Shown here: positions 1-64,000 of the stretch, piece after piece | How positions within the stretch are numbered: position 1 is the first letter of the stretch | Layout: each line of letters begins with the position of its first letter | Source of the DNA: an uncultured delta proteobacterium | GTDB taxonomy: Bacteria; Desulfobacterota; Binatia; UBA9968 | Length of the DNA: 64,000 bases | Direction of reading: 5' to 3' | NCBI GenBank assembly: GCA_963745035.1 | Contig: CAVUVW010000013.1 | Span: forward strand, 1,728,001-1,792,000 | Made by a program: the position numbers and the translations under genes | Notes under the pieces: model-generated | Database searches by the model: none | The model's input: only the letters and a program-made list of their open reading frames with translations | Told to the model about the DNA's origin: nothing

Positions 1-94
1 CAGGGTCTTGGCGAGCAGAGCATCCGGCACATGCGAGCGGCAAGGCGAGCACTACCACCCCGACCCTGACGATGTTTTCCCTAAAGGTTTTCAT
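1..94 (-). CDS. Putative lipoprotein, N-terminus only (runs off window)
   Basis: Manual translation MKTFRENIVRVGVVVLALPLACAGCSARQDP; hydrophobic stretch plus lipobox-like Cys. Confidence 0.45.
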   Translation of the reverse strand, partial: MKTFRENIVRVGVVVLALPLACAGCSARQDP

Positions 95-423
95 TTGACC
101 CACAACGATAGCGCATCAAATGGCACTCCAAGTGATTACCCTTTCCATCGCTAGGGTGAGCCGGCGGCGCCCTCCATAAAAAACTATATCACCGCTGTTC
201 GATGGCTCTAGACGGGTCGCCGAATTTCAGTGGTTTATTACAGGATGTGTAGCCGATTCAGCGCACCGGAAGGATGGGACTCAGTTTGAGGAACTTGGCG
301 CTTGATTAAAAGTGCAGCGATGGAACGATTTGATGTCTTGACCGGTACTGTTGCGGCGGCAGCCTAGTCGCTTCAGCTGCAACCACTGCAGCCAAAGCTA
401 GCCTGTCGCCCTTTCTGCCGTGG

Positions 424-1056
424 TCAGTAAAGCTCGGTCTTTAGGCGCTCGGCATATTTCTCGTTATAATCCCTGGCGTAGGCAGCATCCTTGCCGTCGC
501 GCGCGGCGGCGAAGTCGCCGTGGGTCGGGGCGCCGCTCGGCCGCTCCGTCGCTTCCCACAGCTTCGCCCGCACGAGGGCTTTGGGGCAGTGATTGAAGGC
601 TTCCTCGACAGCGACGACCATGATTACGCGCGGCGGCTTGCCGCCCACTTCGAATCGCTTCAGCAACTCCGGGTCGGTACTGAGCGTCGCCCTGCCGGTC
701 ACGCGATAGGTTTCGTTCGATCCCGGGATCATGAAAATAATGCCGACCTTCGGATTGACGAGCAGGTTCTTCATCCCGTCGATGCGGTTGTTGCCTGGCC
801 GGTCGGGGATCAGCAGTGTTCGGTCGTCGAGCAGCTGCACGAAACCCGGCGCATCGCCCTTGGGCGAACAGTCGATGCTGGTCCCGTTCGAGGTCGCGAG
901 CACCAGGAACGGCGATGCCGCGATGAAGGCGCGCCCAACCTCGGTGATGTGGTCGGCTTCCTTGGTGGCGATGTGGGGCAACGGCTTGGCATAAATCTTC
1001 GCGAGATCGTCCAGCGAAGTTACGGTATAGACATCGCTCCGGTCTGTTGTATCCAT
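424..1056 (-). CDS. Pyridoxamine 5'-phosphate oxidase-like FMN-binding protein (MSMEG_1061 family)
   Basis: DCSPKGD, PDRPGNNRID and EEAFNHCPKAL motifs; start reset to MDTTD after GAGGAA RBS. Confidence 0.85.
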   Translation of the reverse strand: MDTTDRSDVYTVTSLDDLAKIYAKPLPHIATKEADHITEVGRAFIAASPFLVLATSNGTSIDCSPKGDAPGFVQLLDDRTLLIPDRPGNNRIDGMKNLLVNPKVGIIFMIPGSNETYRVTGRATLSTDPELLKRFEVGGKPPRVIMVVAVEEAFNHCPKALVRAKLWEATERPSGAPTHGDFAAARDGKDAAYARDYNEKYAERLKTELY

Positions 1057-1169
1057 GTCACATTCCTCGTTCTGCCGGTTATGGGTGGCAGTAGCCTTTC
1101 TTTGGATTCCTGCAATATCGATTGTCAACCGAGTGTTGTCAACATGCACGCCAGACAGCGCCCAAGGAT

Positions 1170-1375
1170 CGGTTCGGCGGTTGAACGACTGGAACGATTG
1201 AAACAATAGAAACGACTGGAACCCAATTCTTTCCCGTTGACGTTGAACTATTGAACTGCCGTTAATCTGACGGATTGAACGGAGCGCAGCGGTTGAACGG
1301 CTTGAACGGAGTAAAATGGTTGAACGAGCTCTTTTCAGAAACGTTGAACTTTTGAACCTTTGACCGTTGAATTGC
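1170..1375 (+). repeat. TTGAACG-type heptamer mosaic tract; about 20 similar + strand tracts up to 32.1 kb (e.g. 2700, 3620, 6080, 7380, 9910, 13450, 16500, 24220, 26520, 29040, 30700, 32050)
   Basis: Degenerate tandem TTGAACG with embedded GGAGCG(A/C)AGCG core, usually followed by CCTCACG and TGTTGCC heptamers. Confidence 0.9.
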
Positions 1376-1440
1376 CGCTTAGGCGATCTGGACAAATTAG
1401 CTAAATTGGCTATAATGCCCTGCATGAGGGAGACCATCCG

Positions 1441-1791
1441 ATGTCCATGCTCACTTTCAGGAATCGCCAAGGCGCTCTAGTCGACATTCCGACCGTCAAG
1501 GCAACTCAGGTTAAGAACGAGTTCGGCTCGATCCTGGAAAAGGCCACGCGCAGCGGCGCGGTGGCGATTACTCGACACGCCGCGCCAAAGGCCGTGCTGC
1601 TTTCTTACGAAGAATTCGAGTCGCTGGTGCAAATACAATCGCGCACTCTCGAAAATCTCGGCGCCGAATTCGACGATCTGTTGGATCGCATGCAGACCGC
1701 TAAGGCAAAAAAGGGGATGGAATCCGCGTTCCACGCCTCCCCCGCCAAGCTCGGACGCGCGGCCGTCGGGGCCGCCCGTAAACGCCGATAA
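1441..1791 (+). CDS. Phd/YefM family antitoxin
   Basis: ATQVKNEFGSILE...VAITRH..PKAVLLSYEEFESL pattern. Confidence 0.8.
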   Translation: MSMLTFRNRQGALVDIPTVKATQVKNEFGSILEKATRSGAVAITRHAAPKAVLLSYEEFESLVQIQSRTLENLGAEFDDLLDRMQTAKAKKGMESAFHASPAKLGRAAVGAARKRR

Positions 1792-1854
1792 ATACTCGGC
1801 GACACGTTTCTAAGTAAGACGCCTCAGCGAAGCGTCGCCCCAGTTATCCTTGGA

Positions 1855-2499
1855 ATGAGCCCGCCTACCTCGCCGCGCATCTATGTTCTCGCCGGCGTTA
1901 ACGGCGCGGGCAAGAGCAGCATTGGCGGCGCGGCGTTTCGCGCTGCCGGCGCCCACTATTACAATCCCGACGAAGCCGCGCGCACATTGATGGCCGCTAA
2001 TCCGGCGCTAACTCAAGCAGACGCCAATAGCGCCGCCTGGCGCAAGGGCGTGGAACTCTTGACGCGGGCTATGAGAGAGCGCAAAAACTTTGCCTTCGAA
2101 ACCACGCTTGGCGCCAACACGATCCCCGGTCTGCTCATGGAGGCCGCATCACAAGGTGTCGAGCTTTACGTGTGGTACGTGGGCCTTTCCAGCCCCGAGC
2201 TTCATATCGAGCGCGTACGAGCGCGAGTCCGACGGGGCGGCCACGACATCGCTGCCGAGCATATCCGCCGGCGCTATGAACATAGCCGCTTAAACCTCAT
2301 CGATCTCTTGCCACGGATCACGGCCTTGCGCGTTTACGACAACAGCGCAGACGCAGATCCCGCCGCCGGCAAGACCCCCAAGCCCAAGCTGGTGTTGCAC
2401 ATGGAAAATGGAAAGATTCTCAATCGCCGCAATCTCAGGAGCACGCCGAACTGGGCCAAACCCATCGTCGCCGCCGCGCTCAAGCTCACGGCGCCCTGA
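1855..2499 (+). CDS. Zeta-toxin-like P-loop ATPase/kinase
   Basis: AGVNGAGKS Walker A, FAFETTL, RVRRGGHDI, VYDNS. Confidence 0.8.
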   Translation: MSPPTSPRIYVLAGVNGAGKSSIGGAAFRAAGAHYYNPDEAARTLMAANPALTQADANSAAWRKGVELLTRAMRERKNFAFETTLGANTIPGLLMEAASQGVELYVWYVGLSSPELHIERVRARVRRGGHDIAAEHIRRRYEHSRLNLIDLLPRITALRVYDNSADADPAAGKTPKPKLVLHMENGKILNRRNLRSTPNWAKPIVAAALKLTAP

Positions 2500-2885
2500 G
2501 AAAACTTAGGACAAATCTTTTGAGAATTAGATTTAGAACATTCACTGGCTTTGACGCCGACGCGAATTTTGACGAATTATCTTCTGAACTGTTGCCTGTT
2601 GCCTCGTGCCTTACGCCTGTTTGTTGGAAGTCATAAAGGGGACAAGCTACTTTTTTCTCATTTCGCGGCCGACCGGGCGAGCGCGATTGCTTCCGACCAG
2701 ATTGAACGTCTGGAACCATTGAAACAGCTGGAACTATTGGAACCACTCTCCTTTGTAAAACGTCTTGAACGGAGCGCAGCGGTTAACGGCTGGAACGACT
2801 GGAACCCAATTCCTTTCCGTTGACGTTGAACGTTTGAACGGTTGAACCTTGAACAAGTTCTTTCGTACTGTTGCCTATTTGAGAA

Positions 2886-3374
2886 CTAATCAATGGTGAT
2901 CCGTCGTCCAAAGAAAGTATCAAAAGCGATGGCCGGAGTGTGTGAGTTTAAGGGATCATCATTGGCACTGAAAGCGCGCAACTCGAACCTTCCTTCCATT
3001 TCTTCACACCTTTCAGCGAATCTCATCACGATATCGAGTCTGGCGATCTGCGCTGGTGGCACACCGCCGTTCACGGGAGTTTCAGCAAAGTTGAAGTCGA
3101 GGCTCCTCGCCTTCGCGTCCCGAGCGCCGGCTTTCCTCCAAACGCCTTGTATGTGGCTGAAGCCAAACGCCCTTTGGGCGGAGCTGGTAACGTGAAATGC
3201 GCCATCCTGTGACAATGTCCAGAGGCTTTGAGTGCCACTGCCTTCGACGACAAGATAAGTGCCGGAGAAACAGCCGCCCTGTGATCCCGTATCGCGCGAG
3301 CTAGCGATAGTGGAATTCACTAGCAAGGGCGGGATTGATAACACAAAGGCCAGGATTATAAGCCGGAATTTCAT
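2886..3374 (-). CDS. Secreted hypothetical protein
   Basis: Signal peptide MKFRLIILAFVL after GGAGG RBS. Confidence 0.6.
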   Translation of the reverse strand: MKFRLIILAFVLSIPPLLVNSTIASSRDTGSQGGCFSGTYLVVEGSGTQSLWTLSQDGAFHVTSSAQRAFGFSHIQGVWRKAGARDAKARSLDFNFAETPVNGGVPPAQIARLDIVMRFAERCEEMEGRFELRAFSANDDPLNSHTPAIAFDTFFGRRITID

Positions 3375-3808
3375 AGTGCCCTCCATGTTGCGGTTACTTG
3401 TGAGAACTCCCGGAAACGCACGCGCTTCTAACACAGGATGCGCCCTCAAACAAATCCGGGACAGCGTTGGATAAATGAGCAATAGCCGCCGTCACCCGCC
3501 CCTTTACGAACCACAAACTCCTGACCGCGATCGATCCGACCAGCGAATCTCTTGACGATCGCACGTTGACCCAATGGCTATCCGATTAACGATCGGCCGC
3601 GAGGCCTAGAGCGTAGCGGTTGAACGGCTTGAACGTTTTTAACCGGCTTCAGTATGGTTAGCGGTTGAACGTCTGGAAACAATTGAAAGCATTGGAACCG
3701 AGCTGTTGTTCCGATGACGTTGAACTTTTGAACCGTTGAACTTTGACCGCGCCGCGACGCTGATCGCGGTAGTATTCGAATTGTGAACCGGCTATTGACA
3801 ACGGCTTC

Positions 3809-4843
3809 GTGGCCACTTTATACGAAGCTATGTTTACCTGGTTTGCTTTGGTTTTACCCATTCTGCTGGCGACGCAAAGCATCCTATCAACCGTTCATGC
3901 GCTAGAGCGCCATATTCATGCCCGAGCGGGGGGATCCAGCTCGCAACAACTGCCCTTGATCGTTGCGAAAGATCTCGGGCTATTCGAGAAATATGGTTTG
4001 AATCTTGATCTACTCGAGATCCGCGGCGGTTCACTGTTGATGCAGGCGCTGATCGGTCAGAGCGTAAATTCTGCCGACGTCGGCGCGCAGGCACCCATTC
4101 GAGCCATTCTATCCGGGGCTAACGTTGTGATCACCGGCGGACTTCTCAACAAGACGCTCTACAAGTTTGTAACCCGCAAAGAGATCCGCAAGCCCTCGGA
4201 TCTTCGCGGCAAAAAAGTAGGCATCGTCAATTTTGGTGGAGCCAACGAATTCAATATTCTTATGGCACTGAAAGCGTGGGGCATGCCGCCGGATTCCGTG
4301 AAGCTGCTGCCATCGGGCGGCAGCTTGGCGAGACTTGCGGCCATGGAGGTAGAGGGAGGACTCGATGCAACGATTATCCCTTACGGCGAAGCGGCGGCGG
4401 CAGCTAAAAAAGGCTTTAATGTCTTGGCCGATTTAAGCGAACTGATGGAGGAGTCTCCCGAAAAGGTTTTCATCGCCGACCGCTTATTCATCGCCAAGAA
4501 ACGCGACAATGCCAAGCGATTTTTCCGTGCCGTGAGCGAATCTATTCACATACTGAGAAGTCAGCCTGAGCTAAAAGGAAAAGTTGTTCCCATCATCGTA
4601 AAGTGGCTAAGAATTCCGACAAAACTCGCCGAGGAAGCATACGACATACATCACAAAATCTTTGCTTTTCCTCCGCGTGTCGGCCGCAGGGGCTTACAAG
4701 ACGTTCTTGAAATCATCCAACGCGAACCCCGGAGCGCTAAAGATGACTTGAGATTGAGTCGTTTCGTGGACGAAAGTATACTCGACGAGCTGGAGAAAGA
4801 AGGATTCTTCAAAAATCTGACGGACAAAATCTCGCAAAAATGA
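3809..4843 (+). CDS. ABC transporter substrate-binding protein (NMT1/SsuA/THI5-like)
   Basis: VAKDLGLFEKYGL and DLRGKKVGI motifs; signal peptide. Confidence 0.8.
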   Translation: MATLYEAMFTWFALVLPILLATQSILSTVHALERHIHARAGGSSSQQLPLIVAKDLGLFEKYGLNLDLLEIRGGSLLMQALIGQSVNSADVGAQAPIRAILSGANVVITGGLLNKTLYKFVTRKEIRKPSDLRGKKVGIVNFGGANEFNILMALKAWGMPPDSVKLLPSGGSLARLAAMEVEGGLDATIIPYGEAAAAAKKGFNVLADLSELMEESPEKVFIADRLFIAKKRDNAKRFFRAVSESIHILRSQPELKGKVVPIIVKWLRIPTKLAEEAYDIHHKIFAFPPRVGRRGLQDVLEIIQREPRSAKDDLRLSRFVDESILDELEKEGFFKNLTDKISQK

Positions 4844-4913
4844 GCCGGACCGGCGCCACATTCCAGGGAACCAAGATTTACCGGAATTACTCAACTGGTT
4901 GTTGAAAAGATTC

Positions 4914-5081
4914 CAGGCTGTTCAAAAAGGTCCAGATGCGAGGCGCGCGAGAAAATGGAGTGTTGGAGTATTGGAGTATTGCCTCCTAAACCCATCACTC
5001 CACCACTCCGTCACTCCAGTACTCCGATCCGGATGAGGCGATCGAGCGCAACGAAGCGGGTGGGCCTTTTTCAACAGTCTG
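4914..5081. repeat. MITE-like element with 21-bp imperfect terminal inverted repeats and internal inverted GGAGT(A/G)TT / CACTCC repeats
   Basis: caggctgttcaaaaaggtcca at 4914 versus tgggcctttttcaacagtctg at 5061. Confidence 0.6.
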
Positions 5082-5116
5082 TTAACTGCCGCTGAACGAA
5101 GAAAGGGAGGTTTCAA

Positions 5117-5992
5117 GTGACATCGAGAATCAAACATATCGGAATTATGAGTCAGACGCCGCCTCGTCTGTTTAAATTCTATGAATGCCTGTTCGACTTT
5201 AGGACAGACGTGCGTACCCCGGATCAAGAGCGTGAGCGCGCTAAAGCACTCGGCTACAGAGTACTGCACTCCGGCCGCGTTGCCAGTGCCTTCGCTCGGA
5301 CGGTGATCGCGAGCGACGGCAACATCGGCGTTGCCTTCAATCAGCGTCGTCCCGGCTATCCTGGAGGTCTCGATCATTTCGGCATGACCGTCGATGACAT
5401 TGGCGGAGTGCTCAAAAGAATCAAGGAAAAATATCCCTCGGTCGGGGCGGTGAAACGCCCTGCCGGCCGGCCATTTGTCGATTACAGCAGTCACGACCCC
5501 GAGGGAAACATTTTCGACATCGCAGAACCAGGCAAAAAGCAACTCGTGGGTGTTTTTTCAGAGGCGGAAAACAAACGCCCGCGCCACATCAAACATTTCA
5601 CGATTCGCGCGATGAATCCGAGGGCCTTGGCTCAATTTTACACTGACGTTTTTGAATTCAAGCAGGAAGAAAAGGCGCTGGAGGACCCGCATTTTTATCT
5701 CACCGACGGCACGGTGACGATGGTTATTGCGCCCTATAAAATCGAGGATTACCTCGGCACCGAGCACAAGCGCCCAGGCTTCGATCACCTCGGTTTTGCA
5801 GTCGAAGATTTGCAAGCTTTCAATGCCGATGTGGAACTGTTGGCGAAGCACGACCCGGAATATCTGGCGCCCAAACCTCCGAACGTCGAATCCGAATACC
5901 AAGTCATCATGGACCTGCTTCGGACCTGCAGGCATGGGCAGCACCAAATGTGCGACCCGGAGGGAAACCTGATCGATATTTCTGTCGGCTAG
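5117..5992 (+). CDS. VOC/glyoxalase family protein, two domains
   Basis: IKHIGI, GLDHFG, DPEGN occurring twice, GFDHLGF. Confidence 0.8.
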   Translation: MTSRIKHIGIMSQTPPRLFKFYECLFDFRTDVRTPDQERERAKALGYRVLHSGRVASAFARTVIASDGNIGVAFNQRRPGYPGGLDHFGMTVDDIGGVLKRIKEKYPSVGAVKRPAGRPFVDYSSHDPEGNIFDIAEPGKKQLVGVFSEAENKRPRHIKHFTIRAMNPRALAQFYTDVFEFKQEEKALEDPHFYLTDGTVTMVIAPYKIEDYLGTEHKRPGFDHLGFAVEDLQAFNADVELLAKHDPEYLAPKPPNVESEYQVIMDLLRTCRHGQHQMCDPEGNLIDISVG

Positions 5993-6369
5993 GATTCGTT
6001 CCAGCCGGTCGTTCAAGGTTTCAGGTTCAAAGTTCAAGGTAAAACGGCGGGCGATGCCGGTTGTTCGTCAGTCTTAAACGTTTTGAACGGAGCGGAGCGG
6101 TTGAACGGTTTGAACGATCTTGAACGGTTGTCCTTGACGTTGAACGTTGAAGTTAGCGATTGAACGATTTGAACGGGCTCATTCTGGTGCTTTCGGCGGC
6201 AATATACCTACAAATCCCCGGGGGAAAATCCGACAATTCCTCGCAATATCTTCACTTTCATTCTGCCGACGCCCGATCTTTCTCGCTTTTATTTTCGTAT
6301 CTTTCTGGTGGCATATGATTTGCCGCTTTACTGGAATGTCCATCTTACAAAAAATGGAAGGGAGTCCTT

Positions 6370-6537
6370 ATGTGTTATAACTGTGGATGTCAAAAGCCGG
6401 ACGATGACATGGGCAATCCGAAGAACATTACCAACAAGACATTCGAAGAAGCGGCGAAGGCTTCCGGCAAGAAATCCGACGAAGCGAAAAAGAATGTCAA
6501 GGAATTGTTAGAGAAACAGCAAGGCGCGCAGCGATAA
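6370..6537 (+). CDS. Small 55-aa protein with CxxCxC start (not in ORF track)
   Basis: GGAAGGGAG RBS followed by MCYNCGCQKPDDDMGNPKNITNKTFEEAAKASGKKSDEAKKNVKELLEKQQGAQR*. Confidence 0.7.
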   Translation: MCYNCGCQKPDDDMGNPKNITNKTFEEAAKASGKKSDEAKKNVKELLEKQQGAQR

Positions 6538-6795
6538 TTCCAATCGATACAACTCCGTCGTGTGGACCGGGGTTGTTTTCATAGTGCGAGCGTTTCCGAC
6601 CAGCGAATCGCTTGATCGAACGTTGAACGGCCGCTCTCCGATCAACGATTGGAACCGCGCCAAGCGATGAAACCATTGGAACGTTTGCAACCGTTCTTCC
6701 GAACGTTTTGAACGGAGCGGCAGCGTGGCGGAAAGATTCGAATCGAACTTTATTTTGTCCGATCCGGGCTGGGCTTGCCGGCAGGATTGAGCGAT

Positions 6796-7125
6796 CTACG
6801 GCCAGTCGTCGCCGTTAGAGTAACGCGACCAATCCGACCTTTTGAAAGCATCAATAAATGCGGGAACAAAGGCTTCGATCCGCTGCTGCGGAGCGATCAC
6901 ACGCAGAACCTTGACCTGCGAAGGATGTCGCATCTGGCGAACATTGTGAGCAAATCCCGTATCCCTCGTGAAGCAAAGTTCGTAATCGACGGCGACTTGG
7001 CGATACAATCTCCCGTTGTCGATGCCCTTCAATTTCAGATTATTTACCGAGTCAACCTCGTGACCGAGGAGCTTCAGAGCAGCTGCCAGAGACTCAGGCA
7101 TGTTCTCGTCGAGAAGGATTTTCAC
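6796..7125 (-). CDS. DUF5615/VapC45-like PIN toxin
   Basis: MKILLDENMP...GHEVDSV...TRDTGF. Confidence 0.8.
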   Translation of the reverse strand: MKILLDENMPESLAAALKLLGHEVDSVNNLKLKGIDNGRLYRQVAVDYELCFTRDTGFAHNVRQMRHPSQVKVLRVIAPQQRIEAFVPAFIDAFKRSDWSRYSNGDDWP

Positions 7126-7327
7126 TTGGCGCCAGCAAGTCGGAATGGGCTAATTCTTCCAACGTACCACGAACTGCATCCTCCGTGAGACTGGGATACT
7201 CCTTCACGATCTCGCTGATCGTCATTCCCGCGGCCAGCCATTCCAACAGAAGCGCAACCGCGATGCGGGTGTCGCGCACGCGAGGTTTTCCTCCAAGATG
7301 GTCGGCATCCGATACGATCCACCCCAT
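7094..7327 (-). CDS. DUF433 antitoxin
   Basis: GGKPRVRDTRIAV...GMTISEIVKEYPSLT. Confidence 0.85.
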   Translation of the reverse strand: MGWIVSDADHLGGKPRVRDTRIAVALLLEWLAAGMTISEIVKEYPSLTEDAVRGTLEELAHSDLLAPSENPSRREHA

Positions 7328-7475
7328 TGCTTTCTCCTCACTTCGGAATTTATCACATAATAGATGCGCGCGCCAAGCGATGAAACCATTGGAACGTTTG
7401 GAACCGTTCTTCTGAACGTTTTGAACGGAGCGAAGCGGTTGAACGGCTTGAACGTGTTTCAGTAGCCTGTCCGTC

Positions 7476-8531
7476 CTACCGCGGCGGCAGCGGATCTGCC
7501 CCCGTGATCTTTTTCATCAGCTCGACGACGTCCGGGTCGCGCGGCAGCTCCTTCAGCGCCTTTTCCTGCATCTCCCCCGTCAGCGGAGCGGCCTCGTTGC
7601 CGACGAGATTTTTGTAAGACACGTGGAATTCGGGATCGTTGAAAGTCCGGCGCATCGCTTCGCGGAGAATCTGGACCCGATCGGGTGCCGTGCCCGGCGG
7701 GAGGAAAAAAGGCGCGCCCACCAGACGAAACGCGCGGTGCATTCTTAGAAGTTTATACTCCCTCTCCGACTTGGCGAAAGTTTCCAGGTCGGGAAGATGA
7801 GGGAACTGCGGGTGCTTGTCTCCCTTCGGGACTTCGATCACGGCGTGGAAGTCCGCCAGCTTTTTTTCGATCCAATCTTTATTCCGCGTCAAGACGTTAT
7901 GAATCGGCGTTGCCCGGGCATCGACCTCGCCTTGGACAAACGCCACGTCGACCTCGCGGCCCGAATAGCCGACGATGAACTTGGGCTCCTTCAACCCGAT
8001 CAAATAAGCGAAGAGCCGCCCGTCGACATAAGTGGTAAAACCGACGGACTGGTCGCCGATTCGGATCCCCGGCTGGTTGCGCAGCTTTTCGAGCGTGTTG
8101 AGGCCCGCATCTCTGCGCGTGGCAAAGATCTGTTGCGTGTCGCTGCGCGGCGATCCGAGGTAGATGAATTTGTCGAGGTCGTAGCGCACGCCGACGGTGT
8201 CGAGAATACCGTTCGTGATGATGCCGCCCGATCCAGAGCCGATGGTCAAGCCGTCCGCTTTGGCGATCGCGTACATGTGATTGGCCTGGGTCCGGCCTCC
8301 GGCGCCCGGCATATACTCGATGACGATGCGCGGATTGCCGGGGATATACTTCTCGAGAAATGGCGCCATCGATCGTACGTAGCCGTCTCCCGTTCCGCCG
8401 GGAGCTCGGCTCTGAATGATGGTGATCGTTTTTCCCTGATAGAACGGCGCCTGCGCCACCGCGGTGCCGAGGTGCGGCAACAAGAGCGCAAACATCAGCG
8501 CAAAGCAGAACGAACGTTTTTGAAAAATCAT
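7476..8531 (-). CDS. Bug/TctC-like tripartite tricarboxylate transporter substrate-binding protein
   Basis: FYQGKTI, PGGTGD, YMPGAGG, ADGLTI. Confidence 0.8.
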   Translation of the reverse strand: MIFQKRSFCFALMFALLLPHLGTAVAQAPFYQGKTITIIQSRAPGGTGDGYVRSMAPFLEKYIPGNPRIVIEYMPGAGGRTQANHMYAIAKADGLTIGSGSGGIITNGILDTVGVRYDLDKFIYLGSPRSDTQQIFATRRDAGLNTLEKLRNQPGIRIGDQSVGFTTYVDGRLFAYLIGLKEPKFIVGYSGREVDVAFVQGEVDARATPIHNVLTRNKDWIEKKLADFHAVIEVPKGDKHPQFPHLPDLETFAKSEREYKLLRMHRAFRLVGAPFFLPPGTAPDRVQILREAMRRTFNDPEFHVSYKNLVGNEAAPLTGEMQEKALKELPRDPDVVELMKKITGADPLPPR

Positions 8532-8772
8532 AAATGCCTCATTCTGTTGGGGACGCGTGCTTCACGGCAGTAGATATCTACAGCGGATTTGGGAAAACAC
8601 TGACGGACGCGTTTCGATTACTAGGATAAGATCGTTGCGATTGTCAAGGTAACGCGGTATCGAGGATTGTCGCGCTGCCGATGGTCTCATCCTGCTTGCC
8701 GTTATCCGGGGCTTTGATTAGACAGGGTCGGCTCGCGACGCGCATCTGAACCGCTCGTAGAAAGAAAAAATT

Positions 8773-9729
8773 ATGGCACCCAAACATCCTTCGCCGCTCG
8801 TCATCCGCTCCCGCATCATGCTGGAGGTGGCGTCCGAAGTGATCGGCATGGATCAATGGCCTTACCGGCAAGCGCGCGTGAACTTGCGCGATCAGGTCGG
8901 ACTCGAGTGGAAGCTTTCTCTATTCGGCAGCGACACGGTCGAGGCCATCGAGGAAGTCGCTCGCGGCGACGTCCATCTCGCCACGATCAACCCCTCGAGC
9001 CCTCTGACCATGGCCCACCGCGGCCGCGGCCCTTTCAAAGAAGCGATTCCGGTCCGCGCGATCGCGGTCATCCCCACCCAGGACCAGTTTGCTTTCGCCG
9101 TATCCGAGAAAACCGGACTCAAGTCTTTCACCGATTTGCTTAAGCGCCGCTACCCTTTGCGCGTTTCGCTGCGCGGCCAAAAACGTCATTCGGTTCACCT
9201 TGTCGTCAAAGAAGTGCTGGCGCAGGTCGGCATCACGCTTGACGACCTGGTTTCTTGGGGTGGTCAGGTGCGCTACGACGAGGGCATGCCGGATGGGCGC
9301 AATCGTTTGGGCGCCGCGCAGCGGGGCGAGGTCGATGCCATTTTCGATGAGGCGGTGAAGCGTTGGACCAATCAAGCGCTCGATGCCGGAATGCGTTTTC
9401 TCCCGCTCGAGGAAGAGCACATCACGCAATTGGAAGAAACTGGTTTTCGCCGAGCCACCCTGTCCAAGGCCCTCTATCCCAAGCTCCCAGGCGATGTGAC
9501 CACGGTCGATTTTAGCGGCTGGCCGATCTTCACCCACGCCGACGTATCCGACGATATCGTGAGGTCGTTCTGCATCGCGCTGGACAATCGCAAGGATCGC
9601 ATCCCCTGGCAGGGAGAAGGCCCGCTCCCCCTGGAACGGATGTGCGAAGACAATCCGGAGGGACCGTTGGATGTGCCGCTTCACCCCGCGGCGGAGATTT
9701 ACTGGCGCGAACGAGGTTACTTGAAATGA
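8773..9729 (+). CDS. TAXI-family TRAP solute receptor-like protein
   Basis: Periplasmic-binding pattern; C-terminal PLHPAAEIYWRERG. Confidence 0.7.
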   Translation: MAPKHPSPLVIRSRIMLEVASEVIGMDQWPYRQARVNLRDQVGLEWKLSLFGSDTVEAIEEVARGDVHLATINPSSPLTMAHRGRGPFKEAIPVRAIAVIPTQDQFAFAVSEKTGLKSFTDLLKRRYPLRVSLRGQKRHSVHLVVKEVLAQVGITLDDLVSWGGQVRYDEGMPDGRNRLGAAQRGEVDAIFDEAVKRWTNQALDAGMRFLPLEEEHITQLEETGFRRATLSKALYPKLPGDVTTVDFSGWPIFTHADVSDDIVRSFCIALDNRKDRIPWQGEGPLPLERMCEDNPEGPLDVPLHPAAEIYWRERGYLK

Positions 9730-10064
9730 ACAGTTATTGACGGGCGAGCAGCCTCACCAGCAGATCTTTTTTCATCCGAGTTGCTCACTAGCCTTACCCG
9801 CTAAGTTTGCTCGCGAACCGTTTCGGCGATCTTTTTGAGGCCGTAGCCCGCGAGCATAAACCGGTCGCGCAAGTGCTTGTCCTCGAAACCCGGCGGTGGC
9901 GGAGCTTAAACGTTTTGAACGACTTGAACTGAGTGAAACGGTTGAACGACTTGAACGACTTTTGCTGTTGCCTATTGCCTGCTGCAGACTTCGCCGACTT
10001 ACCTCTCACTCCTCACTTCTTCTTCTTACTGTTGCCTGTTGCCTCTTGCCTGTTGCCTGTTGAC

Positions 10065-10098
10065 TGTGCCTCTTGACCTGCCTGCTAATGGGCGACCC
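10065..10098 (+). repeat. About 34-bp dispersed repeat TGTGCCTCTTGACCTGCCTGCTAATGGGCGACCC (also 34467-34499 and 35890-35923)
   Basis: Three near-identical copies, each next to or shortly after a TGTTGCC tract. Confidence 0.8.
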
Positions 10099-10325
10099 AG
10101 AGGACAGTGCCGGCTAGACTGAAAGAGTCAATACGAAGGCTTGACGCCAATCTTCCTCTCATCAATTTCCCTCAGTGATTGCTCAGGCCTGCAACGGCGC
10201 AAAAAGGGCAAGGCATGCCTTGACATGAAAAACAGATCGTAATTGAATCCGGCGGTGGCATCGGGCGCTCAAAAGTCCGGCGCGAAAACTACCGAATGGC
10301 AGCGAAACAAGGGCAAGAGGTGTGA

Positions 10326-11384
10326 ATGATCTCGACACGCACACGTAGGTCGTGGGTCTGGCTGGGCTTTGTCGGCCTGTGGGCTTTCAGCTCCCCCGCT
10401 TTCTCGCAGGCGCCGTTCTACCAGGGGAAAACGATTACGGTCATCAATGGGAACGCGCCGGGCGGCACCGCCGACATGCGTATGAGAGCGGTTATCCCCT
10501 ATTTGAAAAAGCACATTCCCGGCGAGCCTACCGTAGTGGCCGAATTCATGGATGGAGGCGGTGGCCGAAAGCTCGCGAATCACATGTACCGAACTGCGCG
10601 TCCGGACGGCCTCACGATCGGTTTTCCTCCCGGCGGCTTCATCACGTACGCAGTTATGGGTGAAACGGGCGTCGAGTACGACATCAACAAATTCATTTTT
10701 CTGGGCGCGCCGGAGAGCACTACCCATTACGTATTTTTAACGCGCAAAGAAGCCGGCATAGACAGCATCGAGAAGCTCAGGTCGACCCCGAACCTGCGGA
10801 TCGGGGCTCAGTCGATCGGCCACAGCATCTACATCATGGGGCGTGTGTTCGCGTACATCCTGCGCCTGAAGGAGCCAAAGTTCGTGGTCGGCTACTCGGG
10901 CCCGGAAGTCGATATCGCCCTCACCCGCGGCGAAGTCGACGCGCGCGCGAATATCGCCGATACGATCCTGACGAGAAACCGCGAATTCATCGAAAAGGGC
11001 CTGGTCAATTTCCACGCGATGATCGAGATCCCGAAGGGCAACAAGCATCCGCGCTTTGCCCAGCTGCCCGAGCTCGGCAATCTCGTCCACTCGGAAAGAG
11101 ACCGCAAGATCGTCGAACTGTACCGCTCGCTGAGGCTCGTCGGCTCTCCGTTTATCCTGCCGCCGGGCACGCCGCCGGAGCGGGTGGAAACTTTGCGTTC
11201 CGCGTTCCAAAAAGCTTTCAACGATCCCGAGTTTCAGAAGGACTACAAAAAGCTCGTCGGCGACGACCCGTCACCGCTCGCGGCCGAGGGCGTCCAGCAA
11301 GCTGTGCAAAGCTTGCCGCGCGAGCCGGCCATCGTCGAACTCTTCAAGCAAGTCACCGGCGCCGGCCCGCTACCGCCTCATTGA
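10326..11384 (+). CDS. Bug/TctC-like substrate-binding protein
   Basis: Clear paralogue of 7476..8531. Confidence 0.8.
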   Translation: MISTRTRRSWVWLGFVGLWAFSSPAFSQAPFYQGKTITVINGNAPGGTADMRMRAVIPYLKKHIPGEPTVVAEFMDGGGGRKLANHMYRTARPDGLTIGFPPGGFITYAVMGETGVEYDINKFIFLGAPESTTHYVFLTRKEAGIDSIEKLRSTPNLRIGAQSIGHSIYIMGRVFAYILRLKEPKFVVGYSGPEVDIALTRGEVDARANIADTILTRNREFIEKGLVNFHAMIEIPKGNKHPRFAQLPELGNLVHSERDRKIVELYRSLRLVGSPFILPPGTPPERVETLRSAFQKAFNDPEFQKDYKKLVGDDPSPLAAEGVQQAVQSLPREPAIVELFKQVTGAGPLPPH

Positions 11385-11557
11385 CGCGCAGCGTTCAGCA
11401 CCGCGATTTTCGCTCCTGCTACCTGCTAAATTCCGACGGTAGACCATTGAACTTTTGAACCCTTGAACCTTGAACCGCCGTTGATCTGACGGCTTGAACG
11501 GTTTGAACAAGTTAGTTCTGACCAATCCCTGTTGCGCCAACTCGCTCAACATGCCGG

Positions 11558-12613
11558 CTAACGAATAGGAAGCGATTCGGGACCCGCAAGTTGCCTGAAC
11601 AACTTGATCGTCTCCGTATCGCGTGGAACTCCAGTTATGAGTTTTTCAAGTTCTTCACCATGCAATGGCGACGGGTCAGTGCCGGTCAACTTTTTGAAGT
11701 CTTTTAAGAAACCAGGGTCGCTAAAAGTTCTGCGAAACGCGGTTCGCAGAATCTGTACGTATTCGACAGGGGTGTTGGGAGGCAAGAAATAGGGCCACCG
11801 GGGTAATTGCAACGCACGAAACAGCGTCAACAGGGCGTGTTCCTTCTCGCTTTTCGCGAAACTGTCGAGATCGGGTAATTTGGCGAACCTAGGATGTGGA
11901 CTTCCCTTCGGAAGGCTAAGGCCGAGATGCAAATGCACCATTCCCTTGTCGAACCACTCAGGATTTCGGTGTAGAGCTGTGTTTGCACTATTTAATAACC
12001 CGTCAACTTCGCCGGCCAAAACTGCGGCGTCAAGATCCGGCCCATCATAGCCGGTCACGAATCGGGCGCTTTTCAGATCGAGCAGATAGGCAACGAGGCG
12101 CCCGCCATAATACTTCGGGTGCCCTACCGTCTCGGCCCCGATGCGCAGCCCTGATGTATCTCGGAGCTTTTTGAGCGTATCGATTCCAGCCTCTTTCCGG
12201 GTATAGAAGACATACGGTTCGCCTGCGGTCGTGGAACCCAGATAGGAAAATCGATCCGGTTCGTAATCTACCCCGGTAAGTCCCAACACGGTACCCGCGA
12301 CCAACCCGGCTCCGAGAGCGCCGATCGTCAGACCGTCAGGCTGAACAGTTCGATACATCTGATTTACCATCTTTAAACCGGCGGCACCGGGGACATACTC
12401 AAGAAGGATCGTGGGCTCCCCCGGGATATGCTTTTTAAGGTACGGCATAACGGCTCTGGTTTGCATGTCCCCAAAGCCGCCCGGACCTCCGCCGCGCAGG
12501 ATTTTTATGGTTTTACCCGCGTAAAAGGGAGTAGCAGGTGCTGCGCCGCCCCACGCAAGATTCATTGAAATTTGACACAGTAGAACGGACAAACAAAAGG
12601 CAAAAAACTTCAT
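11558..12613 (-). CDS. Bug/TctC-like substrate-binding protein
   Basis: FYAGKTI, YVPGAAG, PDGLTI; start MKFFAF after GGAGG. Confidence 0.8.
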   Translation of the reverse strand: MKFFAFCLSVLLCQISMNLAWGGAAPATPFYAGKTIKILRGGGPGGFGDMQTRAVMPYLKKHIPGEPTILLEYVPGAAGLKMVNQMYRTVQPDGLTIGALGAGLVAGTVLGLTGVDYEPDRFSYLGSTTAGEPYVFYTRKEAGIDTLKKLRDTSGLRIGAETVGHPKYYGGRLVAYLLDLKSARFVTGYDGPDLDAAVLAGEVDGLLNSANTALHRNPEWFDKGMVHLHLGLSLPKGSPHPRFAKLPDLDSFAKSEKEHALLTLFRALQLPRWPYFLPPNTPVEYVQILRTAFRRTFSDPGFLKDFKKLTGTDPSPLHGEELEKLITGVPRDTETIKLFRQLAGPESLPIR

Positions 12614-12653
12614 TAAAAATCCTCCAGAAATCGCAGTACGCTTCGGTTGCGCC

Positions 12654-13295
12654 TCATTGAGCACTTGCTCTCTCAATCATGGCCAGCACCTCATCGGTTG
12701 TTCTGACCCGGGACATGCGCGGGAACACCGCATCCATTAAGATGTCGTGAGCTCGCTGGTCATGATTCGTCGCGCAAGCGTCACGCACGACGATCATGTT
12801 ATAGTCCATGTCCCGACCCGCAAATACCGTCGCGGCGACTCCCACATCCGTCGAACCACCCGAAATAATGATGGTATCGATCTTCGCCGCGCGAAGCGCC
12901 AAGTCGAGATAGGTCTGGTGAAAAGCGCTCCAGCGGTGCTTGGGAAGGTAGTAGTCCGTAGGAGCAGGCTCAAGCTCGGGGATGACCTCTGAACCGCTTG
13001 TGCCTTCGAGGGCGGCCGGCTTGACGAGCGTCACGACCCCGCCCGGCCACGGTCTCAGTGGAATATCGGTGTCGGTCAAAAGTAACACGGAGGTTCCTTC
13101 GTCTTCCCGATGATTGCCTTTGGCGAAATATATCGGCATCGCTGCGCTCCGCGCCGCCTTCATCAGCCGAACCGCATTGTCGACCATCGGCTTCTTGCGC
13201 TGTTTCGTCGCCGCACTCGCTTCGTGGTAGTAGCCGTTGAGCATGTCGAAAAACAATAGTCCCGTTTTTTGGAGCTCGATCTCATTTAGATTCAT
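12654..13295 (-). CDS. Isochorismatase-family hydrolase
   Basis: LLFFDMLN, KHRWSAF, SGGSTDVGV; the usual catalytic Cys position appears to be Gly. Confidence 0.8.
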   Translation of the reverse strand: MNLNEIELQKTGLLFFDMLNGYYHEASAATKQRKKPMVDNAVRLMKAARSAAMPIYFAKGNHREDEGTSVLLLTDTDIPLRPWPGGVVTLVKPAALEGTSGSEVIPELEPAPTDYYLPKHRWSAFHQTYLDLALRAAKIDTIIISGGSTDVGVAATVFAGRDMDYNMIVVRDACATNHDQRAHDILMDAVFPRMSRVRTTDEVLAMIERASAQ

Positions 13296-13884
13296 TCTCA
13301 ATCCTCACTTTTGGTTTTGGTTTTACGCCCTACGGACAAAATACTTTTTAAGCCGCCCTCTTACGTGAAAGCAAGCAGTTGCGCCGGTCCGACCCTTGCC
13401 CAAGCTTTCTTGCTCACTTCAAAACCGAACTTACCGAAACCTTAACGTTTGGAACCGCCGCAAAGCGATGAAACCATTGGACGATTGGAACCGTTCTTTG
13501 TCCTGAATCCAACCGTTGAACTTTTGAACCGTTTAACCTTGAACCGCCGTTGATCTGACGGCTTGAAGGCAGCGAAGCGATTGAACGATTTTAACGTTTT
13601 GAACCACTCCCGTTTACGTTGAACGTTTGAACCGTTGAACTGTTGAACGAGTTCTTTCCCCTAGCGCCTCACCTCTCACCCATCACGCCCTTCTTCTTAC
13701 TGTTGCCTGTTGCCTATTGCCTGCTTAGGTTGCCTGTTGCCTCCCGCCTGTTGCCTTTTTGATGCCAGATAGTCCTCAAAATTGACATCGGTTCAGGTAA
13801 TCAGATAATTCTGAGCGATCAAGGCCTTGCTTGCGCAGCCTGGCCGCGTTCATTTTTGATAAAAGTTGGGTGAGAGTTTAGGAA

Positions 13885-15324
13885 ATGCCTATACGTCGAG
13901 GAGAAGAATATCTCGAAAGCCTCAGGGATGGGCGCCGCGTCTGGCTACACGGTGAGTTGGTCGAAGATGTCACCGCACATCCCAGTTTGAAAGGCTGCGC
14001 CCAAAGCGTTGCCGCGGTTTACGACCTTCAACACGTCCCAGCCCATCGGGACCTGCTGACCATGCCTTCCCCGGTTACGGCGCAGCCGGTAAGCCTGGCG
14101 TATCTTTTGCCCCATTCGGTCGAAGATCTCACCCGTCAGCGAAAGATGTACGAGTTCCTCGTGCGCCGTGCCGGAGGCGTGGCGGCTCGCCTACCCCAGC
14201 ACCTGGCTACCGTCGTCTTGGGGCTGCACGACGTTCGTGACGTCCTGGGCAAAGAAAATCCGGCCTTCGCGGAGAACGTTATCCGCTACTTCGAGTATTG
14301 CCGCGAAAACGATTTGGCCATCGCGACGATTTTCAACGACCCGTTTCATCACCGAACCCACCCGCGGTCCAAGCGAGAATACCTGAGGGTGGTTGAGAGG
14401 AGGGCCGATGGCATCGTGGTGAGAGGTGCCAAAGGAGTGGGAACGCAGGCACCCTACGCCAATGACATCCTATGTCTGACCCAGCCGCGACCTGACCTCC
14501 TGCCTGAGGAGGTGTTGTATTTCGCCGTGCCTGTGAATTCTCCAGGCCTCCAGCTCATCTGCCGGCAGCCCCTGGCGCCACCCAACCCTGAGGATCATCC
14601 CTTGAGTCCGCACTGGGACGAGATGGACGCCATGGTACTGTTCGACAACGTGTTCATACCCTGGGATCGAGTATTCTATTTGCGTCAATCCGATCCCGAA
14701 GACCCGAATCTATACGCGCGGCTTTTCCAAGGAGCCATGGGTATCGGGCCCTGGTATGTTTTAGTCCGGCTGGCGGTCAAGGCGGAGGTGTTGTTGGGCA
14801 TCTGCGCGGCGATGGCCGAATATCTCGGCACCACCAAACAACCTCATGTACAGTTGGCCCTGGCCGACGCGATAGTCTACCTGGAGACGATGAGGGCCTT
14901 CATCTATAACGCTGAAACGAACCCTGTCCGCTCTCAATCGGGCCTCACCCTGCCCAACTGGATCCCGGCGCAGGCAGCCCGCATCTTCTCGATAGAGGGT
15001 TATCCCCAGATGCTACAGATGATACGGGAGCTCTGTGGCTCCGGTATCCTGATGTCGCCGAGCGAGACGGATATGAATAATTCCGAGATGGGCCACCAAA
15101 TCCGGCGCTTTTTTGTGGGGGAGAACGAGCGCACGCAAGAATGCTTTCGCATGCTGAAACTGGCGTGGGAATATGCCTGCGACTCTTTCGGCTCCCGCCA
15201 GCTGCTCTTCGAGATGTACAACGTCGCCAGCCTGGCCACCAACAAACAGAGGCTCGTGAATAGCTACGATCTGAGCCCCTTCGTCCGCCTGGCTAAAGAA
15301 TTGGCAGGCATAAACGAACACTAG
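13885..15324 (+). CDS. 4-hydroxyphenylacetate 3-hydroxylase (HpaB-like) flavin monooxygenase oxygenase component
   Basis: EYLESLRDGRRVW, GIVVRGAK, DEMDAMVLFDNVFIPWDRVF, FGSRQLLFE. Confidence 0.85.
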   Translation: MPIRRGEEYLESLRDGRRVWLHGELVEDVTAHPSLKGCAQSVAAVYDLQHVPAHRDLLTMPSPVTAQPVSLAYLLPHSVEDLTRQRKMYEFLVRRAGGVAARLPQHLATVVLGLHDVRDVLGKENPAFAENVIRYFEYCRENDLAIATIFNDPFHHRTHPRSKREYLRVVERRADGIVVRGAKGVGTQAPYANDILCLTQPRPDLLPEEVLYFAVPVNSPGLQLICRQPLAPPNPEDHPLSPHWDEMDAMVLFDNVFIPWDRVFYLRQSDPEDPNLYARLFQGAMGIGPWYVLVRLAVKAEVLLGICAAMAEYLGTTKQPHVQLALADAIVYLETMRAFIYNAETNPVRSQSGLTLPNWIPAQAARIFSIEGYPQMLQMIRELCGSGILMSPSETDMNNSEMGHQIRRFFVGENERTQECFRMLKLAWEYACDSFGSRQLLFEMYNVASLATNKQRLVNSYDLSPFVRLAKELAGINEH

Positions 15325-15593
15325 ATTAAAAAGATTTTAGAAAACCTCTTCCGTTTAAGGGTGTGCCGAGTCGGACCAAGCTATGTCGTTACTTCATCGA
15401 CAGTTTGATTCCAAAAGAACGTGTTTCGGTGCTTAGAGCCGCTTCGGTCACATCGCGCTGCACAAAGTTGGTGTTCGCTTTCAACGATTTGAACGGAGCG
15501 AAGCGGTTGAACGATTGGAACTGGCTTCAGTGTTGAGCTGCATGCTCCCGGCGATATACGCCGGTCCGACCCACGACCCTGGACACAAGAACC

Positions 15594-15821
15594 TTACGCC
15601 CGTAGCGTACGTGCGTGGGTAATTTCTCTTTTCTGAACCGGACGAATCTGGGAAGCCTCTAAAGTCGCTATCGCCAATGTCTCTCCATCCAGAGCTACAA
15701 ACTCTACTTCAAACGCTTTGCCGCTCTTGTGAACGTGGATAACAGTACCGACATCGCCCGTTTTCAACCCTTGGTCAGGAACTTCTTCCCTCAAAACCAC
15801 TCGGTCGTGTTCTTTAATCAT
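15594..15821 (-). CDS. DUF4926 protein (putative antitoxin/immunity)
   Basis: EHDRVVL...GDVGTVIHV...FEVEF. Confidence 0.8.
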   Translation of the reverse strand: MIKEHDRVVLREEVPDQGLKTGDVGTVIHVHKSGKAFEVEFVALDGETLAIATLEASQIRPVQKREITHARTLRA

Positions 15822-15830
15822 ACCATCCTC

Positions 15831-16161
15831 CTATCTCGGATGCGCCGTTATCAGTCGTGGCGCTCGTGAACCTTCCGCCAAAATCCAAACCGTTCGTATT
15901 TGAGGATTACGCCCATCCGGCGTCAAAAGCGGGCCATCCACGCAATGACGAGTGCCATGGGCTGATCTGGAGAAACAGTCACGACGTGCTCTCTTCCATG
16001 TTCCTTAAGGGCACGGGCGAGGACTTCCCACTCATCCACGCTAAACCCAAACCTTGAAAAGAACTCTGCCTTGCTCCTTCCGTCAGGGTGCGAAAACGAT
16101 AGCAAATATTCAACGACCTTCTTCCTTTCGACACGAGCTTTGGCAGCATAAGGCACTTCAT
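15831..16161 (-). pseudogene. DUF6883-like putative toxin, frameshifted (possibly sequencing error)
   Basis: YLLSFSHPDGRSKAEFF in one frame; TPDGRNPQIRTVWI...PRLITAHPR* in another. Confidence 0.7.
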
Positions 16162-16871
16162 GAGCTCACGTTGTCGTACCTAGAAGCGTTTTGCGTATAT
16201 GCTCCGGTTACGGTCCGAACTGCGCCGCTTCGTAGACCGGCCCAAATTCTGCGCGCGCTTGTCTACATTGGGTTCAAAACGGGCCTTGTCACCACTTCTC
16301 ATCAAAAGCGGCTTTTTTCGCTCCAGTCAGGATACAACGTCTGCGGCGCCTTCGCCAAACACCCGAGACCGTTGCTGAGCAAAGCTCATTGAACATTTCG
16401 AGAATTCCCGAAACGTGGAAGTTTTCGTGAGTTCGCATTCGTTCATTTTGAAGTTGCTTTGGTCCGACCCGGGACTGAGCCCGTGCTAATCTTGGATTAA
16501 CGACTTGAACGGAGCGAAGCGATTGAACGACTTGAACGTTTTGAACGATTTATGTTGAACGATTGAACCATTGAACGGTTGAACGAATTCTTTTCTTACC
16601 ACGCCTCACGCCTCACGCCTCACGTCCTTCTTCCTACTGTTGCCTGTTGCCTCTCGCCTGTTGCCTATTCGACGTTTGACACCTTCTCCCGTCGGCGCTA
16701 TTTCTTTCGCAAAAGATTGAGAGTCATTACGTTTGGAACCGCGCAAGCGATGGAACCATTGGAACGATTGGAACTTGTTCTTCGGTTGTAGAACGATTTG
16801 AACGGAGCGCAGCGGTTGAACGGCTTGAACGATTTGAACCTCGCCCTTTTTGCGCTCTACGGAGGAACCCC

Positions 16872-17444
16872 ATGTCATTGCTGACACTGCAAATGCCGGC
16901 CCTTCCCGACCCGGTCAAAGTCGTCCTCCAACCCGCGACGACGGCGTTGTTGGTGTTCGACATGATCGATCGTATCTGCAAAAGCCAGCCGAATTGCACC
17001 GGGGTCATGGTGCCGGCCCTCGCCTCGCTGCTGGCGCGGGCACGAAAAGCCGGCGTGTTCGTCCTGTACTCCACTCGGGAGCCGGAGAGCTCGAAGTGGA
17101 TGCCGGAGGTCGCTCCCGCTCCCGGCGACCCGATCGTCAAGTCGGTTGCTCAGGACAGATTCTACAACACGGATCTCGACAAAACGCTGAAGGCCAAGGG
17201 CATCACGACGCTGGTTCTTACCGGCTGGAAGGTCAGCGGCTCGGTGGTCTATACATCGATCGGAGCGACACTGCGGGGGTACACTGTGGTCGTACCCACG
17301 GATGCCAGCTTAGCCGCAACGGACTACGAAGTGGCGATCGGCCAATTCCAAATATTGAATCAGAATAGCGCGAACGCCACGAACGAACCGCTGAAGGCGA
17401 ACGCCTCAACCCTGAGCCGTACGGATATGATGGTCTTTCAGTAG
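16872..17444 (+). CDS. Isochorismatase-family hydrolase
   Basis: TALLVFDM, FYNTDLD..LKAKGITTLVLTG. Confidence 0.8.
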   Translation: MSLLTLQMPALPDPVKVVLQPATTALLVFDMIDRICKSQPNCTGVMVPALASLLARARKAGVFVLYSTREPESSKWMPEVAPAPGDPIVKSVAQDRFYNTDLDKTLKAKGITTLVLTGWKVSGSVVYTSIGATLRGYTVVVPTDASLAATDYEVAIGQFQILNQNSANATNEPLKANASTLSRTDMMVFQ

Positions 17445-17668
17445 AAAAGGCGGGTTCGTGATATATTGTCTGCTTCGATCACATCACAATGCTTTGGTAT
17501 TCGCTTGTAAAACGTTTTGAACGGAGCGCAGCGGTTGAACGGTTTGAACGATTTGAACTTGCTTCAGTGTATTTCGGGTCTGACCCAGCTATATCGTTGC
17601 TTTGTGCCGGTCCGACCCGGCCCCCCTCGTCGAATTTACGATTGGCAAGCGACGGATCACGGGCATTC

Positions 17669-18208
17669 TTAGCCACCTTTTCGTCGCAATAATTCTATTT
17701 GCTTTTCAGAAGTAAACAGCTCGAAACAATTAAGACACACCCTTGCGTCTCGGTATCCTACTGGAACCGCTGCTCTCCACACATCATCCAAGACTCTGAA
17801 ATCACAATTTTGTAGCGAACCGCATGCTTTGCACGCCCTTCTTTCAGTTCCCGTTGCCGCGGACTCTGGAACGTCAATTTCACCAATTTTGTGAATGAGT
17901 TTGCCACGATGGCGTAGGAGAAGTTTGTAAGTTCTCTGACATGCGAATTGATCATCAAATAAGAGTGCGCCTAAATATTCCTCGCCCTCATGTTCGATCG
18001 TTAGATAGAGCCTATTAAGTGGTTCCATCTTGGACCGAATCACGTTCTTGAGAATGCCTATTTCACCGCCTAGCTGTTGAGATTGTTTGGCGTCCCTTCC
18101 AACCCAGGCGGGTGGCCAGTTAGACAGTCCCCGGTAAAACATCAATGAGTGATCTCGAAGCTTCATGTAACCTCTGAATCGAGATTTGAAAGTTGGCCTA
18201 GCGTCCAC
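17669..18208 (-). CDS. Hypothetical protein with C-terminal CxxC...CxxC
   Basis: ORF with CKAC and CLNC motifs; start uncertain. Confidence 0.55.
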   Translation of the reverse strand: MDARPTFKSRFRGYMKLRDHSLMFYRGLSNWPPAWVGRDAKQSQQLGGEIGILKNVIRSKMEPLNRLYLTIEHEGEEYLGALLFDDQFACQRTYKLLLRHRGKLIHKIGEIDVPESAATGTERRACKACGSLQNCDFRVLDDVWRAAVPVGYRDARVCLNCFELFTSEKQIELLRRKGG

Positions 18209-18271
18209 ACGTCATCGGGAGGTCAGATTCCTCAATCTCCCATCCTCGGCCCCGGCTTTGACAAACCTCAA

Positions 18272-18739
18272 TTATTCCTTCTTCGCCTTGTAAGTGTCGA
18301 TGGCCTTCTCCAAATCGTCGTATTCCTCGCACCTACCGAAGAACGGACAGGCTTTTTTCAACGCCACAAGTTGCTTCTCAGCGCTATCGGGCTGATTCAT
18401 GTCGAGATAAAGCTCGCCGAGATACTCATGCGCGCTGCGATGATTCGAATCGATTTTGAGCGCGGCATGGTAGTGCTCCATCGATTTATCGAAGATACCG
18501 ACCTTACGGTAACTGTAGCCAAGCATGCTGTGCGCGTTAGCATTCTTTGGCTCTTCTTGAACCGCCTTCGTCAGATGACCAACGGCCGATTTGAAATCCT
18601 TCGCCTCAATCGCCTTACGTCCCGCGACGATATCCGGGTTCCCGGGTTTCGCTTTGGGCTCAGGCATATCGGCAAAGGCAAACGATTGCCAAACTGACAA
18701 TCCCACCGCCAGAGTCATGATTCGAAAGAGATTTTTCAT
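18272..18739 (-). CDS. Secreted TPR protein
   Basis: Signal peptide; TPR helices AHSMLGYSYRK and AHEYLGELY. Confidence 0.8.
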   Translation of the reverse strand: MKNLFRIMTLAVGLSVWQSFAFADMPEPKAKPGNPDIVAGRKAIEAKDFKSAVGHLTKAVQEEPKNANAHSMLGYSYRKVGIFDKSMEHYHAALKIDSNHRSAHEYLGELYLDMNQPDSAEKQLVALKKACPFFGRCEEYDDLEKAIDTYKAKKE

Positions 18740-18883
18740 ACGGCCTCCATTTCTATTTGAACAACGGTTTGAAACGACTTCTGAACTCGTTTCAATCCTT
18801 AATCGTGGGCGCCCGGTCCGAGGGAGCGCGCCGATTAAGGCGCGCACCCTCCACGCGATTGTTACGCATGGCGCCGGAAGCGC

Positions 18884-19807
18884 CTAGCGTAAAGGTTGGG
18901 GTTCGCCGTAGATAAAGTCATCCATCATGACGATGTCTCGCTTTTCATCGTCATCCGGCCCCGGCGCGACGTCGCCGGTTGTGATCCGCACGCGCGCGAT
19001 GCGCGCGTCATCAAACACGATGCCGAAGAAGGAAAGGCTCGCATCGCCCGGCGAGGCCGGAACGAAACTGCTGAAGATCAGCCTGCCATCCGCGTCGAAG
19101 TACTCCATTAACGTGCTGGCTCCACGAGGGTTGCCGCGCCTGCCCCCACGCCCGATCCCGTTCGGCTCATCAACGTCTGTGAACACCGCGCCAAAGCCGC
19201 GGACCGTTGCCGGATCCTTCGGATTAGCGCCTGGCTGCAGAGTGGGATTGGCGCCCGGCACGAAGAAGAAAGCTTCGGTGATATTGCTATCTACCGGGGT
19301 GAACAACCGCGACGGGCTGAAGGTGCTGAAGATGGCGGCGTAGGTCGGATTGTTGAGGAGCTTCTCAAGGCCGCCCTCGGGTCCGCCCGATGCGGGAGCC
19401 TGCGAAAGGCCGATCCCTGGTGTGGTAAACTGGCTGCCGCGGCTGTTCAGGAACGCGTTGAACGGCGTTACCGGGGGGGTTGTATCCAGAACATTGGGGG
19501 GGTTGAGGCCGTCCCAGTTGATCTCGCGCCGACCGCTCCTGTCGAGCGGTGGTGGATTATTAAAATTGTTGGGATCGCCCAGAGCGTCGCGGAACGCATC
19601 GACCGTGCTCTGAATCGAGTCTGCCGTTGATCCTGCCGCCTGGAATATGATCGGCGCAACCAAGTCCTTGGATTTTTTCCCTTGCGCCTGTGCAGTCTGG
19701 CCAACGGGCACGAGCACCATGAGGGCCAGCAAGCCAACCGCGAGTACGCGATTTAGAAGTACACGCCTCTTCATGCGGAGGATTGTTATCATTTTCGAAT
19801 TTCTCAA
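18884..19807 (-). CDS. Secreted hypothetical protein (GRREINWDG motif)
   Basis: Signal-like N-terminus; beta-rich body ending VMMDDFIYGEP. Confidence 0.65.
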   Translation of the reverse strand: MRNSKMITILRMKRRVLLNRVLAVGLLALMVLVPVGQTAQAQGKKSKDLVAPIIFQAAGSTADSIQSTVDAFRDALGDPNNFNNPPPLDRSGRREINWDGLNPPNVLDTTPPVTPFNAFLNSRGSQFTTPGIGLSQAPASGGPEGGLEKLLNNPTYAAIFSTFSPSRLFTPVDSNITEAFFFVPGANPTLQPGANPKDPATVRGFGAVFTDVDEPNGIGRGGRRGNPRGASTLMEYFDADGRLIFSSFVPASPGDASLSFFGIVFDDARIARVRITTGDVAPGPDDDEKRDIVMMDDFIYGEPQPLR

Positions 19808-20132
19808 TTTTCGTTGTAACCATGGTATTCACTTCTTCTTCCTTTCTTATTTCATGTGGACTGTTCGTGCTTTCCTATTGGACGTGAGCGAATGTTCTCG
19901 AACCTCATTCGATTCTCCGGCTCGCGATTGAATAATTTTTCTTTGGCCTACTGTAGAAGTGGTTGATAGCGAGATAAATGATAACGATCACAAGCAAAAA
20001 CGACTCGCTCATAAGAATTCCCCTATCTCCTAACGTAAATCTCGTTGTGCAAATCCATTTTCCCTGCCGCCCGACAACGGTTTCTCGTTTTACGTGTCCC
20101 AACAGCCATGCGAAGCAACAACGGCCGAGTCG

Positions 20133-20690
20133 TCAGTCTCTTCGCCCCAGTCCTTCCCGACGAGTGACAGAACCATAGAGGCGACTTTGTCCTTCCCAAG
20201 CGACTGTAAAGGCTTTTGCTACTGCAACGAGGCCAGATCGACTTTGCCTCTTCTCGGCTGCGACCATTGCGCGAAGAAGCAGGGCATTTGTAGAGGAATA
20301 AGGACCCCTTTCCCTTTCCAGCCGTTTAACCCCACAGGCGGCGGCGAGTAACCCCGCCCAATCGTCGCGCCAGACTGCGAACTTCCCCGCTTGCAGATAC
20401 AAATGTTTCGCGTCATGGAGATCACCCTTTCCCCACGCCGCATCCGCGCGTGCAAGAACGGGCTTCCAGTCTGGAATCTCCCGCCCGCTGAAATCGCACT
20501 GCGTCCATGTCAAAGCCGCCAGAACCGGAAAGACCACAAGGCTTGCCCACCGCCACGACTTTCTGCGAAGATTCTGCCTCGAGTGAGATTGCGCTATGGT
20601 GAGAGTTCCGCTTTCGGCGGGACGGTGTTGATCGCTTAAGCTCTGATCACCTGGTTCAGTTTCACCAGAAGGTGAGTAAGTCGAGTGCAT
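20133..20690 (-). CDS. Hypothetical membrane-anchored helical protein
   Basis: Single predicted TM segment followed by TPR-like helices. Confidence 0.5.
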   Translation of the reverse strand: MHSTYSPSGETEPGDQSLSDQHRPAESGTLTIAQSHSRQNLRRKSWRWASLVVFPVLAALTWTQCDFSGREIPDWKPVLARADAAWGKGDLHDAKHLYLQAGKFAVWRDDWAGLLAAACGVKRLERERGPYSSTNALLLRAMVAAEKRQSRSGLVAVAKAFTVAWEGQSRLYGSVTRREGLGRRD

Positions 20691-20945
20691 GGATACGTTA
20701 TTCTCGTTCCATGTATATCCCTCTGCGTAAGCAAACGGTTCTAACGCGTGCCGGCGATATAGGCTTGCAAATCAGATCAATGAATAAATGGGGACGCAGC
20801 CTAGCGAGCGCAGGCAGAGCTTATGAGCTGGTCTAAAGCTAAGTATTAGGACGTGACTGGGAAGACGGTGAGGTGAGTTGCAAGAAGTCCAATTTTTGGG
20901 CAAGAGCACGGATGTAGCGTCAAGAACGATCGCGGTAAAAAATAT

Positions 20946-22190
20946 CTACGAACAGGACCGACCCAAAACTCGCCGCAGCGCCTCACAAGCATCCACATGA
21001 CGGAGTGACACCGTTTCTGGATCGTTTCCATTGACGGGGTGGCCGCTGTCGACGAGTAGGTCCTTCACCTCCCGCGGCGACAATTGTGGATTTCCTTCGA
21101 GCAGTAAAGCAACAATTCCGGAAACATGAGCCGTGGCAAAGGAACTGCCGGAGAGAAAATCGTAGGCTCCAGTGGGCACTGTCGTCAGGATCTCGACGCC
21201 TGGCGCGGCCAGTGGCGTTGGATGTTTGCCCACGCGCGCACGCACGCGACCCTGTGCGTCACTGGCGATCACAGCGATGACTGTCGATAAGCTGGCGGGA
21301 AAGCTAAGCGCTGGATCTCCATGTTCCATCACGGCAGCGACTACTGTGATGCTTTGTTCGCTTATGGCTTTTACGATCAGCCGCCTAAGAAGGGGATCAG
21401 GAGGTCCGGATAAGCTGAGGTTTAGAACCCGAACCCGCTCAACGATAGCAGAGTCGATCGCCTTGGCGAGGGTCCAGCTACTACACCACGCCTCCGAGGT
21501 TCCGGGCCGACGATGCCAGCACGCTTTTACAGCCAAAAGGTCAGCATCAGGAGCGATTCCGTAGATTCCCATCCCATTGTCAGCCCGCGCCCCGATCACG
21601 CCAGCAACAGCAGTGCCGTGATGATCGGACGTAAACGTCTTTTCGCCTCCCTCGACAAAGTTAATCGTCTTGACAACTCGATCCCTGAGGTCGGGATGGT
21701 TTGTATCCACCCCAGTATCGACAACAGCTACGCGCACACCTCGACCTGTTACCCAGGCGTGAGCTCGGTCAGCGCGGACCGCGCGCGGCCCATATTGAAG
21801 AGACGCGTATGGATCTCCAGCGAGCGCTCCGAGACCCTGGAAAAATTGGTTCTGCTGAACTGATTCCACGCGAGAGTCAACCGTTAACTGCGCCAGCACA
21901 TCATCGAGCGGACGATTTTCGCTTACCTGAAAAACAACGCATTGCACGCCGAGCGAGGTAAGCGGAAAAGCGCCGACCTGATCCAGGCCATACTCACCTG
22001 AAAGCTCTTTGGCGAGGGTTGCCCACACCTCTGGTGTGGCCGGAGCAAGGGTGACAATCAGCTGCCGAGCCTGTAGCTGCCTGGGAAGTGCCTCAGCCTC
22101 TTCACCCATTCCTTTCTGTAAAGCGAGACCGCTACACCCGGCAGTCAACAGCGCCAGTCCAGCAACAAGAGGCAATATTCGTATCATCAC
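20946..22190 (-). CDS. S8 subtilisin-like serine peptidase, probable lipoprotein
   Basis: VAVVDTG, HGTAVAG and SGSSFA catalytic triad; LTAGC lipobox. Confidence 0.9.
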   Translation of the reverse strand: MMIRILPLVAGLALLTAGCSGLALQKGMGEEAEALPRQLQARQLIVTLAPATPEVWATLAKELSGEYGLDQVGAFPLTSLGVQCVVFQVSENRPLDDVLAQLTVDSRVESVQQNQFFQGLGALAGDPYASLQYGPRAVRADRAHAWVTGRGVRVAVVDTGVDTNHPDLRDRVVKTINFVEGGEKTFTSDHHGTAVAGVIGARADNGMGIYGIAPDADLLAVKACWHRRPGTSEAWCSSWTLAKAIDSAIVERVRVLNLSLSGPPDPLLRRLIVKAISEQSITVVAAVMEHGDPALSFPASLSTVIAVIASDAQGRVRARVGKHPTPLAAPGVEILTTVPTGAYDFLSGSSFATAHVSGIVALLLEGNPQLSPREVKDLLVDSGHPVNGNDPETVSLRHVDACEALRRVLGRSCS

Positions 22191-22916
22191 GGCTGTTTCG
22201 CTTCCGCTAAACGCACTTTCGGATGTGACCGCAACAACGCAAGTCGCTCCTGAGTTTGCGCAGGTGCTTCGCGATCGTCAGCGGCTAAAGCTACAGTGTA
22301 GACGGCCATCGGGGACGGGCCTGCCACAATCGTGGCTCGAATGCTGCTGAGCAATGTCCTGATTTCCCGCTCAGTGATATCGTCGGCAAAAACCACTTGA
22401 AGGTGCACTCGACCCGGCTCCGGGCCGCTCCCCGCGTCCGACAGTGTCTGATAGAGGAATGAAGGAGCGACCGAAGCCTGCCATATCGTAGCCGCGGCAA
22501 GCAGGACGATCGTCGCAGTCTGCGCGGCCAGTGCCCAACGAAATAAAGACGGTGTCTCCTGAAAAACAAGCCGGATTTTTTCGATCCACTCGCGAACACG
22601 AATCCGCCAGCGCTCCGGGGCGGCCGACGCGCTCGGCACGGTCGATGCGCTCCATTAAGCGCGCAAGATGCTCCGGTGAGGCCGTCCTCGCAGCCTCTTC
22701 GGAGCTGCGGACTGCGGTGGCGATGGACTGGCATCGCACGACCTCGTCCGCGCAGCTCTGACATCTCAGAATGTGGCGAGCGACAAATTCGTGTTCGTGA
22801 CCTTCCAAAGTACCGTTTACGTACCAGGGCAGGATCTCCCACACTTTTTGGTGGTCGTTCCCATCGGATGGATCACTCGGGTCTCGCATATCGTTTAGAT
22901 TCCTTCTTCTGATCAT
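22187..22916 (-). CDS. zf-HC2 anti-sigma factor, split by a frameshift near 22635
   Basis: LPWYVNGTL...HILRCQSC; TM segment and periplasmic domain continue in a second frame. Confidence 0.75.
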
Positions 22917-23605
22917 GATCCTTTCGACTCAGCGGCGAACAGTGTAGCCAGCCGTCGGCGGGCATGGAACATTCGCGTCTTGACCGTGTTCACAGGGCAC
23001 CCGACAATCTTCGCGATCTCCGCGTAGGACAGGTCGTGATAGAAGGTTAGCTCCACAACCACCCCTTGCTCAGGAGGCAGGCTGTCAATTGCCCGCGCCA
23101 CAGCGCTCGCCAACTCACGGTGGGCCCAGGCATCCTCAGGACCACTGGACTCGACTCCGGAGGGCTCCGCCTGCCGGAGCTCTGTATCGAACTGAGCAGA
23201 CCGTGCCCGCGCCTTCAGCGCCTTGTAGTGAGCAATGCCCAGGATCCAGGTTGAGAGGCGCGAGGTTCCATTAAAGCGCGACGCGGTCTGCCACACCACC
23301 ATCATCACGTCGTTCAGCGCTTCCTCAGCGATTTCTCGCTGGCGGATTAATTTCCACAAGTAGCGGTAGACCACGGGTGAATAGCGGTGATAGAGGGTCT
23401 CGAACGCTTGGCGGTCTCGTTCGACCACGCGCCGCATAAGGTTCAGCTCGTCCTCTAAGGCGGAGGGTTGCATGGGAGCCTTTCCAGGCATGAGTTGGCC
23501 CACGGTGGGGCCATTCGCTCCCGCATGCACAGCGCCCCTCAATGTAGGGTAAACGTATTGCCCCAGCAAGTAAAAACCTCGTAGATGGGGCGTTATCTCA
23601 TCCAA
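22913..23605 (-). CDS. ECF RNA polymerase sigma factor
   Basis: AFETLYHRY, LSTWILGIA, SYAEIA..VGCPVNTVKTRMFHAR; true start probably near 23470-23490. Confidence 0.9.
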   Translation of the reverse strand: MDEITPHLRGFYLLGQYVYPTLRGAVHAGANGPTVGQLMPGKAPMQPSALEDELNLMRRVVERDRQAFETLYHRYSPVVYRYLWKLIRQREIAEEALNDVMMVVWQTASRFNGTSRLSTWILGIAHYKALKARARSAQFDTELRQAEPSGVESSGPEDAWAHRELASAVARAIDSLPPEQGVVVELTFYHDLSYAEIAKIVGCPVNTVKTRMFHARRRLATLFAAESKGS

Positions 23606-23744
23606 TGCGATGGATATAACTCTGCCCTCCTACTCCCCCTCCGTCAGTTTCGATGTCTACACGTATATCCCTGAAACCGACGCCTAGGTTCTCTATCGAC
23701 AGTGTTTTAATGAAACAGCTGTCCACTTATTTGTGGAGCCAAGA

Positions 23745-23937
23745 GGGCGGGTCTCAATCCGCCCCTACAAATCCCTATTTTTTTGCGACCTTTGCGTTCT
23801 TTGCGGTCAACCCTCCGCATCCGAATCTTCTATCTATATGATCCTTGTGCCCTCCTTCAAAAAATAGGATTAGAGAAAGATCTCTCACTTCGTTCGAGAT
23901 GACAGCATTGCCATTCCGAGCGGACGCGAGGAATCTT
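23745..23937. repeat. Cluster of three unrelated small repeats: GTAG-type REP-like hairpin, TTTGCG 9-mer tract, and a palindromic pair
   Basis: Minus-strand GTAGGGGCGGATTGAGACCCGCCC; tttgcgacctttgcgttctttgcg; agatctctcacttcgttcgagatgac / cattccgagcggacgcgaggaatct. Confidence 0.55.
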
Positions 23938-24448
23938 TCCCAGGCATTTTCATTATCCGTGGGCGAGCGTAAACTCATGTCACACTTTGTGGTCAAATCT
24001 CTTATCCGCTTTGGTTGCGGCTTTGCCGCGCTAAGTCCTTAGAGCCTCAACTTTGCCGGTGAATTTGCCAGCGTAAGCTTCAGCAGGCTCGCGCAGTGCG
24101 TAGGTTTCGTCTGTTTCTAGCACTTCGCGATGCATCGCTTTGATTCCAAGCTCATTTCGATGTTTCGAGAATTCCCTAAACGTGGAAGTCCCCACCTCCG
24201 CATTGTATTTGCCGTTAACGATTTGAACGGAGCAAAGCGATTGAACGATTTGAACTGAGTGAAATGGTTGAACGAGTTCTCTCTACTGTTGCCTGTTGCC
24301 TCGTGCCTCACGCCTATTCGTCAACGACTTGAACTGAGTGAAACGGCTGAACGATTGGAACTCTTACCTCCGGACTGTTGAGCACTTGACGAATTTCGCT
24401 CTCCGGGGATACATACGTGCATAGGAACAACTCAATGGAGGAACTCAC

Positions 24449-24856
24449 ATGGAGACCAAGGCGAAGCCCGTTCCGAAAACTGCGGTGCAGGTGGTCAACA
24501 CCAACTGGCAGCCCGGTGAGCGCAATGTCAAACGGCTCGCGCGCAGCGAGCTGCTCAATATCCTGCTGCACCACTGGGATACGGGCGGTGAGGTGGCGCT
24601 ACACCATCACACCGACGGCGATGCTACGTGGGTCGTCGTCGGGGGCGAAGTGACGTTCTATGGCGAAGACGACCAGGTCATCGCCAAAGCAGGGCCGCGA
24701 GAAGCTGTCCTGATTCCGCGCAATACGATGTACTGGTTCACCAATTCGGGAACCGCCCCGCTCGAGATGTTCCGCATCTCGGCGAAAGTCGGCGGCATCA
24801 GCGAAGGGGACGATCGCATCTACCACCAGCGAGTAACTGACGTGACCCAGCCATAA
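24449..24856 (+). CDS. Cupin domain protein
   Basis: LHHHTDGDATWVVVGGEV...LIPRNTMYWFTN. Confidence 0.8.
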   Translation: METKAKPVPKTAVQVVNTNWQPGERNVKRLARSELLNILLHHWDTGGEVALHHHTDGDATWVVVGGEVTFYGEDDQVIAKAGPREAVLIPRNTMYWFTNSGTAPLEMFRISAKVGGISEGDDRIYHQRVTDVTQP

Positions 24857-25222
24857 TCTGGCTGCAGTATTGCTGGGCGATCGGCGCGCGCTTGTTCGAT
24901 GGCGACAATCACTCGCAATGTGACAACGTCTGCAGCAGGACTTCCCCTAACTCCTCATTCGAGAAACTTGCCGCCACCCGCACCGGCTCCTTTCTGAACG
25001 GTTGGAAGCCCGCTTCATCTCCTCGGGAGCCGCCGTTTCGCAGACGGGTGAACGAAACAGAGTGAACGCGGCTTTAAACGATTTGAACGGAGCGCGGCGG
25101 TTGAACGGCTGGAACGTTTTGAACGAGCTCTTTCTGCTCACCCCTCACGACTCACTCCTCACTTCTTCTTCTTACTGTTGCCTGTTGCCTCGCGCCTGTT
25201 GCCTATTAGTTATCATTTGGCC

Positions 25223-25516
25223 TTAGCGCTCCGCGGGGGGTTCGCTCCTGTGCTGTCTTTCTGGTGGTTTCACAACAATGGTCTTTCGCTGCTCCTCTGT
25301 TAATTGGTCCGCCCTGACGAACCCAAGTGCTTCGTACTGGCGAACACAACTACTTACCTGATTGCTGACCATGATGGCCGACGTAATACCGCGCGCCATG
25401 CCGGAACACTCAACGGTTGTACCATTTTTGAGATTCACGAGTAGAACAAATGGCGAGGCACACCCAGCGAACAAAAAAGCTGCAGCAATTACGAAAGAAA
25501 ATCTACTCGTCCTCAT
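25223..25516 (-). CDS. Putative lipoprotein
   Basis: FAGC lipobox. Confidence 0.65.
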   Translation of the reverse strand: MRTSRFSFVIAAAFLFAGCASPFVLLVNLKNGTTVECSGMARGITSAIMVSNQVSSCVRQYEALGFVRADQLTEEQRKTIVVKPPERQHRSEPPAER

Positions 25517-25879
25517 GTATGCTTAATTAACTGATTGGTTGAAGGATTGTATTGCCGCGCTAAAACAGGTCAAGGGGAAAGTTGGCTGCGTTACCGTGTT
25601 AGATGAAAGAACGCCCCTGAGCGGTTTCTGGCGTGCGTTGCCGCGGCCCGTCAGATGATAAATCACACCGGGAAAATTCTAATCGTAGGGGACGCACCAT
25701 TGCACCGCCTTCTTTTATCGGATTGTCGGACGAAATGTGTTATTGCAAGACTTGACCCGCTACTTTTCTTCTCGCTTCGCGGCCGGCCGGCTTGAACGGC
25801 TTGAATTCTCGGCACGGAGTGCTTCTCGCACTCTGCCTGACCGTTTTTCAATGAAAAAGTAGCCTCTCCCCTTTTCTCT

Positions 25880-26368
25880 CTATTGTACTTTCGGCTCAGA
25901 CGGCAGTCCCTGACCCGTTTCCACTTTCGGCGTTGCTGGAGCTTTTGTCAGGGCTAAAATATTGCTCAGTACTTCTTCTATCATTTCTTGTGGAGATAAC
26001 CGGGTGAGCGATGTGTGGTAGGAGTTGCCGACAGCCAGAGGTTGATTATGAACGGGCTCTCTCAGTGTAACAGTGAGCTCAAGCAGATACAGCGTGATGT
26101 CCCACATCCACTTGTCTACGTAAGTGATATACGCGTCAGTCTTGTAGGAAGAGGGCGGCATTTCCGGCCCCGCCACGGAGTGGTAACCTTTCAGTGAGAG
26201 ATTGTCGCTGATCATCTGGTGGAGTCCTTGCTTATCTCGCGGCTGATGCACCACGTAGAAAGATTTAACTCGGCTGAGATCGGCGCCGGGCATCAGAGTC
26301 GCCGTCGCTCGGTTTATACAACCCGACACCGCTATACCGACTAAAAGGAACAAAGAGATGGATTTCAT
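25880..26368 (-). CDS. Putative lipoprotein
   Basis: VSGC lipobox; YVDKWMWDITLYL. Confidence 0.7.
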   Translation of the reverse strand: MKSISLFLLVGIAVSGCINRATATLMPGADLSRVKSFYVVHQPRDKQGLHQMISDNLSLKGYHSVAGPEMPPSSYKTDAYITYVDKWMWDITLYLLELTVTLREPVHNQPLAVGNSYHTSLTRLSPQEMIEEVLSNILALTKAPATPKVETGQGLPSEPKVQ

Positions 26369-26744
26369 ATACGCCTCCGTAAGCCAATTTACGCGCCATT
26401 CACGGGGTCGGGACCAGGCTATGTCCTTCCATCATCACCGGTTTCGTTCCAGAGGAAAGCGTTTTGACGCCTTAGAGCCTCATTTTCACCGGCAAATTTA
26501 AGCCCGTGTGCGGATAAATCCGACGTTGAACGTTTGAACGATTGAACCGTTGAACGAATTCTTTTCTTACTGTTGCCTGTTGCCTCGTGCCTCACGCCTA
26601 TTCGTTGGCTCGCGCAGCGCGTAACTTCCATCGGCTTCGACTTCCGATGTGCGAAGTTGGTGCTCGCTTCTAAACGACTTGAACGGAGCGAAGCGGTTGA
26701 ACGACTGGAACAACTTGAACTGGCCCCGTTTTAAGCCAAGCTCG

Positions 26745-26977
26745 CTTTTCACCTTCTCAACAAAAGACCGACTTCCAACCGCGATTGCTTCCGACCAGCG
26801 ATCGTCGCGGACCGGTAAGCCATTCTCCAGTCCTCGCTCAACCACTGAGCGCTGTTCTCTAAAACGTTTCTTGGTTCTTAACGTCTTGAACGGAGCGAAG
26901 CGATTGAACGATTTGAACGGCTTGAACGAATCAAGTTTACGTTGAACGGCTTGAACGTTTTGAACGGGCGTCAGTCT
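26745..26977 (+). repeat. About 235-bp direct repeat flanking ftsH (second copy 29151-29383)
   Basis: Distal ~135 bp almost identical; proximal part encodes DDRWSEAIAVGS..FVEKVKS on the minus strand. Confidence 0.85.
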
Positions 26978-27005
26978 TAGTTAGGTTGGACGTGCTCCAG
27001 GCGCC

Positions 27006-28844
27006 TCAAGCAATGGCCGCCGCGCTCGCTGGTGTGAACGGATGTCCACCGTTAAGGCTGAAAGCTCGGACTATGGCGTCAATCTCCGAACCGTGCAGGA
27101 CCTCTTTTTCGAGCAACTTCTCGGCAACTTCATGTAGCAGTCGAAGATTGGTCGTTAATAAGTCCTTGGCCCGATAGTAGCTCTCGTCGATAATGCGCCT
27201 GATCTCGGCGTCGATCTCAATGGCAGTGCTCTTGGAATAGTCTGTTTTCTGAGTAAAATCTCTTCCCAGAAAAATCTCTTCTTCTTTTTTGCCGAAAGTC
27301 ATTGGCCCTAGCTTTTCGCTCATTCCCCATTCACAGACCATCCGGTGCGCCAGATCCGTGGCTTTCTCGATATCGTTCCCCGCGCCCGTCGTTATGTGCT
27401 CGAGCACAAGCTCTTCGGCCACTCGGCCGCCAAACAGGATGACCAAATTATTGAGCAGATATTCCCTGGGATAAGTATGTTTTTCGTCCATAGGCAGTTG
27501 CTGCGTAAGACCCAAAGCCATGCCGCGGGGAATGATCGTCACTTTGTGGATTGGATCGGAGCCCGGCAGTAGCTTCGCCACCAAAGCATGGCCGGCTTCA
27601 TGATAGGCCGTATTGCGCTTTTCTTCGTCGCTGATAATCATGCTGCGCCGCTCGGCGCCCATGATGACCTTGTCTTTGGCTAGCTCGAAGTCGACCATGT
27701 TGACCTTTTCCTGATCATTTCGAGCGGCCAACAAAGCTGCTTCATTTACGAGATTCTCCAAGTCCGCGCCGGTAAGCCCGGGCGTGGAGCGCGCCAGTAT
27801 GCTCACATCCACGTCCGCTGCCAAGGGAACCTTGCGGGAGTGCACGTGCAAGATACCTTCTCGCCCTTTTATGTCCGGTCGCGGTACGACAACGTGCCGA
27901 TCGAACCGCCCAGGGCGGAGCAACGCGGGATCCAATACGTCGGGCCGGTTGGTCGCGGCGACAAGAATAACTCCTTCGTTGGATTCGAATCCATCCATTT
28001 CCACCAGCAGTTGGTTCAACGTCTGTTCTCGCTCGTCATTGCCGCCACCAAAGCCAGCTCCACGGTGACGCCCGACGGCGTCGATTTCGTCGATAAAGAT
28101 GATGCAAGGCGCCTGCTTTTTACCCTGAACGAACAGATCACGAACACGAGATGCGCCGACGCCGACGAACATTTCCACGAAATCGGAACCGCTGATGCTA
28201 AAGAACGGCACTCCGGCTTCGCCCGCGATGGCACGAGCCAACAGGGTCTTGCCAGTTCCCGGGGCGCCCACGAGCAAACACCCTTTGGGAATTCTGCCGC
28301 CAAGTTTCGTGAATTTTTTCGGATCTTTTAGGAATGCGATGATCTCTTGCAGATCATCTTTGGCCTCATCCACGCCGGCGACGTCGCCAAAGGTTATGCG
28401 GTGTTGATTCTCCGTAAGTAGCTTAGCGCGGCTCTTGCCAAAGGACATCGCCTTACCACCGCCCACCTGCATCTGGCGCATAAAAAATATCCACACACCG
28501 AGCAGAAGCAGCATGGGAAACCAGTTAAGCAGTAGCACGATGTACCACGGCGAGTCGTCACCTGGTTTCGCGGCGATTTTCACCTGCTTGCCCCGCAATG
28601 ACTTCACCAACTCCGGATCATCCGGCGCAAAAGTTCCGAACGGTTCGCCGTTCTTGTATTTGCCCTGAATATTCTGTCCTTGGATCACGACCTCTCGAAC
28701 GTCGCCGCGCTCCACGCTCGCCGTAAATTCGCTGAAAATAATTTCCGGTGCGCGCGCGTATTGTTTGTTAAAAACGCTGAAAACCCCAAACAAAACGAGC
28801 ACCACGACCAGCCCAACTGCAATACGTTTTGATGATAGATTCAC
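27006..28844 (-). CDS. ftsH: ATP-dependent zinc metalloprotease FtsH
   Basis: Two TM segments, [16 protein letters not shown], second region of homology, HEAGH. Confidence 0.95.
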
Positions 28845-29597
28845 GAAATTGCTCCGTTCAGGGGAAACACCCCCTCCCGCACCGCTGGTGTTGATACTAG
28901 CTCTTTCGGGCACAGAAGGATACCATTGATCGTTGGCACCGATCCTTCTAAAACTTCGACCCAATTGCATTCTCTCTCAGCCGATCTCTATCGGCCCACC
29001 AAGAGAGAATTCACGGCCGAGTCCTAATTTGCCAAACGATTTGAACGAAGCGAGCGATTGAACGTTTAGAACGGCTGGAACGGTCCTCGGTTTATGGGGT
29101 GGGCGCAACGATTGCAAAAGAGCAGTTAGGGTCAGACTTCTACGACTCAACTTTTCACCTTCTCAACGAAAGGCCGACTTCCAACAGCGATCGCTTCGGA
29201 CCAGCGATCATCGCGACGTGCTAATCCCTTCTCCAAACCTTGCTCGACCACTGAGCGCTGTTCTCTAAAACGTTTCTTGGTTCTTAACGTCTTGAACGGA
29301 GCGAAGCGATTGAACGGTTTGAACGGCTTGAACGAATCAAGTTTACGTTGAACGGCTTGAACGTTTTGAACGGGCGTCAGTCCTAGTGAGCGGTTGAACG
29401 ACTTGAACAGCCTTGGCCGCCTCACCCCTCACGACTCACGCCTCACGCCCTTCTTCTTCCTGTTGCCTATTGCCTGTTGCCTATTCCAGTTGCCTGTTGC
29501 CCGTGCCTATTGCCTGATCGACGTTGAACTTTTGAACGATTGAACCTTGAACCGCGCCGCGAGGCGGGAGCGCAGGGCTGTGATGAACGAGGGCGAT

Positions 29598-30389
29598 CTA
29601 CCGTCCAGTGTTTGCCGCGGCGTCGGGCTGCATTTGCAGGAGCACGGTCGGCTGCACGGCGTTCGGCCCGACAAACGGGCGATCGTGCGCGGTGATCAAC
29701 AGGATGCAAACAGCAATGGCCGTCGAGAAGACTCCCATGGCGATGGCCGCCGTCGTCCGATTGTCGACGTGAACCATCGCAATCGCCGTCAGCATGCAGA
29801 TCGCCTGCACGATGAGACTCATCCACTTGACCGGATTCACCTCCGACTGACTGATCAGGATCCGTTGGCGGCGGGCATCGAGCGCGTTCTCGAGCGAGGC
29901 GACGATCGCCCGTTGCGCGGCCGCTTGTCCCTCACCTTGCACCGGCAAGGCGAGAGTGGTTTGCATCGCTTGCACCAATGAGGCTGCGACTATCGTGATC
30001 GTCGCGCGGCCGCTGGCCATCGCAGGCCACTCAGCGGTCTGTGCCTCGTGAATATGCTGACGGATCAATCCACGCAAATGAGCCGCCTTTCCCGGAAAGC
30101 TCTCGGACAGAATGACGACGTCTCTGAGCGCGCTGGCCTCCCGGTTGACCTCGATATGCGCCCGATCCTGGTCACGCCACGCCTCCGTCGCAAGAAACGC
30201 AACGAGCAACCCGAACATGATGCCGAGCGGAGACAGCAACGCTGGTGAGACCGCTTTGAACGCGTTCGCGCGCTCGCCGACGGCGAGCGAATGGACAACG
30301 AGAAGAATGGCGGCCGCGCTCAAAAACGTGCCTCCGAAGATTAGGATCGCCATCCAGCCTAACGGCAGGCCATGAAACCAATCGCTTAT
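29598..30389 (-). CDS. DUF4239-like membrane protein
   Basis: Four TM segments; LLVAFLA..AW...VNREASAL, DRPFVG; ATA codon at the RBS-predicted start. Confidence 0.65.
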   Translation of the reverse strand: MSDWFHGLPLGWMAILIFGGTFLSAAAILLVVHSLAVGERANAFKAVSPALLSPLGIMFGLLVAFLATEAWRDQDRAHIEVNREASALRDVVILSESFPGKAAHLRGLIRQHIHEAQTAEWPAMASGRATITIVAASLVQAMQTTLALPVQGEGQAAAQRAIVASLENALDARRQRILISQSEVNPVKWMSLIVQAICMLTAIAMVHVDNRTTAAIAMGVFSTAIAVCILLITAHDRPFVGPNAVQPTVLLQMQPDAAANTGR

Positions 30390-30868
30390 GTCGGTCCTCC
30401 TTTCCGAAGACGACGAGGTGGCGGAGTTACATTCCGCCGACACCTGACGTCGTCGCAAAGGCAGAACGCAAAGAGCATAGCGCCTCCAAGAGAGAATATG
30501 TTTTTCTTCAATGCGTCCCTGTCACCACCGCTGTGCCTATTTTGTACCTGAATTTGGGCAGAACATACACCTTCCATTGCCGAAAACAAAAGCCAAGCGA
30601 GCCTCGAAATGGTTGGATTTTCTTTTTAATGTTTGGTTCTGGTCCGCGCTGATCTGAGAGGTTGATCTAAGAGCTCGTAAACTCTGCCATCGGAGTTAGC
30701 TTGAACGAATCAAGTTTACGTTGAACGATTGAACCATTGAACCGTTGAACGAGTTCTTACCACTCACCCCTCACCCCTCACGCTCTTCTTCCTAACTGTT
30801 GCCTGTTGCCTCTCGCCTGTTGCCTATTCACGTTGCCTGTTGCCTAATGCCTACTCACGTGCGTCGGT

Positions 30869-31486
30869 TTACGGATTAAAGTTGTAGGGGCGTTTCATCT
30901 CAGGCGACATCCGCGTAAAATCCGGCTCCTGCTCCCAGGCGAGCGCAATTCTTTCACTGAAAACGATCAGCGCGTTCCAGTTGACGTTAGGGGTTTCAGC
31001 CATTTTGACCGCGCTGGCAATCGCATCGCGAATCTGGTTGTGACGGTCCCAAAAGCGGCGAATATCATTGGCGTCCGAGGTCACATAGTTGATGTAATGC
31101 CGGATTCCGGTCAAACCCCAGACAATATCGTACAGTCCCTTCTCCCGCTCGTTGAGTCGGACCAGCGTCAGGCCCAGATACAAGCGCGACAGACTGTTAA
31201 CCGGATCCTGGGCGAGATCACGCTCCAAGCTCTGGCGCGCCTGAGCATATTGACCGTTGAGATACTGCGCTCGGCCCAGATAGCTAAAAACGCCTTCCGA
31301 ACGATCGTCGCCAAACGAAAAACCCGGATCCGCTCGAGCAGCGACTTCAAAAGATTCGAGAGCGTCTTGATTTTGACCGCGAAACAACTCCTGCCTGCCT
31401 AGCCCGACCGCGCTCTTCGCGTGAAAAGCTCCGGCGCAAGCGGAGACTAAAACGCTCAATGAGAATAGCGCTACAAGCGCTTTCAT
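30869..31486 (-). CDS. TPR-containing lipoprotein
   Basis: VSAC lipobox; YLGRAQY and LYLGLTL TPR helices. Confidence 0.65.
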   Translation of the reverse strand: MKALVALFSLSVLVSACAGAFHAKSAVGLGRQELFRGQNQDALESFEVAARADPGFSFGDDRSEGVFSYLGRAQYLNGQYAQARQSLERDLAQDPVNSLSRLYLGLTLVRLNEREKGLYDIVWGLTGIRHYINYVTSDANDIRRFWDRHNQIRDAIASAVKMAETPNVNWNALIVFSERIALAWEQEPDFTRMSPEMKRPYNFNP

Positions 31487-32387
31487 CTTGTAATTTTCTA
31501 AGCGACCGACGATGAGATTCATTTCACCACCAAGCCCCAGCGCGGTTTCGCCGCAACCAAAGAACTCGGAAAATTCGCCACGGAAACACCGAGAACACAG
31601 AGCTGAGGAAAAGTTCTGATTAACATGGATCACACCTTTTCTTTTGCTGTATCAGTGATGTCACAAGGTTTGAAAGTCAGGAGTTGATAAGCCCTCCAAG
31701 ACTTCGTAAAGGGGCAGGCTACTTTACTTTTCGTTTTGCGGCCGACATGGTCGTCTCCAAATTCAAACGAGATTTTTCAATACTTAAAATTAAGGTGTTT
31801 GAAGGGTACCGGAGATAGAAACACGCAGTCAACAGACGTATGGCGCGCTTATAAACGGGACTCACCCGGGCTGTATCCCGGCGAAGCCGGGCCCAAGCTC
31901 CTTCGCCGTGCTTTCGATCAAACGCCGCCGGCAATTATTATCGTGAAGACTTTGTCGAGCAAGGAGGATAACAGCTGCGCCAAACAACCGTTAAGATTGG
32001 CTAGACCTAAAAGTTGGACCCCATGAATTCTGCATGACTCTGATTCGCGTTTTAACGTTTTAAACGGAGCGAAGCGATTGAACTATTTGAAACGTTTTGA
32101 ACTGAGCTTCAATATGTTTGCGGTTGAACGACTGGAACGATCGGACTGCCCGCGCAAAAGGAGATGCCTTTACGCCATCTTAGTTCGTGAAATCAAGCGC
32201 CAAGGCGCCCGGCCTTGAGGTTCGGCGGACACCTTCAATGGGTTCAGTTTGCAAATGGGCGCTGAAAATTCTTTAACACGTGGGTCTACAGGAAAGAGTC
32301 CCGCGCGGTTCCTGAAAGAGATCCTCCGATAAAAGAGATTACCTTCGATCCGTTCCACAGCCAGCTGATATGAAAGCCTCTTACGTT

Positions 32388-32999
32388 CTATTTACCTTCG
32401 CGCATGGCGCGCGCCCGCTTCGCTGCCGGGCGCTCCCAGCAGCGGCGGAGCCAGGCCTGCGTGCGTGGCCATTTCTCGGTATCGATCGCCAACGCACGGT
32501 AAAGCGCTGCGGCGACGTTGAGATCGCCGACTGAAAATGCAGGGCCGGCAAGCCACTCCGCTTTCGCGAGCGCGGCCTCCAGCACATCGAACGATTCCGT
32601 CACTTGCTGCCATGCGGCCTCGGCGATCTCCTTTTTGCGCTCGGCTTCCGGAAACTCCGTGGTATGCCTGACGTAGTTCACGATCTGACGGTCGAGCCGG
32701 TCGGTCTCCCATAGGCTCCACTGCCAGGCAAGCGCCTCGTTTCTGGGGTCCGACGGATACAGCGGGCTCTCGTGCTTTTTCGAGAGATAGAAATTGATCG
32801 CCATCGACTCCGACAGCACGAAGCCGTCGTCGTCTATCACCGGTACACGGCCATTGGGATTCAACGCGCGAAACTCCGAAGTCCGCGTCTCCGGTGCGCG
32901 GGGCAGGTAATTTTTGTGGTCGTAGTTCAGTCCTAACTCACCGAGCATCCACAAGGTGCGCATGGCACGAGATCGTGCGGCGCCGTATAGACGTAGCAT
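32388..32999 (-). CDS. Glutathione S-transferase family protein
   Basis: SRAMRTLWML, LNPNGRVP, LSESMAI, FSVGDL. Confidence 0.9.
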   Translation of the reverse strand: MLRLYGAARSRAMRTLWMLGELGLNYDHKNYLPRAPETRTSEFRALNPNGRVPVIDDDGFVLSESMAINFYLSKKHESPLYPSDPRNEALAWQWSLWETDRLDRQIVNYVRHTTEFPEAERKKEIAEAAWQQVTESFDVLEAALAKAEWLAGPAFSVGDLNVAAALYRALAIDTEKWPRTQAWLRRCWERPAAKRARAMREGK

Positions 33000-33014
33000 C
33001 GTTTATCCTCCTCA

Positions 33015-33905
33015 CTACAAATGGCTATACCGTTTCTTCTCCTGAGCCGATAGACGCGACAGCATCGTGCTGATGTGCGCCTGATCTCTTCGCAGATATC
33101 GAGCCACCTCACCCACCCGGTAGCTGTACTCCCGGATCAATCGCGCAACCGCATCGGTTCGCTTCTTGGTAATCTCCCAGCGACGATCCACTCCCCTCAG
33201 CACATCGGGCGCTACTCCGACTTGGCGGGCGATTGTCTTAAACGCTTGCTCGATAGGATCTTTTGCCGCCCGCTCTTTTATCTCGCCGACTTCCCGGCCT
33301 ATCTCTGCTCCGAACTCTTCGTCCCCTAAAAAGCGCTGGTCTTCCACGGCATAATATTCTTCATTGTGCCTTTCGCTCATGCCTTCCAGGACGAATCTCT
33401 CGTAGCGCTTCTTCCCACCCAACAGGTGCAGGATCGGTTTCGCTTCAATAACCTTTGGCGTTCCCGATATCAAATAACTGCCGTGACCGCTGTGCGAATA
33501 TCCTTCGGGCCGCTTGGCTAGCCCGGAACGAACCGGGTTCAAATGGATGTAACGGACCAAGGCCAACAGATACTTGTCCTTGTCGCAAATGATCGCTTTG
33601 TATCTGCCTTGAAATAGATGCCCGACTTTCCTATACCGCCGATTAAAGTACTGGGTGTAGGATTGTTGCAGTCCTTGCATGAACTTGGACAGCGGGGTGG
33701 AGCCGGTCTCAAGCAACAAGTGCACGTGATTCGGCATCAGGCAGTAGGCATAGATTTTAACTTGGAACTTGGCGCGATATTTCTCTAAACGTTCCCGATA
33801 GGCGTTGTAGTCTTGATCGGAACGAAAAGTCATCCGCCGCTGATTGCCGCGAACAATGACGTGGTAAAGAAGGCCCGATGCAAAGACTCTGGGACGGCGC
33901 GCCAT
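33015..33905 (-). mobile_element. REP-associated tyrosine transposase (RAYT, Y1 HUH) with C-terminal helical extension
   Basis: YHVIVRGN, YCLMPNHVHLL (HUH), GHLFQGRY, YIHLNPV. Confidence 0.9.
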
Positions 33906-33973
33906 GAACAGCGATTATCAAGAATCCGTATTCAATGTCAAGATTGTAATGATTGTTATGTCTGACCCCATAA

Positions 33974-34303
33974 TTGGACTTCGTCGAAGTCAAATTTCGC
34001 AGCAACCCAACTTGGCTACTGAAAAGCCCTTTGCTCAAACAGCTCAAGGAATTCTGGACAGCCAAACTGATCCTGGTGACGACTAGCAAGCCGCACTTCA
34101 GAGTGGTCGATCCACAATCTTTGTTTGATGGCGAGTTTTCGTTCGAAGCGCTGGAGAACGATCCAGATCTCATGGTAACAGGCCGAGCGGTGGAAAAGTG
34201 CGGCCGTTTGGTAACCCGCTTTCTGATGAACGGTGTCAAAACAATCCCTCAAAGACCCTCCAGCCAGCATGAACTCGCGTCACCAGCGTCCGAGTCAGAG
34301 TGA
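33974..34303 (+). pseudogene. 5'-truncated PD-(D/E)xK-like nuclease fragment
   Basis: Begins at FVEVKFR immediately after the GTCTGACCCC motif. Confidence 0.45.
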
Positions 34304-34533
34304 AAGATTAGTGCTCGTTGTTCGATTCTTACTATTGCCTCGTGCCTAACGCCTGTTGCCTATTCCAGTTGCCCGTTGCCTGATGCCTGTTGCCTATTAG
34401 CAATCAGGAATCACACATTCCGCGAGGGTTGAAAAAGAGAATAAGAAAAATTCTCACAGGAACGTCTGTGCCTCTTGACCTGCCTGTAATGGGCGACCCG
34501 GAGTATTCCCCCGATCAAAGTCTGTCTGACCCT

Positions 34534-35505
34534 TCAATTTATCCTCAGCTTTGGCCGAAGCCCAGTTCTGTCTATCACAATTTCTGCCTTACGTTTATTG
34601 CTTTTCTCAAAAACAGCATAGGGATATCCAACATCAGGCGAAATAATGGCTTTCGCCACAATTCGATCTGGTGAAAGCGTCCCGTCAAAAACTAAACCTC
34701 CGCGATCGCTTGCCAAATGTGGGAGATCGGCATCAGTAAATCGGATGGCGTAGATTACACCGTATTGATAGTTTGAAAACCAATTGTCACAAGAACGATG
34801 TAATTGTTCCAGCTCCGCTAATTGTGTCTGTAGCCACGGCTCCGAATAAGAATATGGCTCAACGCCGGGTCTTCCACCCACGCCTGGACGCGAACCCATA
34901 CTGTCGAAGTACTCCCACAACCTTTGGACAAACTGAAAAGGTACATCTTCTATATCTTGTGGAATGCAATGCGATGGTACTGCCAACGGTGTGGAATTGC
35001 GAAGGTGCTTCCAGGACGCTGCGATCGCTTTTTTCCTGAACGCTGGATTGTTGAGGTACTCATGCAAATCGCTGAGCGCGAGTCGTAACGCTCGCGCCGT
35101 TTCTCCTCCCGCGAATTCTCTTGAAGCATAGAGGACAGACTGGAAACTTGTTTCCGCCAAAAATACCGGCTTTACGCTACCGCGGTTCGATTTATTGAAA
35201 TCTGATTGCGCAAAGGAAGCGAGAACCCCAAATCCACCCTGTTTTTGTCCGCTCCAGTGAAGTTGATCGAAAATATCGAGAACCGCCGAAATATTCGATT
35301 TGGAGTAAGTTTCGGGTTGCCAAGAAATTCCTTGTGACTCAATCTGCGCTGCGGCGTGATTCGAAGTGCCATGAAAGGCAACCCAAGAGTCCGTCAAAAA
35401 TTCCTCATTGAAAGGACACCGGCCGATTAATGCGTCATTCGAACTATAGTGATACACCTTCATCGTACGGTCGATTAGATTGTAAATAACATAGTTGCTT
35501 AGCAA
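34534..35505 (-). CDS. Hypothetical protein, possible ADP-ribosyltransferase-like fold
   Basis: FHGTS...IESQGI, later VFLA and YGVIYAI strands; weak evidence. Confidence 0.45.
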   Translation of the reverse strand: MLSNYVIYNLIDRTMKVYHYSSNDALIGRCPFNEEFLTDSWVAFHGTSNHAAAQIESQGISWQPETYSKSNISAVLDIFDQLHWSGQKQGGFGVLASFAQSDFNKSNRGSVKPVFLAETSFQSVLYASREFAGGETARALRLALSDLHEYLNNPAFRKKAIAASWKHLRNSTPLAVPSHCIPQDIEDVPFQFVQRLWEYFDSMGSRPGVGGRPGVEPYSYSEPWLQTQLAELEQLHRSCDNWFSNYQYGVIYAIRFTDADLPHLASDRGGLVFDGTLSPDRIVAKAIISPDVGYPYAVFEKSNKRKAEIVIDRTGLRPKLRIN

Positions 35506-35520
35506 CCAGACAAGTCGATG

Positions 35521-35661
35521 TTAGTCACAAAAACCAGTAGCCGAATGCCATTCTAGGAACTCGCGCTTCGGTTTTAAGTCCGAGTTCTCTGGGAGCCAGA
35601 TCGTATTGCCCTGACGGAAATACTCTTCGCCGTTGTCGAAGTCGTCTTTGGCGCGAGGCAT
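35521..35661 (-). pseudogene. C-terminal remnant of an HNH restriction-endonuclease-like gene
   Basis: KDDFDNGEEYF..G..IWLP....P..EFLEWH. Confidence 0.55.
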
Positions 35662-35946
35662 CGTTCTTTCTTAAAGCCGTCATTTTATGCTCAAAAAGAG
35701 GCCTTTAAGCTCTTAAACGACGCTTTTTATTGCATGTTGGGTTGCTAAATTAACAGCTTGCGCCGGTCCGACCCGGCGCCTTGATACCGAGTGTTCGCGG
35801 AGATAGCGCTCCAGGTCGATCCGTTTCATGGATCGGGGAATTCGATCGGCTCGCGCCTCACTGTTGCCCGTTGCCTATTGCCTGCTCGGTGTGCCTCTTG
35901 ACCTGCCTGCTAATGGTTGACCCCCGCCCTTCCGATTATATCCGCG

Positions 35947-38900
35947 TTATGGTCGAGGGAATAAAGGCTTCCAAGCTTTATTATTTACAGTGCCATTCGA
36001 CCAGAAGATCGGTAGGGTATTATTGGGACAAGTGTTATGAAAGCACACAAGCGCCGCTAAATCCCCATATCCCAACGGTTCATCTCTCCAAAGCTCACGT
36101 CCAAACTGAATTAGAACCTCCTGTGCGAATTTGATCTCCGGTTCATTCGAGAATATGCCTGCTTCCGCATCAAACGAACGTACTTCATCGCCAAACACAT
36201 TTGCGGCCATAAAGTTTATTTCCGGGTAGATACTTCTCAATTTGTCAAGAGCCTCCGGAAAAGCGTACAGCAGATAACACTGAATTCGGGACTCCTTCAA
36301 ATATTTCGCTACGGTCCGCTCGTCTCTTACGTTCCGCATGTATTCCCTGAGTCCCTGTGCCAAGCTGGTGCCCGTACCCGCGAACTCATCTACTAACACC
36401 ACGATCGGATCTTTATCTACATGGGATATCATCCAGTCAATCAAATCATCTGCATGGCCACGCTTGCCCGGTCGGATTCTGTTCGCCAACTCTCGAGCTA
36501 TCGCTCCACCGCTTTTCATCTCAGTGTCCAAATAACCGACACAGAGATTGTCATTTCTCCCTTTTACAGAAATCCATTGCCGCTTTCCTATCTTGGCCCG
36601 AGTGTCACGCAGGGCGTCTTGTATTTTTGATAACGCTTGTAATTTCGCCCCTTCCGTAATAAAGCCCTTTTCCGCTAATCGTTTCAAAAGACTAAACGCT
36701 ATCTCAATCCGGTTGTCGTCATCGAACTGCTTAAGCCATACCCGTATTTCAGACGCATCCTTTTGCTTTCCGCAGTAAACGAGAGATTGAGACACAGTTA
36801 ACAACTCTTCTTCAGCAATCGGGAAATGCGAATCTACAAAAACGGTGGAGCGGGGCCCCTTCACTTGCTCTGCTCTTCCCTCGATTTCCCTGCAGAATGC
36901 CTTCCATTGCGGCAACAAATACAATTCCGCCTGCTTCTCAAGCCACTCATTAAAAATCGCAAGCCTTATTTGGTACCGATCGTAGCCCTTTTGGTGCGAC
37001 AGAATCCTTCTGTTAAGAAGCGATTCAGCGGTAAACCGTATTTTTTGAGCAGATAGTTTCTCTGACGGCATTAATCCAATCGTATCTTGGACCTCAACCA
37101 AGTCGTCAATTGAGTCAAATCTTCCACCTAATCGACTGATGCAATATAAGAGTAAGCAATTCGCCGCGGACTGCTCAGATTTCTTGAACTCATCTAGTTC
37201 AGGATTGTCCTCCCAGAAGTGAGAAAAATTGGCAGCCCCTATGGTGCGAACTAACTCATCGCGGGCACTTTCCAGATCGTTCTCGTCTACATATGTCCGC
37301 TGTTCCTGCCAGCTACGCTTAAAAATTTGTGAACAAAGTAGGTTCATGTAAAAAGGATTTCCGGCACAAAAGTCCACTATCATCTGAACGCATTCCGCCT
37401 GGTACTCAATTGCTCCGCTCATTTGCTGAACAATTAACCTTTTACAATCTTCTCGCGATTCGATGCAGTCTAAAGACACATTAATCCACTTATTTAAGTC
37501 GACCGAATGTGTTTGATAAATGACATTCATTCGCTCGCTGCCCACGAAAAAGAACGTCATGCCGATCTCAGATAATGATCGAAGGGCCTTTACAAATAAT
37601 TTTCCACGTTGGCCTGTATAGAAGGCTGGATCAAGATCGTCAAATTCATCTATAACCACTACTAATTTTTTCATAGGATACAGGCGACCTATGCGTTCGG
37701 TGTAAGGTACCAGCGTCGCCATACCCGCACCGAAGCTCTCTTCTTTCGGAGTTTCGTCTGGTGGGGCTTGAAGCCGTTCGGCAATTCGTGAGGCAATTCT
37801 ATGCGCTATTTGTCCCTCGTGAAGCGGCCCTATTTCACCCATCCGCAGTAGAACACAGACATAGTTGTCCTTTTTCTCGAGTTCTCCTACGAGTACCTGC
37901 AGCAAAGACGTCTTGCCCACCCGTTTTTGTCCCCATATAAATGTCGAACTTCCTCCAGACGCATGGACGAGTAGTTCCTGCATCACCATGTCTCTTCCAA
38001 ATAGCCGATAGCGTTCTCTGACGGGATTTAAACTATATGGCGGGTTGTCGAGTAGTGTCTTCCAATCAGGCTGGGTATGTTGTTGCTGAATGTCGAGGCT
38101 ATCCTCACTCTTATGAGGTTGTCCTTCCACCGTGACACAGCACCACGTCAACGGAATCGTAATAGAAGCACGGGATTGAGCCAGTGTTAGACCCAATGTT
38201 ACAACTTGTTCGGACTGGCCACTAATCTCAAAGGGTCTTGCCGGGTCAAGAAGTAACAGTTCTACTCCGGGCACTGGACGTTGCGCGATAAACTTAACAT
38301 TTAAGGCCCGACCTTCGCCCTTGTTCGAAAGACGCATGGAGAATACCGTCTGGCTATTTACTCTCGTTAGATCGGTTTTGACGAGTTTGGTTGCGAGCCC
38401 GAGGGCCGGGATTGTTGCGGCGCGGCTCTTCACGGTTCCTTCATCTACCAAACCTAAACAATGCTTTCCGATATTACTAACCGTGAGATGCCAAAGCGTA
38501 CTATTGGTTTTTACACCCGTTGCTGATGAATACTTTAGTGATATCTCTCGGACGTCGGGCGCTCTTTTTATGACGTCCCGGGTATCCTGTCGTTCACACG
38601 CCTCACAAAATTTTCTAAAAGCGGGACCAAGAAGAACATCAATTTCGCTCAGAATCGACTTCTCAGCAGGAAGCGCAAGTCCTCGGAGCTGGTGAGCTTT
38701 TTTAACGACGTCGAGTGAAGCGATTTTGGCAGTGACACAATTCGTACCAGCGAAAGACGCAACCGACATCTCGAGTGCCGCCATCGCGGACTCGAGTCTC
38801 TTCGCAGAGGCGACGGCGAGCTCAAGGGGATTACGTGCAGTAATACCAAAAATGTTATTCAGCTTTGATGATAGCCGAAAGCCTAAATCGCCGGTCGCGT

Positions 38901-39264
38901 GTGGAATTTTACGTTTCAATTGAATGAGTTTTAGAATTGCTGCGGCAACGGAGACCGCTAGATCTTCCTGAACGAACTCATTGATCCTAGAGATAAGCTC
39001 TCCGACGGAAGTTGGCGCAGATTTGAACTCCACTGGAGATGCCCATCCAGCGATTATCATAGTAAATATGGCCTCGAGATCGTCGTCCGGCGCTAAGTCA
39101 AGCTTGCACGCAAGCCACTCTCCCATTCCTAAGAAATCTCCCTTGTTGATGGCGCCGTCGATTTCTCCCTCTATTAATTCTAGTAGTTCAGCCGTGTCAC
39201 CGGCTAGGTTTCGTAGTCCGAGTTGGTCCAAAATCAGTTTCATTGGTGGCTCCAAATGTGGCAC
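35947..39264 (-). CDS. Large STAND-like AAA ATPase with C-terminal phosphoribosyltransferase-like (PRTase-CE type) domain
   Basis: GQKRVGKTS Walker A, VVVIDEFD Walker B, GNPFY; LVDEFAGTG and CPNNTLPIFW...WKPLFPR. Confidence 0.75.
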   Translation of the reverse strand: MPHLEPPMKLILDQLGLRNLAGDTAELLELIEGEIDGAINKGDFLGMGEWLACKLDLAPDDDLEAIFTMIIAGWASPVEFKSAPTSVGELISRINEFVQEDLAVSVAAAILKLIQLKRKIPHATGDLGFRLSSKLNNIFGITARNPLELAVASAKRLESAMAALEMSVASFAGTNCVTAKIASLDVVKKAHQLRGLALPAEKSILSEIDVLLGPAFRKFCEACERQDTRDVIKRAPDVREISLKYSSATGVKTNSTLWHLTVSNIGKHCLGLVDEGTVKSRAATIPALGLATKLVKTDLTRVNSQTVFSMRLSNKGEGRALNVKFIAQRPVPGVELLLLDPARPFEISGQSEQVVTLGLTLAQSRASITIPLTWCCVTVEGQPHKSEDSLDIQQQHTQPDWKTLLDNPPYSLNPVRERYRLFGRDMVMQELLVHASGGSSTFIWGQKRVGKTSLLQVLVGELEKKDNYVCVLLRMGEIGPLHEGQIAHRIASRIAERLQAPPDETPKEESFGAGMATLVPYTERIGRLYPMKKLVVVIDEFDDLDPAFYTGQRGKLFVKALRSLSEIGMTFFFVGSERMNVIYQTHSVDLNKWINVSLDCIESREDCKRLIVQQMSGAIEYQAECVQMIVDFCAGNPFYMNLLCSQIFKRSWQEQRTYVDENDLESARDELVRTIGAANFSHFWEDNPELDEFKKSEQSAANCLLLYCISRLGGRFDSIDDLVEVQDTIGLMPSEKLSAQKIRFTAESLLNRRILSHQKGYDRYQIRLAIFNEWLEKQAELYLLPQWKAFCREIEGRAEQVKGPRSTVFVDSHFPIAEEELLTVSQSLVYCGKQKDASEIRVWLKQFDDDNRIEIAFSLLKRLAEKGFITEGAKLQALSKIQDALRDTRAKIGKRQWISVKGRNDNLCVGYLDTEMKSGGAIARELANRIRPGKRGHADDLIDWMISHVDKDPIVVLVDEFAGTGTSLAQGLREYMRNVRDERTVAKYLKESRIQCYLLYAFPEALDKLRSIYPEINFMAANVFGDEVRSFDAEAGIFSNEPEIKFAQEVLIQFGRELWRDEPLGYGDLAALVCFHNTCPNNTLPIFWSNGTVNNKAWKPLFPRP

Positions 39265-39333
39265 GTCGGCTTAGGCAAATGCATTTTTATCTTCATCCTA
39301 GTCTTCCAAGCCTCTCAGTCTGATCTGAGCGAT

Positions 39334-40018
39334 CTATTCACAGCGCGTCCACCCTCGATCTTCCGTCGAATCATGGAAGCGACCTTGCGGTGTTCTCCAA
39401 ATTACCGCGATTCGGTAATCGGAAAGAAGCTTCAGAATCACCCGCGGTGGCTTTTGTCTCAATAAAATTCCCAGAGAAGGCCTTCGCAAATAATATCGCT
39501 TGTAATCGAGGAGCTGCCCAATTGCGCCTCTAATGGTATTTCGATCAACGTAGCACTTTGCTTCGATTAAATGCCAAAGTTTACGATCAAACAGGTCGAC
39601 AAAAAGGCCCGCTGATTTGATGTAATTGTGGCCAAACCGTTCCTTGTTGTTTATCCATTTTACATATTGTGAAACGAGTCTAGCCTCGGGATGGTCCTTA
39701 GGTATTCCGGGAATCCCGCCTGCAAATGGTCGAAAAGAAGGACTTGACTGCCCAATTGCACTATCGTCTAGATAAGGTCCTACCGATTCGGGAATTTTGC
39801 CACCTACGTAGATCGGCCTAGCGGTTTGTGCACGAAAGTATCTAAACTGCCCGTGTGCGTACCATTTAAAATTGAGTTTCTTCTGGTCACCGGCACCTGG
39901 TCTAGTTAACGAATTCAACTTCGCGTTAACGATATAACCGTTCTGGATGATTTTTCCATTGGCAAGCTTAACCCGCTTAGGTCCAATAATCTTGCTGGCC
40001 GTAAACACAAGAGCGATC
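39334..40018 (-). pseudogene. Restriction-endonuclease-like (PD-(D/E)xK) gene interrupted by IS3; 5' part at 41266-41332
   Basis: VDLFD....LIEAK...IRGAIGQLLDY. Confidence 0.6.
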
Positions 40019-40049
40019 TGAGCTAGCCCCGATTTCACGGACAGGTAAA

Positions 40050-40913
40050 TTAAGCAACAGCCATCGACCGTTCATAGTCAACAGGACTGATGTAATCCAG
40101 TGACTGATGTCGTCGTTGTCGATTGTAAAACACTTCGATGTATTCAAAGACAGCCGTCCTGGCTTCCTCCCGAGTTTTGAAAGAGCTGTGATTGACCAGT
40201 TCGTTCTTCAATGAGCTGAAGAAGCTCTCGGCCACCGCATTGTCGTAACAGTTTCCCCTACGACTCATGCTTTGCACGATGCCGTGCTTTTTTAGCATCT
40301 CTACATAGGCCGTACTCGAGTACTGTCGCCCCTGATCAGTATGGTGGATCAGGCCCGGCTTGGGATGCCATTGTCGCAACGCCATCATCAAAGCATCCAA
40401 GACCAACTGCTGATCTATCCGTTCGCTCATTGCCCAGCCCACTACTCGTCGGGAATACAAGTCCAAGAGCACAGCTAGATATAGCCAACCACTCCCTGTG
40501 GCAACGAACGTGATATCACCGACCCAGGCCCGATCCACTATTCCAACCTCAAAACTCCGATTCAGTTTGTTCTCTGCGGCAATCACCCCAGCTCGGGACT
40601 GGGTGGTGATGCGAAATCTTCGCTTACGCCGGGCTTCGATTCCCGCCTGTCGTCTCAGTCTGGCTACCCGGTGCCGACCACACTCAGTCCCCTGGGCTTT
40701 TAACTCGCGCCACGTCTTTAGCGCCCCGTAGGCTTCTCTGCTTTCCTCGTGCACCTTTTGGATCTTGATCAGTACAGCCCGATTCTCCTCACTGCGCTTG
40801 GACTCCTTTCCACCACACCAGCCGTAATAGCCACTGCGACTCGCCTCAAGAGCTCTACACATACGGATTACTTTAAATTCATCCTGATGGGCTCTCATGA
40901 ACGCGTACTTCAC
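40050..40913 (-). CDS. IS3 transposase OrfB (DDE)
   Basis: WVGDIT, HTDQGRQY, DNAVAESFF. Confidence 0.95.
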   Translation of the reverse strand: MKYAFMRAHQDEFKVIRMCRALEASRSGYYGWCGGKESKRSEENRAVLIKIQKVHEESREAYGALKTWRELKAQGTECGRHRVARLRRQAGIEARRKRRFRITTQSRAGVIAAENKLNRSFEVGIVDRAWVGDITFVATGSGWLYLAVLLDLYSRRVVGWAMSERIDQQLVLDALMMALRQWHPKPGLIHHTDQGRQYSSTAYVEMLKKHGIVQSMSRRGNCYDNAVAESFFSSLKNELVNHSSFKTREEARTAVFEYIEVFYNRQRRHQSLDYISPVDYERSMAVA

Positions 40914-41203
40914 CCGAGCTCCTTGGCAAAGTACGCAGCCGCCTTTTTTAGAATGTCTCGCTCCTCTTTGACCTGCTCCAATTCCCGCTTAAGCCGCGCC
41001 ACCTCATCGCCCGCTTCACTCCGTCTTCCCGCTCCACCGAATGCCTTCGCTCCACGCTTGCCCAACTGCTCCTTCCACTTATAGAGCTGATTGCGCCGAA
41101 CCCCTAGCTCCCGTGCCACCTCGGATGACGGCTTCTCTGAACTCTCCATCAGCCGCACCGCCTCTCGCTTGAACTCTGATGTGTATTTCTTCCGCTTGGT
41201 CAT
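40910..41203 (-). CDS. IS3 transposase OrfA
   Basis: KYTSEFKREAV, HTH, ERDILKKAAAYF. Confidence 0.95.
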   Translation of the reverse strand: MTKRKKYTSEFKREAVRLMESSEKPSSEVARELGVRRNQLYKWKEQLGKRGAKAFGGAGRRSEAGDEVARLKRELEQVKEERDILKKAAAYFAKELG

Positions 41204-41495
41204 CGAACACCCCCTAAGGTCATTTGTCCCTTATCTAAGGTGTCCGTCAAACTGGGGCTAACTCAATCTGACCCTTGTTTTGGACTACGGCCACGATGCC
41301 CCCTGGACAACGCAAATGTTTAGGATAGCCATGAATCGGAATCCCGCGCATCCTTTTGACGCGCGCGACAGTAAGCGGTTTATCGTTCCATCTCACTGCC
41401 AAATCATGCTTAGCCACCAACCATTCCTACTCAATCATTGTTTAGTTTAGTTGTGATCGCAGCACGATTCATTTTCTGAATAAATGCGCTTGGGA

Positions 41496-43705
41496 TTATG
41501 TGATAGCGTTCGCGAGTTCACGGTAACGACACAATCCGTTCGCCAATTTCATCTGGCGTGGAGTGGAACAATTCGGCGCGAACAGGTGTGGGCTCGCGAC
41601 AAGAATTACCGCGCACTGAGCGCGTGATGTAGCGACGTTCAGGCGATTAAGGCTGTAGAGAAATTCAAGGCCGCGCGGCGCTTCTTCCGGACGGGACGTC
41701 GCCATCGAGTAGATCACAACCGGGGCCTGCTGCCCTTGAAACCTATCCACTGTCCCGACCTGGACCCCTATCGGCTTCAGCCGGTCGGAGAGGCGACTCA
41801 CCTGCGCATTATAAGGCGCGACCACGAGAATATCGGCAGCGGTCAGCTGCTTCGCGACCTCGTTCTCATCGATCCACTGGATGCCCGGCGCCGTTAACGT
41901 GGCGACCAGGTCCGCCACTGCCTCAACTTCTTCCTCAGAAGCATTTCGATTACCCTCGTGCTCCACCTCTTGTATCCACAAGCCGCTACCGGTGAATCGA
42001 CCGCCAGTGATCTGCTGGTTTTCCAATCCAGGCTTCGATGTCAGGCGCCGTTCGTAGAAAACCTCTGATGTGAAGACGCTAATGCTCGGCGCGAGTCGCC
42101 AGGTAACCGGCAAAAAGATCCCGCAGTCCGCCGGGACGGTTTGGTTTGCCCCAATGATGTGCTGCAATGCGGAGATATTTACCCCGTCGGGGTGGCTGCC
42201 CTTTTTCGGCTGTTCGAGCTGTTGCGGATCGCCAAGCAGTACAAGGCTTTCTGCTGCGTTGGCGACTGCCAGCACATTAGCCAGCGACATCTGTCCCGCC
42301 TCGTCTACGAACAGCACGTCCACCGCCCGAGCAAAGTCCTGCTTTGCCCAAAGCCACGCGGTTCCGCCAAGAACGTTCACCGATCCACTTTGAAGCAGTC
42401 TCAAGGCCTCTGCATTGTCATCGACTTCAACTACTCCGCCAGCGCTATTTTGCTCAGATTCGCTGCCATCGCCGACTTTTTGCCCCAGTTTAATAACGAT
42501 GCCGTCCGTCCCCGCCATCTTAGCGGTATCATCCAACAACTTTTGAATGACTTTATGGCTCGTTGCAGTTACACCCACGCGCTTCCCTTGCTGCACGAGC
42601 GCGCAAATCATTCGAGCACCGGTGAACGTTTTTCCGGCACCGGGCGGACCTTGAATAGCCAAAACCGTGTTGTCGAGTTCGTTTGCGATCCTGACCGCGA
42701 ACTCCACCGCCGATTCTCCAACGCGAGGAGCGAACGGAATCCTTCGCAGCGTCGGAGACTCGGCACGCAGCAGCCGCTGAGCAAGTGTTGGACAGGTGCC
42801 AACAGCAACCGCCTCCCCAACGCGAAAGATGGCGTCCTCCAAAACCTCGCTCGGTACATGGGTGTGCGCAAAAAGCGCCGTTGGATGCGTGTCAGCCTGT
42901 TTCTTTCCTTTCTTGATATCTAGAGTCCGCGCGAGCCGATCTGCCGCAATGATCTCGCCAAACTTCGAGCCATCGGTCAGTTTCACATCGTCACGGGCGC
43001 GAATCTCGATTTCCTGGGGCGGGTAGCGGTACCGATCGGTCATCGGACCGGTCGGTTTCCCGGTGTTCTTATGGCGTGCGATCTCTACGCGCTCGACAAA
43101 CTCGAGGCCCGCAACCGCGCTAGATTCATCGAAGAGATCTTCCTCGGGCATATCGCGCAGGCGAAAATACTCCCACCAGTTGGCCTTCTCTTCTCGGCGG
43201 TGCCAGTCGAGCAAATACGCAACTCGCCATCGCGCCCACTCGTCCGGCATGCGTTCCGAACCTTCCAGAGGTACATCGACAAGCAATTGCTCACGCAATG
43301 CCGCGACGCGACGTTCCCGTTCGCTCACCGACTCAGAGGCTTCGGTTTCTTTTGGCGCCGGTCGGGGTATATCGATGCCCTGCTCCGTGAGCGCTTGCCG
43401 CTGCTTTTCGAGCCAGTCCCGCAGACGCAGCGCCGATAAACAGTCTTCCCGGTTGTAGCCCTCAACTGCAGCCCGGACCTCTGGTGTTACGACGTCGAGC
43501 CGACCAAGTTCCAGTGCCTGCTCCATGATCCGCAGGCTGCGGCTTGCATCCAACAAGTCGACACTGCGCGTCAAGCCGTAGAACGGCTCCATGTTCTTGA
43601 TCGAGTAGCGCTCGACGCCGGCGCGTAGACCTTGCCGGACGATACGGTAGAGGTCGACAAATCGCTCGCCTCGGAGCAAACGATCGATGTCTTGTTCTCG
43701 GATCG
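41496..43705 (-). pseudogene. 5'-truncated TM0106-type RecB-like nuclease / SF1 (DNA2/NAM7-like) helicase
   Basis: YSIKNMEPFY, YNREDC, QGPPGAGKT, VDEAGQ, GDPQQL, TVDRFQGQ, NRLNVATSRA; N-terminal nuclease region missing. Confidence 0.8.
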
Positions 43706-44419
43706 CGAGTATTCCTTCACGGCGGCCTCGCTGAGTTCATCCGCAATCTCAAGATAGTTAAAAACTGGCGTCTCGCCTTTTGAATACCAAAGTATCGTGT
43801 CGTGTATCCGGCCGTACCGATTGACCGCGTCGTTGTGCGGGTCGTGTCTCTGCCACGCGATCTCGCTCTGGAACCGGTGATCACCGAAGACCTCATCCAG
43901 AACAGCCCGGATGTAATGAGCCTTGCGCCAGTCTAGGTGCAAGTAGATTGAACCATCGTCTGCCAGCAGCTCATAAATCAGGATCAATCGCTTCCGCAGG
44001 AACTCGATATAGTTCGCCCCAGCGATCTTGTCTTGGTATGCCTTCTGTTCCGTGCTGCCTCGAAACTCTTGTTTAGTCGAGAATGGAGGATCGATATAGA
44101 CGAGGCGCACACCCTCTGTCCCATCCTCGTTAACGAGCCTGCCAGCTTTCTTCTCTTCTAAAAGGCTCTTGAGAACTTGGATGTTGTCGCCAAATATCAG
44201 GCGGTTCACCGATTCACCGTCGTTCTTTCCGAACGTGCGAATCTTCTGAAGCGGAATGGCAAGGGTATTGGCAATGATGTCCTCTTTGCGCTCCTTTCCG
44301 TGATAAACGAGCTCGTATTCTCGCTTCTCCGGCGGGAATAGGATGCGCGCCCACTCGGGCGAAAGCTCCTCGCCTTGTTGCAATCGGCGGATGATTTCCT
44401 GGCGTTGTTCTTCGTTCAT
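43706..44419 (-). pseudogene. 3'-truncated N6/N4 DNA methyltransferase (Mod-like)
   Basis: NRLIFGDN, LVYIDPPF, GSIYLHLD; no SAM-binding FxGxG before the junction. Confidence 0.8.
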
Positions 44420-44420
44420 G

Positions 44421-45191
44421 TCAGTTAGTCTTCTCGAAAATCTTAGCGCGCCATCCCGATTCGCTCGGAGCGAGGCAAAGCAATTCCAATTCGCCCAGCA
44501 ATCCGCTATCGGCGAAGCTAAAGGTGGACTCTTCGCCGACAATCACATGGTCGAGCACCTTCAATCCAAGCGGCCGGCTGGCGGCTATCAAATCCTGAGT
44601 CAGCATCCGATCCGACTCGCTGGGCTCTGCCACGCCGGATGGATGATTGTGCGCAGCGATCAGCGCCGAGGCGTTCACCTGCAACGCCCGCGCGACAATA
44701 TTCCGCAGCGATGGCCTGACAGCGTCCACTGAACCCTGGGCGATGAGCGCGTCGTCCAACAGCGCATTGCGCCGGTTTAGGTAGAGTACTCGGAACTGCT
44801 CCTCTGCCAGACCGCGCAGCCGCTCGCGCAAATATTCTGCCGCCGTCGCCGTGCTCTTCATCACCAAATGTCCACGCTGTGCGGGTATCGAAACACGCCT
44901 TGCAATTTCCATCGCCGCAATTAACTGGGCCGCCTTTGCGCCCTTCAGTCCCTTGATCTCCAACAACGCGATGACCGGAGCTTCCACCATCGTCCGAAGC
45001 GAGCCGAACTCCTTCAACAACTGCCGCGACATCTCAACTGCGTTTGTGCCTTTGTAGCCAACTCGGAGTAATATGGCGAGAAGTTCCGCATCAGAGAGCG
45101 CCTGCGCACCCTTCGACAGAAGCCGCTCTCGAGGCCGGTCCTCTTGCGGCCACGATGCAATACCAAGCTTCTTTGTTTTCGATGCGCGCAT
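44421..45191 (-). CDS. radC: RadC family JAB-domain protein
   Basis: DRPRERLL..GAQALSDAELLAILL, AHNHPSG...PSESD, LDHVIVG. Confidence 0.92.
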   Translation of the reverse strand: MRASKTKKLGIASWPQEDRPRERLLSKGAQALSDAELLAILLRVGYKGTNAVEMSRQLLKEFGSLRTMVEAPVIALLEIKGLKGAKAAQLIAAMEIARRVSIPAQRGHLVMKSTATAAEYLRERLRGLAEEQFRVLYLNRRNALLDDALIAQGSVDAVRPSLRNIVARALQVNASALIAAHNHPSGVAEPSESDRMLTQDLIAASRPLGLKVLDHVIVGEESTFSFADSGLLGELELLCLAPSESGWRAKIFEKTN

Positions 45192-45479
45192 TCAGCTAGC
45201 TCCAATGAATACTTGACTGTGTTCTCGCATGAGATGGGAAGTAGTCCGGATCGGACTCTTACCTCTCGAGATTTATTTCAGATTGTAATTTTCCGTCATG
45301 ACTAAAAACGTTCTTCCGCCCAATAAGAATTGGCATCGCAAAATTTAGGTCAAAGAACATTGTTTCCTTCCCTGGGTGGCACTGCTCTGCGCGATGTTTC
45401 AAATTATTAATCACGGCGTATCTTGCACGATGGCAAGACGCTCTCTTCTCTCCTACCGAAGTTGGCCAAAATTCTTCGC

Positions 45480-45509
45480 AGTTTACTGGATTTGGCGGGT
45501 TTCGGGCAA
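45480..45509 (-). promoter_or_regulatory. Repeated sigma70-like promoter TTG(C/T)CC-N17/18-TA(A/G)A(C/T)T or TAAGAT; copies also at 51359-51388, 55333-55361 and 57108-57137
   Basis: Four homologous copies, spacer included, ahead of unrelated sequences. Confidence 0.65.
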
Positions 45510-45788
45510 GCGAAATGGCGGGTTCAGACGAGAAAGACCTATGGATCAGACTAGGAGACCGGGGAGAGCCGTGTTGTGATCCGTGATCGTGTGCGTGATT
45601 GCGGATCGAAGAATAGAATTGACGTACGACCCCGAGGTAAACGCTACCGCATACGAACCTTTTAATTTTCTGCGGCTGTGTGCAAATTCTTTACACTCCG
45701 TACCGCAATACCGTGATCGTGAACGGAGAAGTGCCGTGAGCGTGGGGAAAAAGGCCGTGTTCGTGGTTGTGGACGCGCTAGAGCAGTT

Positions 45789-46163
45789 CTAGCGTGATCG
45801 TGTTCGTGGTTCGCTTCCCAAGGACTGCGACAGCCGCGAAAGCATCTGAACCACCCGGTCATAGTCGGAGCGTAATTCGTGATACGTCTCTGGCGAAATG
45901 TAATTTAGATCGCGGGCGACAAGCGGCTGATAGCAGACTTCGCCCGCGGAGCCGCGCGCGATACCCACAAATTGGCGATACTCCTTGGTACCGAGCCTCA
46001 TAGCGCCTTCCATAAGGTTCATGCCGACTGAGATTGCGGCTCGCCGCATCTGATCGACTAGGCTATACATTTCCTCTCTCGGGAAGCTTTTCGTAACCGA
46101 ATAAATCTTCAGAGCCAGCTGATGAGCGAGTTTGAAAACATCCAAGTCTTCCACACTGTTCAT
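45789..46163 (-). CDS. Four-helix-bundle protein (23S rRNA IVS/bAvd-like), subfamily A copy 1
   Basis: EDLDVFKLAH...FPREEMYSLVDQMRRAAISV..NLMEG...ARGSAGE. Confidence 0.9.
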   Translation of the reverse strand: MNSVEDLDVFKLAHQLALKIYSVTKSFPREEMYSLVDQMRRAAISVGMNLMEGAMRLGTKEYRQFVGIARGSAGEVCYQPLVARDLNYISPETYHELRSDYDRVVQMLSRLSQSLGSEPRTRSR

Positions 46164-46381
46164 CCCCGTCCCTCCGAGAAGCCACGATCACGAACCACGA
46201 CCACGTTCTCCCCCACCGCCCTCCTGACCACGAGCACGTATCACGAACACGTTGGCACGGCTACTGCGTGCCCGTTCAAAACGTTCAAGCCGTTCAATGG
46301 TTTCACTCCGTTCAAGCCGTTACTCGCTAACGGCTGTTCAACGGTTCAATCGTTCAGAAGTTCAACGTCAGATTCTCGGAC

Positions 46382-46440
46382 GGGAAACTTCCATGTTTCG
46401 AGAATTCTCGAAACGTCGAAATGTGAAGCCAGGCACGAGG
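46382..46440. repeat. Palindromic repeat GGGGAACTTCCACGTTTCGAGAATTCTCGAAACGTCGAAATGTGAAGTCAGGC; about 15 full or half copies in the window
   Basis: Copies at 46382, 47888, 49415, 49801, 51629 (half), 51820, 52035, 52781, 52881 (half), 54703, 56016, 57414, 58355 (half); reverse orientation at 16394 and 24153. Confidence 0.9.
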
Positions 46441-46499
46441 TGGGAGGCAGCAGGCGCGAGCCGGGAACAATACTCGGGAAGGAACCTTGAACTGGACCT

Positions 46500-46754
46500 T
46501 TACCTGTACACTTCCCGCCGATGTCTTACACGAAAAATCCTCACACGCCTGCGCGCATCATCGATATCGTAGACGACTCGATAATCTCCGATTCGGATGC
46601 GCCAATCATTTCGCGAGCCGGTTAACTTGTGGCAACCGGGTGGGCGTGGATTTTCGGCGAGGGCGTTTATGCGGGAAACGATACGATTGAAGATAGTGTG
46701 AGGCAGCGCTCGAAGATCGCGTTCAGCGGTCCGCTCAATTAGAATCTCATACAC
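46500..46754 (-). CDS. RelE/ParE family toxin
   Basis: AERDLRAL, NPRPPGCHKL, WRIRIGDYRVVYDI. Confidence 0.9.
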   Translation of the reverse strand: MYEILIERTAERDLRALPHTIFNRIVSRINALAENPRPPGCHKLTGSRNDWRIRIGDYRVVYDIDDARRRVRIFRVRHRREVYR

Positions 46755-47007
46755 CCGCAGTGTCCTTCAGAAAGTCGGCAAACTTGCGGAATTTGAGCGG
46801 CCTTTTCCTCATTTCCTTGAGCGTCTTGAGATCCTCCGCATCCTCCGCGCGCTCGAGCAACTCGCGATACTCCTCAATACCGAGAATGACGGCGGTCGGC
46901 CTTCCTCTACGCATTACGATTTCGGGGTCCCTTCTTTTTCGCTTTGCTTTCATGGTTTTCACCTTGTCTGTTTGGACGACAATATCATCCCCAAAAAGTC
47001 CCTTCAA
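46747..47007 (-). CDS. Phd/YefM-like antitoxin
   Basis: GRPTAVILGIEEYRELLE; overlaps the toxin start. Confidence 0.75.
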   Translation of the reverse strand: MKGLFGDDIVVQTDKVKTMKAKRKRRDPEIVMRRGRPTAVILGIEEYRELLERAEDAEDLKTLKEMRKRPLKFRKFADFLKDTAGV

Positions 47008-47309
47008 ATGGACGCCGTGACGCGCGACTCGTGAAGCCGAGACGTGATCGTGGTCTGATACCGTGAATCGTGGTCGTGAGTCGGATAATTGCCGTGAGCG
47101 TACCTTCCAAAGGATAAAGGCAAAAGGATAAGGGATAAATCCCGTGAGCGTGGGGAAAAAGGCCGTGTTCGTGGTTGTGGACGCGCTAGAGCAGTCTAGC
47201 GTGATCGTGTTCGTGGTTCGCTTCCCAAGGACTGGGACAGCCGCGAAAGCATCTGAACCACCCGGTCATAGTCAGCGAAAACCGCCGTGAGCGTGATTCG
47301 TGATCGTGT

Positions 47310-47663
47310 CTACCGATTGAGACTCTGCGAGAGCTTGGACAGCATTTGGATGACCCGATCATAGCCCGAGCGCAATTCCTGATACGTTTCGTTAGAGATA
47401 TAATTTAGATCGCGGGCGACAAGCAGCTGATAGCAGACTTCGCCCGCGGAGCCGCGCGCGATACCCACAAATTGGCGATACTCCTTGGTACCGAGTCTCA
47501 TAGCGCCTTCCATAAGGTTCATGCCGACTGAGATTGCCGCTCGCCGCATCTGATCGACTAGGCTATACATTTCCTCTCTCGGGAAGCTTTTCGTAACCGA
47601 ATAAATCTTCAGAGCCAGCTGATGAGCGAGTTTGAAAACATCCAAGTCTTCCACACTGTTCAT
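47310..47663 (-). CDS. Four-helix-bundle protein, subfamily A copy 2
   Basis: Near-identical to 45789..46163 except for the C-terminal ~30 aa. Confidence 0.9.
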   Translation of the reverse strand: MNSVEDLDVFKLAHQLALKIYSVTKSFPREEMYSLVDQMRRAAISVGMNLMEGAMRLGTKEYRQFVGIARGSAGEVCYQLLVARDLNYISNETYQELRSGYDRVIQMLSKLSQSLNR

Positions 47664-48056
47664 CCCCGTCCCTCCGAGAAGCCACGATCACGAACCACGA
47701 CCACGTTCTCCCCCACCCCCTCCTGACCACGAGCACGTATCACGAACACGTTGGCACGGCTACTGCGTGCCCGTTCAAATCGTTCAAACGCTGCGCTCAT
47801 CCGAAACCTGAAACCCGTTCCAATTGTTCCAACGGTTCCATCGCTTCGCTACGTTCCAAACGTTTAAATCCCAAAGACTAAGAGAGAGGGGAACTTCGAC
47901 GTTTCGAGAATTCTCGAAACGTCGAAATGTTAAGTCAGGCACGAACAACAGGCGTGAGGTCGGAAAGAAAGATACGTGTTCGTGATTTCCTTGATCGGGT
48001 GTTCAACAAAGATATTCTGTATTGACACTTTAAATTATCATGATAATCTAAACCGT

Positions 48057-49205
48057 GTGTTTAAGCGATCCTTATCGTTGCCGAAGGCCGGCATGGAGAG
48101 CTTCTTCCTCTGGGGACCGCGACAGACCGGCAAAACCACCCTGCTCAGGGCCGCCTACCCGGACGCCCTGTGGATCGATCTACTCAAGGCGGAGGAGTAC
48201 CGACGCTATCTGCAGAACCCGGAGCTGCTCCGTGCTGAGATCGCAGCGCAGAAATCCGTGCGCCATGTGGTCATCGACGAGGTCCAGAAGGTCCCGCCGC
48301 TCCTCGACGAAGCCCACTGGCTGCATGAAAACCGCGCCGTCCGCTTCGCTCTCTGCGGCTCGAGCGCGCGCAAGGTGAAACGCGGCCACGCCAATCTGTT
48401 GGGCGGACGGGCGGTGCGCTACGAGCTGCACGGCTTGACCGCTGTCGAGATCGGGCGTGAATTCGATCTGGAGCGCATGTTGAACCACGGCTATCTGCCG
48501 TCGATCTACTTGTCCGATCGTCCACAGCGCCTGCTCAATGCCTATGTGGCGGATTATTTGAAAGAAGAAGTCGCCGCGGAAGGGTTGGTTCGAAACCTTC
48601 CCGTATTCTCGGCCTTTCTCAACGCGGCTTCGCTCTCGGATACCGAGCTGGTCAATTTTTCCACCATCGCGCGCGACTGCGGTGTTTCCAGCGTGACGAT
48701 CCGCGGCTATTTCGAGATTCTCGAAGATACACTGTTGGGACGGTGGCTGCCGGCTTACGTCAAGCGTCCGAAACGGCGGGTCATCGCGGCGCCCAAGTTT
48801 TTCTTCGCCGACGTCGGCGTGGTCAACCACCTTGCCAAACGCGGCGAGCTACGGCCGAGATCGGAGCTCTACGGCAAGGCCTTCGAGAACTGGGTCTTTC
48901 ATGAGTTGACCGCGCATAACGCGTACGCCGAAGCCTTTGCCACGCTCGGTTATTGGCGCCTCGCCAGCGGCATCGAAGTCGATTTTATCGTCAATGACAT
49001 GCAGGTGGCGATCGAGGCCAAAGCCGCCGCCAACATTACTACCGATCATCTCAAAGGCCTCCGTTCCCTGGTGCAGGATCATCCGCGCATCAAGCAACGC
49101 CTGATCGTCTGCCTCGAACCCAAGCGCCGCCGCACCGAGGACGGCATTCTCGTCCTTCCCGCGTTGGAGTTTTCTCAGGTGCTCAAGAGCGGCGAGTTGT
49201 TCTAA
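48057..49205 (+). CDS. AAA_14 ATPase with DUF4143 domain
   Basis: GPRQTGKT, IDEVQK, GSSARK, KFFFADVG, EVDFIV....IEAK. Confidence 0.88.
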   Translation: MFKRSLSLPKAGMESFFLWGPRQTGKTTLLRAAYPDALWIDLLKAEEYRRYLQNPELLRAEIAAQKSVRHVVIDEVQKVPPLLDEAHWLHENRAVRFALCGSSARKVKRGHANLLGGRAVRYELHGLTAVEIGREFDLERMLNHGYLPSIYLSDRPQRLLNAYVADYLKEEVAAEGLVRNLPVFSAFLNAASLSDTELVNFSTIARDCGVSSVTIRGYFEILEDTLLGRWLPAYVKRPKRRVIAAPKFFFADVGVVNHLAKRGELRPRSELYGKAFENWVFHELTAHNAYAEAFATLGYWRLASGIEVDFIVNDMQVAIEAKAAANITTDHLKGLRSLVQDHPRIKQRLIVCLEPKRRRTEDGILVLPALEFSQVLKSGELF

Positions 49206-49462
49206 AAAGGATAAGGGATAAAGGCCGTGAGCGTGATTCGTGATCGTGAAAATGCCAGAGACGTGAGCGTGATCGGACAACTAACGCGATCGTGTTCCCA
49301 GCCGGAAAAACGCCGTGATCGTGTCTTGTCCTTCAGTGAGAACGACCGCGCTCGTGCTGGTGGACGTGATTCGTCCCGCTATGTGGAGCGTGATCGAGCT
49401 CAACAGACGCCCGCGGGGAAACTTCCACGTTTCGAGAATTCTCGAAACGTCGAAATGAGGCC

Positions 49463-49763
49463 CTAGCCTAGACGGCTCGTCGAGTTGATGATCTTTTCAA
49501 GTGCCTTCAACAGCCCCCGAGTCTCGCTGCGGTGCTTGAGCCAGTAGCGAACGTTCTTCCCGTCGCTGTCGTATCTCACGATATCGGCGGCGCGCAGCTT
49601 GGCCAGATGTGTGCTGATGGTCTGCACCGAGCGGCCGGCAAGCTTGGCCAGAGCGCTCGGCGTCATCGCGTCCGCCCGCATCGAGCAAAACAACGAGCTG
49701 GTAAATCACCGGATTCCCAAGTAAACGGCAAAGCCGCGATTCGCGATAGTCGGGTTCGTCCAT
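49463..49763 (-). CDS. ArsR/SmtB-family winged-HTH protein, frameshift near 49670
   Basis: LLGNPVIYQLVVLL followed by MTPSALAKLAGRSVQTISTHLAKLRAADIV in the adjacent frame. Confidence 0.75.
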
Positions 49764-50077
49764 CGCCAGCCATCTACGGCAAAACCGCCTCCGCTGTCAA
49801 TTCCACGTTTCGAGAATTCCCGAAACGTCGAAATGTGAAGTCAGGTATGAGGCAGGAGGCGGCAGGCAATAGTCAAAAAACTGGACCTCGGCCGTGTGCA
49901 GCTTTTCTTCGACCAGAAAGCCTATCCTCCTCGGTTCCGAGCACAGCGAGAAAGGACGTGTCGTGATCGTGCGGGACCAGCCGTTCGGGAGGGAGGACGA
50001 CGCTAATGGTGATCTGGGAACCTGCGGACAACTATCGCATCGTCGTAGGTAAAAAACGCCGAGTTTAGAAGCCAGCT

Positions 50078-50290
50078 CTATTTGCCGGCGGTTAACTCTG
50101 CTTCAAAAGGCCGCTCCTTGCGAAAACGGCTAACACCGAGAATGCTGAACCCGACTACTTGTCCATGTTCGTCGACTCGCTCCATCAACGCGTCGTGCGC
50201 AGTTTCGCGCATGAACCCCGGGGCATCGCTGAACCGTACCTCCAAAAAATCCCCTTCCGGATCGAACCAAACTTTCAGTTTTTCGGCCAT
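50078..50290 (-). CDS. DUF2283-family putative antitoxin
   Basis: VWFDPEGDFLEV...VDEHGQVVGFSILG. Confidence 0.75.
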   Translation of the reverse strand: MAEKLKVWFDPEGDFLEVRFSDAPGFMRETAHDALMERVDEHGQVVGFSILGVSRFRKERPFEAELTAGK

Positions 50291-50586
50291 AGGATTTCTC
50301 CTGCTTTAACCGTATCCGTGATATATGCTGTAATCACGAAAGCGTCGTCCGGTAGATACTTTACCACTACACACAACCATTTCCCACCGACTTGGGTTTG
50401 CCTGTAAAACTCGTAGAAAAGCTTTACGTCGTCATCGGAGCGCGATCGCCGCACCTCGCTCGGTGTTTGCAATACTCGCTCAAGCTCATCCGCCATTACC
50501 GCCATTTCTACATGTTCCAAGATATGCGCGAGTCGCTCGTCAGTCAGCCGAACAGAAGTGCCAAAGCAATCTCGGATCACTTTCAT
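50275..50586 (-). CDS. Putative RNase toxin (BECR/DUF4258-like) paired with DUF2283
   Basis: LTDERLAHILEH...KWLCVVVK....AFVITAY. Confidence 0.65.
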   Translation of the reverse strand: MKVIRDCFGTSVRLTDERLAHILEHVEMAVMADELERVLQTPSEVRRSRSDDDVKLFYEFYRQTQVGGKWLCVVVKYLPDDAFVITAYITDTVKAGEILWPKN

Positions 50587-50706
50587 AGACGGAAGATACG
50601 GCAGTGTGCCATGCGACGCAATAAAGTCGAGTGTGAAGGCCCATAGTTTTGAACTGGCCCGACGTGGCCGACAGAAGACCCGTAACTATGTCGTCGAAAT
50701 GAGAAA

Positions 50707-50967
50707 CTACTTCCCCAAACCCAGGCGCCGACGCAGTTCCCTGGCCGAGATGGCGCCTTCCTTTTTTACACGGCCTCTGGAAGTCTCTATGATCTTGAGA
50801 AACTTGCGGTTGGTGCTCAGCGCTAGAGTCTCTTCATCCGCGTTCCGTATCGGAATAACGGCCGCGAATGGTTTTCCCGCCTTGTAGACGACGACCGGAG
50901 CTTTTCTTGCTTTTGTGGCGTATTCGGAAAGGGGTCCTGACGCCTTTTTGAACTCTATTTTTGTCAT
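50707..50967 (-). CDS. Phd/YefM-like antitoxin
   Basis: ASGPLSEYA....PVVVYKAGKPFAAV. Confidence 0.7.
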   Translation of the reverse strand: MTKIEFKKASGPLSEYATKARKAPVVVYKAGKPFAAVIPIRNADEETLALSTNRKFLKIIETSRGRVKKEGAISARELRRRLGLGK

Positions 50968-51314
50968 AGCTTTATTATTTCGCCGCCGATCCGTACGCGA
51001 TCTCTCTCTTTTACTCCGATTGCCAGAACGGTAACTGTCGGCCGGGGTTCGTCGCTGACTTCATAATACACTCTGAGATCGCCAATGCGAAGTTCCCAAG
51101 GAGCCACTGGATTCAGTCTCATCGGCTTTCTATTTCGGGTCTCCACGGTCGGCTGATTGGCCAGCTGCCGGTCCACAGCATCGACTACGCTTCGTTGCTG
51201 TCGAGTAGCAAGCCGCCGGAGATGGTCCTCTGCTTCCGGAGAATATTCAATGACGTAGGCCAAGCTATTGTCCTTGCGCCTTTTGGTGTCGCGTGATTTC
51301 GTCCGTAAAAACAA
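50964..51314 (-). CDS. RelE/ParE family toxin (start probably TTG near 51263)
   Basis: IEYSPEAEDHL...WELRIGDLRVYYEV. Confidence 0.8.
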   Translation of the reverse strand: MFLRTKSRDTKRRKDNSLAYVIEYSPEAEDHLRRLATRQQRSVVDAVDRQLANQPTVETRNRKPMRLNPVAPWELRIGDLRVYYEVSDEPRPTVTVLAIGVKERDRVRIGGEIIKL

Positions 51315-52255
51315 TCAAGGCGTTGGTCGGATCGGATGACCGCGACAAAGTTCTTCGCAATTTAATGGATTGGACGGGTTTTGGGCAAGTGGGTTTGCAA
51401 AACGTGGGGCCGGAGTCGTGGAGCAACAGGCGTGAGGTGCGAAAGAAAGATGCCTGCGCGTGGTTCGTGATCGTGTCCGAGCCCGGGTCCGTTCAAGGCA
51501 TTCAAAGCGAACCCGGACGGGGCCTCCTTTAGTCGGACAGGGTAGCCCCGTTCCAGCCGTTCAACCGCTTCGCTCCGTTGAAAACGTTGCAGAGCAATGC
51601 GGTTCGAAGGTGCAAGGTAAGACAAGACGGGAAACTTCCACGTTTTGTTAAGGATAAAGGCAGAAGGATAAAGGATGAGGCGATAAAAACCGTGAGCGTG
51701 GCGGAAAAGGCCGTGTTCGTGGATCGTGGGCGCGCTCGGACCAGTTGCTAAGCGGTTCAGTGGCCGACCGTTACTGTTAAAGACAGAGAACTCATACGTC
51801 GGAAAACGGCGTTGATCAGACTTCCACCCTTCGAGAATTCTCGAAACGTCGAAATGTGACAGCCACGGCACGAGGTGGGAGGCAGCAGGCAATAGTCAGA
51901 AGAGGAACAACTGGAACTCGGGCCGTACGCGGCTCTTCTTCGACCAGAAAGCCTGTCTTTCCTTTCTTTGCCTCCGGCGGCGCCATTGAGCGGGCAAATC
52001 GCATCGATCTACGGGCTCGGATCGAATGCTTTGAGGGGGAATTGCATGTTTTGAGAATTCTCAAAACGTCAAAGGGTCAATCCACCTTTGACGATGCGTC
52101 TATGACTCTCTCCAGCGTTTTGAGAAGCCCTTTCATTTCTCCTTTATGCTTGAGCCAGTCATTTTTAAGGCTAAAGGCGAAAGGATAAAGGATAAGCGGC
52201 TCTAAAAATGATAATGCCAAAAGTATAAAAGGATAAACACGACCTGCCGCCCGAA

Positions 52256-52621
52256 TTACCGCTTTTGACTTTGCGCTTTGGCTTTTATATTCCGAACAAT
52301 GCTTACAAAAATTCCTTTCAGCTCTCCCGTCTCTTTCATTATTGCAGCTAATCTTTCGCTAGCGACAAATCCAGAATCGGCGAGTAATTCCAACCAGTAT
52401 TCGCTTTCTTCCAGCTCCTGTAAACATCCTTCGATTTTGCTGATAAAGTCGGGGTTGGATTTGGCTCGCGACGCCTCGCGATACTGCGCACCGACCGAGG
52501 TGGCGGATCGCAACAGCTGTCGCCCCATGATCTGTGTTTCCGTTTTTTTCGGCAATTCGGCATAAAGCCGGATCACGGAAAGCGCGTAGTCCTTCGTTCT
52601 GCCCTTGAGATCGCTCTTCAT
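52256..52621 (-). CDS. Four-helix-bundle protein, subfamily B copy 1
   Basis: DLKGRTKDYAL...[25 protein letters not shown]....[12 protein letters not shown]. Confidence 0.9.
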   Translation of the reverse strand: MKSDLKGRTKDYALSVIRLYAELPKKTETQIMGRQLLRSATSVGAQYREASRAKSNPDFISKIEGCLQELEESEYWLELLADSGFVASERLAAIMKETGELKGIFVSIVRNIKAKAQSQKR

Positions 52622-53077
52622 AAAAGGATAAGGCCCTCATCCTTTATCCTTTCGCCCTTATCCTTTTCAAATGCTGATACACGATCGGATTGCCGAGCAA
52701 GCGACAGAGCCGCGACTCCCGATAGCGCTTCTCGTCCATGGCCGGCGATCTAATCCCCACCCCATTCCCCTGTCAAGACGCACGTTTTGAGAATTCTCAA
52801 AAGGTCAAAATGGGAAGTCAGGCAAGCGGCGACAGTAGGAAGCGCCGGTTCAATGTTCAAGAGTTCAAGGTCAGATTCGGAGGGGAACTTCCACGTCGGA
52901 AGCTCGAACAAAGGCCGCGCATGATTTCTATATTCACTCGGATCGCGCGTTCACTATCGAGCGGCGTCGAATTGTCGAAACGCTGGAAGGACTTTTTGAT
53001 TGCTGCTCGGAGATACCGTCTTAGGGCGAGGAGGGGAGCATGAAGACTCCCCTCCTGCTGTTATTACGGACGGGCGA

Positions 53078-53497
53078 TTACTTCTTTTCTTTGGTCGTCG
53101 GTTCTTTGCTCATGGGTTCCGTCTTCTCTTTCTTCGTTTCCGTGCCCATGGCCGTCGTTTTGCCGACTCCGAGCTTCCCGGCTGTCTGGTTATCCAATTG
53201 TCCGGTCGCCTTCAGGCCGCTCGCCTGTTGGAATTCTTTCAGCGCCGCCCGGGTTTTGGGGCCCATTCTGCCGTCGATCGGCCCGGGATCGTTGCCCTTG
53301 GCCTTCAAAGCCTCTTGAACCTCTCTGTAGTCTGTCCTGCCGGTCGTCATCTTTCCCATCTCCGGCTTCTTGTCCATTTCCCCCATCTTTTCCGCTTTAG
53401 CCGGCGGCGCTTGCTTTTCCTCGGCCGCTCTCGCGGATACACCCAAGGTCAACAAAAGCGCGCTAGCCAATACGGTTCTACCAATTGCAGTAAACAT
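53078..53497 (-). CDS. Secreted peptidoglycan-binding domain protein
   Basis: VQEALKAKGNDPGPIDGRMGPKTRAALKEFQ. Confidence 0.85.
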   Translation of the reverse strand: MFTAIGRTVLASALLLTLGVSARAAEEKQAPPAKAEKMGEMDKKPEMGKMTTGRTDYREVQEALKAKGNDPGPIDGRMGPKTRAALKEFQQASGLKATGQLDNQTAGKLGVGKTTAMGTETKKEKTEPMSKEPTTKEKK

Positions 53498-53583
53498 AGA
53501 TTCGTCCTCCTTTTACCTGCGGTCCAATCTAATGATCCGCGGCTGAGTTGGTTGTCTAATAGTGGACCGTGTTGAAAAGAAAT

Positions 53584-53620
53584 TTAGACCTGAGGCGCCG
53601 ATTCGGCGCCTCAGGTCTAA
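53584..53620 (-). terminator. Strong hairpin, probable intrinsic terminator
   Basis: 17-bp perfect stem ttagacctgaggcgccg-att-cggcgcctcaggtctaa; U-rich tail on the minus strand. Confidence 0.75.
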
Positions 53621-53643
53621 TTAGGCTCTAGGAAATCTCGCGT

Positions 53644-54201
53644 CTAACTGGGATTGACGGCGAGCTGGGAAATCTTCAACGCGACGCCAAGCGGCAAGGG
53701 ATTATCGCCGGTGCTCAGAGCCGTGCCCAATCTTTCGATCTCCCACGACGAAACCTTTTCAGCGGCCGGCGCTTCGGTTACGGCGGCCTGCAACTTATCG
53801 GCCTGGGGCAGTTTGATCAGGTATTTGACGTTGTTCCCGTCGCTGAGTGTCACCGAGAGAACCATCTGTTTGCCTTCTTCGGTCGCCAAGGTTTGCAACC
53901 CGGCAATGCGACTTGAAAGGCTGGTCTTGCTCACGGTATCGGCGTAGAGCCAGATGAAGGCGCCGACAAAGGAAGCCATCACCAGCCAGCCGTACTGGCC
54001 GACCCGTTTTTGGCGCTTTATCGACCGGCTTCTCTGTTGATCGAAGAATTTGCGGTAGGATTCTTTTTCCGCCGTCACTTTCTTGACTGGATCCTGATCC
54101 GTGGAACTCGGCGGTTGATTGAAACCGAGGTCCAAGCTGTTCAGTATCATGCCCAGGATCACCAACCCTAGCGGAATGGCGATTAAAAATAGAGGATTCA
54201 T
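53644..54201 (-). CDS. Hypothetical membrane protein
   Basis: Two hydrophobic segments; AAGGAG RBS. Confidence 0.6.
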   Translation of the reverse strand: MNPLFLIAIPLGLVILGMILNSLDLGFNQPPSSTDQDPVKKVTAEKESYRKFFDQQRSRSIKRQKRVGQYGWLVMASFVGAFIWLYADTVSKTSLSSRIAGLQTLATEEGKQMVLSVTLSDGNNVKYLIKLPQADKLQAAVTEAPAAEKVSSWEIERLGTALSTGDNPLPLGVALKISQLAVNPS

Positions 54202-54753
54202 AATTCTCCTTTTGCAGGCTTTTTATAGCCTTTGGATATTGGAAGAGGAGTCTGATCCGGGCATACGTTCGTTTGTCGAACCCGAACGGGAAGTCATTGC
54301 CACCGTTGGTTATGTCGTGTCGACGGGTCTTTACCTCTTGCGCGCCATTACAGCTCTCGCGTTTAGCATAAGATAACCATCCGCGGCGGGAATAAATGTC
54401 TAATAGTGGACAAGTCGAAAAGAAATAAAAAGTAGGCGTGAGGGTGAGCAACCGATGAAGCGAACCCGTTCAAATCGTTCAAGCCGTTCAACCGCTACGC
54501 TCCGTTCAAGACGTAACGGACTAATGCCGGTTCAACGGTTCAATCGTTCAAAAGTTCAACGTCGATCAGGCAATAGGCAACGGGCAACAGTAAAGAGAAG
54601 GCCTTCAACCGGTCCCCGGAACCTGCGCCTGAGTCCAATCAAAGGGTTCAAACCGTTCCGGGTTAGCACCCGCGCTCAAGGTCCGACGTTCCAATTCTCC
54701 CAGGGGGAACTTCCACGTTTCGAGAATTCTCGAAACGTCGAAATGACAACGGG

Positions 54754-55290
54754 CTAGCGGCCGCCGTAGGCGGCGCCTTTTTCTTCTACTAGAAATCCGA
54801 TTTTTCTCTTCTTCGGCTGCGGCGGCGTCATGAGTTGGCGGATCGCGTCAAACACAACCTTGAACTGAGCGTCGTATTTTTTCTCCAGGTCAGCCAACTT
54901 CCGGGCGAGCTGGCTATTCGACGCCAGCATCTGCCGGAGCCGAACGAAGGCGCGCATAATCTCGATATTCACCTGTATTGCACGTCGACTGTTCAGCACT
55001 GACGAAAGCATCGCGACGCCTTGCTCGGTGAAGGCATACGGCGCGTATCGCCTACCTCCGCGACCCTTGTTTGAGGTCGCAAATTGCGACCTCAAAGAGG
55101 CGACTTCTTCTGCGGTCAGCTGAAACATGAAATCTTCTGGAAACCGGGCTCGGTTACGCCTGACCTGCTCGTTGAGCCGCTTGGTCGTCACACCATATAG
55201 GGCAGCGAGATGAACATCGATCAAGACCTTATGACCACGAATCAGCAAAATCGATCGTTCGATGCTCTTAGTCGGAGATGTTGTTGCCAT
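54754..55290 (-). CDS. ORF6N domain DNA-binding protein
   Basis: [41 protein letters not shown]. Confidence 0.9.
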
Positions 55291-55435
55291 TTGGACTCAC
55301 TCCATTTGACAAGTCCGGTGAAACGTCAGCGGATCTTATGGGATGGCCGGGTTTGGGACAAGAGGGACGCGAGGGCAGAAGAGACGTGGTCGTGGGGTTT
55401 ACTTAAGGATAAAGGCAAAGGGATAAAGGATAAGT

Positions 55436-55801
55436 TTAACATTTCGAAATTCTTGACTTGGCTTTGGTGTTTACGACGATGCTAACGAATATACCTTCAG
55501 TTCACCGGTTTCTTTTTTAACGGCGGCCAATCTTTCTTCTGGAACAAATCCGGAATCGCCGAGCAATTCCAACCAGTATTCGCTCTCTTCTAATTCCTGC
55601 AATGAGCCTTCGATCTTGCTGATAAAATCGGCGTTGGACTTGGCTCGTGACGCTTCGCGATACTGCGCGCCGACCGAGGTGCCGGATCGTAAGAGCTGTC
55701 GTCCCATGATCTGCGCCTCTGTTCTCTTTCGGCAATTCGGCAAAAAGCCGGATGACCGAAAGTGCATAATCCTTCGTCCTGATTTTCAAGGCGCTATTCA
55801 T
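55436..55801 (-). CDS. Four-helix-bundle protein, subfamily B copy 2 (two compensating frameshifts)
   Basis: Paralogue of 52256..52621 with the same 366-bp span. Confidence 0.8.
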
Positions 55802-56066
55802 TATCGCCGTTTGAGCATCCCTTATCCTTTATAATTTCTCCTTTAAAATGGTTCGCCATCGCCGTCGGGGCTTATCCTTTATCCTTCAGCCTTTATCCTT
55901 TCAACTTGTGCCGTGTTCGTGTTCGTGTCGGATAGCTACCGTGAACGTGATTCGAGTCGATGGCGGCTCTGGCAAAACAGCCGTTCAAAACGTCCGAGGA
56001 GTAAAACCAGGACAAGGGAACTTCCACGTTTCGGGAATTCTCAAACGAAACGTCGAAAGGTCGCGC

Positions 56067-56297
56067 TCACGCCGCGGTGTACTGACGGACTTCGACCTGA
56101 ATTCCTAACTGGGCGGCTTCAGCCGCGGATCTGAGAAGGCTGGCTGTAATGTTTTCATCAACGTATTCTTCACCGCAATTTGCGCAGACCCGAGCTGGAA
56201 CACCCTTGAAGACCAAAGTGGCTCCGTCTTTGTCCAACGTCACGGTCGCCGTCCCAGCCTTTGTTTCGCCCTTCTTGCAAATCACGCATTTCATCAA
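56067..56297 (-). CDS. YgiT/MqsA-type zinc-finger antitoxin
   Basis: MKCVICKKG...VPARVCANCGEEY. Confidence 0.85.
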   Translation of the reverse strand: MMKCVICKKGETKAGTATVTLDKDGATLVFKGVPARVCANCGEEYVDENITASLLRSAAEAAQLGIQVEVRQYTAA

Positions 56298-56578
56298 GTC
56301 TTTCTCCTTTTAAAATCCGGTTCCCATTCCTCCGGATCCGGCTCATAGACGGTAATGACGATATTTTCCTGATCATCCAGATTATCAGCGAGGACGACGT
56401 GAATCGGTCGGCGGCCGTTCCATCCGAGAACTAGACGACTCGGATATGGCGTGTCATCAGGATAATCTTCCACCGTTTCTCCCGTAACAATAACATGTCG
56501 AACTTCGGTCTCCGTTATAGTGCGCTGATACATACGTTGAATGGCGTGGACTCGAAAGACCAATCGGTTAAATACCAC
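56294..56578 (-). CDS. DUF4258 putative toxin
   Basis: HAIQRM.QR.I, EDYPDD.PYPS.L, IVITVYEPD. Confidence 0.85.
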   Translation of the reverse strand: MVFNRLVFRVHAIQRMYQRTITETEVRHVIVTGETVEDYPDDTPYPSRLVLGWNGRRPIHVVLADNLDDQENIVITVYEPDPEEWEPDFKRRKT

Positions 56579-56828
56579 GCAAGAACCTCACCTGTTTCCA
56601 TGATTCGTGAGCAGACCGTGACATAGGAGCCCACGGTCTGGATTCGAGTTCATCAAGCCACGTCTCGCGAGCAACGCGAAGGCGGGATGATTTCACCCCA
56701 TAACGATATTCGCCTAACACGATAACGGGCAGATGGATATCGGTGGCTGATTGCTGAAGACAATTGAGCAAGCGTTGGTTTGCGTCGGCAAAATCGGAAA
56801 CAGCGTTGGTATCGAGGATCACTTCCAC
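56568..56828 (-). pseudogene. VapC/PIN toxin, C-terminally truncated
   Basis: ILDTNAVS...IVLGEY; only 86 aa and lacks the distal acidic motif. Confidence 0.7.
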
Positions 56829-57100
56829 TCCCGGGGATCGATCCTCTCAAATTCCTCATCAATTATTTTTTGGATGCTGCGCGTGTCCGTACGCATGTCC
56901 TCCGATTTAGCGAAAGCTCCATAAAGTTTCATCCATCGAGGCTCGCCCTTCTCTAGCTCTTCGTCGCGACCAATTTTGTCCTCAATGGCTTCAGCAACGA
57001 GTTGTTCTAAGCTAAGGCCCTTCGCGGCCGCCAGGGTTTTGGCACGTTTCAGCGTCTTTTCGGATATCTCGACTGTTGTCTTCATAGATCTTACTCCCAC
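56819..57100 (-). CDS. VapB-like RHH antitoxin
   Basis: MKTTVEISEKTLKRAK..AA..GLSLEQLVAEAI. Confidence 0.75.
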   Translation of the reverse strand: MGVRSMKTTVEISEKTLKRAKTLAAAKGLSLEQLVAEAIEDKIGRDEELEKGEPRWMKLYGAFAKSEDMRTDTRSIQKIIDEEFERIDPREWK

Positions 57101-57524
57101 ATGACTGAGTCTACTGGATTCGGCGGGTTTCGGGCAAGAGCGTTCTTAAAGGATAAGGGCAAACGGATAAAGGATAAACCGAGAGAAGGGAAAGGGGACC
57201 GGAAAAAATAAGCTCTGAGACCAATCTCAAAGTTTAGTTTTCGCAATCCTTGATTTCGCCTTCGTGTTCCTGACGATGGCGACGAAGATTCCTTTTAGTT
57301 CACCGGTTTCTTTTTTAATCGTGCTCAATTTTTCTTGTGGAACGAATCCGGAATCGCCGAGCAGTTCGTAGACCGGCTTAACGGGTTCAAGAGTTCAAAG
57401 GCGGATTCTCGGAGGGGAAACTTGCACGTTTCGGGAATTCTCGAAACGTGGAAATGTGAAGTCAGGCACGAGGCGTAAGGCAACAGGCAACAGTACCGAA
57501 ACTGCGAACTTGAGGGTAGCCCTC

Positions 57525-57715
57525 CTATTTTGGATCTGGGATACCGAGTTGGCGGCAAATCTTGCGTGCTAGAAAATTGGCGATCTCCGTATGTCTTGGA
57601 ACGGTTGTAACGCGGCGCGGATCGGCAAGATTGACGTACTTGCTGTGCTTTGCCCCTTCGTCGGCGAGAACGCATCCGAACCGCTCAAGTGTCGGATGAA
57701 CTCGCGTCGTTTCAC
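57525..57715 (-). CDS. HicA-family toxin, one-base frameshift near 57686 (not in ORF track)
   Basis: MKRREFIRHL / RFGCVLADEGAKHSKY...TTVPRHTEI...ARKICRQLGI. Confidence 0.75.
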
Positions 57716-57916
57716 TTACACCTCGAGTTGCTCGATCACGATTTTGTTTTTGGGTAGCTTAGATAGATCCAGTGGCTCGCGTATCATCCGCACCGCATCG
57801 ATGAGATTCTCACGTGCCTCTTCCAGCGTCACCCCCTGTGTCAACGCACCGGGAACATCATCGGTCCATGCCACCCACCATTTACCGTCTTGCACAAAAC
57901 TCGCCTGAATCTTCAT
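57716..57916 (-). CDS. HicB-family antitoxin (short)
   Basis: WWVAW..DVPGALTQGVTLEEARENLIDA. Confidence 0.85.
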   Translation of the reverse strand: MKIQASFVQDGKWWVAWTDDVPGALTQGVTLEEARENLIDAVRMIREPLDLSKLPKNKIVIEQLEV

Positions 57917-58450
57917 AAAAGCAATCTCCTATCGGCACTAATTTTACGCGAAACAGCAGGGCGATGCCAATCGTCGGAGGGAGAATGTTACAAACGAAAA
58001 GCGGTTCCAAGGGTTCCACTCGTTTCCAGACGTTCCAATCGTTCCGGAGCAACGCACTTCAAGAGTTCAAGGTCGAGAATTGCCCGGTCATAACGCAAGA
58101 AAACAGCCGTGATCGTGATTCGTGATCGTGTCTACCGGTTAAGAGTCTGCGACAGCCTGGAGAGCATCTTTCAAAGGATAAAGGCAAACGGATAAAGGAT
58201 GAGGGATAAAAACCGTGAGCGTGGGGGGAAAGGCCGTGTTCGTGGATCGTGGGCGCGCTGGAGCAGTCTAAGCGGTTCGTGGCCGACCGTTACTGTTAAA
58301 GACAGAGAACTCATGCGCGGAAAACGGCGTTGATCAGTGCCAGCCCTTCCCGTCATTCTCGAAACGTCGAAATGTGAAGTCAGACACGAGGTGGGAGGCA
58401 GCAGGCGCGAGCCAGGAACAATACTCGGGAAGGAACCTTGAACTGGACCT

Positions 58451-58705
58451 TTACCTGTAGACTTCCCGCCGATGTCTTACACGAAAAATTCTCACACGCC
58501 TGCGCGCATCATCGATATCGTAGACGACTCGATAATCTCCGATTCGGAGGCGCCAATCATTTCGCGAGCCGGTTAACTTGTGGCAACCGGGTGGGCGTGG
58601 ATTTTCGGCGAGGGCGTTTATGCGGGAAACGATACGATTGAAGATAGTGTGAGGCAGCGCTCGAAGATCGCGTTCAGCAATCCGCTCAATTAGAATCTCA
58701 TACAC
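58451..58705 (-). CDS. RelE/ParE toxin, duplicate of 46500..46754
   Basis: Two amino-acid differences. Confidence 0.9.
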   Translation of the reverse strand: MYEILIERIAERDLRALPHTIFNRIVSRINALAENPRPPGCHKLTGSRNDWRLRIGDYRVVYDIDDARRRVRIFRVRHRREVYR

Positions 58706-58958
58706 CCGCAGTGTCCTTCACAAAGTCGGCAAACTTGCGAAATTTGAGCGGCCTTTTCCTCATTTCCTTGAGCGTCTTGAGGTCCTCCGCATCCTCCGCG
58801 CGCTCGAGCAACTCGCGATACTCCTCAATACCGAGAATGACGGCGGTCGGCCTTCCTCTACGCATTACGATTTCGGGGTCCCTTCTTTTTCGCCTTGCTT
58901 TCATGGTTTTCACCTTGTCTGTTTGGACGACAATATCATCCCCAAAAAGTCCCTTCAA
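58698..58958 (-). CDS. Antitoxin, duplicate of 46747..47007
   Basis: Two amino-acid differences. Confidence 0.75.
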   Translation of the reverse strand: MKGLFGDDIVVQTDKVKTMKARRKRRDPEIVMRRGRPTAVILGIEEYRELLERAEDAEDLKTLKEMRKRPLKFRKFADFVKDTAGV

Positions 58959-59191
58959 ATGGACGCCGTGACGCGCGACTCGAGACGTTTACTTAAGGAT
59001 AAAGGCAAAGGGATAAAGGATAAAAACAAAAAGACGTGAGCGTGGGGAAAGGCCGTGTTCGTGATCGAGGATGTGCTAGAGGAGCAAGCGATGATAGAGC
59101 GCGAAAAGGATAAAGGACTACGACAACCTGAGAGCAAGGGCAAAGGGACCAAGGGCAAAGGGATAAAGGCTCTGAGAGCCAATCTCAAAGT

Positions 59192-61598
59192 TTAGTTTTC
59201 GCAATCCTTGATTTCGCCTTCGGTGTTCCTGACGATGGCGACGAAGATTCCTTTTAGTTCACCGGTTTCTTTTTTAATCGTGCTCAATTTTTCTTGTGGA
59301 ACGAATCCGGAATCGCCGAGCAATTCCAACCAGTACTCGCTCTCTTCTAATTCCTGCAATGAGCCTTCGATCTTGCTGATGAAATCGGGTAGAGTAGAGA
59401 ACAGGCGCAGCATTATTTAGGTTGACCCTTGGCCGTATCCGTCGTTTCCAACTTCGTGCCCGTTTAGGATCTCCGTGAAACACAGTCCTGTTCCCCCTCA
59501 TCAAACCGTACTTGCAGTTCTCCCGCATACGGCTTTCCGATCATCTTCACTTCAAGGCATTGCGAGTTGACCGATATCGGGCATGTACTGTGGGATCGTG
59601 ACCATTCCAAACTCTTTATAGAGCCGGGACGCTGGCCACTGGCTCGATCGAAACCCTTTGATCTGTCGTCGCCCCCGCAGGTACTTGAGCATTCGCCGCT
59701 CCAGAAAATATCGCTGCCGGGTAAACACCGCGTGCTGTTATGCAGGTGGAAGTAATTTACCCACCCCGCGACATACCGATTGACCCGATCCATCACCTCT
59801 TGTTGGGGAAGGCAATGGGTCCAGCGCGCCGTCAGCGCTCGCACTTCGTCTCGAAAGCGCCGCTCGGACTTTTGCGCGATGGTTGCGTCAACGTGATCAT
59901 CCGACTGCTCTTGTAGACTGATTCTGCGAGTAAAAGCTAAATCCCAGAAAATCAAAGCTCCCATACGAGCATCGACCATCCGAGTCTTGTTCGTCGTTCA
60001 ACTTTAGCTCCATTCGCTCGATTATCTGCCTGCACTTTCTTGCACCGTCGCTTCGATTCTGCCGCGCATCAGGATGACAAAGTCATCGGCATATCGCACC
60101 AGCTGCGCTGTCGAGCCCGTGCTACGACAATACGATCGGAACATCCGGTCAAATAGATGCAGGTAAATATTGGCAAGTAGACGGGGAGATCACTCCGCCT
60201 TGAGGCGTGCCCCGCTCGGGTCGGTTTGACTGCGCCGCTTCCCTTCCTCGTCTTCTTCCACCACTGCCGCACTGAGCCACTGCTTGATCCAATGCAAAAT
60301 GTGCCGGTCGTTGATTCGTGTGGCAATCAGCTTCATGAACTTATCGTGGGCAATGCGTGTCGAAGTACTGCTGAAGGTCAGCGTCTAACACATACGGATG
60401 ACGCACGGTAGAGCGCCTACCCGGATAGCACCGACAGCTTGATGAGCGTCTCTTCTTCGGACGAAATCCAAAACTGCAATCCTCGAAGTCCGCCTCAAAG
60501 ATCGGCTCAATGACGATCTTCACCGCCATCTGTGCTACTCGGTCTCCGAATGGTCGGTATCCCAACGGCCTCTTTCTTCCATCGGCCTTCGGGAATAAAG
60601 ACCCGGCGTACGGCTTGCGCTCGGTAGGTCTTTTCTTTTAGTTCCTGTTGAAGCGTCAATAGAAACTTCGCTTCGCCTTCGCCAGTCTCGATAGACTGAA
60701 AAGTTACCCCGTCGATCCCGGGGCTCCGCCATTGGCTCGAACCAAGCGATAGGCGTGCTGCGATAATATCCTCACGCCATACTTTGTCCGGCAATAGATA
60801 AAAGCGAAACTTGGGCTCTCTCTTGACCTTGAGATACAGTTTGCGCTGGAGGTCTCGAATCTTCTCAGGTGTTTGTAGCCTCACGGCAATCACCTTCTCC
60901 TTTCCTCGTTAACAAACTTAATGAAAGCAGGGCGCCTTCCCTCCATCCGGCATTGCCCGATTTCTTAGGTACTACTCGCCCCTCCGACTTCTCGCTTGCC
61001 TGAACTCGGTTTTCGTTTGCCCTTATACCGAGTCCATCGCAGCCATCACCCGCGACAAACGAGATCTCCTGCGTTACCCAGCAACAGCTTCTCTCACATC
61101 CCGTCCCGACGACCCCGGAGAGTTCATCTGATGCTTCTTCGGTTAGCTTCACAGATGACTGCGGCCTTCCCCATCTGACAACAGGGTCGGCACTCTCGAT
61201 TTGCAAGTGACGAGGCTCTGTATGGGTTCCTGATTAGTACGGTCTGTGAGTTTGCGATTCTCCGCTGCTGTTCTCTGATCATTTGCCTCCTTTCTCTTTG
61301 ATTCGGAGTTTTCTCGATCCGCTTAGTCTCAAGAGTCGCCTCTCAAAACCGGTTCTTCGCTAACGGGGTGAACCGTTAATTCCCCGCACCGGACTTTAAC
61401 CGGTTAGCTGCTCTGCTTCCGCGGCGCACGTCAGACTTGCCCCGCGATGCCTCGCGATACTGCGCGCCGACCGAGGTGCCGGATCGCAAGAGCTGACGCC
61501 CCATAACCTGCGCTTCTGTTCTTTTCGGTAATTCGGCAAAGAGCCGGATGACCGAAAGTGCATACTCTTTGGTTCTGACTCTTCAGATCGCGATTCAT
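59192..61598 (-). CDS. Four-helix-bundle protein, subfamily B copy 3, split by a group II intron (exons 61598-61430 and 59388-59192)
   Basis: 5' exon ends ...[10 protein letters not shown](K)SD; 3' exon resumes [19 protein letters not shown]. Confidence 0.85.
59389..61429 (-). mobile_element. Group II intron
   Basis: 5' GTGCG at 61429; domain V AGCCGTATGCGGGAGAACTGCAAGTACGGTT (~59503-59535); domain VI ending CTCTAC; internal RT. Confidence 0.92.
59552..60893 (-). pseudogene. Group II intron reverse transcriptase/maturase, multiply frameshifted
   Basis: [37 protein letters not shown] and GWVNYF spread across several frames. Confidence 0.85.
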
Positions 61599-61720
61599 AA
61601 AGGATAGGGCAAAGGGATAAAGGATAAGTTTACCGCAAATCAGCGCGTCACAAGGCTAAGCGTGAGCGGATTTTATCCTTTATCCTTCATCCCTTATCCT
61701 TTCAAGGAAGACCAGGTTTT

Positions 61721-62737
61721 CTACTTATACAAGCCGTCGATGAAGCCGGAGCGGTCGAACTCCTCCAGAAACCGGGTGTCGACGAAGTCTTTGGGGTTGG
61801 CGGTGCGCGCGGCGGGGACTTTCTCGGCGAGTTCGGCGAATACGGTCTTGAAGCCTTCGAGCGTGGGATAGGGTTTTACCGGAACCAGGCTCTTGAGGAG
61901 CTGATAGCTCTCCTCGAGCTCCTTGGGATCGGTGCTGCGCATGTACTTGCTCAGCGCCTTCTTGGCCAGGTCGGGATTGGTGCGCATGAGATGAATGCCC
62001 TCGAGAAAGGACTTCACGATGCGGCGGTTCAAGTCCGGGTTTGCGGCGACAGACTTCTGCGCGGTCACCAGACCGATGTGCTGGATCGGAATGTCCATCT
62101 CCGCCATGTTGGCGAGGATCTTCATGCCACCGGCGACGGCGTGGTTGTAATAGGGCGGATTCAACAGCGCGGCGTCGATGATGCCGCTCATCATCGCCGC
62201 GATCCGCGCCGGGTCGGCGCCCGGAGTCTGGACGTAGGTCACGTCCCGTTCCGGGTCCAGGCCGAACTTGGCCAGCATCAGCCGGCTGGCGCGGTCCGCC
62301 GCCGAGCCGAAGCGGAAAATCCCGATCCGTTTGCCTTTGAGGTCTTTGGGTGAAGCGATCGAAGGCCGCGCCACCAGCCGGTAGGTGAACTTGTTGACGA
62401 AGCCGGCGAGCATGATGAGATCGGCGCCGGCCAGTTTGGGCGCCGACATGTTGATCGCGGTCATCATCGCGAAATCGATATTGCCGGCGATCAGCGCCTT
62501 CTGCGCCAGGGTGCTTTCCAGATAGAGCACCTCGACATCGATGCCGTTCTTGTCGAAGAGCTTTCCTTCTTTCGTGATCCAGAGCATGGCGACATTGATC
62601 GACGGCGACGCGAAACCCGCGCGCAGGCGGGTGGCCTCCGCGCCGCGGGCGGACGACGCGAGCATGAAAGAGAGCCCGGCGACGACGAACACGCTACAAA
62701 GACAACCTGCGCTCGCTCTGAAAAACCGCAGCCGCAT
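61721..62737 (-). CDS. ABC transporter substrate-binding protein (NMT1/SsuA-like)
   Basis: EGKLFDKNGIDVE, DLKGKRIGI. Confidence 0.82.
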   Translation of the reverse strand: MRLRFFRASAGCLCSVFVVAGLSFMLASSARGAEATRLRAGFASPSINVAMLWITKEGKLFDKNGIDVEVLYLESTLAQKALIAGNIDFAMMTAINMSAPKLAGADLIMLAGFVNKFTYRLVARPSIASPKDLKGKRIGIFRFGSAADRASRLMLAKFGLDPERDVTYVQTPGADPARIAAMMSGIIDAALLNPPYYNHAVAGGMKILANMAEMDIPIQHIGLVTAQKSVAANPDLNRRIVKSFLEGIHLMRTNPDLAKKALSKYMRSTDPKELEESYQLLKSLVPVKPYPTLEGFKTVFAELAEKVPAARTANPKDFVDTRFLEEFDRSGFIDGLYK

Positions 62738-62749
62738 ACCTTTCTCCCC

Positions 62750-63850
62750 TCAGGACAACCAAGGATTGAGTGAAACGTGAATGGCATTTTCGCCGGCGAC
62801 TTCCTGGCCGATCAGCCTGAGCGCATAGTCGGCGTCCTTGAGCGGCACCTCGTGGGTGGTGAGCTGCGCCGCCGCCTCGGGCCGGGCCGCGATGATACTC
62901 AGCGCCCGGCGGATGTCGTCGGACTCGTGGCCCCTGACGCCGATCATCGCGATGCCCCGGCTCGCGATCTTGTCCATCTCGAACTCGACGGTCTGATTGG
63001 GCGTCCGGCCGGCCAGCACCACCGTGCCGCCGCGCCGGACCAGATCGACCGTCGCCTCCTGCGCCTTGATGCTGCCGGTGACATCGACGACCACGTCCGC
63101 CAGCTCGGAACCGAGGATGCTTTTGACCTGTTCGACCAGCGGCGCTCTGTCGGAATAGACCACGTGGGTCGCGCCGAGCTCCTGGGCAACGGCTAACCTC
63201 GCCGCGTCGGTTTCCAGTCCGGCGACCACGATCGGCGCCGCGCCGGCGATGGCGGCGGAGAGGACACAGCCGAGGCCCTGCTGGCCTGGGCCGAGAATCA
63301 CGATGGAGTCGCCGGGGCTCAGCGCCGGCACCCGCTGGGCCCATTTGACGCCGTTGGAAACTGCGGTGTAGAGCACCGCCGCTGTCGGCGCCACCCCGGC
63401 GGGCACGGGGTGAAGAATCGAGTTGGGGTGGAGATACATGTACTGCGCGTAGCCGCCCCAGAGGTGCGGCGGATCGGCCATGCTCGCACTGATGCCGTAG
63501 CTCCGCTTGTTGGCGCAGAGCGTGGCGTTGCCGGTGACGCAATAGCGGCAGCGCTGGCAGGTCACCGGCGCTTCGACCGCCACCAGATCGCCCTCCTTGA
63601 GCTTCCACTCAGCGCTCGCTGCTTTGCCGATGGCGGCGATGCGGCCGACCACTTCGTGCCCCATGATGTGCGGCGGGTTCAAATAGGGCCAGTGATCGAG
63701 CTCCTTATAATAATGATAGTCGCTGCCGCAGATGCCGCAGGCTTCCACTTTCAGCACCGCATCGTCCGCGCCCGGATTGGGCACGGCGAACTCGCGCATC
63801 TCGAAGCGGCGCTTGTCGACGATCACGGCGGCCTGGGATTTCTTATCCAT
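62750..63850 (-). CDS. Zinc-dependent alcohol dehydrogenase (MDR family)
   Basis: CGICGSD, GHE, CxxCxxC...C, GPGQQG. Confidence 0.9.
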   Translation of the reverse strand: MDKKSQAAVIVDKRRFEMREFAVPNPGADDAVLKVEACGICGSDYHYYKELDHWPYLNPPHIMGHEVVGRIAAIGKAASAEWKLKEGDLVAVEAPVTCQRCRYCVTGNATLCANKRSYGISASMADPPHLWGGYAQYMYLHPNSILHPVPAGVAPTAAVLYTAVSNGVKWAQRVPALSPGDSIVILGPGQQGLGCVLSAAIAGAAPIVVAGLETDAARLAVAQELGATHVVYSDRAPLVEQVKSILGSELADVVVDVTGSIKAQEATVDLVRRGGTVVLAGRTPNQTVEFEMDKIASRGIAMIGVRGHESDDIRRALSIIAARPEAAAQLTTHEVPLKDADYALRLIGQEVAGENAIHVSLNPWLS

Positions 63851-63894
63851 CGGCGGGCTCCTCGCGGTGCGTGTAGTGTTCAATGCGACCGGTT

Positions 63895-64000
63895 TCAGTC
63901 GCGCCAGGGGTTGATCGCGACGTGGATCGCCTCCTCGCCCGGGATCTCCTGGCCGATCAGCCTGAGGGCGAGATCGGCTTCCTTGAGCGACACCTCGTGG
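63895..64000 (-). CDS. Second MDR dehydrogenase paralogue, C-terminus only
   Basis: HEVSLKEADLALRLIGQEIPGEEAIHVAINPWRD* matches the C-terminus of the neighbouring gene. Confidence 0.75.
   Translation of the reverse strand, partial: HEVSLKEADLALRLIGQEIPGEEAIHVAINPWRD

Follow-up and report, generated by a model that had tools for sequence, protein, structure and literature searches.

What delimits the modules of a gene array in a soil bacterium belonging to Binatia, an uncultured class, and are they moved by an integron-like system? The array, a variable set of toxin-antitoxin (TA) and other small modules, occupies positions 45700–61700 of the DNA analysed here (64,000 nt of contig C13 of genome G000, hereafter the window). 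A preliminary description had reported one palindrome, here called P, at its module boundaries, and had read the locus as an integron-like gene capture and shuffling platform.

All genes of the array lie on the minus strand, as first described, except that for an AAA_14 + DUF4143 ATPase (47976–49205, plus strand; Pfam). The reported TA content stands in part. Three ParE/RelE toxins are present, two of them with Phd: a Phd antitoxin (46747–47007) plus ParE/RelE toxin (46500–46754) module at 46500–47007 (Pfam), and a second Phd + ParE module (58451–58958; Pfam and sequence comparison) that is a 98% duplicate of 46404–47031. The third is a ParE-family toxin (50964–51314) with a Phd-like ORF (50707–50967), both from profile matches; P directly follows this module (50707–51314) in G015 and G012. 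DUF4258-like (50275–50586) and DUF2283 (50078–50290) genes form a pair at 50078–50586 (Pfam) found in other contexts in 8 genomes, and DUF4258 (56294–56578) and MqsA/YgiT-like (56067–56297) genes form another at 56067–56578 (Pfam). The supposed VapBC pair has no PIN match, HicB corresponds to a weak DUF1902 match (57716–57916; Pfam E 5e-4) and HicA was not detected. Instead of five four-helix-bundle genes (23S_rRNA_IVP, Pfam) we find four intact and two broken. The intact genes lie at 45789–46163 (Pfam 120.8 bits; NCBIfam TIGR02436 107 bits; flanked by CGTGATCGTG-type inverted repeats), 47310–47663 (a 94% duplicate of 45825–46288), 52256–52621 and 55471–55767, and a group II intron with degenerate RT/maturase ORFs (59389–61430) splits a further one into halves at 59192–59413 and 61434–61598; the intron-less joint is seen in contigs of 3 metagenome runs. 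The ORF6N-domain protein was correctly recognised (54754–55290; Pfam 118.6 bits). There are also a peptidoglycan-binding-domain protein (53078–53497; Pfam) and a multi-copy gene of unassigned family (53644–54451; 85% to C5:94975–95857 by sequence comparison), homologues of which often adjoin P in relatives. A canonical terminator, a kind of element that this organism does possess, follows the latter gene at 53584–53620.

P is a polar palindrome of 32–45 nt, centred on GAATTC and set in conserved asymmetric flanks (CTCAT...GTTCCCC). The palindrome is real. About 13 copies had been described; 45700–61700 contains 10 full copies and one half-site by position, and 12 occurrences in our overall count. 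The cores, all in minus orientation and mostly located by sequence search, lie at 46389–46420 (class CGAG), 47895–47926 (a perfect 32-nt palindrome), 49423–49454, 49801–49832, 51822–51853 (left arm degenerate, inside a 240-nt repeat, 51650–51890), 52042–52073 (assigned to variant class TGAG), 52778–52809 (class TGAG; read directly, it lies against a TTGACA hexamer and the start of a truncated ArsR-like gene, MDEKRYRE...), 54711–54742, 56022–56057 (4-nt insertion in the right arm) and 57422–57453. The half-site (58355–58370) has the right arm only. Two solitary copies have the opposite (plus) orientation, at 16389–16420, where it overlaps the stop codon that ends a two-ORF module on the plus strand (15857–16389), and at 24156–24187 (sequence search); the content of the former intergenic site varies between species. 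Mapping across the 7.43 Mb genome gave 15 matches to a 24-mer with ≤4 mismatches, 14 of them on C13, a frequency far above chance. A 16-mer core with ≤2 mismatches matched 21 times, 17 of these with P arms, and 15 of these 17 copies fall in one 93-kb stretch, C13:1,700,948–1,793,296. The pattern read backwards gave 0 matches in 41 genomes and 0 in 31 genomes. P was sought within the order only; it occurs in 24/31 genomes of the genus, and the strict pattern in 0/16 genomes from the order's other genera.

The placement of P relative to genes is not random. P begins just past stop codons at 49454/49463, 54742/54754 (11 nt past the ORF6N stop) and 56057/56067 (9 nt past the MqsA-like stop), and TGTCAA (TTGACA on the minus strand) adjoins it at 49796 and 52776, so both kinds of proximity proposed earlier are confirmed. 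No copy lies inside a Pfam-supported ORF. More generally, an ORF of at least 55 aa ends ≤80 nt upstream of 43/76 P copies in one orientation vs 12/76 in the other, and 14/76 lie 3–11 nt past a stop codon. Promoter-like sites are not enriched at P (9 found vs 7.6 expected), and most copies lie past stop codons rather than over recognisable promoters. P thus flanks co-oriented modules (TA, four-helix-bundle and other small ones) on their 3′ side, with fixed polarity.

Such a position would suit a purely structural 3′ hairpin, carried along with each module as an RNA stabiliser or atypical terminator, whose link to the ArsR-like gene discussed below is incidental. The folding results favour this in part: the sense RNA hairpin is stronger (−20.6 kcal/mol, z −5.1) than the antisense one (−16.5), a U-G wobble at pair 8/41 is conserved in 58/84 rows, and, among rows pre-selected for symmetry at ≥3 of 4 inner bases, the arms co-vary (53 double-change cells vs 17.4 in shuffles; 0/500 shuffles as high). 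Templated repair can also preserve palindrome symmetry without selection. There is no T run (U tract) at P, which is therefore not a canonical terminator, and a hairpin role accounts neither for an identical sequence over unrelated modules and genera nor for the upstream copies and helix/half-site match of the ArsR-like genes. We consider it unlikely.

Is P, then, a divergent attC, and the locus an ordinary integron remnant (CALIN)? Chromosomal integrons typically hold TA-rich, co-oriented arrays, which this one resembles, and although no IntI is encoded at the locus, as first stated, the same genome does have an IntI gene on contig C6 (445 bits vs cut-off 265) that could serve it. However, P has no RYYYAAC...GTTRRRY R boxes, unpaired spacer or bulged bases, and a crude, low-power scan for attC gave 0 candidates in the window vs 2 distinct ones in the interval that separates the two IntI genes of G014, in agreement with the original report of no visible attC. 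Nor does IntI track P across the genus: IntI accompanies 0 P copies in G006 and 1 in G014, and G018 has 23 P and no IntI. An attC origin is thus extremely improbable. No tyrosine or serine recombinase is encoded at the C13 locus, nor is a conserved one found next to the G015, G018 and G264 arrays.

A different partner for P is suggested by the two copies at 49423–49454 and 49801–49832, which bracket an ArsR/SmtB-type winged-helix gene (49463–49763, minus strand; profile matches). This gene, previously listed simply as ArsR, is frameshifted here, with its N-terminal 30 aa in one frame and the rest in another; in relatives it is intact (99–110 aa). Pfam HTH_20 matches the family at 35.1 bits (cut-off 27), and a structure model (pLDDT 92.5) retrieves NolR-DNA, CzrA, SmtB, CadC and ArsR in Foldseek (probability 1.0, TM 0.71–0.81); the modelled protein has the ArsR/SmtB fold. 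The family has one invariant Cys, and no canonical metal-site motif was identified in it. In G000 the downstream P lies 5–8 nt past the ArsR-like stop and the upstream P adjoins a TTGACA −35-like hexamer; upstream copies at ArsR-like genes lie 6–14 nt before the start codon. Within the genus 12/14 ArsR-like genes have at least one flanking palindrome, and 8/14 have both with perfect arms of at least 8 nt; flanking palindromes also occur in six further genera of this bacterial family. In a set of 47 full-length homologues taken from species representatives, palindromes lie on both sides of 28, one side of 16 and neither side of 3. The resulting unit of ~400 nt, with one P at the promoter/start and one past the stop, is sharply defined: in 6 units from unrelated contexts homology extends from ~6 nt ahead of the upstream P to ~8 nt past the downstream P, and ArsR units have no conserved neighbour gene.

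The palindromes also change with the protein. Both flanking palindromes have the same inner 6-mer in 27/31 units, and particular recognition helices go with particular half-sites: QTVS[G/T]H with TTCGAGAA, SxISIH with TTTGAGAA, QRVST[V/L] with TTCCGGAA, xRVSNV with TTTCGGAA, PRTSNI with TTTCGCAA and SRVSHV with TTGCGCA. L057 (TTTTCGG) and L062 (TTTCCGG), which are nearly identical, differ at the corresponding recognition-helix position. On the protein tree the palindrome classes form clusters (13 changes vs 22.2 in shuffles; 0/200 shuffles as low), though a gene and its flanking palindromes, being physically linked, are expected to diverge together to some extent from descent alone. P copies near a resident ArsR-like gene are mostly of its class, and in G264 CGGG sites surround CGGG-type genes and CGAG sites the CGAG-type gene. 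Because P brackets the unit and its inner bases change with the recognition helix, P is most likely the binding site of the ArsR-type protein, a connection that the preliminary description missed.

The ArsR-like gene was found in 11/25 genomes of one bacterial family (f1) and in 0/275 genomes from other families of the class; from these searches the gene family appears specific to that lineage. All seven well-assembled genomes (≤90 contigs) with at least 3 P carry it (G000, as a pseudogene, G015, G018, G043, G044, G045 and G264). This distribution bears on a further possibility, that P is a REP- or PATE-like hairpin moved as single-stranded DNA by Y1 (HUH) RAYT-like transposases, which are abundant in these genomes. 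A RAYT-like gene does lie 12 kb off, at 33015–33902 (NCBIfam REP-associated tyrosine transposase, 84.8 vs cut-off 80 bits); its family is multi-copy (up to 26 matches in G015), with copies 115 nt (G002:C700) and 666 nt (G024:C169) from P, and P itself forms a polar, imperfect hairpin in which one mismatch is conserved. Yet P is confined to a locus rather than dispersed, no RAYT-like gene is flanked by P, and G142 has ArsR and P with no RAYT-like match. The RAYT-like family is moreover class-wide (96/301 genomes, including 18/21 in a family without the ArsR-like gene), whereas the ArsR-like gene was found in f1 only. Mobilisation of P by these enzymes is very unlikely.

We propose that P is the putative cognate DNA site of a lineage-specific ArsR/SmtB-type protein, reused as a module boundary, and that recombination exploits these boundaries; we give this reading a probability of about 0.5. 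The protein would bind the two P copies of its own unit, and in some lineages P, always in one polarity, also closes each of the co-oriented TA and small-gene modules in variable islands like the present one. At each boundary the protein may act as repressor or roadblock, the sense-strand transcript would end in a stable hairpin, and bound protein and hairpin together could insulate modules from one another, placing them under one regulator, possibly redox- or metal-responsive. In G000, with its regulator gene frameshifted, the array may be unregulated or decaying.

Several observations do not fit this proposal well. Many well-conserved P copies occur without a cognate gene at E≤1e-8 in G012 (about 33 P, two divergent paralogues only), the unpublished genome G005 (13), G023 (5) and G009 (4); these MAGs are fragmented, and a 400-nt unit lying between repeats drops out of such assemblies easily, but they still count against a dependence of P on the protein. 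The near-perfect P copies of G000 beside a frameshifted gene likewise count against it, and operator function alone does not account for the asymmetric flanks or for half-sites broken at the exact centre.

Those half-sites bring us to the variability of the array. Gene order is not fixed: relatives have P arrays with different TA modules, and common modules are reordered. Nor is the array an assembly mosaic, at least at 51949–53616 and 57385–58200, where contigs of other metagenomes (X2 and X1, respectively) span several P copies arranged identically. Breakpoints of homology are over-represented at P. Homology ends ≤25 nt from P in 64/572 cases (11%, vs 2% null), and in five half-sites (window 58355, C13:1796711, L046:9276, L048:7033 and L049:6241) one arm gives way to other sequence, starting about 4 nt or less from the centre; the first of these begins a duplicate, 46404–47031 / 58355–58982, whose homology starts exactly at the P centre. 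However, about 85% of breakpoints fall elsewhere. Near-identical strains do differ in the array: one public metagenome shows a single strain-level indel of 6.5 kb within it, which arose by recombination in the 240-nt flanking repeat, not in P. No excised circle junction, clean empty site, filled-vs-empty pair or solo-P footprint was found.

These breakpoints are what one would expect in part if P were a true site-specific recombination site of 11-6-11 layout (dif/lox/FRT-like), with exchange in GAATTC, each module plus P a cassette, the enzyme (Xer-type, IntI or other) encoded elsewhere, and the ArsR-like protein accessory or site-marking (cf. ArgR at cer); the locus would then be a functional analogue of an integron. 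Co-oriented arrays with one P per module end, the same modules in other orders or contexts between genomes, and an ArsR unit bounded exactly by P agree with this, as does the intergenic site downstream of HpaB, where G000, G011 and G043 carry different cassettes and G004 carries none. The low share of ends at P, the strain-level indel, the lack of footprints and the recombinase results given above speak against it, a symmetric central spacer provides no directionality, and the centre breaks fit cruciform or hairpin cleavage as well. We regard a dedicated site as possible but doubtful. Under the cognate-site proposal the same variability could arise otherwise: as near-identical 45-nt repeats able to extrude as cruciforms, the boundaries would also be sites of module duplication, loss, exchange and shuffling, probably through general recombination, breakage of the palindromes or a trans-acting recombinase rather than an integron integrase. 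The original integron-like description therefore holds for the modular, co-oriented organisation, polar P ends, reshuffled content and strain variation, but dedicated capture machinery, attC features and a link to IntI were not found.

Among known systems, sedentary chromosomal integrons and CALINs share the long co-oriented, TA-rich arrays of small modules, each followed by a lineage-homogeneous imperfect palindrome, and content that varies between relatives. P arrays differ in having no adjacent integrase or co-occurrence with IntI, a near-perfect 32–45 nt palindrome with no R/L boxes or extrahelical bases, many multi-gene modules, some modules that are ordinary metabolic genes, and a winged-helix DNA-binding gene that P brackets and co-varies with. 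REP/REPIN elements with RAYTs are also extragenic imperfect palindromes past genes, and a RAYT-like family is present here, but P is clustered at few loci (17 copies), does not flank RAYT genes and has a far narrower phylogenetic spread. In Acinetobacter plasmids, XerC/D sites flank TA and resistance modules (pdif modules). There, too, short sites of 11-6-11 type bound small modules, which are reshuffled among replicons with no dedicated recombinase nearby; pdif sites, however, occur in alternating orientation and can be recognised as XerC/XerD sites, whereas P copies are direct with a symmetric spacer. KorB with its OB sites (IncP plasmids) and AspA (pNOB8, an ArsR-fold centromere protein that is among our Foldseek fold matches at ranks 27 and 45) likewise combine a small helix-turn-helix protein with many identical palindromes across an accessory-gene block, but are plasmid-borne and serve partition or transfer control; P is chromosomal, polar and at module 3′ ends. 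Finally, the ArsR/SmtB autorepressors SmtB, CzrA, CadC and NolR share fold, small size (about 100 aa) and a palindrome at their own promoter/start. The unit described here differs from them in its second identical site past the gene, its lack of a conserved target gene, its many specificity classes within one bacterial family and the dozens more P copies that serve as module boundaries. The locus thus adds a variant of cassette-array organisation, in which the boundary is a putative repressor site and not an integron recombination site.

The preliminary description placed an array of palindrome-delimited modules at window positions 45700–61700, and this array exists: it holds 12 copies of one palindrome, here called P (10 of them full, one carrying a 4-nt insertion and one reduced to a half-site), among co-oriented modules. 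The window covers positions 1728001–1792000 of contig C13 in a metagenome-assembled genome (MAG; G000) of 7.43 Mb in 28 contigs. On the minus strand of the array, profile matches identify three ParE/RelE-family toxins, two of them with a Phd antitoxin; a DUF2283 gene paired with a DUF4258-like gene, an MqsA-like gene paired with DUF4258, ORF6N, a peptidoglycan-binding protein, a multi-copy gene of unknown family, a frameshifted ArsR-type gene and six four-helix-bundle (23S_rRNA_IVP) genes (four intact, two broken) lie on the same strand, and a DUF4143 ATPase gene lies on the plus strand.

The consensus of P on the gene-sense strand is CTCATTTCGACGTTTCGAGAATTCTCGAAACGTGGAAGTTCCCC. Its 32-nt core is palindromic with one mismatch, and P is polar because of a conserved G·G mismatch and asymmetric flanks. 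Thirteen copies between window positions 46397 and 65296, the last just beyond the window, share a common orientation. Four copies further upstream are reversed, and the one checked, at 16397, comes after the end of a plus-strand ORF, so its polarity relative to the gene is unchanged. Mapped genome-wide with a 24-mer query (up to 4 mismatches), P gives 15 matches, 14 of them on C13, and 15 of the 17 genomic copies with P arms fall in one 93-kb stretch (C13:1,700,948–1,793,296); a reversed (backwards) control pattern gave no matches in any genome searched. This clustering, together with the blank control, means that P is not a genome-wide REP. The polarity at module ends also holds more broadly: among 76 copies from G000 and its relatives, an ORF of at least 55 aa ends within 80 nt upstream of P in 43 cases in the sense orientation vs. 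12 in the other, with distances peaking at about 8 nt and about 60 nt.

In the sense transcript P would fold into a hairpin of −20.6 kcal/mol (z −5.1), compared with −16.5 kcal/mol for the antisense, the sense hairpin being the stronger because of a conserved U·G pair. We rejected P as an intrinsic terminator: the hairpin is present, but P has no T run that would give a U tract, and a terminator scan called none of the P copies. The same scan found a canonical terminator at 53584–53620, so the organism does use such terminators. A REP/RAYT (REPIN) reading was likewise rejected, given the concentration of P in one stretch and the differing distributions of the ArsR-like gene family and the transposase family. 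A RAYT-like Y1 (HUH) transposase gene of 295 codons with a C-terminal extension does lie in the window at 33015–33902 (minus strand; NCBIfam score 84.8 vs. 80 bits), preceded by AGGCAAC-type heptamer repeats, with no P flanking it. The family is multi-copy (four matches in G000 and up to 26 in the related genome G015) and class-wide: matches occur in 96 of 301 genomes, and one family without the ArsR-like gene has them in 18 of 21 genomes. We give a RAYT–P link little weight.

Of 24 other genomes of the genus, 14 have the strict P pattern, which is missing from all 16 genomes of other genera in the order; a degenerate pattern is found in 24 of 31 genus genomes, and a 22-kb stretch of G264, which belongs to another genus in the family, contains at least 13 copies. 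In G018, G012, G015, G045, G043 and G264 the arrays likewise consist of co-oriented TA-type modules with P after each (among them DUF433/DUF5615, PIN/RHH, Gp49/HTH, HepT/MNT, HicAB, ParE/Phd, DUF4258/MqsA, NERD and ORF6N), with a few metabolic genes interspersed. Comparison of these relatives bears out the suggestion that array content and module order vary: modules of the window recur in other genomes at 72–92% identity in different order and context, and in G045:C60 the window's module order is scrambled.

Several features of these loci deserve brief mention. At window 61721–64000 and beyond there are three tandem NMT1-type substrate-binding-protein paralogues (pairs 75% identical); these lie between P(57437) and P(65303) and are therefore ordinary genes embedded in the array. 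Other ordinary genes in relatives' arrays include PFOR/DHODH in G264 and MoCoBD/Fer2 in G018. The gene of unknown family at 53644–54451 (minus strand) has paralogues on C5 (85%) and C17 (77%) and homologues of 66–86% identity in most genus genomes, several beside P (G009:C605, G012:C24, G012:C277). In several genomes a NERD-domain nuclease module sits directly upstream of the ArsR-type unit or beside P (L047:7786–8610, L044:7742–8011, L108:497–1309 and L048:3172–3927). In G264:C2 (L086+L087) P copies of two inner-base classes (TGAx, then CGAG or CGGG) are paired exactly 63 nt apart, at combined positions 8374/8437, 12375/12438 and 28908/28971, which suggests composite boundaries read by two paralogous proteins.

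The four-helix-bundle (Avd/23S-IVS) genes, for example those at 45722–46290 and 47130–47790, lie within inverted CGTGATCGTG/CACGATCACG-type repeats that resemble the stems of rRNA intervening sequences. They have been duplicated as units (92–96% identity), and further ones follow beyond the window (C13:1794–1797 kb). A general link between these genes and P was rejected as genome-specific, since in the loci examined just 7 of 71 P copies have such a gene in the 450 nt that come after them. One of them is split into halves at 59192–59413 and 61434–61598 by a group II intron of about 2 kb (59389–61430) with degenerate RT/maturase ORFs; the intron-less allele, with 59388 joined to 61429, is present in contigs of three independent metagenome studies, and G045 and G015 have copies of the intron (80–84% identity). 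The genes at window 35947–45191, immediately upstream of the array, are of defence- or mobile-element-like type; they encode a 1104-aa protein with AAA_22 and PRTase-CE, an IS3-family transposase pair (40050–41200), a 726-aa SF1 helicase whose N-terminus is RNase_H_2-like, and RadC.

Whether units are gained and lost at the repeat, as the preliminary description expected, receives a divided answer. Homology between arrays ends within 25 nt of P in 64 of 572 cases, an enrichment over 300 randomisations (mean 2.0%, maximum 4.5%), but about 85% of the ends fall elsewhere and we found no clean empty site or solo-P footprint. In G000 the duplicate 46404–47031/58355–58982 (98% identity) starts exactly at the centre of P and leaves a half-site at 58355; in total, five half-sites are broken within about 4 nt of the P centre. 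The intergenic site downstream of HpaB (window 15322–16851) differs between genomes: G000 has a two-ORF module and a P copy there, G004 has nothing, G043 has a 2.4-kb segment of other content, and G011 has a P–ArsR–P unit. A metagenome contig from public run X2 joins 51665 directly to 58190, a 6.5-kb strain-level indel whose joint is located in a P-containing 240-nt direct repeat, outside the P centre. The public-run comparisons are based on Logan contigs, in which contig ends at P were attributed to repeat-induced assembly breaks and joints with a side shorter than 30 nt (54729→58108, 54561→58024, 47856→50077) were left out. A filled-versus-empty search, in which the flanks of 110 P copies were compared with G000 and with every retrieved locus, returned only filled sites or redundant loci, and between G004 and G044 the entire intergenic segment around an ArsR unit has been replaced, with no clean footprint. 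Coverage of parts of the array by RNA run X20 is of low depth, and the run may include DNA.

Arrays of the 9-mer GTTCAAnnC were considered as a general boundary part and rejected: a strict doublet lies within 160 nt downstream of 7 of 89 P copies and upstream of none, and there are 419 doublets genome-wide. Tandem examples are found at window 46270–46365 and 54466–54510 and at L014:6111–6155 and 13253–13279. Such arrays also lie directly upstream of the gene for the integron integrase (IntI) on C6 and on either side of the variable segment that follows HpaB, and in metagenome contigs the copy at 54468–54509 forms a junction to many unrelated sequences.

The best-conserved module between arrays is P(49816)–ArsR-type gene–P(49438). 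A match of about 410 nt, running from P to P, covers this unit in G015, G018, G043 and G045; the gene (49463–49763, minus strand) is frameshifted in G000 and is an intact 110-aa ORF in G018. A structural model of the family, built from 20 members, has a pLDDT of 92.5 and an ArsR/SmtB fold, and Foldseek matches it at probability 1.0 to NolR–DNA, CzrA, SmtB, CadC and ArsR; the ArsR-fold centromere protein AspA is also among the fold matches. HTH_20 is above its cut-off, and NCBIfam HTH_metalloreg scores 36.6 on the truncated window copy, below its cut-off of 55.

The association of this gene with palindromes extends well beyond the arrays. Divergent paralogues, down to 42% identity, have P-type palindromes on both sides in other genomes, other genera and unrelated contexts, and a survey of 47 full-length homologues taken from species representatives gave 28 flanked by palindromes on both sides, 16 flanked on a single side and 3 unflanked. 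The upstream P lies 6–14 nt or 36–43 nt from the start codon (6–14 nt in the divergent clade), and in the canonical clade it is immediately adjacent to a TTGACA hexamer. When units from six unrelated contexts are aligned, homology runs from about 6 nt before the upstream P to about 8 nt past the downstream P, and no neighbouring genes are conserved. A search for the protein family gave matches in 11 of 25 genomes from the same bacterial family, against none in 275 from other families of the class, and all seven well-assembled genomes with at least three P copies carry the gene. Its metagenomic members fall into 432 clusters at 90% identity; they lie mostly on very short contigs and are annotated only as "ArsR family regulator".

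The two P copies that flank a gene share a common inner variant in 27 of 31 units, and the half-site varies with the predicted recognition helix: QTVS[G/T]H is paired with TTCGAGAA, SxISIH with TTTGAGAA, QRVST[V/L] with TTCCGGAA, xRVSNV with TTTCGGAA, PRTSNI with TTTCGCAA and SRVSHV with TTGCGCA. In one pair of very close proteins, one changed helix residue is accompanied by one base change made symmetrically in both flanking sites. Placed on the protein tree, the palindrome classes need 13 changes vs. 22.2 when shuffled, and none of 200 shuffles was as low. Since the gene and its sites are physically linked, shared descent accounts for part of this pattern, but where a gene has diverged to about 45% identity, the perfect symmetric conservation of 26–32 nt of intergenic DNA to either side of it requires selection. 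The helix/half-site co-variation supports putative binding of P by a dimer of the ArsR-type protein, and P is best explained as the candidate binding site of this dedicated ArsR-fold protein. In ArsR/SmtB proteins the metal- or metalloid-sensing site is an α3N CXC or an α5 motif; our alignment of the ArsR-type family has an invariant Cys13, an invariant H78 and a nearly invariant E81, and Cys13 hints at redox or metal sensing.

With P as the site of the ArsR-type protein, the P–gene–P unit would be an autoregulated gene with a second site past its stop codon, and in some lineages a downstream-type site with polar flanks would have come to close each module of a variable island. A protein-bound boundary (operator or roadblock plus 3′ hairpin), which we infer from P as a putative site and from its sense hairpin without a U tract, could then insulate neighbouring TA operons under one regulator, and near-identical, cruciform-prone boundaries would be a natural substrate for module duplication, deletion and exchange. 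Several observations count against P as the regulator's site. Many well-kept P copies occur without a cognate gene in the fragmented MAGs G012, G005, G023 and G009 (G005, an unpublished genome, contributes here only its P, IntI and RAYT-like counts and its missing ArsR-like match); the P sites of G000 are near-perfect despite the broken ArsR-type gene; and most P copies lie away from recognisable promoters.

The centre-broken half-sites and asymmetric flanks of P ask for more than operator function, and because of the evidence against an operator we keep in play, although we think it unlikely, true site-specific recombination with exchange in the central GAATTC and the ArsR-type protein as an accessory. 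No tyrosine or serine recombinase gene is found at the array locus: PF00589 has no match on any part of C13, and the sole PF00239 match on that contig is at its start, 1.7 Mb away. We regard as slightly less probable again a previously unknown cassette system analogous to integrons, in which one-P modules would be integrated, excised and reshuffled at the palindrome centre, and a winged-helix protein with orthogonal specificity classes would mark these sites for, or license their use by, a host recombinase or cruciform processing; this system would be confined to one Binatia family.

The original proposal of an integron-like capture platform with no visible integrase is partly supported, in its architecture and variability but not in its mechanism. 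The absence of an integrase is correct for the locus but not for the genome, which has an IntI above cut-off only on C6 (445 bits; L014, G000:C6:42134–43036), and no cassette array is obvious next to it. Across the genus, many of whose genomes are incomplete MAGs, IntI and P do not go together: G006 has IntI and no P copy, G014 has IntI and one P copy, and G018 (23 P copies), G019 and G003 have P and no IntI. IntI genes in the genus seem mostly cassette-poor; at L095 (G014:C15) two of them are separated by 17 kb, an interval that contains only two distinct attC-like candidates. An attC site is 57–141 nt long, with the arrangement R″(RYYYAAC)–L″...L′–R′(GTTRRRY), an unpaired spacer and extrahelical bases, and P has neither the R boxes, the spacer, the extrahelical bases nor a length of at least 57 nt. 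Crude attC scans gave no candidates in the window, with low power since three of four IntI-flanking positive controls were also blank.

A literature search found nothing on Binatia integrons, and the titles and abstract openings listed by other searches described no such array; we know of no described array organised around a regulator's site in the way of the P array. If P is indeed the site of the ArsR-type protein, cassette-like arrays of TA and defence-type modules can be built on a transcription-factor site and not on an integrase site, and dozens of addiction modules would be insulated or controlled by one small regulator. A natural recognition-code series is a further attraction of the locus, with at least six helix variants and matching half-sites in a tiny ArsR-fold protein whose family is abundant in soil metagenomes, and it makes testable the question of whether palindromes that recur and are bound by a protein serve as recombination hot spots, giving rise to variable islands with no dedicated recombinase.

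Among known systems, the array resembles integrons and CALINs in its co-oriented cassettes with content that varies among relatives, but differs from them in that no IntI lies beside it and P does not co-occur with IntI. The 11–6–11 geometry of P is compatible with Xer/dif-type sites or pdif, and Xer-like genes are present on C6 and C14. To the ArsR/SmtB regulators the likeness is twofold: the protein has the winged helix-turn-helix ArsR fold, and a palindrome lies at its gene's own promoter or start.

Follow-up and report, generated by a model that had tools for sequence, protein, structure and literature searches.

The segment from about 44 to 61.7 kb of the DNA studied here (a 64,000-nucleotide stretch, hereafter the window) is probably, though far from certainly, an eroding island of small accessory genes, in which orphaned gene tails are recombinational relics and their excess of 3' ends reflects survivorship bias. 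In this Binatia-type host, repeat modules found clade-wide make up a mosaic between the genes. The island itself carries ORF6N and an ArsR-like regulator alongside S23p four-helix genes and toxin-antitoxin pairs of type II. Frameshifts occur in ArsR1, B2, B3, hicA and an intron protein. The observations behind this reading are the gene fragments themselves, their homologies, the junctions that several of them have in common, D3 palindromes beside stop codons, and one rearrangement seen in synteny. Island genes, gene pieces and modules given with coordinates below lie on the minus strand; D3 is given without strand.

Bias toward 3' ends among gene fragments

All five 5'-truncated tails listed in an initial annotation of this DNA were recovered, at most a few bases from where it had placed them and with similarity far above chance. 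To count fragments more broadly, we searched 42 Pfam-supported small genes against 651 kb, comprising the window and 128 related loci, mostly titled Binatia. Matches away from sequence edges numbered 105 full-length, 31 3' and eight 5' before curation. By hand, 17 of the 3' matches were kept, 12 were rejected and two were ambiguous; the corresponding figures for 5' matches were four, two and two. With window fragments from other searches included, there were about 22 3' fragments versus six 5' fragments. The bias toward 3' ends described in the initial annotation holds at about three to one, but it is moderate and is inflated by duplicated modules and by the choice of loci, which were selected for holding D3, a palindrome that lies 3' of genes, so that ORF6N and ArsR tails are over-sampled.

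Counter-examples in the window had been overlooked, namely three 5' fragments (ArsR-like, VapC and methylase) and an internal piece of ORF6N. The 5' fragment of vapC (56568..56828; PIN profile positions 1–61 of 120) continues into the beginning of a DUF4258 gene, and its displaced 3' end was not found within the window. A DNA methylase (43571-44542) retains its 5' 60% (N6_N4_Mtase positions 1–134 of 221) and is fused at 43571..43680 to a 5'-truncated helicase (RNase_H_2 positions 87–164 of 165). Such pairs of 5' and 3' fragments meeting at a single junction were also seen in two related loci, as PIN and S23p in L067 and as S23p and NERD in L017.

The L017 junction could be compared with an intact relative. 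From mid-NERD onward, positions 5528-6482 of L017 are 94.4% identical to L055, and synteny extends to the left of the break as well, with approximately 3.1 kb absent and approximately 60 nt of filler at the junction. Here a 3' orphan and a full-length gene of another genome stand in conserved synteny, which points to DNA-level rearrangement in place.

Tails of A-type four-helix genes

Two A-type S23p genes, a family also named "23S rRNA IVS protein", lie close together, and their loci are 94.4% identical over 464 nt. A2 (47310..47663; PF05635 E 1e-36, TIGR02436 E 8e-33) is intact and has its own divergent 3' end, which is followed by a right arm consisting of a CACGA-type heptamer run ("S", 47274..47309) that pairs with a left arm at 47680-47705 (inverted repeat of 26 nt, 85% complementary). 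Directly beyond this arm lies the orphan tail T1 (47196..47273), which holds the final 26 codons of an A1-type gene; 77 of its 78 nt are identical to 45789-45866. In a self-comparison of the window the match extends to 145 nt (47130-47273 versus 45722-45866, 95.9% identity, E 1.7e-61). The end of A2 and T1 agree at only 63 of 99 positions, with mismatches spread over all bases. A1 (45789..46163; PF05635 E 3.8e-35) ends in the same way as the orphan tail and is therefore probably chimeric, an A body joined to a 3' end of that type.

T1 is followed by a composite module of a CACGA array and then a TTATCC array (47103..47195; repeat families D13, D17 and D18), which accompanies the A tail and sits ahead of a Phd-ParE pair. 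The same composite occurs without any tail in many Binatia loci (nhmmer). Two decayed copies of the larger module (right-arm end, A tail and composite) were found, one directly behind a D3 palindrome (51650..51845; nhmmer E 8.8e-53, 90% identical to 58174-58406) and one behind half a D3 (58174..58358; nhmmer E 9e-55). The reported A-type tail at 58131-58170 belongs to a longer orphan, T2 (58083..58170), in which the final 12 codons and stop of an A2-type gene are followed by its right arm and then by 11 nt from the beginning of an A1-type tail. Within it, 58083-58167 aligns to 47261-47345, which spans A2's last 12 codons, stop and 35-nt right arm (71 of 85 identical), and both flanks are foreign DNA. 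The junction of A2 right arm and A1-type tail is therefore found four times, at 47.2, 51.8, 58.1 and 58.3 kb. The tails had been called systematic; they are real, but they are not independent, as several copy this one ancestral junction.

Pieces of ORF6N

The intact ORF6N gene (54754..55290; PF10543 E 1.5e-34) ends a few nucleotides ahead of D3. Its relics were searched with a profile built from four full ORF6N proteins. Tail 2 (51895..52007; E 5e-4, model positions 151–170) lies between two D3 copies. Tail 1 (49873..49975; E 2.7 alone) is decayed, has lost its stop and leads into D3 and the ArsR1 promoter; it is a paralogue of tail 2 in DNA (49801-49923 versus 51822-51954, 82%, E 1.4e-22). 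Both tails encode the GFLVEE motif, as had been reported. On its 3' side, the internal piece (52911..52985; approximately residues 88–114, E 2e-3, model positions 95–114) is truncated by a D3 right half. Across different genomes, ORF6N forms a 5' truncation series that keeps 20 to 114 codons, a pattern that would also fit polar copying.

The D3 palindrome and the proposed retention of 3' ends

D3 is a clade-wide palindrome of approximately 38 nt. One copy is at 49416..49472, and a fuzzy scan placed others near 46389, 47895, 49801, 51822, 52042, 52778, 54711, 57422, 24156 and 16389. An exact 20-nt D3 pattern is conserved in at least 129 stretches from many metagenome-assembled genomes. At 45 of 130 oriented sites, a frame of at least 60 codons ends within 30 nt to the left of D3, compared with 16 of 130 in a mirror-image control. 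What lies downstream of each tail is its native DNA, either D3 or the right arm of the S23p inverted repeat. T1 is still joined to the CACGA/TTATCC composite, T3 (a B-type tail described below) to the right arm, and the ORF6N and ArsR tails to D3. D3 also adjoins the TTGACA-17-TAGAT promoter of the ArsR-like gene.

Breakpoints fall at these repeats. The Phd-ParE pair is present twice (46404..47031 and 58355-58982; 98.1% over 628 nt), with a duplication boundary in the centre of D3, mid-palindrome, and the break in the internal ORF6N piece likewise coincides with half a D3, the right one. Half-D3 junctions are also found at 58347-58366 and near 52890 in the window and in three other loci (L010, L087 and L107). 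Six of the 22 3' fragments begin 30–165 nt to the right of D3, and none of the fragments examined was a 3'-truncated gene abutting its left side. Neutral deletion alone does not obviously account for this combination.

Under the erosion reading, orphan tails would arise at the DNA level, through segmental duplication, deletion and crossing-over between repeats, and in one case through a nested insertion. The most likely reason that 3' ends prevail is their attachment to conserved repeats just past the stop. A stop codon joined to a conserved downstream module (D3 or the S23p right arm) would sit where duplications and crossovers start and finish, and these modules, at least in the ArsR case, adjoin the promoter of the next gene. 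In a co-oriented array, loss of a dead gene's promoter and 5' half would be harmless, while a deletion extending downstream would take the control region of the next cassette and could be selected against where that cassette is a live toxin-antitoxin pair. A promoterless 3' piece would be silent, whereas a 5' piece would still be expressed. Such a selective filter may act alongside passive multiplication of tails through duplication of the modules that carry them.

Alternative explanations

S23p units could instead be mobile insertion elements resembling the intervening sequences (IVS) of rRNA genes, each a four-helix gene within inverted arms of 26–35 nt and 420–510 nt in total, with S23p tails as 5'-truncated or overwritten copies and a split ArsR gene as an insertion site. 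The clearest case is the B1 unit (52164..52673), a 121-codon gene inside 35-nt inverted arms, which stands in place of codons 23–73 of an ArsR-like gene, ArsR2. Upstream is the 22-codon 5' fragment of ArsR2 (52674..52739; 95% identical to residues 1–21 of a 99-residue ArsR-like frame in L044), and the old 3' end now lies 510 nt downstream of it, across the unit, as 26 codons and a stop followed by a D3-like palindrome (52080..52163; 81% identical to residues 74–99). This 3' tail is an additional one that had been overlooked. The proposal that integration of circles displaces the old 3' end of a gene finds one case here, with both halves kept, but 51 codons were lost, target-site duplication was absent at the insertion and there was no sign of a circular intermediate.

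Inverted arms are present at B1 (35 nt, 86% complementary), B2 (30 nt, 90%), A2 (26 nt, 85%), A1 (18 nt, 89%) and the S23p gene of L063 (30 nt, 70%). Flank complementarity reached z ≤ -1.7 in four of six S23p genes versus one of 15 genes that are neither S23p nor ArsR, and the termini of B1 are paired in its predicted RNA fold (z -3.9). The architecture is like that described for the 23S rRNA IVS in the excerpted account (PMC4990558), and right-arm arrays without a left arm occur at 47103, 51650, 57149 and 58174, with no solo left arm seen. Against mobility, of eight S23p units or tails that were examined only one interrupts a gene, the unit encodes no transposase or recombinase, three of the four solo right arms come from one duplicated module, and the same array types occur in Binatia intergenic DNA that lacks S23p genes. 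S23p mobility would also leave the ORF6N, PIN, RelE and NERD tails unexplained. We consider it unlikely as a general account; it is partly compatible with erosion and would cover only some of the fragments.

A second alternative, which we regard as less probable still, is polar mobilisation anchored on the hairpin. The RAYT protein (a REP-associated tyrosine transposase, encoded at 33015-33905) or another recombinase would recombine or nick DNA at D3, and copying or exchange of units would keep one end at D3 while the other varied, with recombination at secondary sites leaving cassettes of a tail between two D3 copies, as in integron or dif-module systems. D3 is conserved, oriented and beside stops, several 3' fragments start to its right, half-D3 junctions recur, and the RAYT match exceeds its NCBIfam cut-off (84.8 versus 80 bits). 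The window, L017 and L055 each contain a minimal unit, an ArsR-like gene between two D3 copies; in the window it is ArsR1 (49463..49763), full-length with a +1 frameshift in alignment with the other two units. However, no tyrosine or serine recombinase was found in 99 frames of the window or in 110 frames of five loci with multiple D3 copies, and D3 does not flank the RAYT gene. The distance from D3 to the junction ranges from 0 to 162 nt, leaving no fixed cleavage point. D3 is also short and without attC-type boxes, its place beside the ArsR-like promoter suggests an operator instead, and homologous recombination between D3 copies accounts for the breakpoints at its centre.

Incomplete reverse transcription, which had been proposed as a source of the bias, would start from a 3' hairpin on transcripts, perhaps aided by Avd-like S23p proteins, and integrate 5'-truncated cDNAs. 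In its favour, series of truncations were seen in which the 3' end is constant and the 5' end varies, and S23p is distantly related to Avd, the accessory protein of diversity-generating retroelements (bAvd in Pfam, E 1e-3; NF033474, E 7e-4; both below family cut-offs). A group II intron is present too, interrupting the B-type gene B3 (59389..61431; RF02005 76.3 bits, RF00029 46.1 bits, exon junction read in the sequence) between exon 1 (61432..61598; tblastn with B1, residues 8–56, 84%) and exon 2 (59192..59388). Its frameshifted reverse transcriptase/maturase, the only reverse transcriptase, is in at least four reading-frame pieces and retains only the GIIM domain. B3 itself, split by the intron and, compared with T3, shifted in frame by a +1 C close to its end, is not the intact nearby parent that had been assumed. 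T3 (57149..57367) comprises approximately the last 44 codons of a B-type gene and a right arm, and starts 30–55 nt past the D3 that follows hicA. Its coding part matches B3 at 133 of 135 positions (one mismatch, one indel), and 57152-57367 is 89% identical to 59093-59326 over 234 columns (E 7.8e-75). Neither this pair nor the A2 end and T1 formed template and variable repeats with adenine-specific mismatches. The paired 5' and 3' fragments and the syntenic rearrangement are DNA-level events, the Phd-ParE copy stops mid-palindrome rather than at a transcript end, and junction partners and positions vary. We found no positive support for reverse transcription and judge it very improbable. Chimeric assembly joins at repeats, which could create false truncated genes in a region so dense in 40–630 nt repeats, are equally improbable, since similar fragments occur in independent records, some of them contigs between 103 kb and 3.6 Mb long (L017, L022-24, L054-55), truncation points lie within unique coding sequence outside shared repeats, and decayed copies have diverged to 82–90% identity, which indicates age.

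Comparison with known systems

Elements that integrate into tRNA and tmRNA genes, and phages that integrate into icd, bring a replacement 3' end and leave the old 3' end of the target orphaned downstream. The succession of A2 and T1 bears a superficial likeness to this, as do the two ArsR2 halves. Unlike in those systems, only about 35 nt separate the end of A2 from T1, so no element lies between, there is no integrase, and the A2/T1 junction is an old module copied many times.

Eroding chromosomal toxin-antitoxin islets of Photorhabdus offer a parallel. Truncated toxins and non-ORF "DNA remnants" are frequent there, type II clusters occupy permissive spots, and loss proceeds by truncation and small deletions (excerpts of PMC13617665). 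A 3'/5' asymmetry is not among the features reported in those excerpts, and the relics here are embedded in a conserved repeat mosaic and are in many cases not toxin-antitoxin genes (S23p, ORF6N and ArsR-like). Integron arrays with toxin-antitoxin cassettes, as outlined in excerpts of PMC13108822 and PMC11023631, share small co-oriented genes rich in such pairs, a hairpin-forming repeat after each, and the notion that these cassettes restrain cassette loss. In contrast, the window lacks an integron integrase, D3 does not reach the length of attC, the genes are served by promoters of their own, and housekeeping genes are interspersed elsewhere in the window.

Like the REP/BIME palindromes associated with RAYT proteins (excerpts of PMC3337134 and PMC3116915), D3 is a short, imperfect extragenic palindrome just past genes, arranged in mosaics, in a window with a RAYT gene. 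Unlike in those systems, D3 appears low in copy number and concentrated in accessory islands, is conserved over many species-level genomes, and leaves the RAYT gene unflanked. The 23S rRNA IVS of the excerpted account is 428 nt long, is closed by a terminal stem of 28 bp and contains an S23p frame and heptamer repeats; that it derives from a mobile element has long been proposed. It resembles the approximately 430–510 nt S23p units here in its long-stem inverted repeats and short tandem repeats near the gene (PMC4990558). The units described here differ in lying outside rRNA genes, between protein genes and once within an ArsR-like gene, and in having two arm families, CACGA-type and AAGGATA-type.

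Orphan gene tails

Comparison of the window with itself showed that every 5'-truncated gene tail reported in the initial annotation is real. Three of these tails belong to S23p four-helix genes. T1, the A1-type tail (47130–47273), was 95.9% identical to 45722–45866, and its 26 codons at 47196–47273 were identical to the end of A1 at 77 of 78 positions. T2, the A2-type tail (58083–58167), matched the last 12 codons, the stop and the 35-nt downstream arm of A2 at 71 of 85 positions, while T3, the B-type tail (57152–57367), matched 59093–59326 and was identical to B3 over 133 of its 135 coding positions. The two ORF6N tails are paralogous, with 82% identity over 133 columns (E 1.4e-22); with a profile made from four full ORF6N proteins, tail 2 was recovered at E 5e-4 and tail 1 alone at E 2.7. 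The accompanying claim that intact copies lie nearby fails for B3, which is split by an intron and has an extra C relative to T3, the copy that keeps the ancestral frame.

Every tail has kept its native downstream module. T1 is followed by the CACGA/TTATCC composite, T3 by the B-type right arm (the downstream inverted-repeat arm of the S23p unit), and the ORF6N and ArsR tails by D3, a clade-wide palindrome adjoining stop codons. T3 starts directly after a TTGAAC-type array that normally follows D3; microhomology was at most 3–5 nt. The junction between an A2 right arm and an A1-type tail recurs in decayed form at 51.8 kb, at 58.3 kb and partly at 58.1 kb, so these tails share a single origin and were multiplied by copying of the module.

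Tails of this kind may also have been put back to use. Apart from 93 extra nt, the A2 locus is the same as the A1 locus (45789–45866 compared with 47196–47366), and the longer A2 locus contains two adjoining 93-nt segments that are homologous (63/99 identical). From the alignment, A1 looks like a recombinant chimera in which an "orphan"-type tail serves as the working 3' end. A deletion between the two 93-nt segments could have turned an A2-type locus into A1, presumably in that direction, with the orphan re-used as the 3' end. Orphan tails may be re-used for swapping the C-termini of S23p proteins.

The D3 palindrome

D3 is an imperfect palindrome of ~38 nt with the core ACGTTTCGAGAATTCTCGAAACGT. 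The window contained 11 or so copies, nine of which cluster in 12 kb between 46 and 58 kb (46389, 47895, 49423, 49801, 51822, 52042, 52778, 54711 and 57422), and others at 16389 and 24156. A scan with a 20-nt degenerate pattern returned at least 129 stretches, mostly from MAG records titled Candidatus Binatia or 'Deltaproteobacteria', and the related loci fetched in this way (L001–L128) exclude the window's own genome. Among the matches listed, L094 was the closest to the window (92–96% over 85–153 nt).

D3 is oriented. Of 130 oriented sites, 45 had a frame of at least 60 codons ending no more than 30 nt away on one side, compared with 16 of 130 in the mirror control, a count in which eight fully palindromic sites were skipped. 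Copies consisting of the left half only recur in three loci (L010, L087 and L107). The D3-ArsR-D3 unit is conserved, with window 49415–49835 being 79% identical to its counterparts in L017 and L055. In several genomes, the upstream D3 abuts a sigma-70-like promoter (TTGACA-17-TAGAT-like) of the ArsR-like gene, so D3 may be the operator of the ArsR-like regulator; a role as operator or boundary element is possible. A palindrome shared by many Binatia genomes, set against stop codons and bracketing a small ArsR-like gene, offers a handle on the organisation and regulation of toxin–antitoxin (TA) islands in these uncultured bacteria.

Numbers of 5' and 3' fragments

Fragments other than those first reported included 5' ends. 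A VapC gene keeps positions 1–61 of the 120-position PIN profile, and a DNA methylase, with positions 1–134 of 221 retained, is joined to a helicase whose first domain lacks its start. ArsR2, the second ArsR-like gene, is present in two pieces of 22 codons (52674–52739) and 26 codons (52080–52163), with codons 23–73 gone and the B1 unit sitting between the halves. A third ORF6N piece (~52911–52985) is internal.

A first census of all 2380 ORFs, with 69 3', 53 5' and 62 other non-edge calls, was discarded: among its queries were many spurious ORFs that ran across repeats or lay antisense to real genes, and antisense queries can invert the 5'/3' label. The second census compared 42 Pfam-supported small genes with 651 kb of non-redundant DNA and gave 105 full-length, 31 3', 8 5' and 4 internal non-edge calls, with a further 16, 5 and 1 calls at locus edges left uncounted. 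Hand curation kept 17 of the 31 3' calls, rejected 12 (over-long query ORFs, divergent full-length genes or B3 exon 2) and left two ambiguous; four of the eight 5' calls were kept, two rejected and two ambiguous. Fragments identified in the window by other searches were then added, namely five 3' ends (T1, T2, both ORF6N tails and the helicase) and two 5' ends (VapC and the methylase). The curated total was about 22 3' to 6 5' fragments, which corresponds to a p near 0.004 by hand arithmetic for independent events, but these events are not independent and the loci were selected on a motif lying 3' of genes. A bias towards 3' ends, as proposed in the initial annotation, is present but moderate; 5' fragments exist, and the excess is inflated by duplicated modules and by the choice of loci.

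The clearest series of 5'-truncated copies followed by D3 was that of ORF6N, with 114 codons remaining in L037, 109 in L025, 69 in L068 and 44 in L017. Copies of 73, 65 and 20 codons (L049, L080 and L096) lie in short loci with upstream DNA too short for certainty. Six of the 22 3' fragments begin 30–165 nt right of D3. On the left side of D3, no clearly 3'-truncated gene was found to abut the palindrome, with one ambiguous case (PIN3 in L060). This asymmetry does not depend on sampling, since both sides of D3 were fetched equally.

Origin of the fragments

Our conclusion is that the tails were left behind by recombinational turnover at the DNA level. The most direct evidence on fragment origin is the comparison of L017 with L055, which share 94.4% identity across the 962 nt that run from mid-NERD through D3-ArsR-D3 and are also syntenic left of the break, with L017 lacking ~3.1 kb present in L055. 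Three junctions join a 5' fragment to the 3' fragment of the next gene, namely methylase/helicase in the window, PIN/S23p in L067 and S23p/NERD in L017. Such paired 5'/3' junctions are the signature of plain deletions spanning two genes. Breakpoints often fall at repeats: a Phd-ParE duplication of 98% identity ends at the D3 centre, and the internal ORF6N piece ends at the right half of D3. The join of the S23p 5' and NERD 3' ends in L017 also carries ~60 nt of filler (5340–5600, compared with L055 9990–10210 and 6800–6960).

Linkage together with survivorship best accounts for the 3' bias. The stop codon is joined to a conserved module, which would act as a recombination boundary and, for ArsR at least, adjoins the next promoter. 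A dead gene could lose its promoter and 5' half without harm, whereas loss of the control region of the next cassette would be harmful, above all where this cassette is a live TA pair. A tail without a promoter would be silent and could pass such a selective filter, and duplicated modules would spread tails passively. The idea that TA cassettes restrain the loss of adjacent cassettes comes from integron work. The orphan tails are mostly an ordinary finding, relics in a decaying accessory island that show its turnover, and the apparent system consists partly of copies of copies.

Besides reverse transcription, the initial annotation had considered the integration of circles that displace the old 3' end of a gene. 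B1 in ArsR2 was the only insertion-type event found, and in a search for split genes around the other S23p units B1 remained the sole case. Displacement of the missing vapC 3' end to a site beyond the DUF4258/zinc-finger pair was considered and rejected, as the window yielded no 3' fragment to PIN queries and inspection of 55900–56066 by eye found nothing PIN-like. A shared ArsR insertion site elsewhere was likewise rejected, the 5' ArsR fragment in L026 having no S23p unit after it.

The right-anchored truncation series could also be the footprint of polar copying that runs backwards from a 3' hairpin (D3 or the S23p right arm) through an RNA or single-stranded DNA intermediate; either a RAYT-type HUH enzyme or a reverse transcriptase (RT) assisted by Avd-like S23p proteins would nick or prime it at the hairpin. 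We consider this quite unlikely. The one-sidedness around D3, the ORF6N series with its fixed 3' end and variable 5' end, the absence of solo left arms and a RAYT scoring above its family cut-off agree with such copying. However, junctions lie anywhere from 0 to 162 nt from D3, the islands have no linked recombinase, and the sole RT is a broken group II intron protein. No positive support was found for incomplete reverse transcription as first proposed. If polar copying were true, the mobile form of the 23S rRNA intervening sequences (IVSs), sought for a long time, would have been found in the S23p 'IVS' units, and the Binatia intergenic scaffold would be largely S23p-unit debris.

The window was also compared with three known systems. 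Like REP/BIME elements, D3 is a short imperfect extragenic palindrome close to gene 3' ends. REP elements occur in tens to hundreds of copies per genome, and D3 numbers 11 or so in the window. RAYTs are flanked by cognate REPs, whereas the RAYT in the window (33015–33905, minus strand), a 296-aa Y1 transposase with a C-terminal extension of ~150 aa (NF047646, 84.8 bits against a cut-off of 80), lacks flanking D3, which also counts against polar copying; no D3-like site was found within 8 kb of it and no palindrome pair flanks it. An integron array was rejected, with no Phage_integrase match among the 99 ORFs of the window or the 110 ORFs taken from five multi-D3 loci, and with no attC boxes on reading the ~38-nt palindrome; attC sites are 55–140 nt long, with R''/L''...L'/R' boxes (RYYYAAC / GTTRRRY). 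A DGR needs an adjacent RT and template and variable repeats differing at adenines, and the window has neither, its only RT being the broken intron protein and mismatches falling at all bases or being almost absent.

S23p units outside rRNA

S23p four-helix proteins were first known from 23S rRNA IVSs. Matches to PF05635 and TIGR02436 in A1, A2, B1 and B2 identify the S23p ORF characteristic of these IVSs. Every S23p gene is flanked by inverted short-repeat arrays, CACGA-type for A genes and AAGGATA-type for B genes. The arms measure 35 nt in B1, 30 nt in B2, 26 nt in A2 and 18 nt in A1 and are 85–90% complementary, and units with their arms span 420–510 nt. The RNA of the B1 unit is predicted to fold with paired termini (z −3.9), and flank complementarity reached z ≤ −1.7 in four of six S23p genes compared with 1 of 15 genes that are neither S23p nor ArsR.

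The window units share the architecture of a 23S rRNA IVS, in which terminal inverted repeats form a long stem around an ORF. The IVS described in PMC4990558 is 428 nt long, has a terminal stem of 28 bp and contains an S23p ORF and heptamer repeats. IVSs sit in a 23S rRNA helix and are excised by RNase III, whereas the window units lie between or within protein genes, and no rRNA was found in the window. In 2016, the same paper (PMC4990558) called the origin and mobility of IVSs unclear. Among the papers listed in searches on S23p/Avd/IVS and on Binatia repeats, none dealt with the repeats described here or with S23p units located outside rRNA. S23p units with IVS-like arms outside rRNA, one inside a protein gene, are, like the D3 palindrome, a by-product worth more than the tails themselves, and a lineage rich in such units and truncated copies would make IVS origin and mobility testable by strain comparison.

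The element splitting B3 is a group II intron (59389–61431, minus strand) lying in frame within the gene (RF02005, 76.3 bits; RF00029, 46.1 bits), with a readable exon junction. Its RT/maturase is broken into four or more ORFs, so the intron is probably no longer autonomous. The homing-site sequence in B1 and B2 is similar, not identical.

Island setting and erosion

Across the whole window, short repeat families form a mosaic in intergenic DNA. G+C content was about 52–53% up to ~61.7 kb and 65% beyond, the repeat-rich island ending at ~61700, ~20 nt past the stop of an NMT1-type binding-protein gene. From ~44 to 61.7 kb, nearly all genes are small, accessory and on the minus strand. They include RadC, two Phd-ParE pairs (98% identical), a RelE-type pair, VapB with the truncated VapC, HicB with a frameshifted HicA, two DUF4258 pairs, an ORF6N gene, an ArsR-like gene and five PF05635/TIGR02436 members (A1, A2, B1, B2 and B3). 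The rest of the window contains ordinary genes (FtsH, HpaB, an ECF sigma factor and binding proteins), together with an IS3 element, a STAND NTPase and the RAYT-type Y1 transposase.

This gene content is that of an eroding TA islet, a type II TA cluster in which some members are truncated or frameshifted and non-ORF remnants occur. The TA genes behind the match are ParE/Phd (twice), RelE, VapBC', HicAB (frameshifted) and DUF4258/MqsA-like. The same pattern was found in L017, L024, L055, L063 and L078, and five multi-D3 loci are TA-rich islands resembling the one in the window. Erosion of TA islets by truncation, with DNA remnants left behind, is documented (PMC13617665). The island is pseudogene-rich. 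Frameshifts were seen in ArsR1, the full-length ArsR-like gene (49463–49763, with one extra base compared with the L017 and L055 orthologues), in B2 (55442–55801) and in hicA (57569–57715).

Outside the island, the 1105-aa STAND-type NTPase (35947–39264, minus strand) has a C-terminal PRTase-CE domain, looks defence-like and lies beside the IS3-family element (orfA/orfB, 40050–41203, minus strand). A 237-nt direct repeat with TTGAACG-type arrays (26745–26981 and 29151–29387, 92% identical) brackets ftsH (27006–28970) and a 57-codon ORF. Three paralogues of ~350 aa, 44–55% identical, lie at 7476–8531 (minus), 10326–11384 (plus) and 11558–12676 (minus), and their sole family match was weak and TctC-like. 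At the window edge, the last 32 codons of a zinc alcohol dehydrogenase are repeated just upstream (63904–63999 and 62775–62855, 75% protein identity), which probably reflects a tandem paralogue leaving the window rather than an orphan tail.
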